From Malacoraja senta (lineage: Eukaryota), in NCBI GenBank assembly GCA_038087875.1, contig CM075993.1, positions 8,620,001 to 8,684,000 on the forward strand: 64,000 nucleotides of DNA, given 5' to 3'. Numbering within the stretch: position 1 is the first letter of the stretch; every line of letters begins with the position of its first letter. Under the pieces are notes generated by a model. It was given only the letters and a program-made list of their open reading frames with translations, was not told the origin of the DNA and searched no databases. A program made the translations under genes and the position numbers. Below are positions 1-64,000 of this stretch, piece by piece.

Positions 1-495
1 TTGAGGCAGTGCAGCGTAGGTTCACGAGATTGATCCCTGGGATGGCGGGACTGTCATATGAGGAAAGATTGTAAAGACTAGGCTTGTATTCACTGGAGTT
101 TAGAAGGATGAGGAGGGATCTTATAGAAACATATAAAATTATAAAAGGACTGGACAAGCTAGATGCAGGAAAAATGTTCCCAATGTTGGGAGAGTCCAGA
201 ACGAGGGGCCACAGTTTTAGAATAAAGGGGAGGTCATTTAAGACTGAGATGAGAAAAAACGTTTTCACCCAGAGAGTTGTGAAATTATGGAATTCCCTGC
301 CACAGAGGCCAAATCACTGGATGGATTTAAGAGAGAGTTAGATAGAGCTCTAGGGGCTAGTGGAGTCAAGGGATATGGGGAGAAGGCAGGAACGGGTTAT
401 TGATACGGGACGATCAGCCATGATCACAATGAATGGTGGTGCTGGCTCGAAGGGCCGAATGGCCTCCTCCTGCACCTATTTTCTATGTTTCTATG
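1..495 (+). mobile_element. CR1/HER1-type LINE 3' fragment
   Basis: Translates to the CR1 ORF2 C-terminus (LYSLEFRRMRRDLIETYKIIKG...RTRGH...FTQRVVKLWNSLP), followed by the 3' UTR gggccgaatggcct and a (ttctatgt)n tail. Confidence 0.9.
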
Positions 496-774
496 GTCCA
501 GTTTTGTAAGTCGCGTTCCTGCTATAATGTGGGAAGTAGAGCAACCAGTTTGAAGGCTGTGTAGTCCCATCTGTTTTGGGTGGAGACACAAGGAATTGCA
601 GATGCTGGAACCTTGAGCAAAAAATAATGAACTAGAAGAACTCAGAGGCTCTGGTAGCTTCTATGGAGGGAATGATTCCTCAATAGGAATGGATCATAAA
701 AGTCTGAAGAAATGTCCCAACCCAAAAGATCATCTGTCCATCTCTTTTAGATGTTGACAGAAGGACAAGCACTT

Positions 775-945
775 GGACAGAGCCTCCCTGTTCTCTGCAG
801 AATAGTCTCACTGGATCATTTATGTCCTTCTGAGAGAGCAGTTGGAGCCTCAAAATAATGCCTCATCCAAAAGAGAGTACACCTACCTCACACTGTGGTG
901 TACTCAGCCTCCCACTGAGCCATAGCAGATGCTGACTGGTTGACA
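775..945 (-). mobile_element. Degenerate DeuSINE (SacSINE1/AmnSINE1-like) relic
   Basis: ctgagagagcagttggagcctc...tgcctcatccaaaagagagtacacct...tcagcct resembles the reverse complement of the Deu domain as recalled; a similar copy is at 46590-46760. Confidence 0.5.
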
Positions 946-1057
946 GTGGGACACTGAAGGCTGTGGATTCACCCCTGTAGGACATTCAAGAACCAGCTGG
1001 GTTTGTATCCCAGGTTTATAGATTTCATTTACTTTAATCTTTACTTTTCATCTATAG

Positions 1058-1625
1058 CAGGGGTTGGCAACCTTGTTCTGCATAGGGGCCAGGACGCATG
1101 TCTGTGAGCGGATGGCGGGCCACATCTACCACGTGTACACATGGATCCCACCCCGAATGGCCGGCGTCAAATCACGTGTTCACATAGATCCCGCCCCTTC
1201 AAGGACGCCACCCGGACCACTGGCCCCTAGTTACGGGCGCTCACGAACATGGCGCACCTACGGACCATTGCCTTGGCTCTGTCCTGAAGGCGGTGGCTCA
1301 ATTATCACACTCACTCATCCCCGGCCTTTTGACAACCTCGATCCCGACAGTGAAGTCCAGACACAGAAGGTGCGTGGCCGTGCCGGCGGCTTTGCGCAGG
1401 ATGCGGTACAGCCAGAGCTTGACCGCGCTCGGTGCCCCACCGCGGCCTCGGGCCCGGGAGGAGGAGACGGCCTCACCCAACCCTCGGTCCGAAATCACCT
1501 TCCAGGTACCGGAGATGATGGAAGTCTGCGGGCCGGATGATTACGGATAAAAAAACGCCTGCGGGCCAGATGATTTCAGGTTACGGGCCGCATTTGGCCC
1601 GTGGGCCATAGGTTGCCGACCCCTG
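1058..1625. mobile_element. Non-autonomous hAT (Charlie-like) DNA transposon, 568 bp
   Basis: TIRs caggggttggcaacct / aggttgccgacccctg (15/16 match). Exact 8-bp TSD atctatag at 1050-1057 and 1626-1633. CpG-rich interior with no transposase. Confidence 0.92.
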
Positions 1626-2978
1626 ATCTATAGGAAGTGGTGCTATCGGCAAGGCCAGCATTTGTTGCATGTTGCCATTTGCCTCTGGAAGGTGTTGGCA
1701 ATTTGTCACCTCAAACCAATACAGTTTGTCTGCTGAAGATACTCTTTAAATTGCTGTGAAGTAGAAAGTACCAAAATTTAGTGTTGTTGAAAGCTGTGCT
1801 CACCAAATCAAGCAGGGAATATTCCATCACAGTCCTTGTCTGTTAGTTGTAAATGGTGGAAAGGCTGTGTTTCCCAGACACTGGGTGGATTTGCATTCTG
1901 GACTTCATGGTTGTCTGCTCTGTGCCATCAACTGCAAATTTGATTTGGATGAAGTACAGCGAGAAATTATTTTTATCTGAGTGAGCTGCATTGAATCGAT
2001 CCCATTTATCATGATTGTAATACCAAGTCACTCAAGAATACACGAGAGATGGATCAGGGATAGGCCATTCAGCCCATCAAGCCCACTCTGTCATGCAATG
2101 CATTTGTGGCCTGCCCTGGGAGTCAACCTCTGCCAATTTCCCAGTCCTCAATTGCCTGATCTTTCAAAAGTTTATTTAATTCCTCTTTAAATAATCCACT
2201 GATTCAACCCGACAGAATAGAGAATTCTGGCGTTTCACCACCCTCCGTGAGAAGGTGTTCCTCAACACCTCACTTTCAAATGATCGCCCCCTTGTAACCG
2301 TGTCCCCTCACTTCCCCGAGAGGAAGCATCTTGGCACCTACCCTGTCAGGCCCTCTTAGGATCTTGAGCATAATGTTTTGTACAGAAAATGGAGGCTAAT
2401 GTGAAATGCACCAAAAAAAGGCACAAAGTGCTGGATTAACTCAGCGAGTCTGTGGAGGAAATGGATAAGCAACGTTTTAGGTTCGGATCCTTTTTCAATC
2501 TGAAAATGGTTCCCAACCCGAAGCGCCGTTATCCATTTCTTCCAACAATGATGCCTAAACTACTGAATTATTTCAGTACTTTGTGTTTTGCTCACGATTC
2601 CAGCATCTGCAATTTCTTGTGTTTCCATTGAGATTGTGTATGCTTCACTAACATCATCACTTATTCTTCTGAACTTCAAAATACACACATCATATATATT
2701 TTTGTCCATTCTTGCTGGTCAACATTTTTATCTCAGGAATTATCTCTGGAATATATCTCTTCCGGACTGCCTCCAATGCTAGTTTTTCCTTTTTTTAAAA
2801 AATATATTCACCAAAACAGTACACAGTGCCCCAGATGTGGTCTCACCCACACCTTGTTCAATTGTAACAATTTATTTTGAAATTATGAACTCTAGCCATT
2901 AATAACTAATGTGGGTATACAAAAATGCTGGAGAAACTCAGCGGGTGCAGCAGCTTCTATGGAGCGAAGGAAATAGGT

Positions 2979-3006
2979 AACGTTTCGGGCCGAAACCCTT
3001 CTTCAG
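2979..3006 (-). ncRNA. Minimal type-I hammerhead ribozyme motif in a Penelope-derived repeat
   Basis: Minus strand reads CTGAAGA-A-GGGT(TTCG)GCCC-GAAAC-GTT: hammerhead core boxes, stem II and palindromic AACGTT helix III. Confidence 0.65.
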
Positions 3007-6000
3007 ACTTGTCATCTTAGATACTTGCTGAATTTGTGTCCTAACTACATTTGATGGTCTCGTCGGGACTTTGAGGAAGTCACTTCCATTAATATTGCCA
3101 TTGGGAAATGTTAGGTTTAGGTTTATTATTGCCACGTGTATGGTGGTGCAGTGGAAAGCTTTGTGCTGCATAGTATCCAATTAAATCAGATGGTAATGTA
3201 TAGACATTACTAAAATCAAGAGAAACTCAAGCACAATAGGTAGAGCAAAGAGCAGATACAGAGTGTAGAATATTGTTCTCAGCACTGCAGTGCACCAGTT
3301 CCATAGATTAATGTTTGCAATGAGGTAGAAATAAAATGGATATTAGCCTAGCTTATGGAAGGACCGTTCAGAAGCCTGATAGCAGGTTATGTGCAGGAGA
3401 TTAGGATAGGGGGGAAGAGGGTAAATAAGGTCAATTAGATCATCTCCTGTGTTTTTGCTTACACCTTTCCACAGGCCTGAGTGTGTAGTGTCGTTGATGG
3501 CGCTATCTCCTCCCACACCTCGAATGGATTCTATTTTCTTGCAACTCTCACTTCTCCACCCAAGAGTTCATCCTGATGGGATACTGATTTATCAGCTGGG
3601 GACGGTTGGTATAAGAAATGTAAATGCTGTAAACAGTAGGTCAGGCAGCATCTGTGGAGAGAACAACTGAATAAGCATATCTGGTTGAGGCAGAAGAGAT
3701 TAGTTTCACTTACCTTCATATTTGGCACAGACTTCGTAGGCCAAAGGGCTTGTTCCTGTGCTGTGTACTGTTCTACACTGGTGACCTTTCTGTTGAAAGA
3801 TTCAGGATGTGAAACATGAACTATGTTTCTTCCTCCGCAGATGCTGCCTGGGTACTGCCACCATTCCTTTGCAAGGAAGGCTGGCAGATGTAATTTGCAG
3901 TGAGTTTTCTTGGCTGTGTTCAACCTGATGCTATGAAAATAATAGGGTTCAAATTCTGACCTGTGACCTACCATTCTGTTGCTGTCTCCAGTGAGTCTGT
4001 CCTGCTAGTGGGCCAGAATATAACGATTCAGTGCGATGATCCAGACCCAAAATGGTTTCTGTTTCTCCTTCCACAGATGCTGCCTAACTTGCTGGGATTT
4101 TTCCAGCATTTTCTGATTTTATTACAGTAGTTTTCATGCTGGGACATTCATTGTCAAGGTACTTGGTTGAGTATTATTGGAGTTGGATTATAATCTAATC
4201 AGATGTTAACTGAGTTTTGCAAGTTATATGGACATTGTTGTGTGAAGCCTTGTCTCATCATTATAAGTCAATGCGATAATATTCAAATTAGAGAAAATGG
4301 AATGAATACAGATAATCATTCTCTTCGCATGGATTATCACCTTGATATAATCTTGATCATGGATTCAACCATGAAAAGTTCAGCACAATCTTTTCTCATT
4401 TCCTGATTAAGAGATATCTAAACAGAAACTATTATAAACAACTTTCTCCTTTGGTGCAGTGGAAATTTCCACTCCCCTCCCCTTGCAATGGAGAGTTGTA
4501 GACTGTTCCACAGTGTGTACTCTGATTGGAGCCTTGCTTGCAGGCGTGTCTGAGCTCCAGTGAGTACACTGATCCCTTTGTATGGGAGCTCGGTGTCAGC
4601 TGTGGTCAATGTCTCCCACCGTTATTCGCGGATACAGCGGAGAAGAAGAGACTTAAGCACTTAATTTTGTGTTTCTCAGCTAATATTTGGCGCTTTAATG
4701 AGGCTATAGTTTAATTTATTTTAAATTATAGTTTAATGCTATTTAAAGGAGACCAGCACTTACAGAGAGGTTTGTGTCAGACACTGTGGTGTGATCTATC
4801 TACAATCTATCTGAATGTGTTTCTTTCATAGTCTCAGTCATACAGCACATGGTAGTGCTGCTGATCCTCCCAGTCTGCGCTGACCATGAACCACTCATCC
4901 CATTTTATTTTCTCCATTTTCCCATAAACTCCCCCATATTCTACCACTTTGGGGCAGGTTATAGTGGCTAAGTAGTCTAACAACTAGCACCTCTCTGAGA
5001 TGTGGGTCCTCCTATTTCCTGAGTTGCTATGTTAATATGTGGCATTAGACTGCAGATGCCGGAATCTTGAGCAAAAAAAATGATGCAATAGCAAATAAGC
5101 CTGTCAACGCCTCTGCATCAGAAGATTGAGGAGATTTCATGAATGCTCTCTTAAACTTTGATAGGTGTATGGTAGAGAGCATACTTACTTGTTGCATTAA
5201 GGTCTGGTTCGGCAACTCGAACACCCAAAAACGAAGATTACAGAGAGTGGTAAACACGGCCTGAATTTTTATTTATTACTGTATATATTATCTATGTGTA
5301 TTGCGGTTAGGGGCATGTGATCCTGCTGTAAGTAAGAATGTCATTATTCTGTTCTCAGTACATTTGACAGTTAAACACTCTTGACTTTTGAAAAACAAAG
5401 TACTAGGGATTGAGAGCTGTGTGAAGAAGGGCCCCAATCCAAACCTTGTTTGGCCTCCACAGTAAATCCTCTTCTGGGACAGCACGCAAAGAGTCACCAC
5501 ATTCCGGTGCCATCGTGCAACTTCAGTCTCAAGTCTCTCAAATCAAGTCTGATCTTGCCCTAAGGAGGTATGCATTTCCTATTTATGTTCTGAGATCCAG
5601 CATAGTCTCCATGGACTGAATTACCACCTTCTATGTCATTAGGAAATATGAAGTGAGAATAAAGTCCTCCATCCCTGGGAGGTCCTGTACCCGTGATATT
5701 TCTGTGGCACTAAGCTTGACTTGCTGGAAAGTTCTGTTGAGAATATATAAAAGTTCCCTTGCTTTCTATTTCCTATTATTCCCAGAGGAAATGGGGTTGG
5801 GGCCAGAGGGTTGCTACACTGGGAATAATGGAGTGATCCTGTGATTCAGTGTGTCTTATTTTGCATTTGAATCGGAAGTTGTAGTTTCAATCCTCCCCAA
5901 CATATAGGACAACAGTACTGAGGACTGCACCAGAGATTAAATTGAGACATATAGTATCTCTCATTTGGCAGATTATCTGTTCTTTACCCAGTACTATTTG

Positions 6001-6290
6001 TTGGTTCTTGCTTTTTGCAAAGTGGCTGCCAAACTTTCTACATTAAAGCAACAACTGCTGCTCAACTGCAAACCTGTTTGTGGACATTCCAAGGTTGTGA
6101 AGATGTGATGATAAACAGCCTTCCCTTTCTTTCTGCATCGTCGATCTTACACAAACGCACGGTCTGGAAGACAGATATACAGGTAGAGCAAAGCACAAGG
6201 TTCCTAAACAAAGGTTTGTTATATAAGATTTGCAACACTGTCAGGCCATTCAGCCCTATGTCCATTTACCGACCAATATTGTCTGGTAGA

Positions 6291-6414
6291 CACAGAAAGC
6301 TGGAGTAACTCAGCGGGTCAGGCAGTATCTCTGGAGAAAAGGAATAGGTGACATCGCCAATTCCTTTTCTCCAGAGATACTGTCTGACCCGCTGAGTTAC
6401 TCCAGCTTTTTGTG
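6291..6414. repeat. Penelope-derived fold-back element, about 60-bp near-perfect inverted arms
   Basis: aaagctggagtaactcagcgggtcaggcagtatctctggagaaaaggaat followed by its reverse complement; the central hammerhead is deleted. Confidence 0.8.
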
Positions 6415-6831
6415 CCCATCTTTGGTTTAAACCAGCTTCTGCAGTTCCTTCCTACACACTATATCTTCTGCTCTTTGGATGCCCTGAGGCTGTGAAAGGT
6501 ATTGAAATAATAGTAGCTCTTTGCCTATTTTTAAAATGGCAGAAGATTAGCTCCATTCAACTTGTGACTAACAGTAAGGAAAATGTATATTTTTTACTCA
6601 TTTGCTTCTTTGGATCTGGGCATCCCTGGAAAAACCAGCATTTATTGCCCATCCCTATTTGCCATTGTGAAGGAAGTGGTTAGAACCGCTGCAATCCTTT
6701 GGTGATTTTTGGGAGGGAGTTACCAGGATTTAGACCCAGCAGTGATGAAGAGCCATGATATATTTCCTCAACGTGCTGCACAAGGGGAAGAGAAACTTGT
6801 AGTTGGTGGTGTTCCCTTGCATCTGTTGCCT

Positions 6832-7622
6832 TGGCGCTGTATATGGCTGCCCCGCCGACAGCCTGTCTTTTTTTTCTTCTCTTGTGACTGTGTTACTTGT
6901 ATGTTTTTAGTGTATCTTTAGTTTATGTATTATGTGAGGGTGGGGCGGAGTTAGGGGAAACCTTTTTTTATCTCTTTCCTCAACAGAGATGCAACTTTTT
7001 CATTGTATCTCTGTCTGCATTGCGGCTTTAACAGCGTGGAGCTGGCGGGATCCTTTGTTAGGGATCGACTGCGGGGGTTCCAACCGCAGGAGCTTCGACC
7101 ACCCCGATCACGGGAGCTCCGATCACCCCGATCACGGGAGAAAAGGAAGAAAGAAGGTATAAGTTATTTGCCTTCCATCACAGTGGGGAATGTGAGATCG
7201 CCGAAAAAACAAGATGGACGTGCTGCCTGCACTGGTGAGGACTCGGAGGGAGTGCTGTGAGTGCAGTGATCTCGGTGTTTGCGGGGACATGGCTCCATGA
7301 GGACATCCCGGAGTTTAGTGCGACTGTGGACGGCTTTCTGACTGTTCGGGTGGACAGGGATTGCACAGAGAGTGACAGCGGTCAGTACAACTGGTCATAT
7401 CACGGTGAAGGAGCGTGTGTGTGGTCCGGACATTGAACTGATGGCTGTGGGTCTCCGCTCATGCTGTGTGCCCTGGGGATTCTCACACGCCGTTGTTTTG
7501 GCTGTTTAAGTCTATGTTTAATTTTTATGTGGTTATGTATCTTGTTGTTTTATATGACTGTTGGCAAATCAAATTCCTTGTATGTTTACTTACTTGGCTA
7601 ATAAATTAAATTATAATTACAA
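6832..7622 (+). mobile_element. Internally deleted Rex1/Babar-type LINE derivative
   Basis: 5' UTR, then a degenerate endonuclease start (LPSITVGNVRS...TWLHEDIP...VDGFLTVRVDRDCTES...HITVKERVCGPDIELMAVGLR), joined to a 3' end with ggctaataaa and a short (aattac)-type tail. Confidence 0.7.
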
Positions 7623-8619
7623 TTTGTCCTTCATAGTGGCAGAGTGGCATGTTAAGGGAATTCTGTCAGAATAGCCCTAATGTAATTTTATAGATGTTAC
7701 ATACTGTGCCCCAGTGGTAAAGAGAATGAATGTTTGGGGTGTTGGATGGGGTAACAGTCTGGTGGGTTGCTTTATCTTGGTTGGTGTCAAATCTGTTGAA
7801 TGTTGTTGATGTTTTACTAATCCATTCAAGTTGAGAATATTTACTTGGTTTGTGCATTAGAAATGGTAGGGTTTGGGGTTGTTGGAAGATGAGTATTTCA
7901 CTCTGGAATACCCAGCCTCTGACGGATACCCAGCCACAGATGCTGCCCGACCCACTGTGTTCTTCCAGAAGTTTGTTTTTCACTCAATACTCCAGCATCT
8001 GCAGTCTTTGGCATTTCCATACTCAAACTTTGTCTGGGTGCTATGCAAGAGGATATTGTTTTGGTGACTGCTTATTTTTGTATGTTGGCTAAAATTATAA
8101 GTCAAGTCAAGAGTGTTTAATTGTCATAGGTATCAAAAATGGACCGATAAAATTATTACTTGCAGCAGCATAATAGGTCTATAAACTCAGTATTCATAGG
8201 TAACAGAATAAGCAATAAAAAGTTCAATCATGTAAAAGAAAAAAAACAATATTAGTGCAACAAAAAGCCCAAAGTCCCTAGTGCAACAAAAACAGTTCAT
8301 AGTTTGTAGTTAATTGCTGTTTGGAGTGTTCACGGTCCTGATGGTTGTTGGGAAGAAGCTGTTACTGATCCTGGAGGGCATAGTTTACAGATTTCTTCAT
8401 ACCTTCTTTCTGTTGGCAGGAGTGAAATGAGCGCGAGGCCAGGGTAGTGTGCGTCCTTGATGATTACCATTTTGAGGCAGCACCTCCTTTAAATCCATTT
8501 GACAGTATCCATGACAGACTGGGCAGTGTCCTCCACATTTAGTAATCTCATGAGTTTCTGGGTGTTTGAGTTGCTGAACCAGGCTGTGACAAGTCAAGAG
8601 GTTCTTTTGATTTGAGAAT

Positions 8620-9390
8620 TACAGCAGGATCTCGATCAGCTGGGCAGGGGGTGATTGATGTAGTTTAATGCAGATAAGTGCGATGATGGGATTTTGGGAA
8701 GTCAAACGAGGGCAGAACTTTCACAGTGAAAGGCAGGACCCGGGATAGTATTGTAGAGCACAGTGAAGAAGGAGTGCAGGTACATAGTTCCCTGAAAATA
8801 GCGTCACAGGTAGATAGGATGGCCAAGAAGGCTTCTGGTACATTGGCCCTCATCAGTCAGGGTATTGAGTACAGAAGTTGGAATGTTATATTACAGTTGT
8901 ACAAGACGTTGGTGAGACTGAGTATTGTGTTCAGTTTTTGGCACCCTGCTGAAGGAAAGATGTCATTATGTGGAAAGTGCAGAGAAGATTTACGAGGATG
9001 TTGCCAAGGTTTGAGTGCAGGAAGCTGAGGGGTGGTCTTATAGAGGTGTATAAGGTCATGAGGGGAATAAATAGGGTGAATGACGGTCTAGTACCCAGTG
9101 TAGGGGGAATTAAAAAAATAGAGGAGATAGGTTTAAGGTGAGGGGAAAAGATTTAATAGTAGCCTGAGGGTAACATTTTCCACACAGAGTGTGGTGGGTA
9201 TATGGAACGAGCAGCCAGATGAGGTAGTTAAGGCAGGTACAATAACAACATTTAAAAGACATTTGGATAGGTACATGTGCAGGAAAGGTGTGGAAGAATA
9301 TGGGACAAACGTGGGCAGGTGGGGCTAAAGTAGATGGGGGATCTTGATTGGAATTTGCAAGTTGGCCGAAGGACCCGTTTCCAACTCTAA
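8620..9390 (+). mobile_element. CR1 LINE 3' fragment (degenerate)
   Basis: GVQVHSSLKIASQVDRMAKKASGTLALISQGIEYRSWNVILQLYKTLVR is the CR1 ORF2 post-RT region; it ends in a HER1-like tail. Confidence 0.85.
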
Positions 9391-9529
9391 CTGGAAAATA
9401 AATAACATGTCAATAAAGAATGCACATCAATGAACTTGTTTTTCATTTGTGTGGAAAATCTTTAAACCTTCCTCGCCTATTTTCCTTTGTGACTTTGTGG
9501 ATTAAAACCGACTTTGATCAACTGCATTC

Positions 9530-9600
9530 ATGAAGAAAGTTATTTTTGACTTTGCAAACCAATTTCACAAAATGGCCTGGACTGTAACCATCGCCACCAT
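9530..9600 (+). CDS. gramd2a: Candidate first coding exon of GRAMD2A (MKKVIFDFANQFHKMAWTVTIAT+M)
   Basis: Open from ATG 9530 (second ATG at 9572) to donor AT|gtgagc. Phase 2 fits the 11456 exon and gives about 341 aa in total. No homology support. Confidence 0.4.
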
Positions 9601-9877
9601 GTGAGCTGCTGACTGATTAAATGAATTGGACAGAGTACAGTGACTTAGCTGAAAGAGCAGAGTGGAATTGGACATTCCCAGAAGGATTTAATCTCTTGTC
9701 AAATGATTACTGTGTGGTCAAAAATCAAATGAAGCAGTGTAGGCCCAGGAGATTAATTGTGTGTTGTGAAATATTTGCTTGTTATTCCATTAACGTTGCT
9801 TTGACAGCCAGAGAAAGGCTGATCCACTGTGAAGCAGGGGGTCCTGTGGTCCTTGCCTCTATGCCCCATTTTGGCAG

Positions 9878-9936
9878 GGAGCTGGTCACATCATCATTTC
9901 TGAGAAATTTGACCAGAGGCTCGTTGTTCAGAGTCG
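9878..9936 (+). CDS. gramd2a: Alternative candidate upstream exon of GRAMD2A (GAGHIIISEKFDQRLVVQS+R)
   Basis: Acceptor ttggcag| and donor CG|gtaagg; the phase-2 end also fits the 11456 exon. It is frame-incompatible with the 9530-9600 exon. Confidence 0.3.
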
Positions 9937-9969
9937 GTAAGGCATTGTTTGCCTAGTTTGGATCAGAGA

Positions 9970-10560
9970 GTCATGCAGCACAGAAACAGACCCTTCAGCC
10001 CAACTTGTCTGTGTTGACCAAGATGCCACATCTATGCTATTCCCATTTCCCCGCATTTAGCCCATATCCCTCTAAACCTTTCCTATCCATGTACCTGTCC
10101 AAATGAATCTTAAATGTTGTTATTGTACTACCTCAGCTACTTCCTCTGGCACTTTGTTCTATATACTCATCGGTACTCTGTGTGGAAAAAATAACTCCTT
10201 AGGTTCCTATTAAACCTTTCCCCTCTCACATTAAACCTATGGCCCCAAGTTCATGATTTTCCTACCCTGAGAAAAAGACTGTGCATTCACCCCATCTATT
10301 CCCCTCATGATTTGATACACCGTTGTAAGATCACACCTCAATCCCCTGTGCTCCAAGGAATAAAGCCCTGGCCTGCCCAATCTCTCCCTATATCTCAGGC
10401 CCTTGAGAGCTGGTGACATCCTCATAAATCTTCTCTGCACCTTTTCCTGCTTAACAGCATCTTTCATACATCAGGGTGACCAAACTAAACGCAATACTTC
10501 AAGTGCGGCCTCAACAGTGTATTGTACAACTGTAACATAATGTCCCAACTTCTATACTCA
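9970..10560 (-). mobile_element. CR1 LINE 3' fragment
   Basis: Minus-strand ORF KDAVKQEKVQRRFMRM...GLYSLEHRGLRCDL...VYQIMRGID plus HER1 tail. Confidence 0.85.
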
Positions 10561-11078
10561 ATTCATTTAAATGCAATACTTCAGGTTCCTTTTTATCTTT
10601 TAATTTAATCTTACTTGTAAAGTCATTATAACTAAGTTTTAATCTGCTCATAACAATCAAGTGACTGCCATGTTACTGCATTTATCTTATTAACACATCC
10701 ATGTTCCTTAATTTCTTCCACTCTTGCATCTTGGGCTGGCTCCATTTCTCCGCAACTGCCTTGTCGATTGGCTCTCTTTCCTCCTGCCACCTCTCCTTCC
10801 TTCACCCATCTCCCACTCCCGCTCTCTGTTCATTAAATTTTAAGAAGGTTCTGATTTGGTTTATTATTATTGCCATGCGTATTGGAATATAGTGAAAAGG
10901 TTTACATTAAATAAAAAACATAATATGATTGAAACACTCAGCAAGTTGGGCAGAAACAGAATTAATGTTTTGGGTTGAAGACATTTAAAACTTGCCTTTT
11001 TGGTTAAGCTTTCAGTCATCTTTCCTAGAATCCAAGTGCCAAATGTTTTGGTATAGGAAGGAACTGCAGATTTGCAAG

Positions 11079-11314
11079 AATCTTTGCAAGAACTGCAAAT
11101 GCTGGTTTACACTGAGGATAGACACAAAATGCTGGAGTAATTCAGCGGGTCAGGCAGCATCTCTGGAGAAACAGCATGGGTGACATTAAGGGTCGGAACC
11201 GTTCTTCAGACCCTTCTTCTTGAGTCTGAAGAAGGGCCCCGACCCGAAACATCACCCATCCTTTTTCTCCAGAGATGCTGCCTGACCCACTGAGTTACTC
11301 CAGCATTTTGTGTC
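11079..11314. repeat. Penelope-derived fold-back element with hammerhead motif (11226-11253, +)
   Basis: Inverted arms gacacaaaatgctggagtaattcagcgggtcaggcagcatctctggagaaa and its reverse complement; the centre reads CTGAAGAAGGGCCCCGACCCGAAACATC. Confidence 0.75.
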
Positions 11315-11455
11315 AACTATTTTTGTGTGATTACTCTCTCCCAAAGGACCTTGAAGTTTCCTACATTGGAGGCGCTACATACATACAATTCTTTGTTGGT
11401 GTACAAGTAACCCATTGCACATGGACAATTCCAACGTGTTCTTCTGTTATTATAG

Positions 11456-11572
11456 GCTGAAACCGCCATTGGAAATGGACCCTCTGCAGAATGACCGCAG
11501 CCCCTCCCCAAACATGGACGCTATTGAGACCTCCGTGGAAGAAGATAGCTTCGAATCACGTCCGCGTGGAAG
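11456..11572 (+). CDS. gramd2a: GRAMD2A exon (LKPPLEMDPLQNDRSPSPNMDAIETSVEEDSFESRPRG+R)
   Basis: Acceptor ttattatag|, donor AG|gtaccg; 117 nt, phase 2-2, open and in phase with the 18558 exon. Confidence 0.65.
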
Positions 11573-11756
11573 GTACCGCTCTTTGTTGCAATAGAACCTT
11601 CAGATTTCATTATGATATTGGGGCTTAGTGGGAAGGTATGTGAACCAGTGGAATAGACTTGGCAATTGAGGAATGGGAGCTCTGGTTGAAGTGTTTTAAA
11701 TGACATGATAGAGAATTGAACACATTTCCCGTGGATGGGACGTTTACAATCCATGA

Positions 11757-12060
11757 TTTAGTTTAGAGATACAGCATGGATACAGGCCCTTCGGCCCACC
11801 TGATCCACGCCGATTATAGAACTAGTGTGAACAGGAGATCAATGTTATCCCACTTTCTCATCAACTTCCTACACACTGGGTCACTTTACAGAGGCCAATT
11901 GACTTACAAATCCGCACGTTTTTGGAATGTGGACAGAAACCAGAGTACCTGGAGGAAACCCACACGGTCACAGGGAGAACATGCAAACTCCACACAGACA
12001 CCATCCGAGATCAGGGTCGAACCCAGATCTCTGGCGCTGTGAGGCAGCAGCTGTGCGGCC
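11757..12060 (-). mobile_element. HE1-type V-SINE
   Basis: tRNA-like head, V-domain (ttctccctgtgaccgtgtgggtttcctcc), HER1-like tail and (taaac)n end on the minus strand. Confidence 0.85.
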
Positions 12061-14337
12061 TTCAATGAAGTCATTGAGTCGTATAAGTGTAGAAGCAGAC
12101 TCTTTGGTTTTCCAAATCCATCAAGCACATTTACTCCACTTTGCATTTTATGATACTCTTCCCCCACTCCCATCAATTTCTTCAGATGCTATCTCTCACC
12201 TACACATTTGAGGCAATTTACCTTGATCTGTTGACGTATCAACCCGTGTGGATTTAGAATGTGGGAGGAGAATGGAGCACCCAGATAAGACCCATGTGCT
12301 TACGGCAGAAAGAAGCAAATAGCCACCTAGATAGCACCCGGGGTCAGGATTGAACTCATAAACTTGGTACTAAATGCTGCCCTAAATAATCAGGGTCTTT
12401 AAATTAGAACTGGACCATTTCTGGAGTGGAATCCATTTGTGTTTCCCCAAGTGCGAAGAGAAGATTTGGTTGAGGTGTAGAAACTGCTTCATGTTAGGTC
12501 AATGGAGGGGAAGCTTCAGCAGTTGGGTCAGGTATCAGGAAACGCTGGTGACAGGGCGGATGTGGAGAGGATGTTGGGTCCTTTATTTGAGAATCTAGAA
12601 CTGGGGGTCGCTGTCTAAATCTATATCCCATTCCCTTTTGGTGGTTCTGAGTTTATTCTATCAGATGGTTGAGAGTCTTTGGAACGTTCTTCCTTAAAGG
12701 GGTAGTGGAAGCAGAATCTTTAAGTACTTTTAATGCAGAGATAGATAGATTCTTGATGGGGCGAGAGGTTACCTGGAAATGTTGAATTTAAGTTACATTT
12801 GAATCAGTTATAATCTTATTTAATGGTGGAACAGACTGGAAGTGCCTACTTTACCTCCTAATTCATCTGTTTGTATGATTTAAAGTTTTGGACAATAGGA
12901 AGAATACATGTGAGGAAAGGCTTATTGAAGCTGTGATATCTGGAACCCATTACTACAGGACAATGGATTCAAAAAAGAGACTTCAAAATGGACGTTATGG
13001 GCCACAAAATATAAGGACTAATAAAGATTTTCCATAGACTCAATGGACTGAATGGCCTCCTATTATGCTGTAACATTTGATAATTCTATAAAATGTTAGT
13101 GCAACCTTTGAATTATCTCCCCAAAGATTGTTTAAGGATTTTTATCAACTCTCTCATGGTGAAAAAAGATGACCCCAGTTAGTTTCTCAAATTGCTTGAG
13201 ACCACTGTCTTGGTATCTTCCCTTAAGTATTTTGTTTGAACTTCTGTAATGCAGCAGCTGGAACAGTTATCAGTGTTTATTCAAGCTTTCAACCTGAGTG
13301 TTCTGGTGAAATTAGTATTTGATGCCTCTCCTAACTTGACCTTCCCAGCCAGCTTCCTCCTTGAGCTGCTGTGATCTATCTGAAGGTTCTCCCACAGTAC
13401 ATAGGAATTTACATAAGACCCAGTAAAGACAATATATTTCCAAATCAGGGTGGAGTGAAACTTGGAGAAAAACCAATGTGTTGTGGTGTTCTCGTGCAAC
13501 TGATGTCCTTGGCCTACTAAGTGGCAAAGTTTCAGGTTCAGGAGCTGGTGTCCAAGAAGACATTGTGAGATCACAGTTGACCTTGCGGACTGTACACTCT
13601 GTCATCTTGGTGTGAATGTGGGGGAGAGGGCAAGTATTTAGCGGGATAGATGAGCTGTTTTGTTCTGGATGCTGTTGACTTCCTTGGATGATGTTAGTGC
13701 AGGCAAACGGAGATGATTCTATCAGACTCTTGACCTGCGTCTTTTGAAGATGTCAGTCCTTTGAAGAGCCAGGGCACGGGACAGTTAAGAGTCAGGCAAC
13801 TAAGGTTTGTACTGTAAATGCTTCACAGGCTAGAGTCATAGGCAAACAGCACGGAAATAGGCCCTTCGGCCCAACTTGCCCATGCCAACCAAGATACCCC
13901 ATCTACACCAGTCCCACCTGCCTTTGTCTGGCTCATAACCTCTAAACCTTTCCTATCCATTTACCTGTCCAAATGTCTTTTAAATGTTGTTGTAACTGCT
14001 TCAACTACCTCCTCTGGTAGCTCGCACAATATACCATCCACCCTCTGTGCAAAAAAGTTCCCCTTCAGGTTCCTATTAAATTGTTCCCCCTCTTAACCTT
14101 AACCAAAATTGTACATAACTTTTAATATCTCTTTTTCTAAATGTGATTGCTTTAAAAAGGAGACCCGTACTTTTACTGGTTCTGTTATACTGCAACGATT
14201 TGTTCATTTCTATTTAGTTTAGTTTATTGTCACATGTACAGTGAAAAACATTTGTTTGCGTGCTACCCAGTCAAAGATAAAGGGTACAATTAGTTCACTT
14301 CTTCCCACTCCATTTCCCCCCCCCCCCCCTCCCCAGT

Positions 14338-14680
14338 TGCAACCGCAGAAGAAAGATGCAACACCTGTCGCTATACCTCCTCCCTCGACTCTGTCCAGGG
14401 ACCCCGACAGTCCTTTCAGGTTAGGTTCACTTGCACCTCCTCCAACCTCATTTTCACCCTACAAACTGCTGACAACGGACTGTTTCCTTTATCATCGTTA
14501 TTTTTTTGCATATTTTTCATTCATTGTTCTTTATCTCTCCACATCACCCTCTATATTTCTCGTTTCCCTTATCCCTAACCAGCCGGAAGAAGGGTCTTGA
14601 CCCGAAACGTCACCCAATCCTTCTCTCCAGAGATGCTGCCTGTCCCGCTGAGTTACTCCAGCTTTTTGTGTCTATCTAGT
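14338..14680 (+). mobile_element. Deleted Penelope-like element (Neptune-type) 3' fragment with hammerhead remnant
   Basis: Translates CNRRR/CNTCRYTSSLDSVQGPRQSFQVRFTCTSSNLI (Cys linker leading into GIY-YIG), then a 3' region with CGGAAGAAGGGTCTTGACCCGAAACGTC (14584-14611) and the same tail as the fold-back arms. Confidence 0.8.
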
Positions 14681-16329
14681 TCAAGATAAAGTTTGATTGA
14701 AGATCCTGGTCATTTGCCTGATAACAGAGATAACACCTTATTCACTATCTTATTTACCCTTCACAGTGAGGCAACAATGCTGACAAGTCATCTTTCAGAA
14801 GGCAAATAGTACAAACCACAAGGCAAATAAAATGAATTGATTGGAGTTGCCATAGATTTGCAGACTAGATTAACAACCAATTTCCGGGGAAACCAATGCA
14901 CAACGATGGAGTAGAGGATGAGCTACGGAGAGGGGGAGATGGGGTGGGAAACAGGAATTAGAAGCCCTGTGTACATCAGATGGGGGCTGAGTGGTCTGTA
15001 TCAGAGATGCGGCACTTGTGTGTGTAAATACAATGGGACCACCAAAGGAGACGGGCATCTTGGGTCAGAATGGCACAATGGCAATGAAACAAGTTTGCAA
15101 ATCCTGGAACACTGACAGTGATGGGACCTTTACTCTCATATAGTGTGTTAGCAAGTTCCTGCAGGACCTGTTGGAGAATCTTTTCTCAACTGCTCATTAT
15201 AACTGAGGGTCCAGAACAACCATTAAAAATCCCATTCATTTACAGAAATCTACCAGCAAAGAGCAGTGGAAAGATTCAGGGGCTGGCTTTTGTCAGCAGT
15301 AACTGGTATGTTAAAACTGCCAATGTACATCTTGCTAATTCACTGCTAATTTGTTGAAATGGAATTCTGTAAGGGTTCTCAAACCCATCTCATGCAGCCA
15401 CTGGATGGGAAAGATGAACCCATGGATTAATAATATTTCCCACGGCACGATGGAGGTAAAGTTCTATTATACAATCCATGGAGCACAATTCGCATACTGT
15501 CCGTGATACAGATATTTTCTCGTGACGTAGCTTGAGGCCATTTGGTCCATTGAGTCTGTGCTGGCTCTAATTCATATCTTGCGTGTTCTTACCCTTCGCT
15601 CTCACTTGAGGAATAGCACGGATTTCCTGACCATTTGCCAGTGTGCAGCACGGTTCCAGTGGGTCAGCACAGTGTCTCGTTGTGGGGGTCGTTTATTTCT
15701 GTTCCAATTCATCGTGCTAACCCCATGTAGTTACTCAGCTGCAGGTAGACCACTCCGCACAGACTTGTTATGCTGAAGAGCCTGCTTCTGTACTGAATCG
15801 CTCTATGACTCTATATTGGATCTCACTAGTGGGCAGTGGCAGACATCTCCTGTCATTAACCCTTGATCAATTCCTTGACCCTTATCAACCATCACGACCC
15901 GAAAATGCTCTCCACCGCTTTAAAGACTCCAACATCAGGGAGATGCTCAATTCCAAAGAAAGATCCAAAATAGTCCACTGATCCTCCCCTGACAAACCAT
16001 TGGTCATAAGATGAAGGCGACACGATGACCCAATGAATGGCTTTGTGCAGAGACAGAATGAGATAGCACAGTGTCGCAGTTGGTAGAGCACAGCCCCAGT
16101 GACCCGGGTTCAATCCTGTCCTTGGGTGCTGCCTGTGTGGAGTTTGCATGTTCTTCCCCCGGGGTGCACCGGTTTCCTCCCACATCCCAAAGATATGTAG
16201 ATAGGTTAACTGTGCACTGTAAATTGCCCATGGTTTGTGGTTGAGTGGTAAAATCTGGGGGAAGTTGATGAGAATGCGGGAAGAATAATATGGGATTATT
16301 ATAAATTTGTGGATTATTGAGTCAGAGTC

Positions 16330-16820
16330 CTAGATTCATACAGCATGGAAACAGACCGTTCAGCCCAACTCATCCATGGCGACCAAGATGTCCCATCTAG
16401 GCTACTTCCATTAGCCCGCACTTGGCACATAACCATCTAAACCTTTTCCATTCATGTACCTGTCTTTTAAATGCTGATATAGGACCTGCCTCAACTACCT
16501 CCTCTAGCAGCTCATTCCATATGCCCATCACCCTCTAAGTGAAAAGGTTGCTCCTCAAGTTCCCATTAAATTTTGCCTCTCTCACCTTAAACCTATGTCC
16601 TTTGGTTTTTGATTCCTCTGTTCTGGGTAAAAGACTCTGCATTCACCCTATCTATTCCCCTCATGATTTTATGCACCTATATAAGATCACCGCCTAGCCT
16701 CCTGTGCTCCAAGAAATAAAGTCTTAGTCTGCCCAACCTCTCCCTACAGATCTGGCCCTCGAGTCCTGGCAACATCCTTATAAATCTTCTCTGCACTCTT
16801 TCCAGCTTAATGACATCTTT
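16330..16820 (-). mobile_element. CR1 LINE 3' fragment
   Basis: Same family as 9970-10560 (shared cccctcatgatttt...ctgcccaacctctcccta). Confidence 0.85.
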
Positions 16821-17034
16821 CATATATTGTTAGAACTGATGGTGAGCTGAAGGGTTTGTATCTCTATATGACTATAATGGATCACAAGTAGGCAGTAGCC
16901 AATGTGCCACATCTCAAGCGATGCCCTCCACGAGGCCTGTAACTCACCCATGGATCCACTGGGCTTTGTCTGTTTAATGTAGCTCCACCATGAACTGAGG
17001 TTGATCTCTACCTTGTTGCACATAAACAAATCAA

Positions 17035-17475
17035 CATATGAAAGAATGGATCGACTGGGCTTATATTCACTGGAATTTAGAAGGATGTAAGGGGATCTTA
17101 TAGAAACATATACAATTCTTAAGGGATTGGACAGGCTAGATGCAGGAAAAATGTTCCCGATGTTGGGGGAGTACAGAACCAGGGGTTGCAGCATAAGAAT
17201 AAGGGTAGGCCATTTAGGACTGAGATAAGGGGAAATGTTTTCACCCAGACAGTTGTGAATCTGTGGCATTCTCTGCCACAGAAGGCAGTGGAGGCCAAAT
17301 CACTGGATGTTTTCAAGAGAGAATTGGATATAGCTCTTGGGGCTAATGGAATCAAGGGATATGGGGAGGAAGCAGGAACAGGGTACTGATTTTGGATGAT
17401 CAGCCATGATCATATTGAATGGCGGTGCTGGCTTGAAGGGCCGAATGGCCTACTCCACCTATTTTCTATGTGTCT
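17035..17475 (+). mobile_element. CR1 LINE 3' fragment
   Basis: Highly similar to 1-495; KGRPFRTEIRGNVFTQTVVNLWHSLP...GYGEEAGTGY. Confidence 0.9.
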
Positions 17476-18557
17476 AACTGTGATGGGTTCATTGCAGTGA
17501 ATATCTGGAGGTTGAGCAGATGAATCTGAGAAGGTGCTGACTGAGCAAGGAGAATTAGTCTCCAATTCATTCATGTACCACCTTTTATCTTCCTAAAAAG
17601 AGCAGCAGAGTGTTGCACCTGGTAGAGTTACTGCCTCACAATGCCAGCGACCATGTGGCATCTGATCCTGACGTTGGTTGCTGACTGTGTGAAGTTTGCA
17701 CTTTCTCCCGGCGAGTGTGTGAGTTTTCTCCGGGCGCTCCGGGCTCTTCCTACATCTCAAAGATATGTCGATTTGTAGGTTAATTGGTCTCTGAAAGTTG
17801 CCCTGAGTTTGTCGGGAGTGGAAGTGGGATAACACAAAACTAATGTGAACGGGTAATCGATGGTCATCGTGGATCGGTGATCTGTGCCTGTTTCCATGCT
17901 GTATCTTTAAACTAAAACACCATCTGTCCAGAACACAACCTCCCTGGACATCCGCATTGAGGATTATATTCTCAAACCATGCAGCAAACCATAAACCCAC
18001 AAAGTACAGACACTGCTAGCTAGTGGCCCCAGAAAGACAGGTTTTATCCCACTAAAGGCTGGCACGTACCTCTGTAACAAATTTACATAGAAATGAATAC
18101 AGAGGCGGCTCGGATTACAATTGACCTTATGGAAATTCAACAATGCAAATTCTTCCATATATTTATAGTGTTTTTCAAGTTAGTAATGAGGTGTTTCATG
18201 GCATTCATTAATGACTGGATCCAGTATATATACCATTTGTTTAATTATGGGTGATGTCCAGGTGAAACTATTGAATGAATATAAAAATAATTATAGTAAG
18301 TGTATATCACAGTGTTATGGCTTACAATAGGAAACTGACATTTATAACTAATGGAAAATTGGCATATTGATCGTTCTCGGGAACAAAACCCTTGTGTAAC
18401 CTGAGGACTGCCTGCATTATAAATCAGTAATCTTGTGCAAGGAGCCAGACTCTTCTCACACGTGAGCTGAGAATATTAACTACCTTGTATGAGAACTTTC
18501 CAGCCTGGGACTGAAGTGATCCACGGTTTGTCAGCATTCTGCTCTGTTTTGTTTTAG

Positions 18558-18618
18558 AGATGTGAAGTTAACTGACTCGCTGAACTCTGACGACTTCAAG
18601 AAGTTTCACCGTGGATCC
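18558..18618 (+). CDS. gramd2a: GRAMD2A exon (DVKLTDSLNSDDFKKFHRGS)
   Basis: Acceptor tgttttgttttag|, donor TCC|gtgagt; 61 nt, phase 2-0, leading directly into the GRAM exon. Confidence 0.75.
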
Positions 18619-19299
18619 GTGAGTATCTTACATCGAAGCAGAAAATGCTGTAAATACTCAGCGGGCCAAGCCGGGAGAAAAGCAGAGTTACATTGCAACT
18701 GGGGCAGGTAACATTGCAACATTTAAGAAGCATTTAGACAGGTACATGGATGGGATAGGTTTAGAGGGATATTGGCCAACGTTGGCAGGTGGGACTAGTG
18801 TAGATGGGAGATGTTGGTCGATGTGGGCAAGTTGGGCCAAAGGGTCTGTTTCCACTGTATGACTCTCTAACTCTATGATGTGGATGCTGTGAAAGGTTGA
18901 AGGAAAACGTGGTGATTAATGCTTGTTAATCACAGCTGATCTGTTACTGGAAATGTGAAGAAAGGGGAATGGATGAGGGCAGAAGAGAAAAAAATAAGGA
19001 ATGTTGTCAAGTGCGGGCTAAAGGAACTAGCCTGTTAAGAATAAAGAACAACTCATTGCTAGAAATATGACGAGAGAATGCTGGAGATGCCCATCAGGTC
19101 AGGCGGCATCTGTGGAGAGAGAAAAACGGAGTCAATGTTACAGGTGGATGTGGGTGCATTAGAACTGGGAAATTCTGGCACAAACAGTGAAAGTAGATTA
19201 TCTGAGATTGTTGAATACATTTCTGGGTCCTCAAGGTGGTAAAGTGCCCAGATGAAAGATGGGATGTTGTTCCTTGAGCTTATGTTTCACTTTAAAGAA

Positions 19300-19700
19300 C
19301 ACCAAGTGCCGGAGTAACTCAGCGGATCAGGCAACATCTCTGCAGAACACTGATAGGCAACATTTCGGGTCGGGACATTTCTTCAGACTGAAGAAGGGTT
19401 GCGACCCAAAACGTTACCTCTCCAGTCTGAAGAAAGGTCCCGATCCGAAACATCTCCTATCCATGTCCTCCAGATATGTTGCCTGATCCGCTGAGTTACT
19501 CCAGCACTGTGTGCTCCGCACATGATTCTAGCATCAGTTTCTTGTGTCTCCTTATGTTTGACCTTGTTGGGACTGTGTAGGAGGGCCAAGTGGGAGTGGG
19601 ACAAAAATTTGTACTGATCGGTAACTAGGAGTTCAAGATTGTCCCTGTGAACTGAGCTTGGCTGCTCCCCAAAACAATTTCCTATCTGCATTTGATTTCT
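19300..19700. mobile_element. Penelope-derived fold-back with one inverted and two tandem hammerhead-like motifs, beside a degenerate GIY-YIG fragment (-)
   Basis: ctgaagaagggttgcgacccaaaacgtt and ctgaagaaaggtcccgatccgaaacatc lie in tandem; the minus-strand ORF QIGNCFGEQPSSVHRDNLELLVTDQYKFLSHSH resembles the PLE endonuclease C-terminal half. Confidence 0.65.
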
Positions 19701-19849
19701 CTCGAGTCGTAGAGATCACACAATGAATGCAATGTCAAGTCAGATTTATTGTCATACACAGTGGTCCGTGTACAATGGAGATCATGCTTGCAGCAGCATC
19801 ACAGGCACATAAACTCAGACAACACACAAAAACATAAAATATACATAAT

Positions 19850-20720
19850 CATAATCATAATAGTACCTTATTAGCCAAGTATGTTTTGCAACATATGAAG
19901 AATTTCATTTGCCATACAGTCATCATACTAATAAAAAGCAACAGAACACACAAAATACATTTCAACATAAACATCCACCACAGTGACTCCTCCACATTCC
20001 TCACTGTGATGAAAGGTGAAAAATAGTTCAATCACTTCCCTTCTTTGTTCTCCTGCGGTCGGGGGCCTCGAGCCTTCCGTTGACGTGGCGATCTTGCCTC
20101 CCATAGCCGGCGGCATTTGGGCCCTCGCGTCGGGGCGATCAAGCTCCTGCATCGGGGGGGAATCTCAGCTCCCCCTCGCCGGGCGATCGGACCCCGGATC
20201 GGGGCTGGTCGAAACCTTCTGCGTCATTTGGAGATTCCCGACATCGGTCTCCACTAGGGTTGCCAACTTTCTCACTCCCAAATAAGGGACAAAATGTAAA
20301 AATACGGGACAAATTCCAGACAGCAATTTGTTGACCGATTCAGCCGTGGCTGGGTGAACGATGAGTTGACCCGGGTGCTGGACTGCAAACAAAGCCCAGC
20401 CGGTGAGCAAGCCGAGGAGTTTTGGGCCGCGCGACATAGTGCGCAAAGTCCGGCACCCCATCCAACTCATGAACCGATGATTGGCCATGAAAAGAAGAGG
20501 TGATGGTGTCGGCGGTAAGCGAAGGTCCGAAGGTCAGACAGCTGGCCGGGCTGTCGACCAACGGTGCCTGGCTCCGATGGCAAGTCCACGTGTCCGCGGT
20601 GGGGCTCAAAGTCAATCCCGAGCAAGGCCTCCAGCTCCATGATGTTAGGCCACAGAGCGACCGGAGATACAATCCGGAAAACAATCGCATCTCTGGCAAG
20701 GTAAGAGATTGGAAAAAAAA
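19850..20720 (-). mobile_element. Rex1/Babar-derived non-autonomous element, interrupted near 20255 by a one-ended hAT-like fragment
   Basis: Minus strand has the shared box tcatcacagtgaggaatgtg, ttggctaataa and a (tatgat)n tail; tagggttgccaact...agggaca at about 20255 resembles a hAT-Blackjack terminus. Confidence 0.55.
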
Positions 20721-21039
20721 TGGTGGGGGGAAGAAGTAAAAGGGCAGTTGTTGCATCTCCTGTGGTTGCTGGAAAAAGTACAAAGGGAAGGGGAGTAGTT
20801 GATGGCGATGGAAGAGCGAATTGGGGAGTCTCAAGGATAAAGATCCTTTGGGATTGCTGAGAAGGGAGGGGAGAGCAGGGGAAACTGTTTTATGGTGGAA
20901 TCTTGTTGAAGGTTGTGAAAACTCTGGAGGAGGATCTGTTGAATGTGGAGGCTCGTGGTGTGGATGGTGAGGACCAAGAAATGCTATTGTCGCTCTGGGA
21001 GAGAAGGAGAGGATCGGAGAAGTAGAGGGAATAGATCAG

Positions 21040-21245
21040 AATCCCTGTGACCTGCGTGGGTTTTCTCCAGGATCTCCGGTTTCCTCCCACACTCCAAAGA
21101 CATACAGGTTTGTAGGCTCATTGGCTTGGTAAAAATTGTAAATTAACCCTAGTGTGTGTAGGATAGTGTTAGTCTGTGGGGATTGGTGGTCGGTGCAGAT
21201 CTAATGGGCCAAAGGGCCTGTTTCCACTCTATATCTCTAAACTAA
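21040..21245 (+). mobile_element. HE1-type V-SINE, 5' truncated
   Basis: V-domain plus tail ending tatctctaaactaa. Confidence 0.85.
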
Positions 21246-21443
21246 GGTTAAAAAAAATTAGTGGTGGGGTGTAAATGCTGGCCTTATCACCCACATGCAG
21301 ATCTGAATCATGAGTAACCTGAAGATATGCAATATGCTATACTGTGCTTAAGTTGGCTAGGTGACAAGAAAAGCATGCAAATGTTTGCAAGGCATTCTGA
21401 GGTTCTGCATCCTATACAACTGAAAGTCTTTCTTTCTTTTCAG

Positions 21444-21516
21444 ACAATTAAAAAGTACAACTCTCAGTATCACAAACTCTTCAAGGATGTCCCTGAGCAG
21501 GAGACATTGAGGAAAG
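21444..21516 (+). CDS. gramd2a: GRAMD2A exon, GRAM domain start (TIKKYNSQYHKLFKDVPEQETLRK+V)
   Basis: tttcag| and G|gtgtgt; matches the recalled human GRAMD2A KYNQQYHKLFKDVP better than GRAMD2B. Confidence 0.93.
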
Positions 21517-22848
21517 GTGTGTGTCTCTCATGTTGTGTGAGTTATTCTTTGGGACGTGGCAAAATAGATATTGGCACTCGATCACCTCATAATTAATGTG
21601 CACATGCGGTCCCGGAACTAGAACTTTGGTCATTGGTTAGACCCGGGAATTTCATGTCCCACTGTGCTAAACTGTCGTGAGAGCTTTCCACTTAGTGAGA
21701 TAATTTTTAAAAAGGCCAATGTTACATTAGTCTCAAGTCAAGAGTGTTTGATTGTCATATATACCAACAATAGAACCATGAAAATCTTACTTGCAGCAGC
21801 ATAACAGGACTGTAGCACAATACACATAGGTAATATACCACAAAAAATGAATGTTAATAACCCCAATTCTAGTGCAAAAAAAGTCCTTAGTGCAACCCAA
21901 GATAGGTCATTGGTTAGTGTTGTTTAAATGTTTAAGAGTGATGCTGTGTTCCTGTACCTGGTGGTCACAGTTTTCAGATTCCTATCCCTTCTTCTCAATG
22001 AGAAGCAAAATGAGAGCATGGCAAAGATGATGTTACATATTGTCTTGTGTATTAGCAAGGGGGTTATTACAGAAGGGTGCAATAACCAAGTGAGCCTAGC
22101 TTATACACGTACCTAGGTTATTGTTTAATACTGCTTTCTCTTACAAAGATCTCTCTTCAAAAACAGGTCCATAGCTCCACAAAAACAGATACAAAGTGCT
22201 GGAGTAATTCAGCGGGTCAGGCAGCAACTCTGGAGAATATGGATAGATGATGTTTCAGGTCAGGACCCTTCTTAAGTCTGAAGAAGGCTCCCGACCCAAA
22301 ACATCATCTATCCATGTTCTCCAGCAACGTTGCCTGACCCGCTACCTTACTCCAGCACTTTGTGTCTTTTGTTTTTGAAAACCAGCATCTGTGGTTCCTT
22401 GTTTCTCCATTGCTACACAATTTATGCCCTGTCCACTTTTTGCTTCTGTGGCAGAAGATAAGGTGGGGAAAAAAGCTATCACGTCACAAATTGAACTTCT
22501 CATTAACGTCCCGCTTTCAGTCTGCATGAAAGACAAATGTAATCTGTGGTTGTATGCAGGCAGCCAAGTGTTGATGGAGAAACATTAACCGGAACAAAGG
22601 GTAAGAATTGTTGCTGCGTAAATAACCTGAGAATGAGGAAGAGACTGACGGGTCCAAAAAAAACTGTTCTTGGATTGGATTCCAGTTAAATACAAGCCTC
22701 AATTAAGATGTTTAGGTTTATTATTGCACATGTAACGAGGTACAGTGAAAAGCTTTGTTTTGCATGCTATCTAAACAGATCAGAAATATGATATGTTGTG
22801 TTTAAGAAGGAACTGCAGATGCTGGAAAATCGAAGGTACACAAGGAGT

Positions 22849-22876
22849 CTGAAGAAGGGTTTCGGCCCGAAACGTT
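22849..22876 (+). ncRNA. Minimal type-I hammerhead ribozyme motif
   Basis: CTGAAGA-A-GGGT(TTCG)GCCC-GAAAC-GTT, with a core identical to 2979-3006; sense to the GRAMD2A pre-mRNA. Confidence 0.65.
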
Positions 22877-24438
22877 GCCTATTTCCTTCGCTCCATATTT
22901 GCTGCTGCACCCGCTGAATTTCTCCAGCATTTTGGTGTACCTCAGAAATATGATACATGGGTACAATCAGTTCAAGCTCGAGTACAATAGGTGGAGCAAA
23001 GGGGAGGTACGGAGTGCAAAAATATAATTCTCAGCATTGTAGCACATCAATTCAATAGACAAAGTCCAATGTCCTCAATCGTGTAGAGGTGAACCGAACA
23101 GTACCCTAGCTTCATAGAGTCGTGGCGTTATGACCCTAGATGCTACAAAAGATCTTCCGTCTCTCCTGACCAGCGCTGGACTTCCATGTATAGTCCCACA
23201 CTCTTGACTCCAGCACATGTTTCTGACCTCTCTCTATCTAAAAGCTGTCTCTTTAGCCCAGCTGGTTCTGTGAACATTGTATTCTAAAGAGGAAGAAGAT
23301 TGGACTTTTTTGCCTCCCATCACAGTGAGGAATGTGGGGAATCCGCTGTGGTGGATGTTTATGTTAACTGATGTAATTCTGTCTTGTTGCTTTTTTTTCA
23401 TATGGCTGTATGGTAATTCGTATATCACTGTACCTTAATTGGTACACGTGACAATAAAAGACCTTTGAAACTTTGATCCAATCTCCCTGAGGGCTTTGGG
23501 ACAGGACCTTCTCCATGTAACAAAGTCGGATGAGCCATAGAATATGTTTAATGATATTTATGCTCTTTACAACGTAATTATCGGTTGGCACCCAAATCAT
23601 CTAGAACCTGTGACTGAAGTTAAAGATTCATTTAACAGGGTTGAGTTTTTCTGTGTGGCGAGCATATTGGGAAGTGCGTTCAGCAGACAGAACCCTGGAT
23701 CCCAGGAGTACATTTGTAGCATATGTTTGAATCTTTTTAAGGCAGCAGTGAGTAAAACGCTTGAAAAGCAAGCGGGGAAGTGTATTGGGATAAACGGTTG
23801 AGATTGCAGTTGGATTAGCCACAATCTTTTTTCAAAGGTTCAACATGTTCAAAGGGCCAAGTGGGCTCCTTCTGTTCCTCCTTCAAATGTTACAGAAAAT
23901 ATCCCCGGGAGTAATACTCCCACCCATTCTGCTGAGAAATTGGGTAAGAATTCATCGCTCAATTATGCAACAACTTGCATTTCTTTAATTTAAAAAAAAA
24001 ACAAGGAATTTGACAGGAACGTAATCACACTAATGCCAGCATCAATGGGGAAGTGAGGGCAGGGGGTCAGAGGAACAAGGATTTTCTTAAAGGCACTGAG
24101 ACCTAGAGATCAAGGGACACAGGCAAGGTGACAGCAGTAGGGATCCTTGGGGTGATTGCCGGTCAGCGTGGACTCGGTGGGTCGACAGACCTGTTTCTGC
24201 TCTGTATTTCTAAAGTCTAAAGACAAACAGGACATTAAGGAGCACTGTTCGATATGTGTGAGTGAGTTAACATCTCCAGTGGATATCCACTTCCAGGGTA
24301 TGGGGAAACGTCCCAAAAGTGTTGGATTTTACCACGTAGATTGTTCTCGCCACAAGTCGAGAGTACAGGGCTGACCAAACAAGAATTGTTTCAAGGGATT
24401 ATTCTGATCCTCTGTCTGTATCCCTTCTGTCTTGCCAG

Positions 24439-24542
24439 TCTACTCCTGTGCTCTCCAGAAAGACATCTTAATCCAGGGTCGTCTCTACATCTCCAGCAAC
24501 TGGGTGTGCTTCCACGCTAACTTCTTCGGAAAAGACATCAAG
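24439..24542 (+). CDS. gramd2a: GRAMD2A exon, GRAM domain (YSCALQKDILIQGRLYISSNWVCFHANFFGKDIK)
   Basis: ttgccag| and AAG|gtgtgt; 104 nt, phase 1-0; canonical GRAM motif QGRLYIS.NW.CFH. Confidence 0.97.
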
Positions 24543-25244
24543 GTGTGTGACCCATCTTGGTAATGTCCTCTCATTTTATGCTTATTAGAACTTTACTAAT
24601 TACCACAATATTAATGAAATCACACTAAATAATGCAAAGGGTCCTTTTAAGAAGTTCAACGATTAAGAGTATTTACCATTCATTTTAGTAACGATTTGTT
24701 CCTTATTTAAGATCATGGATTTGAAATTAATCCACACTAAATGTTTTAGCATTAAACAGCACTGCAGGCCACTCTAAAGCTGTTTGTGGAAGTCACATAA
24801 AGGGCAATAACTTTGAGATTCACCAAGAGATGAATAGTCATATGCACGGGGAATAGAACAATTAAATTCTTACTTTCTTGCTGCTCTATAGGCACAGTAA
24901 CGTTACAACTCAACACATCAATATATGCAATAACCCAATAAAGCAATAAATTATCAGTAATACTAGGTAACCAGACTACATTAGTACAAACTATAAAAAT
25001 CTATAATAGATCATTGCTGAGTTGGGCTTTGGTTAGAGTTGTGCAGTGTAGTTCAAGAGCCTATTGTTTAATGGGAAGAAGCAGCTTTTGAACCTGAAGT
25101 TCACGGTTCCAGTCTCCTGTACCTCCTTCCTAATGTTAACGGCGAAATGAGAGCATGATCAAAGTGGTGGGGAGATCATTACTCATGATGGAAAGGACAA
25201 TGGCCAACATTTTCTGCACCAAACTGCATTGTTACATTTCCCTG

Positions 25245-25480
25245 TGTGATACTGTCCACCATCATTAAGTGCTTAGAGAGTCTAGTTATGGAACGCATTG
25301 AATCCAGTCAGCCAAGCAACTTTGACCCACTGCAGTTCGTCAACAGCCACAACATGTCCATGCCTGATGCCATCTCCCTGGCCCTACTCTCATCACTGGA
25401 ACACCTGGATAAGAGAGACACCTATGTCAGACTTCTATTCATAGTCTACAGCTCTGCTTTTAATACCATTATCCCATGTC
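25245..25480 (+). mobile_element. Rex1/Babar LINE RT fragment
   Basis: IIKCLESLVM...DPLQF...DAISLAL...LEHLDKRDTYVRLLFIVYSSAFNTIIP is typical of Rex1 RT. Confidence 0.85.
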
Positions 25481-25610
25481 TAATATCGAGCTTGGTACAT
25501 GACGCAGGGTGAACCCAACCTGCCAGCCCCATCCTTCTCACCGTGCGGTGTTGCCCTGAAACAGGCGGCAGACGGGGGAAAGGGACTAACTGTTGCCGTT
25601 TCCCTTTCAG

Positions 25611-25709
25611 GTCATGGCATCAATCACGTCAGTCGTGTTGGTCAAGAAGCATCGGACAGGAGGGCTGCTTCCGAATGGACTTGTGATCAGGACAAGTGCA
25701 AATGACAAG
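25611..25709 (+). CDS. gramd2a: GRAMD2A exon (VMASITSVVLVKKHRTGGLLPNGLVIRTSANDK)
   Basis: Branch-like actaac, tccctttcag|, AAG|gtgagg; 99 nt, phase 0-0; KKH...LLPNGL motif. Confidence 0.95.
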
Positions 25710-27009
25710 GTGAGGCCAGGGGTTGTCTCCAGGCCAGGCCTGCACGTGGTGGAAGGGAAATGTCTGGCAGGGAATGTCATGTTGCAACTGTGGACGTTGT
25801 TGTTGACAGTATTATTTGCAGTTCTGGTTGTCTAGCTATAGGACACTGAAATGAGTGTAGGAAAGATTCACGAGGATTTTACCAAGGCTGGAGTGCTTGA
25901 GTTGTAAGGAGAGACTGGGACATGAGGAGTGACTGGCCACGTATAATTGAAGCAAGGCATCCTCTTAAACGTAAATCCTTTTTTAATAAGGACTATCCTC
26001 CTTCCTAAATCCTTTCAGTGATTTGAATACAAGGACACCCAGATTCATCTGAATACCAGGACTTTTCAATCCCCTGTCATTAAAAAACTCTTCTAGTTTT
26101 TCTGCCTCATGCTTTCCCACATTAACCCATATTCATCTGCACTCTCCAGACCCATTCACTCTCTGTGTCTTTCTCATAGCCCATACTTCGCAAATCGAGT
26201 CCAGTCTGTCTGTAGAAGGGTCCTGACCCAAAACCTCTTCTGTACATTCCCCCCAAGGATGCTGCCTGACCCACTGAGTTCTCCCACACTTTGATTTTTG
26301 CTCAAGTTTATTGTCCTCTACACGTATCTAGCTTTGTATCATCAACCATATTACGGTGGTCATCTCCTATTTCTGACCTTAGCTATCCCCTTGGTCTTTC
26401 AACCAGCCTCCTGATGTTTAAGGTTTCTCTGGTACATCATTGGTAAGGACACCAGGGACCAAGTGACCAACCTATATAATCCTTGCATGGGCTACAGAAG
26501 TTGTATCAGGAGATAATTCAGTGTAATGGGGCAGGGACAAATGGCAGGGACATTTCAGAATTTTAAAAAGTACAAAACGAAAATAATTACTCGCATGTGA
26601 GCAAAGATGGAAATTAATTAGAGAATGGGGATCTTTTTTGTAGGAGTTTAAATGTATAACATTATAACAGGAGAAGGAGTGCGAGGAAGAGGAAGATGGA
26701 TGGAGAGGGGACAAGAGTTATAGAGAGAGAAGAAGCGGGAGAGGGGAAGATGGAGGGGGCAGAGACATGGAAAAGGAGGTTGGGAAAGAAGACAAGAAGA
26801 ATGATAGTGAAAGATGAGGGACAGTTTGGGAGGATGTGATGGAGTGAGATGAGGAGAGAGTGAGGCAATGTGTTGTGGCCTCTTTCTGCACTAGAAGTTG
26901 AATATAAGTACGAAGAGTGAGAGATTTAATTCAATGCAGTGCATCAGAGTGCGGACTTTACGTGTGGATTTGTCCCATCTTTAACAAGGCTCTCTGCTCT
27001 TCACTGCAG

Positions 27010-27081
27010 TACATCTTCGTCTCCTTCATCTCGAGGGACAGTGTCTATGACGTGTTGAAGCAGGTCTGCTCACATTTACAG
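27010..27081 (+). CDS. gramd2a: GRAMD2A exon (YIFVSFISRDSVYDVLKQVCSHLQ)
   Basis: ctgcag| and CAG|gtaggt; 72 nt; end of the GRAM domain, YIFVS..SRDSVYD motif. Confidence 0.96.
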
Positions 27082-27389
27082 GTAGGTTCTCAATCATAGC
27101 TGGAGATGATCAGGTCCTACTCTCCACCACTGTTTAATAGTTTGCCAGAAATATCCCACAGTGATATTTTGAAGAATGGGGTATTCTCCCATTGGAATCC
27201 AACTCATTATTTATTCCTCATTAAAACAGATCAGCTGGTGGATGGCATCTTATATGGTGGGAGCTTCCTGTGGGTAAAAGGGCAGTCTTCTACATTATTG
27301 CAGCCTTTACAGTTCAAAAGTAATTGTAATTGGGAACATTTTGAGATTGCAAATATGCTATTTGAAAACAAGTGTGCTTTCTCTTCATA

Positions 27390-27668
27390 ACTTTAGAGAT
27401 ATAGTGTGGAAACAGGCCCTTCGACCCACAAAGTCTGCTCCAACCAATAATCATCCATACACTAGTTCTATGCTACACACTAGGGACAATTTACAGAAGT
27501 TAATTAACCTACAAACCTGCACGTCTTTGGAATGTGGGAGCAAACCAGGGTATCTGGAGAAAACACACACGGTCACAGGGAGAACGTGCAAACTCTTTAC
27601 AGACAGTACCCATAGTCAGGATTCTGGGGATGTAGGGCAGCAACTCTACCGCTGTGCCACTGTGCCGC
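27390..27668 (-). mobile_element. HE1-type V-SINE
   Basis: Full head (ggcacagtggcacagcggtagagttgctgcc), V-domain and tail on the minus strand. Confidence 0.88.
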
Positions 27669-28097
27669 CCACTGTCCCTGTCCTGCATTGAACAATTGAA
27701 CAAGAATGCCTTAATTATGGATGAACTGTGCTTGCCGCATACCTGAAATTCTCTTGCATGTTAATGTTTTAAAGAAACCTTTCCCTATTTATAATTGCCC
27801 CACCATTGGTGGCTCTGCCGACACCAGCTCAGGCCCCAAATTCTGGCATTCCCCTTCTAAATGTCTCAACCTTTCTCCCTGTTTTCCTCCTTTAGAACAC
27901 TCCCATGTCTGCCACGTTGCATCTGATCTTGTTGCTGTGAACTGCCTTTGGGCAATTCATGATTATATAAATATGCAATTCCTATATCATATGCATGTTG
28001 ACAGAACATTTGGTATTCCTCTGTGGTTTTAGATTATTTGCAAGAAAGGTTTCCTGTTACTATATGTTATCTTCCATTTTGGGGTTGGGATCAACAC

Positions 28098-28875
28098 ATG
28101 CATCATCGGCGGTCACTCAAAACAAGTGTGACTGTCCTCTTTTGGGAGGATGCCCGTGCGTGACTGTTTAACGTGGGGAGACTGGTGCACAGACAGCCAC
28201 CGCACAGTTCTTTGACAGATCTGGGTCAGGATCCAGTGGCATGGAGGCCAAGACGACCGGATATCCTTTTCTGCTGCAGCCTACATCCGCCTTCCCAGCC
28301 GTTGTGACGCTCCACTAAAGTCAGCCATCATCCTCCGCTTGTTCCACCGTTGAGGTCTTGGTTGGATTGCTCTTTGTCAGGGACCTCCCCCTCGACCTTA
28401 CCGCCATGGGTGGCCCTACCAGGAGCATGGCTCCAGACGGCATCGCTCTCAGAACCACCAAGCTTCTCCACCACCACAACATATAGGATTGTTAAGGGTT
28501 TGGACACGTTGGAGGCAGGAAACATGTTCCCGATGTTGGGGGAGTCCAGAACCAGGGGCCACAGTTTAAGAATAAGGGGAAGCCATTTAGAATGGAGACG
28601 AGGAAACACTTCTTCTCACAGAGAGTTGTGAGTGTGTGGAATTCTCTGCCGCAGAGGGCGGTGGAGGCAGGTTCTCTGGATGCTTTCAAGAGAGAGCTGG
28701 ATGGGGCTCTTAAAGATAGCGGAGTCAGGGGATATGGGGAGAAGGCAGGAATGGGGTACTGATTGGGGATGATCAGCCATGATCACATTGAATGGCGGTG
28801 CTGGCTCGAAGGGCCAAATGGCCTACTCCTGCACCTATTGTCTATTGTCTATTGACAAGGTGACAATCCACGGAT
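28098..28875 (-). mobile_element. Non-autonomous RTE derivative with a Bov-A-like 5' region, interrupted by a CR1 fragment
   Basis: Minus strand: ggattgtcaccttgtc [CR1] ...gccatgctcctggtagggccacccatggcggtaaggtc...ctgacaaagagcaatcc, ending in a short (gat)n tail. Confidence 0.65.
28480..28853 (+). mobile_element. CR1 LINE 3' fragment nested in the RTE derivative
   Basis: TYRIVKGLDTLEAGNMFPMLGESRTRGHSLRIRG; (attgtct)n tail; short acaa duplication at the borders. Confidence 0.9.
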
Positions 28876-29482
28876 CAACACATTACAAATGCTAAAACAT
28901 TGAGATTTTTTTAATGGTTACCTGGATGCTGAGGCAGTACATCCTCAGGCAATGGACTCCATGAAACCATGCATTCTGATTGCTCTACCAATAGCTGTAC
29001 GAATGCTCAAAGATACTTTGTTGTAGAGGGCCCTTGGTCCGTACATCATTGCTAGTACATATCTCTGGTACATGTCTAAAGTCTGAATGGTATAACAGGT
29101 TTGGAACTGGTGATTCCAGCAAGTTTTTAAACATTAACCAGTTACCTTCTAAATTGATCCACTCAGGATAACAAGGAAGGTCTGAATTGGCTGGCAAAAT
29201 TCAACATTCCCCACCACCTACTTATAAATGACCTGACTGACTACAATAGGGGATGTCCGACAAGTTGCAAATGACCACTTATTGCCAGATAGTTTGCACA
29301 GCTCTGCTATTACTCAGCTGGATGCCTTCAGTCTCTGTGTGATCTTCAAAATGTTGCTACATTTGTGTTTTTAAACTCCACACACAAAGTGCTCTACAAA
29401 AGCAGCCTTTAAATGTTCCTGCCATGTTGTTCAATAGTTCTGATCCAAACGGAACATCTAAAGTGTGATCTCACCCCACACG

Positions 29483-29792
29483 TTTAGTTAAGTTTAGAGA
29501 TACAGCGCGGAAACAGGCCCCTCTTTCCACCGAGTCCACTCCGACCAGCGATCCCCACACATTAACACTATCCTACACACATTAGGGACACCATGCCCTT
29601 ATACCAAGCCAATTAACCAACAAACCTGTACGTCTTTGGAGTGTGGGAGGAAACCGGAGATCTCGGAGAAAACCCACGTGGTCACGGGGAGAACGTACAT
29701 ACTCCGTACAGACAGCACCCGTAATCAAGATCGAACCCGGGTCTCCGTCACTGCAAGCGCTGTAAGGCAGCAACTCTACCACTGCGCCACCA
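29483..29792 (-). mobile_element. HE1-type V-SINE (young, CpG-rich)
   Basis: Complete head, V-domain and (taaac)n tail. Confidence 0.9.
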
Positions 29793-31535
29793 TTTGTAAA
29801 AATGTAAATATGTGATATTTTTTGTATTGTCCCCCTCACTTGTCTCATACCCTCACTCAGCAAGGGCAACAAACATCCTGGTGAATCTTTCTTGCACCTT
29901 CTTGGGTGACCAGACTACACAAAGAAATCCATCTGTGAACCAATGTCTGTACCAGTTACGATACAACTTTATAAAACACTATTACTCTGGAACAACAGTG
30001 TCTTATAAAGTTGTATCGTAACTGGCACAGACATTGTGGGCTGAAGGGCCTGTTCTCGTGTTGTACTTTTCTCTGTTCTTAACCATCCTGCTCTTATATT
30101 TTATGCCCCAGCTAATGAAAGCAAGTATCACAAATGTTATTTTACCTCACTGCTGCCACCTTCAGAGATCTTTGGACTTGTATACCAAGGTTTCTCTATT
30201 CCTCAATAGTTCCTTGCGTCCTATCATTCATTGTGCATCTCCTAGCCTTATTGGTCTTCCGGAAATGCATCGTCTGATATTTTTCAGGAATATGAGACAG
30301 ACTGAAACCGTTGAAGCATGCAGGGCACGCATCATATAGGCACTGTGTTTTATACATAAAGGACACTAGTGGCACAGTGGTGCAGCTGCGAACGCTGCTG
30401 CTCATAACGGCAGAGGTGCAGGTTCAATTTTACCTCGGGTGCTGTCTGTGTGGAGTTTACATGTTCTCCCTGTGAACACGTGGTTATCCTCCAGGTGCTT
30501 CCGTTTCCTCCCATATCCCAAAGACATGCGATTTTGTAAGTTAGTTGGCCTCTGTCAATTGCCCCTAGTGCGGAGGGAGTGGATGAGAAAGTGGTACAGT
30601 AGATAGCAATAGGGTTGTTGCATTTATAATCCAGGGAAATTGAATAACAATCTGGAGATGAGGTAAAAACTGAGGGAAAGTGGTTTGGGTATTTAAATCT
30701 GGAATACAAAGCTAGCATCATGACACCACCAGGTTGTAACTGAAAAACCTCGAATGACCTACAGAGAAAGGAATCTGATATTCTTCCCCGTTCTTGCCCC
30801 GACACAAATGCAGATTTTAAGTGGGTATTACCCACCTATGTTCAACTGAAGTTGGAGAATTGAGCGTTCATACCGTTGGGTAATAAGCTGCCCAAGTGGA
30901 ATGTGAGGGCTGTTCCTACAGTTTGTGTGTGACTACTCTCTGCCAGTAGAGAGGTTGCCTCTTAATTGGCTTTTTAAAATCTGTAAGGTTATGGATGGGA
31001 TGCTAGTCCAGTGGGAAGCTTTGTCCAGGATGGTGTGGAACTTCCTGAGAGTTACTGAAGCTGCATTCATCCAGGCAAGCGGAGAGAATTCCACCCCGGT
31101 CCTGACGTAGATGGTGGAAATGCTCTTGGTTTCAAGCAGTGAGTTACTCATCTGTCCCATGTACATCTCACGCTACAGCACGGTTAAACCAATAGCAAAC
31201 CACAAAGAGCTGGAGGAATAGGGCAGCATCTGGGGAGGGCATTCATTCAGGCTGATAAGAGTGGGGGGAGAAAGCTAAAAAAGAGAGGTGGCGCCAGGAT
31301 GAAGCCTGGCAAGTGATAAGTGGGTTGTAGTCAGGATAGCACAAAGCACCATGCAGTATAATATAATCACTGCAAAATATCACTATAACTATGAAAAGTT
31401 CTACTTCAGTCATGGGCATGTGAATATCTCTGTCCTGAGGTAACTTTGAAAGTAACATTGTCTCTCCCCTAGTGCTTCACAGGAAGGTGCCTTCCTTAGT
31501 CTAGCAGCTCATTCAATGACCATTCTTTGTTTCAG

Positions 31536-31598
31536 GATAACAGTAAGAAGAGCTTGAGTGTAGGCCTGAGTGTGGACACATTGGATTCCCTTCCCTCG
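31536..31598 (+). CDS. gramd2a: GRAMD2A exon (DNSKKSLSVGLSVDTLDSLPS)
   Basis: tttgtttcag| and TCG|gtaagt; 63 nt, phase 0-0; SKKSLSV matches the recalled GRAMD2A sequence. Confidence 0.88.
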
Positions 31599-33182
31599 GT
31601 AAGTTGTTCTCCGGATGTTTAGATTTTTCACATTACATAATATTTGGAGGGATTTCCCCCTTCATTCCCAGAAACCTGCCGGTGGAATGTGGCGGCTCGA
31701 ACGTTACTACACAGGAATGTTGGGCAGGGAACCTCGTGATGCCAGTCAGACTGGGATGTGCCAGAATCATAGACTAATGATGCCAATGAAAGAAGCCGTT
31801 GGCCCATTTTGGTTGTGCTGGTCAAATTAAATCTACCCAATATAATGCCACTGTCCAGCAGTGAACCCACAAGTCACAACTGATGACGTTCCCACCCAAG
31901 TACTGTTTAAAAACAACAAAGGTTTCTACTTCCCCCACCTTTTCAGACAAGGTTGTTCCTAACTCCACTTCCCTTTGGGTGAAGAAACCTTTCTTTATCT
32001 CCCCTCTAATCATTCTGCCAATTAGTTTAATTCATCTCCCTGGTTCACAACCCTTGAACTATTGGAGATAGGTTCTCCCTATTTAGTCTCTCCTGGCCCT
32101 CATAAACATAAACTTTGAAGTCTCAACCTCCACAGTTGCAAAGAAAACCACCCCAGCCTATCCAAACTTTCCTCCCAGCTACAACTTTCCAATCCAGGCA
32201 GCATCCTCACCACCCCCTGCACCATGTCCACTGTAGTCATACCTTTCCTATAATGCAGTGACCAGACCTGTACGCATTCATTATCCAAGTTGTGGCTCAA
32301 GTACTCTTCTCACGGAAGGAGACAGTTTGGCCCATTGAGTCTCTGCTGGTTCTCAGAGCAATCCAATCAGTTCCAATTCTTGCACTATTTATCAACTCTC
32401 TCACATTCCCATTCAACTCCCCTCCCTGATCCTCCCATCACCCACCTACACTTGGGACAATTTACAGCAACCAAATTAATCTAACATCCTTCACAAATTT
32501 GGGAAGTGGGGGGGAAACGGAGCAGCCGGGAGGAGCCCGTGTGCCCAGAATGTGCACCCAGAGAGCAGCAGAGATCAGGATTGAAGTAACCCCCACATTA
32601 CATAGAGTCATACAGCATGGAAACAGGCCTTCAGCCCTACTTGTCCATGCCAACCAAGATGTCCCATCTACACGTCCCACCTGTCCACATTTGGCCCATA
32701 TCCTTCTAAATCTAACCTATCCAAAAGGTATTCCTTTTGCCTATTTCTTTTTACATTTTAAGGATCGCCTAACATGTTCTCCAAGGTCCCTCTGTACCTT
32801 CTCACCTCTTGTTATTCTTCTACTTATTGAATATTCCAAACAAATAACAAAAGAATATTACTCACACCCAAAGCAGACTGGGTTAAGGTATAGGCGCAAA
32901 TGCTGCCCTTCATCCAATTGATTGGCAACACCAGTACAATCCTGACTTTGAATGTTAATTCTGTTTCTCTCTACACAGATCCCTCCTGACCCGCTGTGTA
33001 TACCCAGCATTTTCTTTCTCATTATAATTAGACCCACATTAATTTGATAAGTGGCAAGCCCAAGGTGGGGAGTTATGTTATCATTATCAGTGCTATCATT
33101 GGCCTTGGTGAGGGACATTACCCAATGCCTGCAGTCTGTGGCGCTGTTACTGGATGAGATCATTTTCTGTGCTGTTTCTCAG

Positions 33183-33342
33183 GAAGGCTGTAGGTTACAT
33201 TTGGACTGGAAAAGAAAACTATCTAACGGCTCCTCATCCTCACAGCCCGAAACAGAACACCAGTCCCTGTTGGGAAACTCCACCAGCAGCCTGAGTACTC
33301 CAGAGATAGAGAGCTCCAGTTGCAGCAGTCAGACCTTCAGAG
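33183..33342 (+). CDS. gramd2a: GRAMD2A exon (EGCRLHLDWKRKLSNGSSSS...SSQTFR)
   Basis: gtttctcag| and AG|gtgagt; 160 nt, phase 0-1; Ser-rich linker. Confidence 0.85.
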
Positions 33343-33937
33343 GTGAGTACGAACAGCGTGGGTGACGGCTCATCAATACGCAAGCAGTCCAGGTCCCCGC
33401 GCCTGGCTGAAGCTGGTGTGTACGGAGGGATCAATGTGTGCAGGGGGTGGTGCAGCTGGTAGAGCTGCTGCCTCACAGCTCCAGTGTCCCAGCTTCAATC
33501 CTAACTTTGGGTGCCTAGTTTAGTTTAGAGATACAGCATGGTAAAAGGCCCTTTGACCCACCGAGTCCATGCTGACCATTGATCACCCATAAACTAGTTC
33601 TACGTTATCCCACTTTCGCATCCCACATACTAGGGGTAATTTACAGGTTGATTAACTTACAAACCTGCACGTCTTTGGAATGTGGGAGGGGCCAGAGCAC
33701 CCAGTGGAAACCCACGGGGTCACATGGAGAACGTGCACGCTCCACACAGACAGGATCGAACCCAGCAAATCAGCAGCTGTGGGAACTGATCTACAGTCAA
33801 TGTATTTGGCTGCGGTTGCTAGGTTGAGTTTAAAGGAAAGTAGTCTGATAATTAAGCAGAGGGATGTGTTCCTCAGTTCACAAGTTATATAAGTGGGTTC
33901 CCTCTCATTCCTTTCTCTGTACGCTTCTACCATTCAG

Positions 33938-34031
33938 AAAGACTGGTGAAGAAAGAAAAAATACTTGAATTAGATTCAGTTGAAGGCATCAGCAAAGTGG
34001 AATATCGAATCCTCAGGATATTAATTATTAT
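33938..34031 (+). CDS. gramd2a: GRAMD2A exon (ERLVKKEKILELDSVEGISKVEYRILRILII+I), start of the TM helix
   Basis: cattcag| and AT|gtgagt; 94 nt, phase 1-2; EYRILRILII aligns with the recalled DYRLLKVFFVL. Confidence 0.88.
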
Positions 34032-34537
34032 GTGAGTATTGAACAACAGATCAGTATGCAGTAACGCTGCCTCACTTGTTGCATGGTGTGAAAGGAGCGG
34101 GTACGTGGTGTAGTAATTACTGTACTAGTAATGCAGGGACTGCACTAACAATCCAGGCCCAAGTTCAAATCCCACCACAGCAGCAGAGAGACTTAAATTC
34201 AGTTGCATTGGATTGTTAAATCTGAAATTTGACAGAAAGTGACTGAATTGTACTTAAAAACACAAAATAAATAACACAACAGGTCAGGCAGCATCCATGG
34301 AAAGAGAAAGAGAATTAACATTTCAGGTCAATGACCCTTTGTCAGAACTCCCACCTAGTTCACTTACTGTAGTCTTACTTGCAGCAACACAAATGCTTGA
34401 CTACTCCTCATTAGATTCCCCTATCACTATCGCTTGCCTGAACCTACTCCTTCCCTGCTTTTCAACAGAACCAGATGTGGTGTTGCTGGTTTGGCTGCAG
34501 CTGCAGATCATCCATGAGAGCCTATCCCCTCAACAGT

Positions 34538-34836
34538 AGTTTAGTCTAGAGATGCAGTGCAGAAACCGGCCCTCCGGCCCACTGGGTTGACGCCGACCAG
34601 CGATCCCCGTACACTAACACTATCCTACATACCAGGGACAATTTACTATTTTTCCGCAGCCAATTAACCTACAAACCTGTACCTCTTTGGAGTGTGGGAG
34701 GAAACCGGAGCACCCCGAGAAAACCCACACGGTCACGGGGAGAACGTGCAAACTTTGTACAGACAGCACTGGTATCCAGGATCGAACCCGGGTCTCTGGC
34801 ACTGTAAGACGGCAACTCTACCGCTGTGCCACCATG
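34538..34836 (-). mobile_element. HE1-type V-SINE
   Basis: Complete copy. Further copies at about 16066-16300(+), 17610-17916(+), 30370-30600(+), 33517-33765(-), 35340-35640(-), 36875-37172(-), 44418-44692(-) and 49710-49960(-). Confidence 0.9.
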
Positions 34837-36594
34837 CCGCGTTGACTCAAAAAAAAATTCTTCTTTGATAGGGAGATAGCCCCATGTTATTTTCACACTT
34901 CCTGCCTGCCTTTCTGTTTCAGTTTAGTTTATTGTCACATGTACCAAGGTACAGTGAAAAGCTTTTTTTGCGTGGTAACCAGTCAGCGGAAAGACAATAC
35001 ATGATTACAATCGAGCCATGTACAGTATATAGATACATTATAAGGGAATAACGTTTGGTGCAAGGTAAAGCCAGTAAAGTCCGATCAGGATAGTCCGAGC
35101 AATTCCTCTTCTGCTGTTCATCCATCTGACTGAACCTGTGGTGTGAGCACCTACTGAAATTGTTGCCTATAACCCTCTCTGCCTCCTGCATGCTCCCCAG
35201 GGTGTCCATCTGCCTCAGTGTATCCAGTGCCCAGCAGAGGAGGTTTGTATGTGACTACACTCACTAATCAAGGCTATCAAGGGCAACTGGGGTTGAGAGG
35301 GAAACACTGGCCTTGCTCATCATGTCTAGATCCTGCAAACTAGACTTTAGACTTTAAAGATACAGTGCGGAAACAGGCCCTTCGGCCCACTGAGTCCGCG
35401 CTGACCAACGATCATCCATACACTAGCACTGTCCTACACACTAGGGACAATTTACAATTTTACCAAAGCTGATTAACCCACAAACCTGCACGTCTTTGGA
35501 ACGTGGGAGGGATCCGGAGCACCCAGAGAAAACCCACGCGATCACAGGGAGAACATACAAACTCCATACGGACAGCACCCATAGTCGGGATTGATCCTGG
35601 GTCTTTGGTTCTGTAAGGCAGCAACTCTACCGCCATCCCGCCCAACTAAATACATTTAAAATGCTGAATGAGAAGTTTCACTTCCATCGGTACATCAGCG
35701 AATCGAGAAAACTCCTCTCTGCCCGCCAAGGTCTGGTGCTGATTCATTGCTGTTCTCAGGCTGCAGCCATTTTATGTAAGTTAGGTTGATGTACCATATT
35801 GGAAGGTAGTTAGTAAATTATTGTTAAATTACTTAATCCGTTGTTGTTATTGTTCCGGGCAATACATAACAGCTCCCGCCTCTGAAGCTTTCCCATCTTT
35901 TCAAGGCTATGCCTGTTGCACTCACTGTCTTCTTCAGTGGGCTGATGGGAGGGTCCTGTTGCTTGGTGGAGTTTAAAGGAAAGTAGTCTGATAATCAAGC
36001 AGAGGGATGTGTTCCTCGATTAACTAATCCTGGCCGTTCTGCTGCAGAGCTGTCATTTCAGTGAAAAGAACCTCGACTATGGGCACTTTGTCCTTCAACT
36101 GTTTGTCCTTCTGGTTCCCCAGAGGCATAGTGTGGACAATCTGTGGGTAGTCTTCTCAGACCCTCTCATCTCTGACTTTGTAGTTCTCCGACAGGGAAAT
36201 GGCTCCATTTTATTTGAAATAACTCTGGTTGCAAACGTCAGAGGCTGATGAATCCCATTTGAGCTCAGGAGCAGAGTCTTGTGTGGTGCAGCCGTGCCTG
36301 CCTTGGAGGACTCTGTCAGATGCGGGACGGGCCAGTGCCTGTGGTGAAACGTGGCGGGTGTGTTGCAGAGAGAGGGCTGATGGACAAGGTCAGAAGCACC
36401 GTGTTTACACGGCCTCCAACAAGAAGAACATTGCACATTGCAACACATGTGAAGTCTGTGCAAACATATTGCTTAGTATCTTGCAAATCTTGTTATTGTT
36501 ACGGATAGAAGCTGTTTCAGATAGACTTGTATTTCAGGTTTCATTTGTTTAAAACCCTGCGGTCTGATGGATTGTCTGGTGTATGTTTTTCCAG

Positions 36595-36702
36595 AGTCAT
36601 CATCCTTTTGGCATCCTCCATTTACATGACGTTCCGAGTTTTCTCCCTGGAGCAGCAACTGGGACTCTTGGACGCAGCCTCTCAGTCACACACCCACAAG
36701 AG
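36595..36702 (+). CDS. gramd2a: GRAMD2A exon (VIILLASSIYMTFRVFSLEQQLGLLDAASQSHTHK+R), TM helix and short tail
   Basis: tttttccag| and AG|gtaaga; 108 nt, phase 2-2; SS.Y..FR...LEQQL motif. Confidence 0.93.
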
Positions 36703-37284
36703 GTAAGATGGCAGCCAAATATAACCATTCCCATGCACCTTCTCACTCTGCGGCGTCTCCATGGACAGGGGTCTGGAAGTGGTTAGTAATCTTGCCCCAT
36801 GTTGTAGCTCATTGGGGTACACTGAAACCCATACAGATGAAACTTTTGGCCCCTTGAAGCTGCCTGGCCACCTTTGAACTTTAGAGATACAGCGCGGAAA
36901 CATGCCCTTCGGCCCACCAAGTCCGCGCCGACCAGCAACCACCCCGTACGCTAGCACTATCCTACACACAGGAAAATTTGTAATTTTACTGAAGCCCATT
37001 AACCTACAAACCTCTACGTCTTTGGAGTGTGGGAGGAAACCGGAGCACCTGGAGAAAACCCACGATGTCACAGAGAGAACGTACAATCTTCGTGCGGACA
37101 GCACCCGTAGTCAGGATCGAACCCAGGTGTCTGGAGCTATAAGGCAGCAACTCTACCGCTGCGCCACCGTGTCACCCACCAGCTTCAGTTCTACTGAGTG
37201 GAGCCACATTCATAGAAATGAAGAAAGTGAAGATCACATTCAACCCCTCTATTTACAAAGTTGTCCCCCTGTACGTTCTTCAAA

Positions 37285-37705
37285 GAAACATAGAAAAATA
37301 GGTGCAGGAGTAGACCAATCGGCCCTTCGAGCCAGCACTGCCATTCAATTTGATCAGTACCCCATTCCTGCTTTTTGTCCCATATCCCTTGACTCCCTTA
37401 GCCCTAAGAGCTAAATCTAACTCTCTTGAAAACATCCAGTGAATTGGCCTCCACTGCCTTCTGTAGCAGAGAATTCTACAGATTCACAACTCTCTGGGTG
37501 AAGATGTTGTTCCTCATCTCAGTCCTAAATGGCCTATCGCTTATTCTTAAACTGTGACCCCTGGTTCTGGACTCCCCCAACATCGGGAACATTTTTCCTG
37601 CACCTAGCCTGTCCAATCCTTTAAGAATTTTATATTTCTATAAGACCCCCTCTTATCCTTCTAAATTCCAGTGAACACAAGCCCAGTCGACCCATTCTTT
37701 CATCA
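37285..37705 (-). mobile_element. CR1 LINE 3' fragment
   Basis: Reverse complement of the family at 17035-17475. Confidence 0.9.
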
Positions 37706-38854
37706 TGCACTTCAATACCTCATGCACCTCTTCATCGATTTGTGATAATCCACCCACCTCAAAATAGTTAATACTACCTCTTCTTGCTGTTCCCCTTGTC
37801 TAACTTAAACGTTACTAGTCAACTATCTACCCTGTGCTGCTGAAGTTGCCACCATCCCCCCTCCCATTTACTACATTGATACGTTTTCTATCACTCCTAT
37901 AGCCAAATCATTTACTGGTATATACTATTAAAAAAACAGTGGTCCTTCTGTAGACTCACAGAGTCAGAGTGAACATTATTCCCTTTATTCTGTATCAGTA
38001 CACGTTTGACGGCTTGATTGTGATCATGTATAGTCTTTCCGCTGACAGGATAGCACCCGACAGAAAAGCTTTTCACGGTATCTTGGTAAAGTGAAAATAA
38101 AAGTATTTTGAAAATGAAAATAAACTAAGCTAATGTATGGAACAACCCCCTTGTCCCACCACGTCCATGCCGACCAGTGGGCACCCATCCATAGTAATCC
38201 CATCTCCAAGCCAGTAGCATTCTGCGCCTCGAAGATTCAAGTGGTGGCCCAGACTGTCAGTGACTCTGCTTCTTCCACCACGGTCTCCAGCAGCGGGCCA
38301 TTCACCTTGTGGTTACCAGCTTCATCCCCACCTCAGACCCACCTCCATTAACCAGGGTGCAGAAGGTAAAATCACCAGGGTCTCTGACACTCCCCAAAAT
38401 GCAATAAGGCCTTGAGACCCCTGCATCAATCCCAGGATAAACATCAGCACTTCTTCACTCGTATGGCGGAAGTACCCTGTTCCACTAAATGAATGGACAG
38501 CTCCCACAGAGTGACACCTCTTCCAATCAACTGCTGAACACAATGCCATGGGGAATGGCATCATGGAAATCCCTCCACATGGGGAGCACTAGGGGTGGGG
38601 GGGGGGGGGAGTGGGTGGTGGTGTCGGGGTCCACCAATTGCATCAGCACTCGCTTTGTGTGCAGGAGGAATCTGCCAGCTTCCTAATGCTGCCAGTTGTA
38701 GCTTTGTGCAAAGACAACCAGTCACATTATGCAGTGAGACTGCAAGTGCTTCTTGGAGTCTGGTTTTGTGTCATAGTTAAACCTGTGGTTTATCCCCAAC
38801 TAACCTCAGAACAATTCACTTTCAATCTGCTCACCCCCTTGTCTTATGTTCCAG

Positions 38855-38858
38855 GTAA
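38855..38858 (+). CDS. gramd2a: GRAMD2A terminal exon, coding part (completes Arg, stop TAA); 3' UTR follows
   Basis: cccttgtcttatgttccag|G TAA completes AG|G=Arg and then stops; non-repetitive UTR-like sequence follows. Confidence 0.7.
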
Positions 38859-39113
38859 AGTAGGTTCCTGAGGCTTTGTTAAAGCTGTTGGCTCACAGTA
38901 GCTCAGCCATGGACCAGGCAACACAGAGACTCCAATACCTCTTGAACTCACTGGATGGGACTGTAATTGGAAGAAGCCATCTACTGCCTGTAAAAGACTA
39001 AGACCAGCTAACTTCTCCAGCGCACTGTGATATTACCACAACACCAAGCTTTCGATAAGTTGGAGCACTTCCACAAAACCCAATAAGTAGCCTAATTTTT
39101 AATTTATTTGTTG

Positions 39114-39119
39114 AATAAA
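39114..39119 (+). terminator. Candidate polyadenylation signal of GRAMD2A
   Basis: AATAAA about 255 nt after the stop, preceded by a U-rich tract; another AATAAA lies near 40472. Confidence 0.4.
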
Positions 39120-41079
39120 ATTCCACGGATCTTTCAATTTGGGATATAGCGGTCCATCAAAAGGGTAAAGTATTTTGGAGCTCGTTCCTGCTGTTCAGGT
39201 GCCAGATTATCCAGCATTGGCTAGCAATAGACTTGAGAGTTTTACTTGAATTGGGTATCGGTGCCGGTTAACAGGGTGTCTGTGACTCCGTTCGCTGTGC
39301 GAAGGAAAATCCAGCCCTCTCGCGCAACAGAAGGCCCTCCACGGGACTAGGACACTGTATCCCAGGACAAACATCTGCTCTCAAAAGGTGGAAGTACCCT
39401 GTTCCACTCAATGAATCGTTCCACCGACCTAGCCCTGACACTGCCTCAATTTGTTTCAGGTCTTTGCTTTACTAAATATTGATTGTCTGTTATTGTGCGC
39501 TCAACGTGTTGAGAAAGAAGCATTTGCGGCTGTTTACATTGTGAAAGGACCTGTCTTTGCATTTTATATAAACTGTGCTGAATGATACAATCAAGCAACA
39601 TATGTTCCTGGTGTGGAGATCGGTCTAAGGTGGAATGAGCGAGTAGCCATTAGGAGGGCAGTGACCAGAGAGAGGGAAGTCAGTATGGGTAATGGATTGA
39701 GTGGGGAGCGGTCGTCAAAGGGCGGGGGTGGTCAAGGTGGGTGGTCAACAGGGGGTGGTTGAATATAATGGTGGGAAGACCATCAGTGGAGAGAAGCAAG
39801 CGAGGTTGTAGTTGAAGGACAGTGACCATGAGGAGGGCAGTCGGCGCGGGTTGTAGATGGAGTGGGAAACGGTCGACTGAGGGGGGCGGGGTGGGGGTGC
39901 AGTCAGGGTGGGTAGTCAACAGGGGGTGGTTGAATATAAGGGGCCATCAGTAGAGAGAAACAAGTATGGAGAGACCACCAATGGAGCACACGGAAAGAGA
40001 GCCCACCAGAGATGGCATTGGAGGGAGGACGATTGATGGAGGGAAGGGACAAGAGCTGGAGAGAGTGGAGGGAGGACAGTCGGTGAAGGGAGTGCCGTTC
40101 ATTGTGGATTTGGGGAGTAGTCTGAGCAAAGAAGAAACTTGCTTCAAGGTGCGGTGGGCTGTGTTGGGAGGGCCGCTGTGGGAACATGTGATCATGGAGT
40201 GATTGAGCATTGAGATGTGAATGCTGAGCAGAAGAGAAGATGCAGCCCTGTGCTGGTGCTTGTGAACAGGCAATAGAATTTGTTGAGAAGCCCAGGGAGA
40301 TAGTTGACAGTTTTGATGTACAGGATGCAATCTGTGATGGTCAGATCCCACAAGCTGTAACCAGGGTCTGGGCCCAAAATGGAGCGATCGTTACGTGGGT
40401 CCCACTCACGCCAGCTGCACTCTTGCTTGCTCAGCAGAAATGCTTGTCTGTTTTTTTTCATTATTCAGTTTAATAAATGTTTAACAATGACATTCCTGTG
40501 ATTTTACTCAGTGATTCGCTCTATCTTCACAGGCCTCAAGGTAGCTTTTTCTGATGTGTGGTAGGTTCATATGTTCATTGGAGCAGAATTAGGCCATTCG
40601 GCCCATCAAGTCTACTCCATTCAATAACGGCTGATCTATCTTTCCCTCTCAACCCCATTCTCTTGCCTTCTCCCTATAACCCCTGGTACCCTTACTAATA
40701 AAGAATTTATCATAAGGTCATAAGTGATAGGAGTAGAATTAGGCCATTCGGCCCATCAAGTCTACTCTGCCATTCAATCGTGGTTGATCTATCTCTCCCT
40801 CCTAACCCCATTCTCCTGCCTTCTCCCTATAACCTGCACTAATCAAGAATCTATCTCTGCCGTAAAAATATGCACTGACGGTCTCCACAGCTTTCTGTGG
40901 CAAAGAATTCCACAGATTCACCACCCTCTGACTAAAGAAATTTCTCCTCATCTTCCTAAAAGAACATCCTTTAATTCTAAGGCCATGACCTTAGTCCTGG
41001 ACCCAACCAATAGTGGAAACATCATCTCCACATCCACTCTATTCAAGCCTTTCACTATTCTGTGTTTCAATGAGGTCCC

Positions 41080-41311
41080 TGTAAATCAGTCTCAGTCACT
41101 GTATTCTATGTCCATGTCGGGTGTTCGTAGAGACTGTAGATCAATCACTGTATTCTGAGTCTATGTCGGGTGTTCGTGGAGACCGTTCCTGAAGCAGGGC
41201 TTGGCGGGCGACACGGGGTCTGGAAGCAGGGGCTTGATCTGCAGCTTGGTTACCTTGTGGTTATTAAAACAGATTTTGAAGTTAAACAACTTTGTTATTT
41301 TCGCAACTTCA
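41080..41311 (+). mobile_element. Candidate short solo LTR inserted in CR1
   Basis: 232-bp block with TGT...CA ends, an internal tandem duplication of 50-bp period and ATTAAA; no clear TSD. Confidence 0.4.
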
Positions 41312-42103
41312 TGCCGCCCTCCCCCCATTCTTCTAAACTCCAGCGAGCACAGTGCTGACAAACGCTCATCATCGGTTAACCTGCTCGTTTCTGGGATCAT
41401 TCTTGCAAACCTCCTCTAGACCCTCTCCAGAGCCAGCACATCCTTCCTCAGATATGGTGCCCAAAATTGCTCACAATATTCCAAATGTGGCTGTACCAGT
41501 GCCTTTTCGAGCCTCAGCATGACATCCCTGGTTTTGTATACAAGCCCTCTTGAAATAAATGCTTTACTACTGATTTGACTTGCAGATTAACCTTTTGGGA
41601 ATCCTACACCACATTCCCAAGTCCTTTTGCATCTCTGATTTCTGGATTCTCTCCCCATTTAGAAAATAGTCTACGCCTTTATTCCTACTATTTGCTACAC
41701 TATATTCCATCTGCCACTTCTCTGTCCACTCTCCCAACCTGTCCAAGTCCTTCTGCAGAGTCCCTGCTTTCTCTACACATTATTGCCACTTTATCTCTAC
41801 ACTTTATTGCCCCCTTTATTGCCAGGTATTCTGCCATCCAGCCAACCTGCTAATTTGTTATCTCCGCCTTAAAAATATCTGTTGACGACCTCCACAGCTG
41901 TCTTTGGCAATGAATTCCACAGAAATTCCTCCTCATCTCCGTTCTAAAGGCACGTCCTTTTTTTGAGGCTATGGCCTCTGGTCCTAGACTCTCCCACCAG
42001 TAGAAGCACACTCCACGTCCTCTCTATCCAGGCCTTTCATTATTCGGTAAGTTTCAATGAGGTTCCCATCATTCTTCTATACTTCAGCGAGTAGAGACCC
42101 AGT

Positions 42104-42749
42104 ATATATTTACAAAGCTCTTCAAGTCAAGAATAGACCCTAATACGGAACGGATTATATTTGGAATAATAGTAGATATCAATTTAAACAAAGACCAAAA
42201 AGTATTCTTTAATTATGGGTTAATAATTGGAAAGAAATTGATACTTAAATTTTGGGAAAATACAGCTATACCAACTATTAAAATGTGGATTAGGAATATG
42301 ACAGACATAGCACACCTTGAAGAAATGAGACTCCGCCTAATAGATAAATATGACCAATTCTTAAGGAGTTGGTCCCCTTTCATTGACTTTTTGGAATCAT
42401 GTGATGCAGCAGTACAGTAAAGATTACTGATTTCAGGTCAGGTCGTGGATAGATTTACATCTCCGAACAAAGATTTGAAAATTTCTTTTTTAAGGGCCTT
42501 TTTCTACTATTTCTACTTTCTACTTTTTCTTTTCTTATATACACACTTCACGTTTTTCTATTTTCTACTATCTATTTTTCCTCTTTTTCTTCTCTCTTTT
42601 TTTTTTTTAACTTCCTTTTCAAAAACATAAAACTAGAGGTTGTACATAGAATGTATTACGTTATGACATCGTTGGCACCTAAAACTAGGTACCACTGTAT
42701 TGTTTTGTATTGTATTAACTTCTAATAAAATAAACAAAAACAAAAAAAA
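42104..42749 (+). mobile_element. 5'-truncated L1-clade LINE
   Basis: ORF2 C-terminus (GKKLILKFWENTAIPTIKMWI...WSPFIDFL), T-rich 3' UTR, AATAAA and A-tail; exact 11-bp TSD agagacccagt (42093-42103, 42750-42760). Confidence 0.92.
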
Positions 42750-43299
42750 AGAGACCCAGTGCGATCAAATGCTCATCATACGTTAACCCAATCATTCCTG
42801 GGATTATTCTCGTAAACCTCCTCTGGACCCTCTCCAATGCCAGCACATCCTTCCTCAGATATGGGGCCCAAAGCTGCTCACATTAAGCTGAGATTCAGGT
42901 GAGTGGATGGTAGCAGATGAGCAGGTGGACACAGATGGAGGAGTGGCTGTGTCGAGAGTGACGGAGGTGTGGGGAAAGTTCCACCAGCAGTTAAGCTGAT
43001 GCAGGTGAGTGAGTGATGTAGCAGTCAGTGTAGGAGAGGTTTGGTGGTTGGAAGCTCAGGGTATTTACATGGTAAAAAAAAGAAACCAGTAAAGTGCTGG
43101 AGTAACTCAGCAGGTCAGGCAGCATCTCTGGAGGACATGAATAGATGTTCTTTCGGGTTGGACCCATCAGACTGATTGTTGTGGGGAGGAGAAAGCTGGA
43201 GGAGGGGGGGGGGGGACATGACTAAACCAGGCAAGATCGACACAAAAAGCTGGAGTAACTCAGCGGGACAGGCAGCATCCGTGGAGAGATGAAACGGGT

Positions 43300-43327
43300 G
43301 ACGTTTCGGGTCGAGACACTTCTTCAG
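43300..43327 (-). ncRNA. Minimal hammerhead motif with GUC triplet
   Basis: Minus strand CTGAAGA-A-GTGT(CTCG)ACCC-GAAAC-GTC; one stem II mismatch. Confidence 0.55.
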
Positions 43328-43343
43328 AGGTGGAAACAGGTGA

Positions 43344-43639
43344 GGAACAGTGGTGTAGCGGTAGAGTTGCTGCCTTACAACACCGGAGACCCGGGCTCGA
43401 TCCTGACTACGGCTGCGGTCTACCGAGTTTGTACGTTCTCCCAGTGACCTGCGTGGGTTGTCTCTGAATGCTCCGGTTTCCTCCCACACTCCAAAGACGT
43501 ACCGGTTTGTAGGTTGATTGACTTCTGTAAATTGTCCCTGGTGTGGAGGATAGCGTTAATGTAAGGGGGTGATCGCTGGTCGGCACGGACTCGGTGGGCC
43601 GAAGGGCCTGTTTCCACGCTGTATCTCTAAAGTCTAAAG
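43344..43639 (+). mobile_element. HE1-type V-SINE
   Basis: Complete copy with A/B-box head and tail. Confidence 0.9.
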
Positions 43640-45647
43640 TGGGGAGGGGCTTTAAGTGGCAGTGTGTTGGGTTGCCAATGGTCTGGTTCCAAGAAGAAGG
43701 TTAATATTGCCACCTCTTCCACCCCCTCCTGCCCAGCTTTCCCTCTCTGCACTTCCTTCAACGCACTTTGTGGTCAGGTGCTCCACTCTCTCGCTGTCCC
43801 TGTGGGAAGATAAATATTGCATGAGACCAACCCGGGATGGGTTTAGGCATAGTCTGTCCTCACAGCTGAAGGCTCTGCCCCACCTGGCTCTGCACCAGAG
43901 GTGTTGTGTTTTAGGTCAACCTGCCCTCAGCTGTCCACTCCCTCCACAGGTACTGGGATGATGCAGGAATGCAGCTCCTAGCCCAATCTTCCCTCTCCAC
44001 CTGAACACGTGATTGTGTAATCTCACCATTAGTCACGTCGCACTGAGCCATCAGGTGTTCATCCAGGGATGTTTTAAACATTACTGCCTCTGCTTTCCCC
44101 TTCAGAGGAGGCCCAGGATCCGATCACACCTAAGTGACATGTTTTTAAATTTAGTTCCTCTCTAGTCCCAACAACGAACTGAAATCCATGTCCTCTGCTT
44201 TGGTTGCAGCGGCACAAGAAGGCCATTCGACCCGTCGCCTGCATGCTGGCTCCCTCCAGTCTATCGTTCTTCCTGTGGCTTTTGAACTTTATTGTATATT
44301 AAGTAGAGAGACAGCCCATTCGGCCCATCATGTCCATGCAGTCCCTGTGCCATACTAATCCCACTTACCAGCAATTGGTCCATAGACATGTTTGCATTGG
44401 CGAATCAAGTACATTACTTTAGAGATACAGCATGGAAACAGACCTATTGACCAGCGATCACCACCGATCACACTAGCACTAATCTACACACTAGTGACAA
44501 TGTACAATTTTATCAAAGCCAATTAACCTGCAAAACCTGTACGTATTTGGAGTGGGAGGAAACCGGAGCACCCGGAGAAAACCCACACGGTCACAGGGAG
44601 AACATACAAAACCCCGTAGAGACAGCACCCATAATCAGGATCAAACCCGGGTCTCTGGCACTGTGAGGGAGCAACTTTGCTGCTGTACCACCAAGATATA
44701 CTATTTAAATGTGAGAATCTCTGTTTCCACCTCCCCCTCAGGTAATGTGATCCACAATCCAACAAGTCTCTGGGTGAAAAGATTCTTCATCAGATACCCT
44801 ACAAAATGCTCACCTGGTTTCAGACACCTCTGATATGGGGAAAAGCCACCTACTATCCCAACCATTTGTGTCCAAGCTATGTATTTGAGTCGGGTCCGAT
44901 CTCTGTCTCCTCCACTCCAAAGAAAACAAACCCAAACTATCCAGTCTCACCTTGTAACTGGAACCCTCTGGCCCAGGCAATATCTTTGTGAATCTCTACA
45001 CCTTCTCCATAGCATTCACGCCCTTCCTACAGTGTGGCACACACCACTCCAGATGTGACCGGACCCATGTTTTACATGGATTTATCGTAATCTCTCTGCT
45101 CTTATATTCTATGTTCTGCCTAATGAAAGCAAGTGTTGTGTATGCCTTCTTCACCACCTTGTCTATCTGTACTGCCACCTTCAGGGATCCTTGGACTTGT
45201 AAACCAAGGTTCCTCGGTATTCTCTATGGCCTCACCATTCATCGTCCTCATAAATTCTCCCAAGGCCACTGCCTCACTTCCTCAGGGTTAAATTTTATTT
45301 TATCCATCTACTCAGCCAGTGACCAAAGACTATGCACCATGCCATCAACAGCATCGGCTATTTTTTTTGTCAGCTGCATATTTACTATCTATTTCCTGTC
45401 TTCCATTCCAAACCATTAATGTATGTAGCAAACAGTGAGCGTCCAAGCTAATGTGGGCATTTGGGAGTAGTGCAGATGGGCCAAAAGGACAGCATGGACT
45501 TGGTGGGCTGAATGGCCCTTTAGCTGTACATCTCTCTCCCAGCTATCACCTCCCTCCAGCCCTACAGTCAGTCTGAAGAAATGTCCCAACCTGAAACATC
45601 ACCTATTCATGTTCTTCAGACATGTTGCCTGACCAGCTGAGTTACTC

Positions 45648-45845
45648 ATAAAATGCTGGTGTAACTCAGCGGGACAGGCAGCATCTCTGGATAGAGGAAT
45701 GGGTGACGTTTCGGGTCGAGCCCCTTCTCGACCTGAAACGTCACCCATTCCTTCTATCCAGAGATGCTGCCTGTCCTGCTGAGTTACTCTAGTATATTGT
45801 GTCTATCTTCGGTGTAAACCTGCATCTGCAGTTCCTTCCTACACA
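45648..45845. repeat. Penelope-derived fold-back element, about 70-bp inverted arms
   Basis: Two head-to-head half-hammerheads (gacgtttcgggtcgag / ctcgacctgaaacgtc) at the centre; the CTGAAGA box is deleted. Confidence 0.8.
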
Positions 45846-46589
45846 GCAGAGTTACTCCATCAATTTGCATTCTGTTGTGTAAACCAGTATCTGCATTTCC
45901 TTATTTCTATAACTCCATGCCTCTGGCCACTGTCGTAGGCTTCCAATCACAGGAACAATCCTCCAAAGATCACCCTCTGCCTCCTGTTAACAAACACAAT
46001 CTGGAAACAATTTGCCAAATTACATTGGAGTCCATGCACCTTTTTGACAGTCTTCCTTGTGGCACTTTATCAAAGGCCATCAACACATTTTGTTACTTCA
46101 ACGGGCTGAGAATGACAGGCCAGACTTTCAAAGACAGTCTTTGAGAAGGACTGGCCAAGTGGGCGAGGGAGCCTGGAGCCGACCACTGCAGATGCTGGAT
46201 GTCCGAAACAAAGGCAAGGGATGCTGGAAACACTCAGGATGTCGGACAGTGTCCGTGGAGGGGGGAAACTGAGTCAATGTTGCGGGTTAGTGATCTATCG
46301 TCAGAACAGGTAAAGTGGGAAGACAAACATGTTTTAAGTTGTTAGAGAAAGTGAGGGAATGTCTGAGTTAGGTTGTCGTGGTAACAATTAAATTCCAGCA
46401 TCTGTGACAGAAAACAACATTTTTCTTCAGGTTGTTTCTTGCTTTCTTGTCTCTGAGCCGTTGTTGCCGTGTTATCTGTGGTTGGCATCCTATCACACAC
46501 ATTCTCCCTCTCCCTCTCCCACTCCGGGAAAGAGTGTCGGGCTTGGTGCGCTGGTTCTCTCTCCACAGATGCTGCCAAACCTGCTGGGT

Positions 46590-46760
46590 GCATCCTTGTA
46601 AAGAGACCTTTCCTCGTCTTATCTGGACTGGGTTGTAGGTCTCTCTTGTCTGCCTGAGAGGGCAAACAGGGCTTCAGTTTAATGCTTCCACCCAAGAGAC
46701 AGTGCAGCACTCCCTCAGCAGTGTTAGCCTGTATCGGACACTCCACAATGGTGCCTGTAT
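46590..46760 (-). mobile_element. DeuSINE relic
   Basis: cctgagagggcaaacagggcttcagtttaatg...gacagtgcagcactccctcagca resembles the reverse complement of the Deu domain. Confidence 0.6.
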
Positions 46761-46796
46761 CTGCACTCTTCTGGCTCACAAATCAAGAATCAGGTC

Positions 46797-47068
46797 GGCA
46801 CAGTGGTGCAGCGGTAGAGTTGCTGCCTTACAGCGCCAGAGACCCATGTTTATATGGAGTTTATATGTTCTCCCCATGACCTGCGTGGGTTTTCTCCGGG
46901 TGCTCCGGTTTCCTCCCACACTCCAAAGACGTGCAGGTTAGCAGGCCAATTGGCTTTGGTAAAATTGTAAATTGTCCTAGTGTGTGTAGGATAGTGCTGG
47001 CGTGCGGGGATCGTTGGTCGGCGCGGACTCGTGGGATGAAGGGCCTGTTTCCGTACTGTATCTCTAAA
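46797..47068 (+). mobile_element. HE1-type V-SINE with a small internal deletion
   Basis: Head ggcacagtggtgcagcggtagagttgctgcc, V-domain and tail. Confidence 0.9.
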
Positions 47069-50000
47069 TGAAACTACCGTAATCACTTTTCACGCTGCAG
47101 TAAATTAGGAAGCAAACATCGAGAAATTGAAAGCTAAAACAAAAGCTGACAATGCTAGAAGCACTCAGTGGGTCAGACAGCATCTGTGGACAGAGAAGCA
47201 AAGGTCAGAACAAATCATCAATCTGAAAAATCAGCTCTGTTTTATGTTCCACAGCAGCTGCCTGACCTGCTGAAGACTTGTGACTTTTTCTGCTTTTATT
47301 GCAGCACATCATTAATTAGCTTCCAGCGCAATCTGAGTTAATAAATATAAACTTGCTAACTCTTCTCAGCTAATGCGTGACCACATTATTAACTCACGCC
47401 TAATCAATCCTCATCAATTAGCAAATAAACCCCCTTGACTCCATTCGAATATATTGCCAGCTAAAACCTTGTGTGGCTTGTTATATGTGCAATGAATTAT
47501 TAAATGCTCACAACTTACAACTAAGTCTTGCTTAAAGAAATAACCTTGCACATTGCAGATCAAATAGAGTAAAGAGTACAATTTGCTCATTGTGCAAGAG
47601 GTTATACTGTACACTGTGAGGGAACTCAGATAGTAGCAATCTCCATTATATTTTCCATTGAATTCCATAGAACAGTGTTGGGGAAAGTGCCAAGAGTTAC
47701 CCACAAAACCCACACCTACGTGTTACATAGAAAATAGGTGCAGAAGTAGGCCATTCGGCCCTTCGAGCCAGCATCACCATTCAATATGATCGTGGCTGAT
47801 CATCCAGAATCAGTACCCCGTTTGTGCTTTCTCCCTATATCCCTTGATTCCGTTAGCCCTAAGAGCTATATCTCTCTCTCTTGAATACATCCAGTGAATT
47901 GGCCTCCACTGCCTTCTGTGGCAGAGAATTCCACAGATTCACAACTCTCTGGGTGAAAGGTCTTTCCTCATCTCGGTCCTAAATGGGCTTTACCCCTTAT
48001 TCTTAAATATTCTTAAAGTGTGTATCATTTGCCTTTTGGATACCGGAGAATGGAATATAGTGAATTTGTTGCATTGATGCTGGTGTGTGCAGGGGGAAAC
48101 TCCACCCAGAGCCTCTCAGGTCATCAAGTGAGACCTAGTTGAGATTATCGCTGAGTATTAATGCAGTTGACCATCCATTGGCCCCAGTAATGATCTCAGC
48201 AGCCAGGATGGAAGTGGTTGTGACACCAGACTCTTCCACCTGTGACATTCAGTCCCATTCATCCCTTCACGGAGCTGTGAAATTGACATGTTCCTGAAGG
48301 CAGGAGAATGAGGATGAGAGGCAAAAACTGATCAGCAATGATCGATGGCGGAGCAGACTGGATGAGCCTATAATCAAGAACCAGAGGATATAGGTTTAAG
48401 GTGAAGAGGAAAGATTTAATAGGAACCTGAGGGAAACTATTTTTTACACGAACGGTGGTAGGTATATGGAACGAGCTGCTGGAGGAGGTAGTTGAGGCAG
48501 GTACATCACAACATTTAAACAATACATGGACAGGTACTTGGATAGGGTAGGTTTAAATGGATATGGGCCAAATGCAGGCAGGTGGGACTAATGTTGGTCG
48601 GCATGAGCAAGTTGGGCCAAAGGGCCTGTTTCCACGCACTATGAGTCTATGTCTTATCGTCTAACTCTCTAGGTAACAAAGCAATTAACATTCTTGTGCC
48701 AATGTTCTTATCCAAATGTCCTTGGGCTGTCTAGTGCAGCTGATACAACCAGCACTAGGCAAATATCTCTGCCTCTCTGAGCTTCTAATGCTATCACTGT
48801 GGTCAACTATCCCAGAAACATTTCCAGGTTGTATCTAATACCTGTCACCTACTAACATCCACCAAAGAACTACACTTAAATGGAATGGAATACAGTAGAA
48901 CATGCTGGAAACAACTGGAAGGTAGAGGGATAAACGGGACCAAGTATCAAGTCAACGTATCAGGGTTTTTTTCAGAACTAGGTCTGTGATAAAACAAGAG
49001 TGTTGCAGAGAGAGAGGGGGTTGGGGGGGGGGGGGGGGGGGGTGATGGAGAGTCCAGTGAAAGGGTGAACACCAAGGTTGTTCCAAAACCTCACAACCTT
49101 CTGAGAGGAGCCTCAGTTCCATCCTTAAAGGGTCCTGACCTGAAACATCACCTATCCATGATTCATACACCAATTGGGTGGGGACACAGCATTCAGCCTG
49201 ATCCTAGTTGATGTAAACATTGCCCAATGTTAACTAATGGAGGAGCTGTCCAATATCGGTCCGTTGAAACTTCAGCCGTAGCTGGGCGATGGCTTCTTTT
49301 GAACAGACACAGTCCGGCATTTGGTTGCCATGGTGACCATAAGACACAATTACTATGCAGAACGTGCTATCCATAGATAAGAAGCCAGAGAACCAGCTTT
49401 TCCAGCAGAGCTCCACACATTTCTATCAGTGCTGTTCTTCCGGGAAGTCCAGGTGTCACTGCTCTTGTGTACAACTGACCTCTCCCCTGTTCTTTCACTC
49501 ACCTTTCCCCTCTCTCAGCGAAACCCCACCACTTGTGTCACCCCTCATCTCCCATCCTGTTGCACCCCCTCCCCCCCCCCCCCCCCCCCCCCACCCCCCC
49601 ACCCCCCACCCCACCCCACTCCCAAATTCCTTTGCAACTTTGATCTTGTTTCAATTCCCAGTTCTGGTCAAAAGTCATCAACTCAAACATTTGAAATTAA
49701 GCTGAATGATTTAGTTTAGTTTAGAGATACAGCGTGGAAACAGGCCCTTCGGCCCACCGAGTCCGTGCCGACCAGCGATCATCCCGCACATTAACACTAT
49801 CCTACAAAGCACATTATTCATACGTTTGTACATAGGACAATTCTTACAATTTACATTTATACCAAGCCAATTGACCTACAAACCTGTACGTATTTGGAGT
49901 GTGAGGGAAAACCGAAGATCGCGGAGAAAACCCACGCAGGTCACGGGAGAACGCACAAATGGATATGAATAATGTTGGAAACACTCCACAGGTCAGGCAG

Positions 50001-50082
50001 CTTCTGTGGAGAGGGAAACAGAGGTAATGTTTCAGGTTGGAGGACTGGGAAAGGAGGTGAAAAGGATCATTATAAGGTGAAT

Positions 50083-50796
50083 CCGGAAGTGGCGGCGCCT
50101 AACGGCAGCGGCTCGACTGCAGTCCGTCTGTCTTTTTTTTATTTTTGTCTAGTTAAATGTAGTTGTTTGTGTTTTTTATATTGTTTTTAACTGTGTATAT
50201 GTGGGGGGCGGGGGGGTAAACTTAAAAAAAATCTTTTCCCTGTATGGAGGACCCGACCTTTCTCTGTCGGGTCTCAGTTTGTCGTTGGGGCCTAGCACCG
50301 TGGAGCGGCCTCCAACCGGAACGACCTGGGGCTCCAGTCGCGGAGCCTGCGGACTACTCACCATCGTGGAGCTGGCCGAGTTCGGAGCGTGGAGAGCTGC
50401 GGTGGCGCGCGGCTGTGACCCGACCCCGGAGATTCGGAGGCTCCAGCCGCAGGTCTGGTAAGACGGTGACATCGGGAGCTCGCGGGTACCGTGGGCTCCA
50501 ACATCAAGACCCGGAGGGCGGCCTTGCATCGCCCGGCGCGGCTTTAATGGCCGCGGGACTTATTTTCCATCGCCCGCCGGGGCTCTGACTCTGACATCGG
50601 GAGGAGAATGGGGAGTGCGGGGGAGAGATTAGACTTTGCCTTCCATCACAGCGAGGAGGAGATTCGCTGTGATGGATGTTGGTGTAAATTGTGTTGTGTC
50701 TTGGTTCTTTTTACTTGTTTGTATGACTGCAGAAACCAAATTTTGTTTGAACCTCATTTGAGGTTCAAATGACAATAAATGGTATTGTATTGTATT
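50083..50796 (+). mobile_element. CpG-rich Rex1/Babar-derived non-autonomous element
   Basis: Starts ccggaagtggcggcg, contains gccttccatcacagcgagga (shared with 7170), and ends with aataaa and (gtatt)n. Confidence 0.6.
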
Positions 50797-51137
50797 GAAG
50801 AGTAAATGGCAGGAGAATTGGACAAAGAATACAGTACGGGTTTAGATTAATTATTGTCACGTGAAAAGATTTTGTTCGTGGGCTATCTAATCAAATCAGA
50901 TAACAACCGACATGAATGCAATCAAGTCAAACACAAGTACACAGGTAGAGTGAAAGTTTTACAGCAGAGGGGAAGAAGGTGGTCCTGAGTCTGGTGGTAC
51001 ATGCTTTCAAGATTCGGTATCTTCAGTCGGACAGGAGCGGGGAGAAACTGAGACCAGGTCGAATGGTTAATATGGGCAGTTAGGGGATGATTGTGTTTTT
51101 GCATTATTGTTGCGTGTACTGAGGTACAGTGATCAGT

Positions 51138-51165
51138 CTGAAGAAGGGTTTCGGCCCGAAACGCT
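51138..51165 (+). ncRNA. Hammerhead motif copy with a mutated cleavage triplet
   Basis: CTGAAGAAGGGTTTCGGCCCGAAACGCT; GCT instead of GTH. Confidence 0.45.
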
Positions 51166-51613
51166 GTCTATTTCCTTCGCTCCATAGATGCTGCTGCACT
51201 CGCTGAGTTTCTCCAGCATTTTTGTCTACCTTCGATTTTCCAGCATCTGCAGTTCCTTCTTAAAATACAGTGAGAAATGTTGTTTGTGTGCTTTGCAGGC
51301 AAATCGTACAACCAAACCATCCTGAAGTATGACAGGTAGTGCAAAGAGAAACAGGAAAGCAGAATATAGTGTTACACCTGCGGAGAAAGTGCAGATAAAA
51401 GTGCAAGGGCCTCAAAGAGGTAGATTGGGAGACCGGAACTGTATCCTTAGTTTTTGAGAGATCTGCTCAGTTGCCTGATAGCAGTCGGGAAGAGGCTGTT
51501 CCCGAAGCTGGTAGTACACTTCTTTATCCGTATGTGTTGCTAATGACAGGACTGTGGGGCATGTGCAACAAGCCAGGAGCTGGTGATGGCGATAGAGAGG
51601 TTGACCAATATCT

Positions 51614-51614
51614 A

Positions 51615-51694
<80 letters not shown>

Positions 51695-51855
51695 ACAGAG
51701 AGAGAGAAAAAAAAAAGAGAGAGAGAGAGAGAAAGAAAAAAAAAAGAGAGAGAGAGAGAGAAAAAAAAAAGAGAGAGAGAAAAAAAAAAAAAAGAGAGAG
51801 AGAGAGAAAAAAAAAAAAAAAAGAGAGAGAGAGAAAAAAAAAAAAGAGAGAGAAA

Positions 51856-51886
<31 letters not shown>

Positions 51887-51941
51887 AAAAAAGGAAAAAA
51901 AGAGAGAGAGAGAGAGAAAAAAAGAAAAAAAGAAAAAAGAA
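51614..51941. repeat. Compound microsatellite: (CT)n, (CA)n, then an irregular (GA)n/An tract
   Basis: Read directly from the sequence. Confidence 0.95.
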
Positions 51942-52011
51942 TTTGGTATCAAGTCTGGAGGTTGGTGTCTTTTCACCATCCCCACCATTTCCTTATTGTT
52001 TCAATTAATTT

Positions 52012-53038
52012 ATTTTTATTTTTTATTTCTATTTATTAGAAGTACATTACATTACAACCACATACATTAGTACTGAGTTAATACATTAGTACATACAAAA
52101 GAGTTAAGAAATAGACCCTAGAAAAGAAGGAGAAAGAGAAAGAGGAAAAAGAGAGAAACAAATATTTTTTATGAGCATTACGTAAATGGGACATACCAAC
52201 TCTTCAACTATCATCCCCCCTTACCTGACCTCAATTTTTTTTAAGGTACCTTTGCACCCTATATTTGTAACACATTTAGTTCTGGACCATCTTCCGTTAT
52301 TCCGAAGATAATCCATTCTGCTTTGGGTATCAGTCTTATTTTAAATAATTTTGTAAAGATTTTTGTACAGAAAACGAATGAGTGCGCTATAGTAGCTTCT
52401 TGGGATTGACATTTATCACAAATAGATGATACATTTGGGAAAATTTTATGAATTTTAGTTTTGGAATAATATAATCTATGTAAAATTTTAAATTGTATTA
52501 AAGTGTGTCTTACATTAATCGAACATTTATGCACGTTTAATAAGTGTTCATTCCAACTTTCCTTTGAAATTTTAATAGCTAACTCTTGTTCCCAGTCTCT
52601 TCTGATACCCTCCGTAGATGGTATTTGTACATTTAAGATAATATTATACAAATATGATATTAAGTTTGCTGATTCAGCTTTTATCTGCATTGCCTCATCC
52701 AATACATCTGCTGGGTTATTATAATGATCTTTTGTATATTTTTTCAAATAGTCGCATATTTGAAAATATTTAAAATATTGATTATTTCCGAGTTTATATT
52801 TTATTTGTAATTGTTGAAATGAAAGTAATTTTCCAGTTTCATACAAGTCACCGAGCGTTTTAATTCCTAGTCTATCCCAATGTGTAAAAGCTTTATCTAT
52901 AATAGAAGGATTAAACGAAGGGTTATTAACTATAGGTATTAAAAGTGATAACTTTTTTTAATTTTAAATTTTGTTTTATTTGTTTCCAAATTCGGATTGT
53001 ACTATGAATAATTGGGTTCTTATTATAATTTATAATAT
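52012..53038 (-). mobile_element. 5'-truncated L1-clade LINE nested in the ERV remnant
   Basis: ORF2 C-terminus (NPIIHSTIRIWKQ...QFKILHRLYYS...CDKCQSQEATIAHSFVFC), AATAAA and A-rich tail; 18-bp TSD with 2 mismatches (51994-52011, 53039-53056). Confidence 0.88.
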
Positions 53039-53819
53039 TATTGTTTCTATCAATTTTAAATTTATACACAGCACTCCAACTATAACTAATAACACCACCA
53101 CTGCAAATATTAATTGTGCTCCCATCTCGGCAAACCATTTCCTTTTTAGAGCTAAGTAGGACAGAGATAACTTATAACTTCCCCCATCCGGCCAATCTCC
53201 ATTTGATCAGTCAGCAAGATTACCACAAAATTTACCATACATTTGCCATCTCCATTCCTTGTTATTACCACATCTGCTGGCGATCCCGGTGGAACAAAGG
53301 GATCTCCTACCTTTTCCCGGTGTCTTATGGTCTTTTTTTTATCACCCTGGCAGTGTTCTCTCTTGGCTGCATCTTTCCCTCCTGGACCACCTGTTTCTTT
53401 TCCTCAGGCGTCCCTCTATCAGTAGGATCAGATTTCTCCGATCGACTACCATATTCTTTTCACAAGCCTGTAAAACAAAAGTTCGGTTTCCGCGGACAAT
53501 TTCTTATTATATTCTATTCGTAGTTTGCGCGCATCGGTTTTACTCCGTCCGCAAACCTCGAAGTCACCTTTCAAGTTCTATAACACGCTTTACGGCACCT
53601 GCGTCAATTTATCTTCTACGTCCAGCGTGAGTAAATTTATCTTCTCTGCTATTTCGCCTCACCCCACAGGCCTCTTGGCTCAGCGTGAGTCACCAGCCAG
53701 ATTACCCGGGGGCTCTCCCTTCTCTCTGGGAAACCCTCCTGTCCCTCTTTCGGTTAGGACTATTTTATCATTCCCTTTTATTTCCCATTTGTATTCATTC
53801 GAATCCCGTTACAATTGGG

Positions 53820-53837
53820 ATCCTGCCGACTACGCCA
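53820..53837 (-). promoter_or_regulatory. Retroviral primer-binding site, tRNA-Ser
   Basis: TGGCGTAGTCGGCAGGAT is complementary to the recalled vertebrate tRNA-Ser 3' end ATCCTGCCGACTACG-CCA, including the CCA. Confidence 0.85.
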
Positions 53838-54359
53838 AGTTCTGTGAAAGAAATTAATTTCTTCTGCAAAGTGATCACCCCACCTACGTTTGACTTCCCC
53901 AGTGTGTGGGGGACCACACTGATGAATCAAACAACCACCCCTGTTCCTCTCACCACAGATGCTGCCTGACAGCTGGGTGTTCCCTGTTTATATTTCAGAT
54001 TTCCTGCACTATTGAATTCCGTATGTACAGGTGGAATTCTCTGCCACAGATGGCAGTGGAGGCCAATTCACTGGATATATTCAAGAGAGAGTTAAATATA
54101 GCTCTTAGGCCTAATGGAATCAAGGGACATGGGGAGAAAGCAGGAACGGGGTGCTGATTTTGGATGATCAGCTGGCTCGAAGGGCCAAATGGCCTACTGC
54201 ACCTATTTTCGATGTTTCGATGTTTCTATTTCCTCTTTGTGTTTCCTGCATGTTCTGGGATCTAGTTCGAGGTGTCCTCTGGACCGAGACTTGAGCCCAC
54301 AGCCTGCAACCTGGTGCAGACGGCACAACCTGCCGCACCAAGGCTGCCAGTCAAGACTC

Positions 54360-54421
54360 ATTTTACTTCGGAGTCACGTGAGTGACTACGTGAAGAACCC
54401 CGCCAGTGCGCCTGCGCGTCA
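54360..54421 (+). repeat. DIRS left ITR
   Basis: Inverted match to 62659-62719; the inner 35 bp (tacgtgaagaaccccgccagtgcgcctgcgcgtca) are perfect and the outer part is imperfect. Confidence 0.93.
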
Positions 54422-54548
54422 TTTACGTCAGACGCCTTGACGCAAACGGACGTGAGGAGCAGTGCTCCTCGAGTGGTTTGTAGTTTTTCAACTACAAGGT
54501 AAGTAAAAACTTTTTTACAGGTTTTCCAGGTCCGTTTACTATGGGTCT

Positions 54549-55760
54549 ATGGCGATTTTTTCCACAGACGCCATGGGAAAAAACGGACAGGGGGAAGAGG
54601 CGAGCGACATAGCCGACAGAAGTCGGGAAAGTCGGGAGTCCGCGGTTAGAGACCAACCGCCTCTAAACCCCGGTACAGTCGCCAGCGGTGAGCATAGCGA
54701 CTGTGGACCTGGGGCTGGTGAAAACACAGTCAGCGCCTGTCGGGCAAAAGACAAAGTTTAAATCCCAACGGAGGGAGTCCCAGGCAATGAAGAAGCTCCA
54801 GGGCTAGATACTGCTTTAGAGCGTATTGCCCAAATAGAAAGCCTTTTACACAGGCTGTTGGAGCAAAGTTCACTCAGGGAGGAGTGTTCTGAAAGCCAAG
54901 CTGCTGGAAACAGTTCAAACAGCTCCTGGTACAGGGCTAGATACTGCTTTCGAGCGTATTGCCCAAATAGAAGCCTTTTTCATAGGTTGTTGGAGCAAAA
55001 GTTCACTCAGGAAGGAGTGTACTGTAATCCAAGCTGCAGGAGCAGCTTAACAGCACCTGGCTCAGGGCTGATGGAATGCACCCTCAGGAATGAGGAGCGT
55101 GCTACGGGTCATGAGATTTCAGACCCCGACTCTGACAGTGAGGCTGTACAAGGCGATGAAAGGCAGCTGCCAGATGTTCCACCCCTGGTAGTAGGATTCG
55201 CTGCCCCGTCAGGGTCAGGAGAGCCATTAGGAAGAACTGGCCTCCTTAATAAATTACTTGGTTTACCATTAGCTGGAACAGCATGAAATGGATGAGACTG
55301 CAAGAGTATCTGGAATCAGTTGCAGAGAATATTAAAGCTGCTGGGTTCTGGAATAACTGCTTTTACCAGAATAGCAGGTAACAACCAAAAGATGACGAAG
55401 TTGCATCAGCAAGCACTGGGGTTGCTATGCAGCACCCACTTCGAGAAGTGCTATACGGTCTACTATGAATCTGAAATTTGCAGCACTCTGCAAACCAAGT
55501 AATATACAAATTACCCAACTTACTCTTTGGAGAGATCTCGGGAGACGTATTAAAGAGTTGGAAGATGAAGCGAAAACAGGATTGATGAAGACATCAATGG
55601 TTGTGAAGTCTGTAAAGAGGAAGTATCCTTTCAGACGTCATACGGATCCTGGACCAAGTCGCTCATCAACGCAGGGGCGTAGTTGGCGGCCTGCAGCGGG
55701 AGCAAGAACCAGTGGGCGTGCTTCCGGGAGAACCCAGGAATCTCAGGGTACTCAAATGAC
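54549..55760 (+). pseudogene. DIRS ORF1 (gag-like), disrupted
   Basis: Broken frames upstream of RT; contains a tandem duplication of about 132 bp (54799, 54932, partial 55063). Assigned by position. Confidence 0.55.
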
Positions 55761-57673
55761 TCAAGAGGTAGGTGGTCCTGGTTCTCATGGGAACATACTA
55801 ACTGGATTAAGTCCAAAAGTTGGAGGCAGGTTACATTTCTTCTATAATAATTGGAAGAAAATTACTTCAGATGTGGTAATCCTGAATAATATACAAGGAT
55901 TTCGAATTGAATTCAATCCAAATTATGATTTGCCTGTTCAGCATGTTCCTAGCCGAACTCTGCACTTTGTACAAAAAGAAGTGATGGAGGTTCAGGTTGC
56001 AATTGAAACCCTATATAAAAAAGGGGTTATTGAAAAATCAGTCTACCAAAGTCACCAATTTGTGTCAAATATATTCCCTCGATCAAAAAAGGATGGAGGA
56101 TGTAGGATTCTTGTAGATTTGATAAATCTGAATCCTTTTGTGCAATTTAGACATTTTAAAATGGAAACATTTGTGACTGCCAAACAGCTTATTTCAGAAG
56201 CATGTTATATGGCAACTATAGACTTGAAAGATGCATATTCTTCAGTGTCTGTTCATTCAGAAGATAGGAAGTATCTTAAATTTAAATGGATGAACCAGTT
56301 GTGGCAGTTCAAAGCTCTGCCTAATGGGTTAATATCTGCACCCAGAATATTCACAAAATTGTTAAAACCAATTCTGGGCTTGCTGAGTAGCCAGGGGCAT
56401 GTACTAATGGCATATTTGGATGATGTCTTGATTATAGGAAAGACAAAACAGTCAACAGAAGTATCTGTTGCAGTTGTGAAATCAACTTTTGAAAATTTGG
56501 GGTTTCTAATTCATCCACAGAAATCTAGGTTAACACCATGTACCTCTATTAATTATTTGGGGTTCACAATTGATTCAGTCCAAATGAATATTACTTTGCC
56601 CAGGGAAAAGGGTGGATTTGATTAAAGATTGCAGTAATCTCCTAAACGAGCAAAAACCTTCAATTAGACAGGTGGCTCGTGTACTGGGAAAATTAGTAGC
56701 AGCATTCCCAGCAGTCCAATTCGGACCATTACATTATCAACAGCTGCAGAGACTTAAAGAACAGGCACCGAGAATGCATGTTGGTCATTTTGATAGAACC
56801 ATGCAACTAACAACAAATGCTGTTTCTGATCTGCAGTGGTGGATTCTACATGTCTCAAGCAGTTCCAGCAAAGTGCTGATTGAACAACCTTCCATGATAT
56901 TACAAACTGATGCCAGTGCACCAGGATGGGGTGCAACTGACTTAACATCTAGCTGAGGAGGCAGATGGAATCAGGAAGAGTCATTGTTACTGCAGACATG
57001 GGGAATTAACTATTTGGAGCTTCTAGGATGTTTCTATGGGCTCCAAGCTTATTGTTCTAACACAACTAATAAGCATGTTCAAGTTCAAATTGATAACACA
57101 ACAGTAGTTGTTTATATTAATGATATGGAATTAAGTCGGTGTCTTGTGACAAAATGGTTAATCAACTTTGGGCTTGGTGTATTGAAAAGAACATTTGGAT
57201 TTCAGCTATCTATCTACCAGGTAGAATGAACGATAGCAGACACCAGGTCACGAAAAGTTCCATGATAATAAAGAATGGATGTTGAATCAAGAGGTATTCA
57301 ATGATATAGTCATCAGATTTGGAATGACCGACATCGACTTGAATCATCAGCTATCGAGATATGTCTCATGGAAACCAGATCCAGGAGCAGTGGCGATTGA
57401 TGCTTTCTCGCTACATTGGGGTGGTATGTTTTCATATATATTTCCACCTTTCTGCCTCATAAGCCAATGTTTGCTTAAAATCAGGCAAGATGCTGCTTCA
57501 AGGGTATTGGTAGTACCAGATTGGCCTACACAGCCATGGTATCCGTTGATATTAGAATTAACAACACAAATGTTGATGAAAGTCCCAAAAAAGAGTAATT
57601 TATTGCTGCACCCTGTACAGGGGAACAACATCCATTATATGATCGTTTGGATTTGTTGATTTGCAGGTTTTAA
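55755..57673 (+). pseudogene. DIRS RT / RNase H / methyltransferase-like ORF, disrupted
   Basis: VGGRL..F...W, HFKME, IDLKDAY, LPNGL.SAPR.FTK, YLDD; TDASAPGWGA, INYLEL, DNTT; DAF...W..., FPPF, VVPDWPTQPWYP. Frameshifts near 56615 and 57130, stop at 56954. Confidence 0.93.
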
Positions 57674-57675
57674 GA

Positions 57676-57922
57676 ATGCCTTTTCTGGGACGAGGACTGT
57701 CTGAGCATACTGTGGACATGCTTACGGCAGCCTGGAGGAAGAGCACTCAAAAACAGTACCTTTCTTATATTAAGAAATGGGAAGAGTTCTGGGTACAAAA
57801 GAATGTGCAATAAAGTACTGCAGATATTTCAAATGTTTAGAATTTCTGTCAAAACTTTATTATGATGAAGGTCTGAGTTGTAGTGCAATTAATTCAGCCA
57901 GAAGTGCATTGCCCTCATATTT
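57676..57922 (+). pseudogene. DIRS tyrosine recombinase, N-terminal part
   Basis: MPFLGRGLSEHTVDMLTAAWRKSTQKQYLSYIKKWEEF...EFLSKLYYDEGLSCSAINSARSALPSY, ending at the L1 TSD. Confidence 0.85.
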
Positions 57923-60900
57923 TTTTTTTTTTTTTTTTTAATATTTTTTTATTGGAGATGCGTACACAACCTAGTTACATCATTACAGTCTTACATTATT
58001 AAATTGATAATATTGTTAAATATTACCAATACCTTTTGCTTTTTTTTTTTTTAAAGCTAAATAGAACTAAAGAGAAAGGTGAAGTAAAGAAAGAGAAAAA
58101 AGAGAAGAAAAATAAAAAAATAAATAAAAATTAAACAAAAAAACAAAACAAAAACAAAAAACAAAAACAAAAAAAATGAAAAAAAAGATAGTTAAAGAAG
58201 AATGGAAAAATTTATTGAAATAGAAAACTTCATTCGAGATATATTCGTACATTTCTAGATATAGCGTTTCATCCATTCTTTAGCCCGGGTGCTAGTCAGG
58301 TTCCTGTGCTGAACTGTTCTGGCCCTTTAGGTAGTCAATAAAAGGAGACCATGTTCCAACGAATAATTCCTGTTTATCCAACAGGGAGAGTCTGATTCTT
58401 TCCACATTTAAGGTCTCCGTCATTTCTATAATCCACATTTTAATTGTGGGGGTCGTAGGGCCTTTCCAAAATTTTAGAATTAATTTTTTTCCTGTTATTA
58501 AACTATAATCAATAAAGTTTCTTTGTGTTATTCTAAATGTTTGATTTAATTCTAATATTCCAAGTATTATTAATTTTGGATCTGGGTCCAATTTTGTGCT
58601 GGTTACTTTAGATATTATACTGAAAATATTTACCCAGAATTGTTTAATTTTTATACAGTTTGCAAACATATGAGATAAGGTAGCTTCTAAATGTTGACAT
58701 TTATCACATATAGGTGAGATATGTTGAAAAATTTTATGTAGTTTTGTTTTGGAATAATGTAACCTATGTATTACTTTGAATTGTATTAGAGAATGTCTAG
58801 CATTTAATGAACATTGATGTATGTGTTGCAAACTTTCTTCCCAAGTATCTTTCGTTATTATTTGATTTAATTCTTTTTCCCATGTTTGTCTATGTAAGTC
58901 CGTCGATGGAATGTCACTGTCTAATAAGATATTATATATGTAAGATATTAATTTTTCTGTATGAGGATGTTTGTTCCAACATTCATCAAGAATTTCTGAA
59001 TTTCTAATTTGAAAATTTTGAGTATTTGATTTTACATAATCTCTAAGTTGAAGATATCTGAAGTAATCATTTCCTCGAAGTCCGTAAGTCTGTTGCAACT
59101 CCTGAAATGTCAGAAAAGTGCCTTCCTTGTAAAGTTGTCCCATATTTTTAATTCCATAATTCTTCCATTGTGTAAAACCCCCGTCCAACCATGAAGGCTT
59201 AAACAAAGGGTTATTCACAATTGGAAGAAAAAGTGATAAATTATCTAATTTTAATGTCTTTTTTAATTGTTTCCAAATTCGTATAGCACTAAATATTATA
59301 GGGTTTTCCCTATAATTTTTTTTGTTTAATTTAGACGTAGCAAATAAAATCGAACCGATATCAAAAGGTAAACAATCTTCCTTTTCCATTTTTAACCAGT
59401 CTGGCTGATGATCTATTTCTTCCAACCAGAAATTCATATTTTTAATATTAACTGCCCAAAAATAAAACAAAAAGTTGGGTAAAACCAAGCCTCCATTCAT
59501 TTTTGATTTACACAAATGTCTTTTGTTTATCCTATGATTCTTATAATCCCAGATGAAATCATTAACAATAGAATCCAGTTTTTTAAAAAAGGTTTTTGCC
59601 AGATATATCGGAATTGTCTGAAAAAGGTATAATATTTGCGGTAAAAAAATCATTTTTATGGCATTAATTTTGCCTACCATTGAGATAGGAAGTGTTTTCC
59701 AGTATTGAATATTCTTATGTAGTTTATTTAGTAATGGTGGAAAATTTGCTTTAAATAATGATGTATATTTCTTAGTTATATAAATACCTAGATATTTAAA
59801 TTTTTCCTTTACTATTTTAAATGGAAATTGTTGTATTATCTGTTTGTTATGTTCCCTTATTGGCATAATTTCACTTTTATTCCAATTTATTCTGTATCCT
59901 GAAAGTGAACCAAATTGGGTTATTAGCTTTAATAAGTTTGGAATACTAATTTCTGGTTTTGTAATGTAAATTAATACATCATCTGCGTATAAAGAAATTT
60001 TATTCACTGTATCCTTTGTGTTATATCCGTGTATTTCCGGATGCCCCCTGACTCTTTCTGCAAGTGGCTCAATAGCAAGCGCAAATAATAATGGAGATAA
60101 CGGGCATCCTTGTCTACAACCTCTAGATAGACTAAATTTAGATGACAACCTTTGGTTTGTAAATATTCTAGCCGTGGGATTTGTATATAACAGTTTTATC
60201 CATGTACAGAATTTCTCCCCTAACTGCATATTTTCCATCACCGAAAATAAATAAGACCATTCGACCTGATCAAATGCTTTTTCAGCGTCAAGTGAGATTA
60301 TTGCTAGATCTTCCTTAATATTTCTCTTGGAATATATAATATTAAATAATCTTCTTAGATTATAATATGAGTACCGCTTCTGAATAAAGCCTGTTTGGTC
60401 AGGGTGTATTAATTTATTCATCACTGTACTTAATCTATTCGCTAGTATTTTAGTTAATATTTTCTGATCTGTATTTAAAAGTGCGATTGCTCTATATGAT
60501 CCCGGGTCTTCCGGATCTTTATCAGCTTTAGGAATAAGTGTTATTATAGATTCATTTAAAGTGTCTGGAAGTTTCTGTTGAGTATAGATATACTCATACA
60601 ATCTTTGTAAACGTGGGCAAAGCAAGTCATGAAATTTTTTATAAAATTCGGAGCCTAAACCATCTGGTCCTACTGCTTTACCATTTTTTAAAGAGCCGAT
60701 AGACTCCTCAATATCTTTTATGGTAATCTCCTTTTCTAATAATTCTCTATCGTTTGAATCTAAACCTTTTAAATTACATTTTAGTAAAAAATCTGCTATT
60801 TCTTCTGATTGTCCTACGGTTTTAGTTGAATAAAGGTTATGATAGTATTGGAGAAATCTATCATTTATGTCCTTAGGCATTTTTAATAATTCTCCTGTCT

Positions 60901-61522
60901 CTGTTCTAATTTTATGAATTATTTTTTCCCCTTCCATTTTTCGTAACTGACGTGATAATAGTTTTTGTGGTTTGTCTCCAAATTCAAAATGTAATTGTTT
61001 GGTTTTTTGATAAAGTTTTATTACTTGTTCTGAATACATTTTATTTAATTTATATTTTAATACAGCAATTTTATTATGTTTTAAAATAGATGGCATTCTC
61101 GCATTTTCTATATCTAGTTGCTTGATTTCACTTTCCAATGTTTGTTGTTTAATCCTGTTCTCTTTATTATAAAATGCTTGAGCGGAAATTAATGTACCAC
61201 GAACATACGCTTTAAACGTTTCCCACATAAGAGAAGTAGGTGTGTCAGGGTTGTCATTTACCTCAAAAAATATTTGAATCTGTTTAATAATATATTCCTG
61301 GCATGATCTTTCGTTCAAAATTTGTGGGTTGAATCTCCAATATGTTTGTTTCTCGGACATTCCATTTAATTTAATCATGAATGTTACAGGTGCGTGATCT
61401 GAGATTATAATGTTATGATATTTTGAATTATAAATAAATGGGATAAACCTAGAGTCAACCAAAAAATAATCTATTCTTGAGTATGTTTTATGTACTGGTG
61501 AGTAAAATGAGTATTCCCGTCT
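57923..61522 (-). mobile_element. Young 5'-truncated L1-clade LINE (3.6 kb) inserted antisense in the DIRS recombinase gene
   Basis: Poly-A tail with AATAAA; exact 15-bp TSD attgccctcatattt (57908-57922, 61523-61537). Confidence 0.96.
58292..61522 (-). CDS. L1 ORF2 (endonuclease C-terminal part, RT, CCHC domain), uninterrupted but N-truncated
   Basis: SRIDYFL and ISDH (APE); KAVGPDG, YRAIALLN, LDAEKAFD, RQGCPLSP, YADD, KYLG; CDKC...HMFANC. Confidence 0.93.
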   Translation of the reverse strand, partial: RREYSFYSPVHKTYSRIDYFLVDSRFIPFIYNSKYHNIIISDHAPVTFMIKLNGMSEKQTYWRFNPQILNERSCQEYIIKQIQIFFEVNDNPDTPTSLMWETFKAYVRGTLISAQAFYNKENRIKQQTLESEIKQLDIENARMPSILKHNKIAVLKYKLNKMYSEQVIKLYQKTKQLHFEFGDKPQKLLSRQLRKMEGEKIIHKIRTETGELLKMPKDINDRFLQYYHNLYSTKTVGQSEEIADFLLKCNLKGLDSNDRELLEKEITIKDIEESIGSLKNGKAVGPDGLGSEFYKKFHDLLCPRLQRLYEYIYTQQKLPDTLNESIITLIPKADKDPEDPGSYRAIALLNTDQKILTKILANRLSTVMNKLIHPDQTGFIQKRYSYYNLRRLFNIIYSKRNIKEDLAIISLDAEKAFDQVEWSYLFSVMENMQLGEKFCTWIKLLYTNPTARIFTNQRLSSKFSLSRGCRQGCPLSPLLFALAIEPLAERVRGHPEIHGYNTKDTVNKISLYADDVLIYITKPEISIPNLLKLITQFGSLSGYRINWNKSEIMPIREHNKQIIQQFPFKIVKEKFKYLGIYITKKYTSLFKANFPPLLNKLHKNIQYWKTLPISMVGKINAIKMIFLPQILYLFQTIPIYLAKTFFKKLDSIVNDFIWDYKNHRINKRHLCKSKMNGGLVLPNFLFYFWAVNIKNMNFWLEEIDHQPDWLKMEKEDCLPFDIGSILFATSKLNKKNYRENPIIFSAIRIWKQLKKTLKLDNLSLFLPIVNNPLFKPSWLDGGFTQWKNYGIKNMGQLYKEGTFLTFQELQQTYGLRGNDYFRYLQLRDYVKSNTQNFQIRNSEILDECWNKHPHTEKLISYIYNILLDSDIPSTDLHRQTWEKELNQIITKDTWEESLQHIHQCSLNARHSLIQFKVIHRLHYSKTKLHKIFQHISPICDKCQHLEATLSHMFANCIKIKQFWVNIFSIISKVTSTKLDPDPKLIILGILELNQTFRITQRNFIDYSLITGKKLILKFWKGPTTPTIKMWIIEMTETLNVERIRLSLLDKQELFVGTWSPFIDYLKGQNSSAQEPD

Positions 61523-62253
61523 ATTGCCCTCATATTTGGTTCTGGATTCAGAAAGAAACTCAATTGGGTCACACCCAATTGTTTCCAGACTAATGAAAGG
61601 AATCTTTAATTCCAAACCACCGAAACCTAGGTACGTGACAATCTGGGATGTAAGTGTGGTACTGAAACTACTTCATGATGTTCATCAAGTGTGTCTTTAC
61701 CTTTGGTCAAGCTCAGTATGGAAGTATTCATGTTTATGGCATGAGTGACAGCACAACGAGTGCAAACACTTGGAAAATTACATATAGACAGTATGGAAGT
61801 AACTGAAGACAAGGTTACATTCTATATCTATGACCTACTAAAGCAAATTAGGCCAGGTGTGACAGGATTTAAAATTATGCTGGCAGCATATCCAAATGAT
61901 CCATGTCTCTGTATTAAGACATATTTATTACAATACATTGAGGTCACAAAGAATTTGAGAATACGGAAACTGGGTTTTTGATCACACACAAGAAACCACA
62001 CAAGAGAGTTTCAATACAGACTATTTCCAGATGGATAAAAGAAGTCTTAACAGCTGCTGGTATTAACACTTATGTTTTTACGTCTCACTCGACTAGGGCA
62101 GCAGAAATGTCGGCGGCCAGGGCAAAAGACGGCCCCGTCGACCATATCCTCGCAGCCGCCGGGTGGTCCAATGAGTTGATGTTTCAACATTTTTACCATC
62201 GGCCTATTGTTAATGCGGGGTTGTTTGCAGAAACTATTTTAAGTTCTGTGTAA
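61523..62253 (+). pseudogene. DIRS tyrosine recombinase, catalytic part
   Basis: HPIVSRLMKGIFN.KPPKPRY...WDV, AQRV (R), TISRWIK, HSTR (HxxR), AGWS (W), FY (Y); contains frameshifts. Confidence 0.92.
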
Positions 62254-62421
62254 ATTCCTCTGGTTTAAAGGGGATCTGATTCATTTCATTCTTGAAATGA
62301 ATTACTGCATTTGTGGTACAAATGTTATTATGAATGCATGATTGATTATTCTCGTTCCGAGTCAATCTATGCAGTGAGAAGCCGGGATTGATCCACGGCA
62401 TGAAATCACAAAGCTTTAAAA

Positions 62422-62535
62422 TCTTCACGTAGTCACTCACGTGACTCCGAAGTAAAATAGTAAGATTAAACGAGAACTTACCTAAGTTTGAAGTTTGATC
62501 TTTATTTTATGAGGAGTTACGTAGGTGATTACGTG
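62422..62535. repeat. DIRS internal complementary region (ICR)
   Basis: 62422-62458 is the exact reverse complement of 54360-54396; 62459-62535 is the exact reverse complement of 62688-62764. Confidence 0.95.
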
Positions 62536-62658
62536 CCCACCACGACCCTACCCTCTATCATAAAGGTCAGATGGAAGTTCTTGTCTTACTCGTTTTAGTA
62601 TGAGACTATATTACTTCGGTTGTTGTTTTTTGTGATTTCACACCGCTGCTTTGAAGAT

Positions 62659-62765
62659 TGACGCGCAGGCGCACTGGCGGGGTTCTTCACGTAATCACCT
62701 ACGTAACTCCTCATAAAATAAAGATCAAACTTCAAACTTAGGTAAGTTCTCGTTTAATCTTACTA
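62659..62765 (+). repeat. DIRS right ITR plus 3' extension
   Basis: ITR at 62659-62719; the extension at 62720-62765 is matched only by the ICR. Confidence 0.93.
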
Positions 62766-62809
62766 GTCCTCAGCATCCATGCATTAGTCTAGTTTGGATA
62801 CCGATCTAT

Positions 62810-63255
62810 TACAGATGCATACGGCACAGAAAGAAGCCCTTCAGCCCAACTTGTCAATGACAACCAACGTTCCCCATCTATGCAGGATACACCTGCCCGT
62901 GTTTGGCCCGCATCCCTTTAAATCTTTCCTATCCATGTACCTGTCCAAATATCTTTTAAATGTTGCAATTATACCATCCTCCACTATCTCCTCTAGCAGC
63001 TCATTCCATACACCTTCAACCCTGAGTGAAAGGTTGCCCCACAGATTCCGATTAAATCTTTCCTCTCACCTTAGACTTATGTCCTCTGGTTCTTGATTCC
63101 CCTACCCTGGGTGAAAGAATCGATGTATTCACTCAATCTTCCCCTCATGATCTTATACACCTCTAGAAGATAACCCCTAAGCCTCCTGCACTAGAGGGAA
63201 TAAAGTCCCAGCTTGCTCAACCTCCCCTGTAGCTCAGACACTTGAGTCCTAGCAA
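62810..63255 (-). mobile_element. CR1 LINE 3' fragment
   Basis: Same family as 16330-16820. Confidence 0.85.
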
Positions 63256-63818
63256 CATGAACCATTCTATCAACAATTACAGAGCGGTCCTGACCTACCA
63301 TTTACCTCAATGGAGACCCTCGGACTATCTTTAATCAAACTTATCGTGCACTATACATTGTGTGTAGGAAGGAACTGCAGATGCTGGTTTAAACCAATGA
63401 TAAACACAAAAAGCTGGAGTAACTCAACTGGTCAGGCAGCATCTCTGGAGAGGAATAGGTGACATTTCAGGCCGAGATCCTTTTTTAGACTGACCCTTGA
63501 CCCCTAGGAGAAGAACAGTTATATTTGTTATCATTTTCTGGTCATGAAGTCTGACTTCTGTGCGTTGAATATCTTGGAGGTCTTGAACTGTGTTTTTTTT
63601 TTATTTGACTAAGTGATTCATGTCAAGAGTGTAGGAAGGAACTGCAGGTGCTGGTTTAAACCGAAGATAGACACAAACATTGGAGTAACTCAGCGGGTCA
63701 GGCAGCATCTCTGGAGCAAAGAAGTTTCAGAAGAAGGTTCTCAACCCGAAACGTAGCCTATTCCTTTTGTCCAGAGATGTTGTGCGAACTGCTGAGTTAC
63801 TCCAGCTTTTTACATCCA

Positions 63819-64000
63819 TCTATATTACTAAAAGTAAGATCTTGACCACTTCCTGTTTTTCTGTTTCATGATTTTTGAAAAAACGCTGCCAATTACGGCT
63901 GTGATTTTTGGCCATCTTACTCAGAGTCCCCCTCCGTTGCGCAGGACAAGAGGACTTTTCCCATCGATGAAAAATAAAAGAGTTATTAATGTTTTAAAAA
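63819..64000 (+). mobile_element. Probable Helitron 5' end (runs off the window)
   Basis: Begins A|TCTATATTACTAAAA, interrupts the arm of a fold-back element at an A-T step, and has a subterminal acggctgtgattttt. Confidence 0.5.

Follow-up and report, generated by a model that had tools for sequence, protein, structure and literature searches.

Why does a minimal hammerhead ribozyme motif recur along a 64,000-nucleotide stretch of skate DNA (hereafter the window) that contains the gene GRAMD2A, and could its intronic copies cleave the host pre-mRNA? Here we report that the motif stands at the front of repeat units of 90-135 nt, which are very probably the 5'-truncated 3' ends (pseudo-LTRs) of Neptune-clade Penelope-like elements, deposited in at least three waves, with the motif a passenger in GRAMD2A introns. 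The copies fall into subfamilies A (young, with 6-8% pairwise difference), B, and C (old).

The recurrent motif CTGAAGA-A-(4-bp stem, 4-nt loop)-GAAAC, pointed out in an initial annotation of this DNA, is present where it had been placed. Seven strict matches to CTGANGA-N13-GAAAC occur in the window, against a mean of 0.06 (maximum 1) in 100 order-2 Markov simulations, and a hammerhead profile built from 11 copies gave 45 matches at E<=1 and none in the reversed window used as control. The alignment took in those 21 arms of the 45 hits in which the motif could still be recognised, and 16 of the 21 served for the subfamily test; boundaries were counted on 25 arms, old fragments being excluded. 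Rfam hammerhead models had no match (E<=10) in the whole window or at 22820-22920, while Rfam microRNA-type matches at 6299-6406 and 19318-19495 scored below the gathering threshold and were set aside as reflecting fold-back loci. Exact-pattern scans of metagenome and viral contigs returned 0 loci. The copies in the window are as follows.

2917-3011, minus strand: young subfamily A copy without tail, intact core at 2979-3006, GUU triplet; antisense to GRAMD2A and upstream of its first mapped exon
22780-22956, both strands: subfamily A insertion with a 14-bp target duplication (22780-22793 and from 22942/22943), in which an inverted 3' tail piece (22801-22843, minus) is joined to a plus arm (22845-22942)
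22849-22876, plus strand: intact hammerhead, sense to GRAMD2A, in intron 21516-24437
51125-51273, plus strand: subfamily A copy that starts 5 nt ahead of the core and runs through the whole tail, with an 8-bp target duplication and U16.1>C; outside the mapped gene
590-757, both strands: old head-to-head locus, minus arm tailed, G12>A in the plus arm
2419-2616, both strands: old head-to-head locus with a TCAG-N-CTGA palindrome at the junction, plus arm tailed
6287-6456, both strands: intronic head-to-head locus whose arms start near the ACGU palindrome and cleavage triplet, without core; plus arm tailed
11085-11316, both strands: head-to-head locus with motifs 11209 (minus) and 11226 (plus), minus arm tailed, 82-bp hairpin fold
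19298-19514, both strands: head-to-head locus joined at TCAG-N-CTGA; a 39-nt direct duplication gives two sense motifs, 19388 (G12>A) and 19427 (palindrome lost)
22187-22400, both strands: head-to-head locus with motifs 22276 (minus, G5>U) and 22278 (plus, G12>A), plus arm tailed
26206-26298, plus strand: old solo copy with A6>U and G12>A, intronic and sense
43089-43328, minus strand: two same-direction copies, 43170 with its core deleted and about 30 nt of upstream pseudo-LTR, 43327 with core intact and a stem II mismatch
45568-45843, both strands: solo copy 45573 (plus) adjoining a head-to-head locus (45647-45843) in which both arms begin within the motif; plus arm tailed
63363-63816, both strands: solo tailed copy 63488 (minus, G5>A and G8>A) and a head-to-head locus (63630-63816) with U4>A in motif 63728 (plus); minus arm tailed

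Only two of the 21 aligned arms, 2979-3006 (minus) and 22849-22876 (plus), are fully intact, as had been proposed: the core matches at all 11 scored positions, stem II (4/4) and helix I (2/2) are fully paired, and the ACGU palindrome is present. The copies earlier called near-intact do carry the motif, but each is damaged. Essential positions are hit in 14584 (U4>G) and 51138 (U16.1>C), judged on the aligned arms, 11226 lacks the ACGU palindrome and is one pair short in stem II, and 43327 (minus), previously placed at 43300, has the stem II mismatch. The type-I order of boxes (CUGANGA, GAAA, UH) with helix II is found in all three subfamily consensuses; an extra base follows A9 (column 12 is A in 20/21 arms), G-C is the commonest pair at 10.1-11.1, and the ACGU palindrome (15.2-16.2) is kept in subfamilies A and B and CpG-decayed in C. 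That the motif is a minimal type-I hammerhead of Penelope type, in a repeat of Penelope origin and high copy number, is supported. The family is very abundant in contigs of four runs (which is not a copy number). Helix I comprises only 2 pairs in both intact copies, and the earlier caution about its shortness was well placed.

Stem II had been described as pairing while its sequence varies. In the 21 aligned arms 79.8% of cells pair, but covariation did not rise above shuffles: whole-structure measures were equalled by 194, 237 and 133 of 500 shuffles (at low power, with 21 arms from three subfamilies), RNAalifold predicted 0 pairs on the aligned arms, and what separates the variants quoted in support is the loop and a single U-A to U-G change. 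When six copies were folded at minimum energy, no hammerhead fold emerged (z-scores -1.7 to +1.2). For 22849, in calculations that take no account of tertiary contacts, Mg2+ or proteins, nearest-neighbour folding gave a probability of 0.0008-0.003 for stem II together with an open core, and a double hammerhead reached -7.1 kcal/mol against -14.4 for two monomers.

The identity of the parent element is indicated by coding relics.

14339-14455, plus strand: Neptune-type coding relic found by protein homology, covering the zinc linker's CxxC half and the start of the endonuclease
14456-14676, plus strand: pseudo-LTR of that relic, about 130 nt of it pyrimidine-rich, with hammerhead 14584 and a 3' end without tail
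20729-20977, minus strand: second Neptune coding relic, from the end of the RT to the zinc linker (E 5e-7 to protein P0008), its frame broken by a stop and small indels, without attached hammerhead

The first relic breaks off just before the GIY-YIG tyrosines, the GIY-YIG motif being absent. An exhaustive protein search matched it at 64-79% identity to seven RT/GIY-YIG proteins. The full linker C-x4/5-CxxC is visible in five of them; Pfam GIY-YIG is matched by two, with scores under its cut-off, and RT-like stretches were recognised by eye in two. Pfam did not recognise the 38-aa relic itself, and a word-index search gave no scoring relative. The top-ranked matches P0001-P0003 were set aside as multi-stretch or unaligned, P0002 and P0003 also having unrelated Pfam hits, and P0010 was excluded as a chimeric fragment. 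In the available part of PMC8557442 the zinc linker marks Neptune and Nematis; the Neptune label used here comes from the linker and the best matches, and Nematis has the same linker. The 64-kb window holds no full-length RT-EN reading frame or element. The initial annotation had the motif directly following a Penelope coding fragment (14338-14680); the Penelope relic is real, but some 130 non-coding bases intervene. Behind 14677, a loose-end consensus in contigs of all four runs shows other genomic copies running on into the tail.

Nine loci in the window are head-to-head, and the optional tail of 35-40 nt is found on exactly one arm in 8/9 of them and on both arms in none. Target duplications were sought at 13 loci, with a match at four and two retained as convincing, namely 14 bp at the 22780 insertion (4/2000 random pairs reached >=13) and 8 bp at 51125-51273 (47/2000 reached >=8); those at 45647, where the match falls in repeat sequence, and at 19298, 9 bp and offset from the ends, were dropped. 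Arms start 1-8 nt upstream of C3, before the core, in 17/25 cases and inside or after the motif in 5/25, and only 3/25 reach further upstream, a pile-up that random truncation does not explain. The junction palindromes fall in the hammerhead, TCAG-N-CTGA just before the core and ACGU at helix III.

Homology shows the source to be an element with an RT, zinc linker and GIY-YIG endonuclease. In its 3' pseudo-LTR a minimal type-I hammerhead precedes two ends, the first by about 65 nt and the second, that of the tail, by about 100 nt. As the anatomy and the accessible part of PMC11167929 suggest, its protein may nick DNA and prime reverse transcription at one of two internal sites, which would give copies with or without the tail; most cDNAs would be short, and many may resolve as head-to-head pairs at the short palindromes.

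An alternative, possible but clearly less probable, is a short non-autonomous SINE-like unit of about 135 nt, beginning 5 nt ahead of the core and reaching to the tail, perhaps also in a palindromic version, mobilised by Neptune proteins, with the hammerhead a passenger or a marker of the unit's 5' edge. The clustering of arm starts favours it, as does the 51138 copy, which spans -5 to the tail end between its 8-bp duplications. Of 10 B-type arms, none continues into the upstream reference, 130 nt taken from the 14584 copy, although arms within a locus are not independent and subfamilies A and C have little or no upstream reference. The TCAG-N-CTGA junction is common to three loci, but the other six head-to-head junctions differ and the tail switches arm, as independent events would give. 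Longer copies are, moreover, common, because at least 94 contigs of run X10 cover the upstream pseudo-LTR at 14479. Such a unit is compatible with truncated Neptune 3' ends and could account for part of the family alongside them.

Whether the core is under constraint depends on the level at which it is compared. Among the three subfamily consensuses 0/11 core columns vary against 19/57 flank columns (p=0.027), and across the pooled 21 arms, whose selection also favoured a recognisable motif, a smaller share of non-CpG core positions than of flank positions is changed (18/206 against 196/1067, p=0.0005), with p=0.056 against the conserved block (94/681). Within subfamilies (16 arms) the core decays like the flank (9/153 against 72/864, p=0.42), although this test has little power and the trend, 5.9% against 8.3%, leans toward conservation. 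We read the pooled excess as reflecting master-level differences. G12 is changed in 6/21 arms, similar to other CpG columns (41/164). In this small sample, active masters keep the core and inserted copies lose it, largely via CpG deamination, which strikes G12 and the ACGU palindrome. Conservation of the core in the dispersed copies is not supported, and two of the three findings that the initial annotation had named as counting against it, absent covariation and a core mutating like its flanks, were obtained, if on few arms.

A retrozyme-type cycle, in which the hammerhead would cut tandem units into monomers, these would form circles and Penelope proteins would put them back into the genome, is very unlikely. 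The type-I motif and Penelope origin match the model of bioRxiv 2026.07.22.740005, and the 39-nt duplication sets 19388 and 19427 in tandem, but both of these motifs are broken. None of the 14 tandem-repeat rows of the window is an array, the whole motif lies at the 5' end of a unit, units end at Penelope ends and not at the cleavage site, and the 2-bp helix I contrasts with about 6 bp in canonical motifs (PMC4209133). The label "retrozyme-like" applied earlier is hence not borne out.

The coding exons of the host gene were mapped by tblastn, with approximate edges.

4886-36706, plus strand: GRAMD2A coding exons
4886-4954, 11457-11573, 18556-18618 and 21444-21515, plus strand: first four mapped exons, the first of them isoform-specific and a weak match
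24438-24545, 25611-25709, 27010-27081 and 31533-31598, plus strand: next four mapped exons
33183-33341, 33937-34029 and 36596-36703, plus strand: last three mapped exons

A contig of run X2 carries three of the mapped exons in the right order, and no first exon further upstream, as other GRAMD2A isoforms might use, came to light. The gene and its strand are as the initial annotation had them, but of the copies described as sense to it only 22849 is intact, sense and intronic, because the 2979 copy lies on the opposite strand, before the first mapped exon. The 22849 copy is predicted to cut behind 22876, which leaves about 1560 nt to the next exon.

That such copies cut the pre-mRNA, in trans or with Neptune protein, and lower GRAMD2A output where the element is expressed, we consider highly improbable. 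In its favour, besides the intact sense copy and the abundance of the family, the anole motif cleaves in vitro once its protein is added (accessible part of PMC11167929), and an engineered fast hammerhead in a zebrafish intron reduced expression up to 20-fold (accessible part of PMC11856399). Against this, the nearest sense motif, 22278, carries G12>A and is locked in a hairpin, two molecules could pair over only 4+2+2 bp, the double fold is less stable than two monomers by about 7 kcal/mol and less stable than the best cofold by 20, and the 22849 triplet is GUU. Sense copies are not depleted in the gene, since 8 sense motifs stand against 4 antisense (p=0.39); 4/8 of the sense motifs (11226, 19388, 19427 and 22278) sit in fold-back hairpins of 76-87 bp. 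Spliced GRAMD2A-type contigs were found in related runs, though these need not carry the 22849 insertion, and no pile-up of ends appeared over 10800-28000 among the matches listed from contigs of 4/11 runs, contigs being unable to show RNA ends.

Published assays point the same way: a minimal monomer did not cleave and dimers did little (PMC4209133), 1/9 Xenopus dimers cleaved (bioRxiv 2026.07.22.740005), and, in the available text of PMC11167929, the anole motif depends on the element's protein and not one RNA-seq read has an end at the site. Cleavage of GRAMD2A pre-mRNA by intronic copies is thus unlikely, because both copy anatomy and these assays argue against it. In masters, cleavage would require either a double hammerhead or assistance by the element's protein; a lone copy in an intron, which has no helix III, a helix I of 2 bp and no intact partner nearby, would be a passenger. 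A host-regulatory role would be notable and is without support in the present data. It is a far-fetched reading that young intact sense intronic copies are dormant ribozymes, active only under Neptune expression, when Neptune protein or abundant RNA provides the missing helix III partner, and that the palindromes also set the end of reverse transcription, although it would, if true, link bursts of the retroelement with the cutting of numerous host pre-mRNAs throughout skate genomes and account for the 17/25 arm starts before the core.

Minimal hammerheads in the pseudo-LTRs of metazoan Penelope-like elements were described in 2014 (Cervera and De la Pena, PMC4209133). The skate motifs have the same type-I order with CUGANGA and GAAA boxes, an additional base separating 9 from 10.1, the G10.1-C11.1 pair and a palindrome at 15.2-16.2 that stands in for helix III, and likewise occur mostly as lone dispersed copies, reported there in fish Xena, Poseidon and Neptune. 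Compensatory helix changes serve in that paper as added support and do not belong to its search descriptor. Helix I, at 2 bp, is shorter than the 4-5 bp of Schistosoma and is paralleled only by a Drosophila virilis variant, and helix II has 4 bp against 6-8 bp in those examples. Shark and skate terms are absent from the two supplement files of that paper that were available. Our literature search found nothing on Penelope hammerheads with skate or shark, or on skate Neptune; most subscription papers and Repbase lay outside its coverage, and a name may exist.

As far as the available text of PMC8557442 and PMC3846280 goes, Neptune elements show the same linker before GIY-YIG, heavy 5' truncation, inverted head-to-head copies, junction palindromes, a 30-40-bp tail on one end only and occasional 8-10-bp target duplications. 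The skate window differs in lacking a full-length reading frame, in that its junction palindromes coincide with hammerhead elements, and in the clustering of 5' ends at the core's upstream edge. Neither of the last two features is stated in the text compared, and the clustering bears on how Penelope-like elements finish reverse transcription. The anole Poseidon element PAc (Frangieh et al. 2024, PMC11167929, in the part available) likewise has two 3' ends separated by the tail, with the hammerhead shortly upstream. PAc belongs to another clade, and its motif overlaps the ORF start, is protein-assisted in assay and is dispensable for insertion, whereas the skate family is described from sequence.

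Non-LTR retrozymes (available parts of PMC7229834 and bioRxiv 2026.07.22.740005) are likewise non-coding, pseudo-LTR-related carriers of a type-I hammerhead and often intronic (42-44% of Xenopus copies; bioRxiv 2026.07.22.740005); the same preprint reports retrozymes in the sole chondrichthyan surveyed and dispersed monomers in Xenopus. In the parts available, retrozymes repeat in tandem, each unit measuring about 150-450 bp, their motifs are canonical or paired, and they have circular RNAs, in contrast to the lone or inverted 90-135-nt ends of the skate. For the question of what the hammerhead does in Penelope-like elements (accessible text of PMC8557442 and PMC11167929), a very abundant family with a young subfamily offers good material. 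The skate family is an addition to the catalogue begun in 2014, with a motif kept in masters and lost in copies.

The sequence CTGAAGA-A-[4-bp stem, 4-nt loop]-GAAAC, the core of a minimal type-I hammerhead, is present at the positions reported in the initial annotation. A strict pattern for it occurs seven times in the window, where simulation gives a mean of 0.06, and searching with a profile made from 11 copies recovers 45 stretches at E<=1, with none in the reversed window; Rfam hammerhead models gave no match in the window. In an alignment of 21 arms (an arm being one repeat copy in one direction) with a recognisable motif, and with position numbers and box roles after PMC4209133 and general hammerhead knowledge, only 3006(-) (2979-3006) and 22849(+) (22849-22876), named by motif start, retain all 11 scored core positions and the ACGU palindrome together with every pair of stem II (four) and of helix I (two). 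These two had been called intact and remain so, whereas the copies called near-intact are altered: 14584 (U4>G) and 51138 (U16.1>C) at essential positions, 11226 in stem II and the palindrome, and 43327 in stem II. At alignment columns 32-33, the cleavage base and the next base, 11 of the 21 arms carry CA, 4 TG, 2 TA and 1 CG, a pattern of CpG decay; GUC may be the ancestral form of the GUU triplet found in both intact copies.

Translation of 14339-14455 gives the CxxC half of a zinc linker and, after it, the opening residues of the endonuclease, and an exhaustive protein search with this relic returned 10 proteins, seven of them at 64-79% identity. Among its relatives, five contain the whole linker and four, by eye, a GIY-YIG-type domain after it; two have a Pfam GIY-YIG match, below the Pfam cut-off. 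In PMC8557442 the whole linker is a marker of the Neptune and Nematis clades. Because that paper set and bioRxiv 2026.07.22.740005 place Neptune in vertebrates, we call the source element a putative Neptune, by a linker that is common to Nematis. The motif had been described as directly following a GIY-YIG coding fragment, but the relic stops short of the GIY-YIG tyrosines, and about 130 nt separate it from the motif; the 14584 copy is therefore internally deleted. Similarity search returned further relics:

20729-20977, minus strand: second coding relic
53823-53957, 30848-30907, 19201-19293, 42907-42969: weaker coding relics

Copies terminate at one of two 3' ends, about 90 nt after the first core base (C3) or 35-40 nt beyond that, and the longer end continues behind 14677 in contigs of all four runs compared. 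At nine head-to-head loci, each of two inverted arms, a profile of this 35-40-nt tail matches a single arm at eight and never both arms; at head-to-head locus 19298 the tail was recognised by eye only. Target duplications were found at the 22849 (14 bp) and 51138 (8 bp) insertions among 13 loci tested, while random control pairs reached 13 or more in 4/2000 and 8 or more in 47/2000. An inverted truncated copy, a junction palindrome and a single-end tail constitute Penelope-like insertion anatomy in PMC8557442 and PMC3846280, the tail being explained by two internal reverse-transcription start sites in PMC11167929; the anatomy in the window is the published one.

Arm 5' ends accumulate at the core edge. 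In a count of 25 arms, where arms of one locus are non-independent, the long upstream reference exists for subfamily B alone and the start of arm 19388 was read separately, 17 have their first base 1-8 nt upstream of C3, 5 start within or past the motif and 3 extend further upstream. The exact junction falls at TCAG-N-CTGA, which overlaps the first core box, in three loci, and one head-to-head junction lies near the ACGU palindrome. We infer either folding back or annealing of cDNA ends at these palindromes, or amplification of a short master (active source element) as a unit. Hammerhead cleavage was rejected as the cause, because cleaved RNA would begin 28 nt further on.

When all 21 arms are pooled, non-CpG positions change less often in the core than in the flank (18/206 versus 196/1067, p=0.0005); against a conserved block the comparison is 18/206 versus 94/681 (p=0.056). 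When 16 arms were divided into subfamilies A (young), B and C (old), the expectation that core boxes change more slowly than flanks held among subfamily consensuses (0/11 core versus 19/57 flank columns differ, p=0.027) but not within subfamilies (9/153 versus 72/864, p=0.42). Because of this conservation between consensuses and flank-like change within subfamilies, we conclude that the motif is selected in masters, with no selection detectable in copies, where the small sample could miss a modest effect. G12, in a CpG, changed in 6/21 arms, as did CpG columns overall (41/164). The covariation suspected in stem II does not exceed that of shuffles (the observed values are equalled or exceeded in 194, 237 and 133 of 500), and RNAalifold on the aligned arms gave no consensus pairs.

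The host gene is GRAMD2A on the plus strand, with motif copies sense to its pre-mRNA, as first proposed. Eleven exons, mapped with little skate and ray proteins, extend from 4886 to about 36706, the first (4886) being a weak match to one isoform; among the matches listed, at least one contig spans three exons in order. Exon 24438-24545, which encodes a GRAM domain piece (E 9e-10), is 100% identical along its length to little skate GRAMD2A, while its identity with ray proteins is 97%; a skate is therefore the most probable source of the window. Eight motifs within the span are sense and four antisense (p=0.39); 22849 is the sole intact sense copy, that at 2979 being antisense and upstream. At 31533-31619 protein P0011 continues past the usual exon end into the intron, which suggests a truncated GRAMD2A isoform or a retained intron.

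Cleavage of this pre-mRNA by 22849, whether protein-assisted or trans-paired, appears unlikely. In favour of such cleavage, expression fell by as much as 20-fold when a zebrafish intron carried a fast engineered hammerhead (PMC11856399). The 22849 copy is without helix III and its helix I is 2 bp. Its nearest sense neighbour, 22278, carries G12>A inside a fold-back hairpin; sense motifs 22278, 11226, 19388 and 19427 are all locked in such hairpins, of 76-87 bp. Nearest-neighbour models, which ignore tertiary contacts and proteins, predict an open core with stem II in 22849 at a probability of 0.0008-0.003. In these models the double hammerhead, at -7.1 kcal/mol, is less stable than two monomers (-14.4) and than the best cofold (-27.2). 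In published assays minimal monomers showed no cleavage and dimers cleaved weakly (PMC4209133), one of nine Xenopus dimers cleaved (bioRxiv 2026.07.22.740005), and the anole motif required protein, was dispensable for insertion and left no RNA-seq read ends (PMC11167929). In predicted folds of 14584 (14584-14630) and 22849, the core stretch GAAGAAGGG pairs with the pyrimidine run that begins right behind the cleavage site, so that the core is masked, and such a fold could be an off state. Four fold-back loci in GRAMD2A introns (6287-6417, 11119-11316, 19298-19514 and 22187-22367; modelled hairpins of 59-87 bp, -114 to -151 kcal/mol) are likely dsRNA substrates for editing or small-RNA production, and on these models a dsRNA effect on the pre-mRNA would be more plausible than cleavage.

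Other repeats in the window are as follows:

58292-61672, minus strand: uninterrupted 1126-aa reading frame with Pfam domains RT (E 2e-41) and zf-RVT, presumably a LINE-1/Tx1-like element
52259-52957, minus strand, and 42061-42420, plus strand: pieces related to that frame
55396-57659, plus strand: RT frame of 409 aa (E 8e-23), then frameshifted RNase H- and methylase-looking pieces, suggesting what we take to be a broken DIRS-type element
11842-12068, 27483-27620, 29556-29782, 34607-34833, 35416-35642, 36942-37168, 44466-44692, 49857-49957: second abundant SINE-like family without hammerhead (repeat families D1, D3, D7, D9), presumably resembling the shark/ray HE1 or V-SINE group

Simple repeats at 51628-51938 and 58096-58186 are long and of CA, AG/A-rich and A-rich type; their A runs are irregular, perhaps through homopolymer error in long reads.

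In sequence features the skate family agrees with the minimal hammerheads that were described in 2014 from pseudo-LTRs of Penelope-like elements in fish and numerous other animals (PMC4209133), and by analogy its motif would work as theirs do. The label retrozyme-like, given in the initial annotation, is not supported: the family lacks two tested features of non-LTR retrozymes (PMC7229834), tandem arrays, of which none occur in the window, and a canonical type-I motif with a helix I of about 6 bp. No description of this motif family in skate or shark came up in the literature searched, whose coverage was incomplete. The element is of a known kind, and the skate family is an added member.
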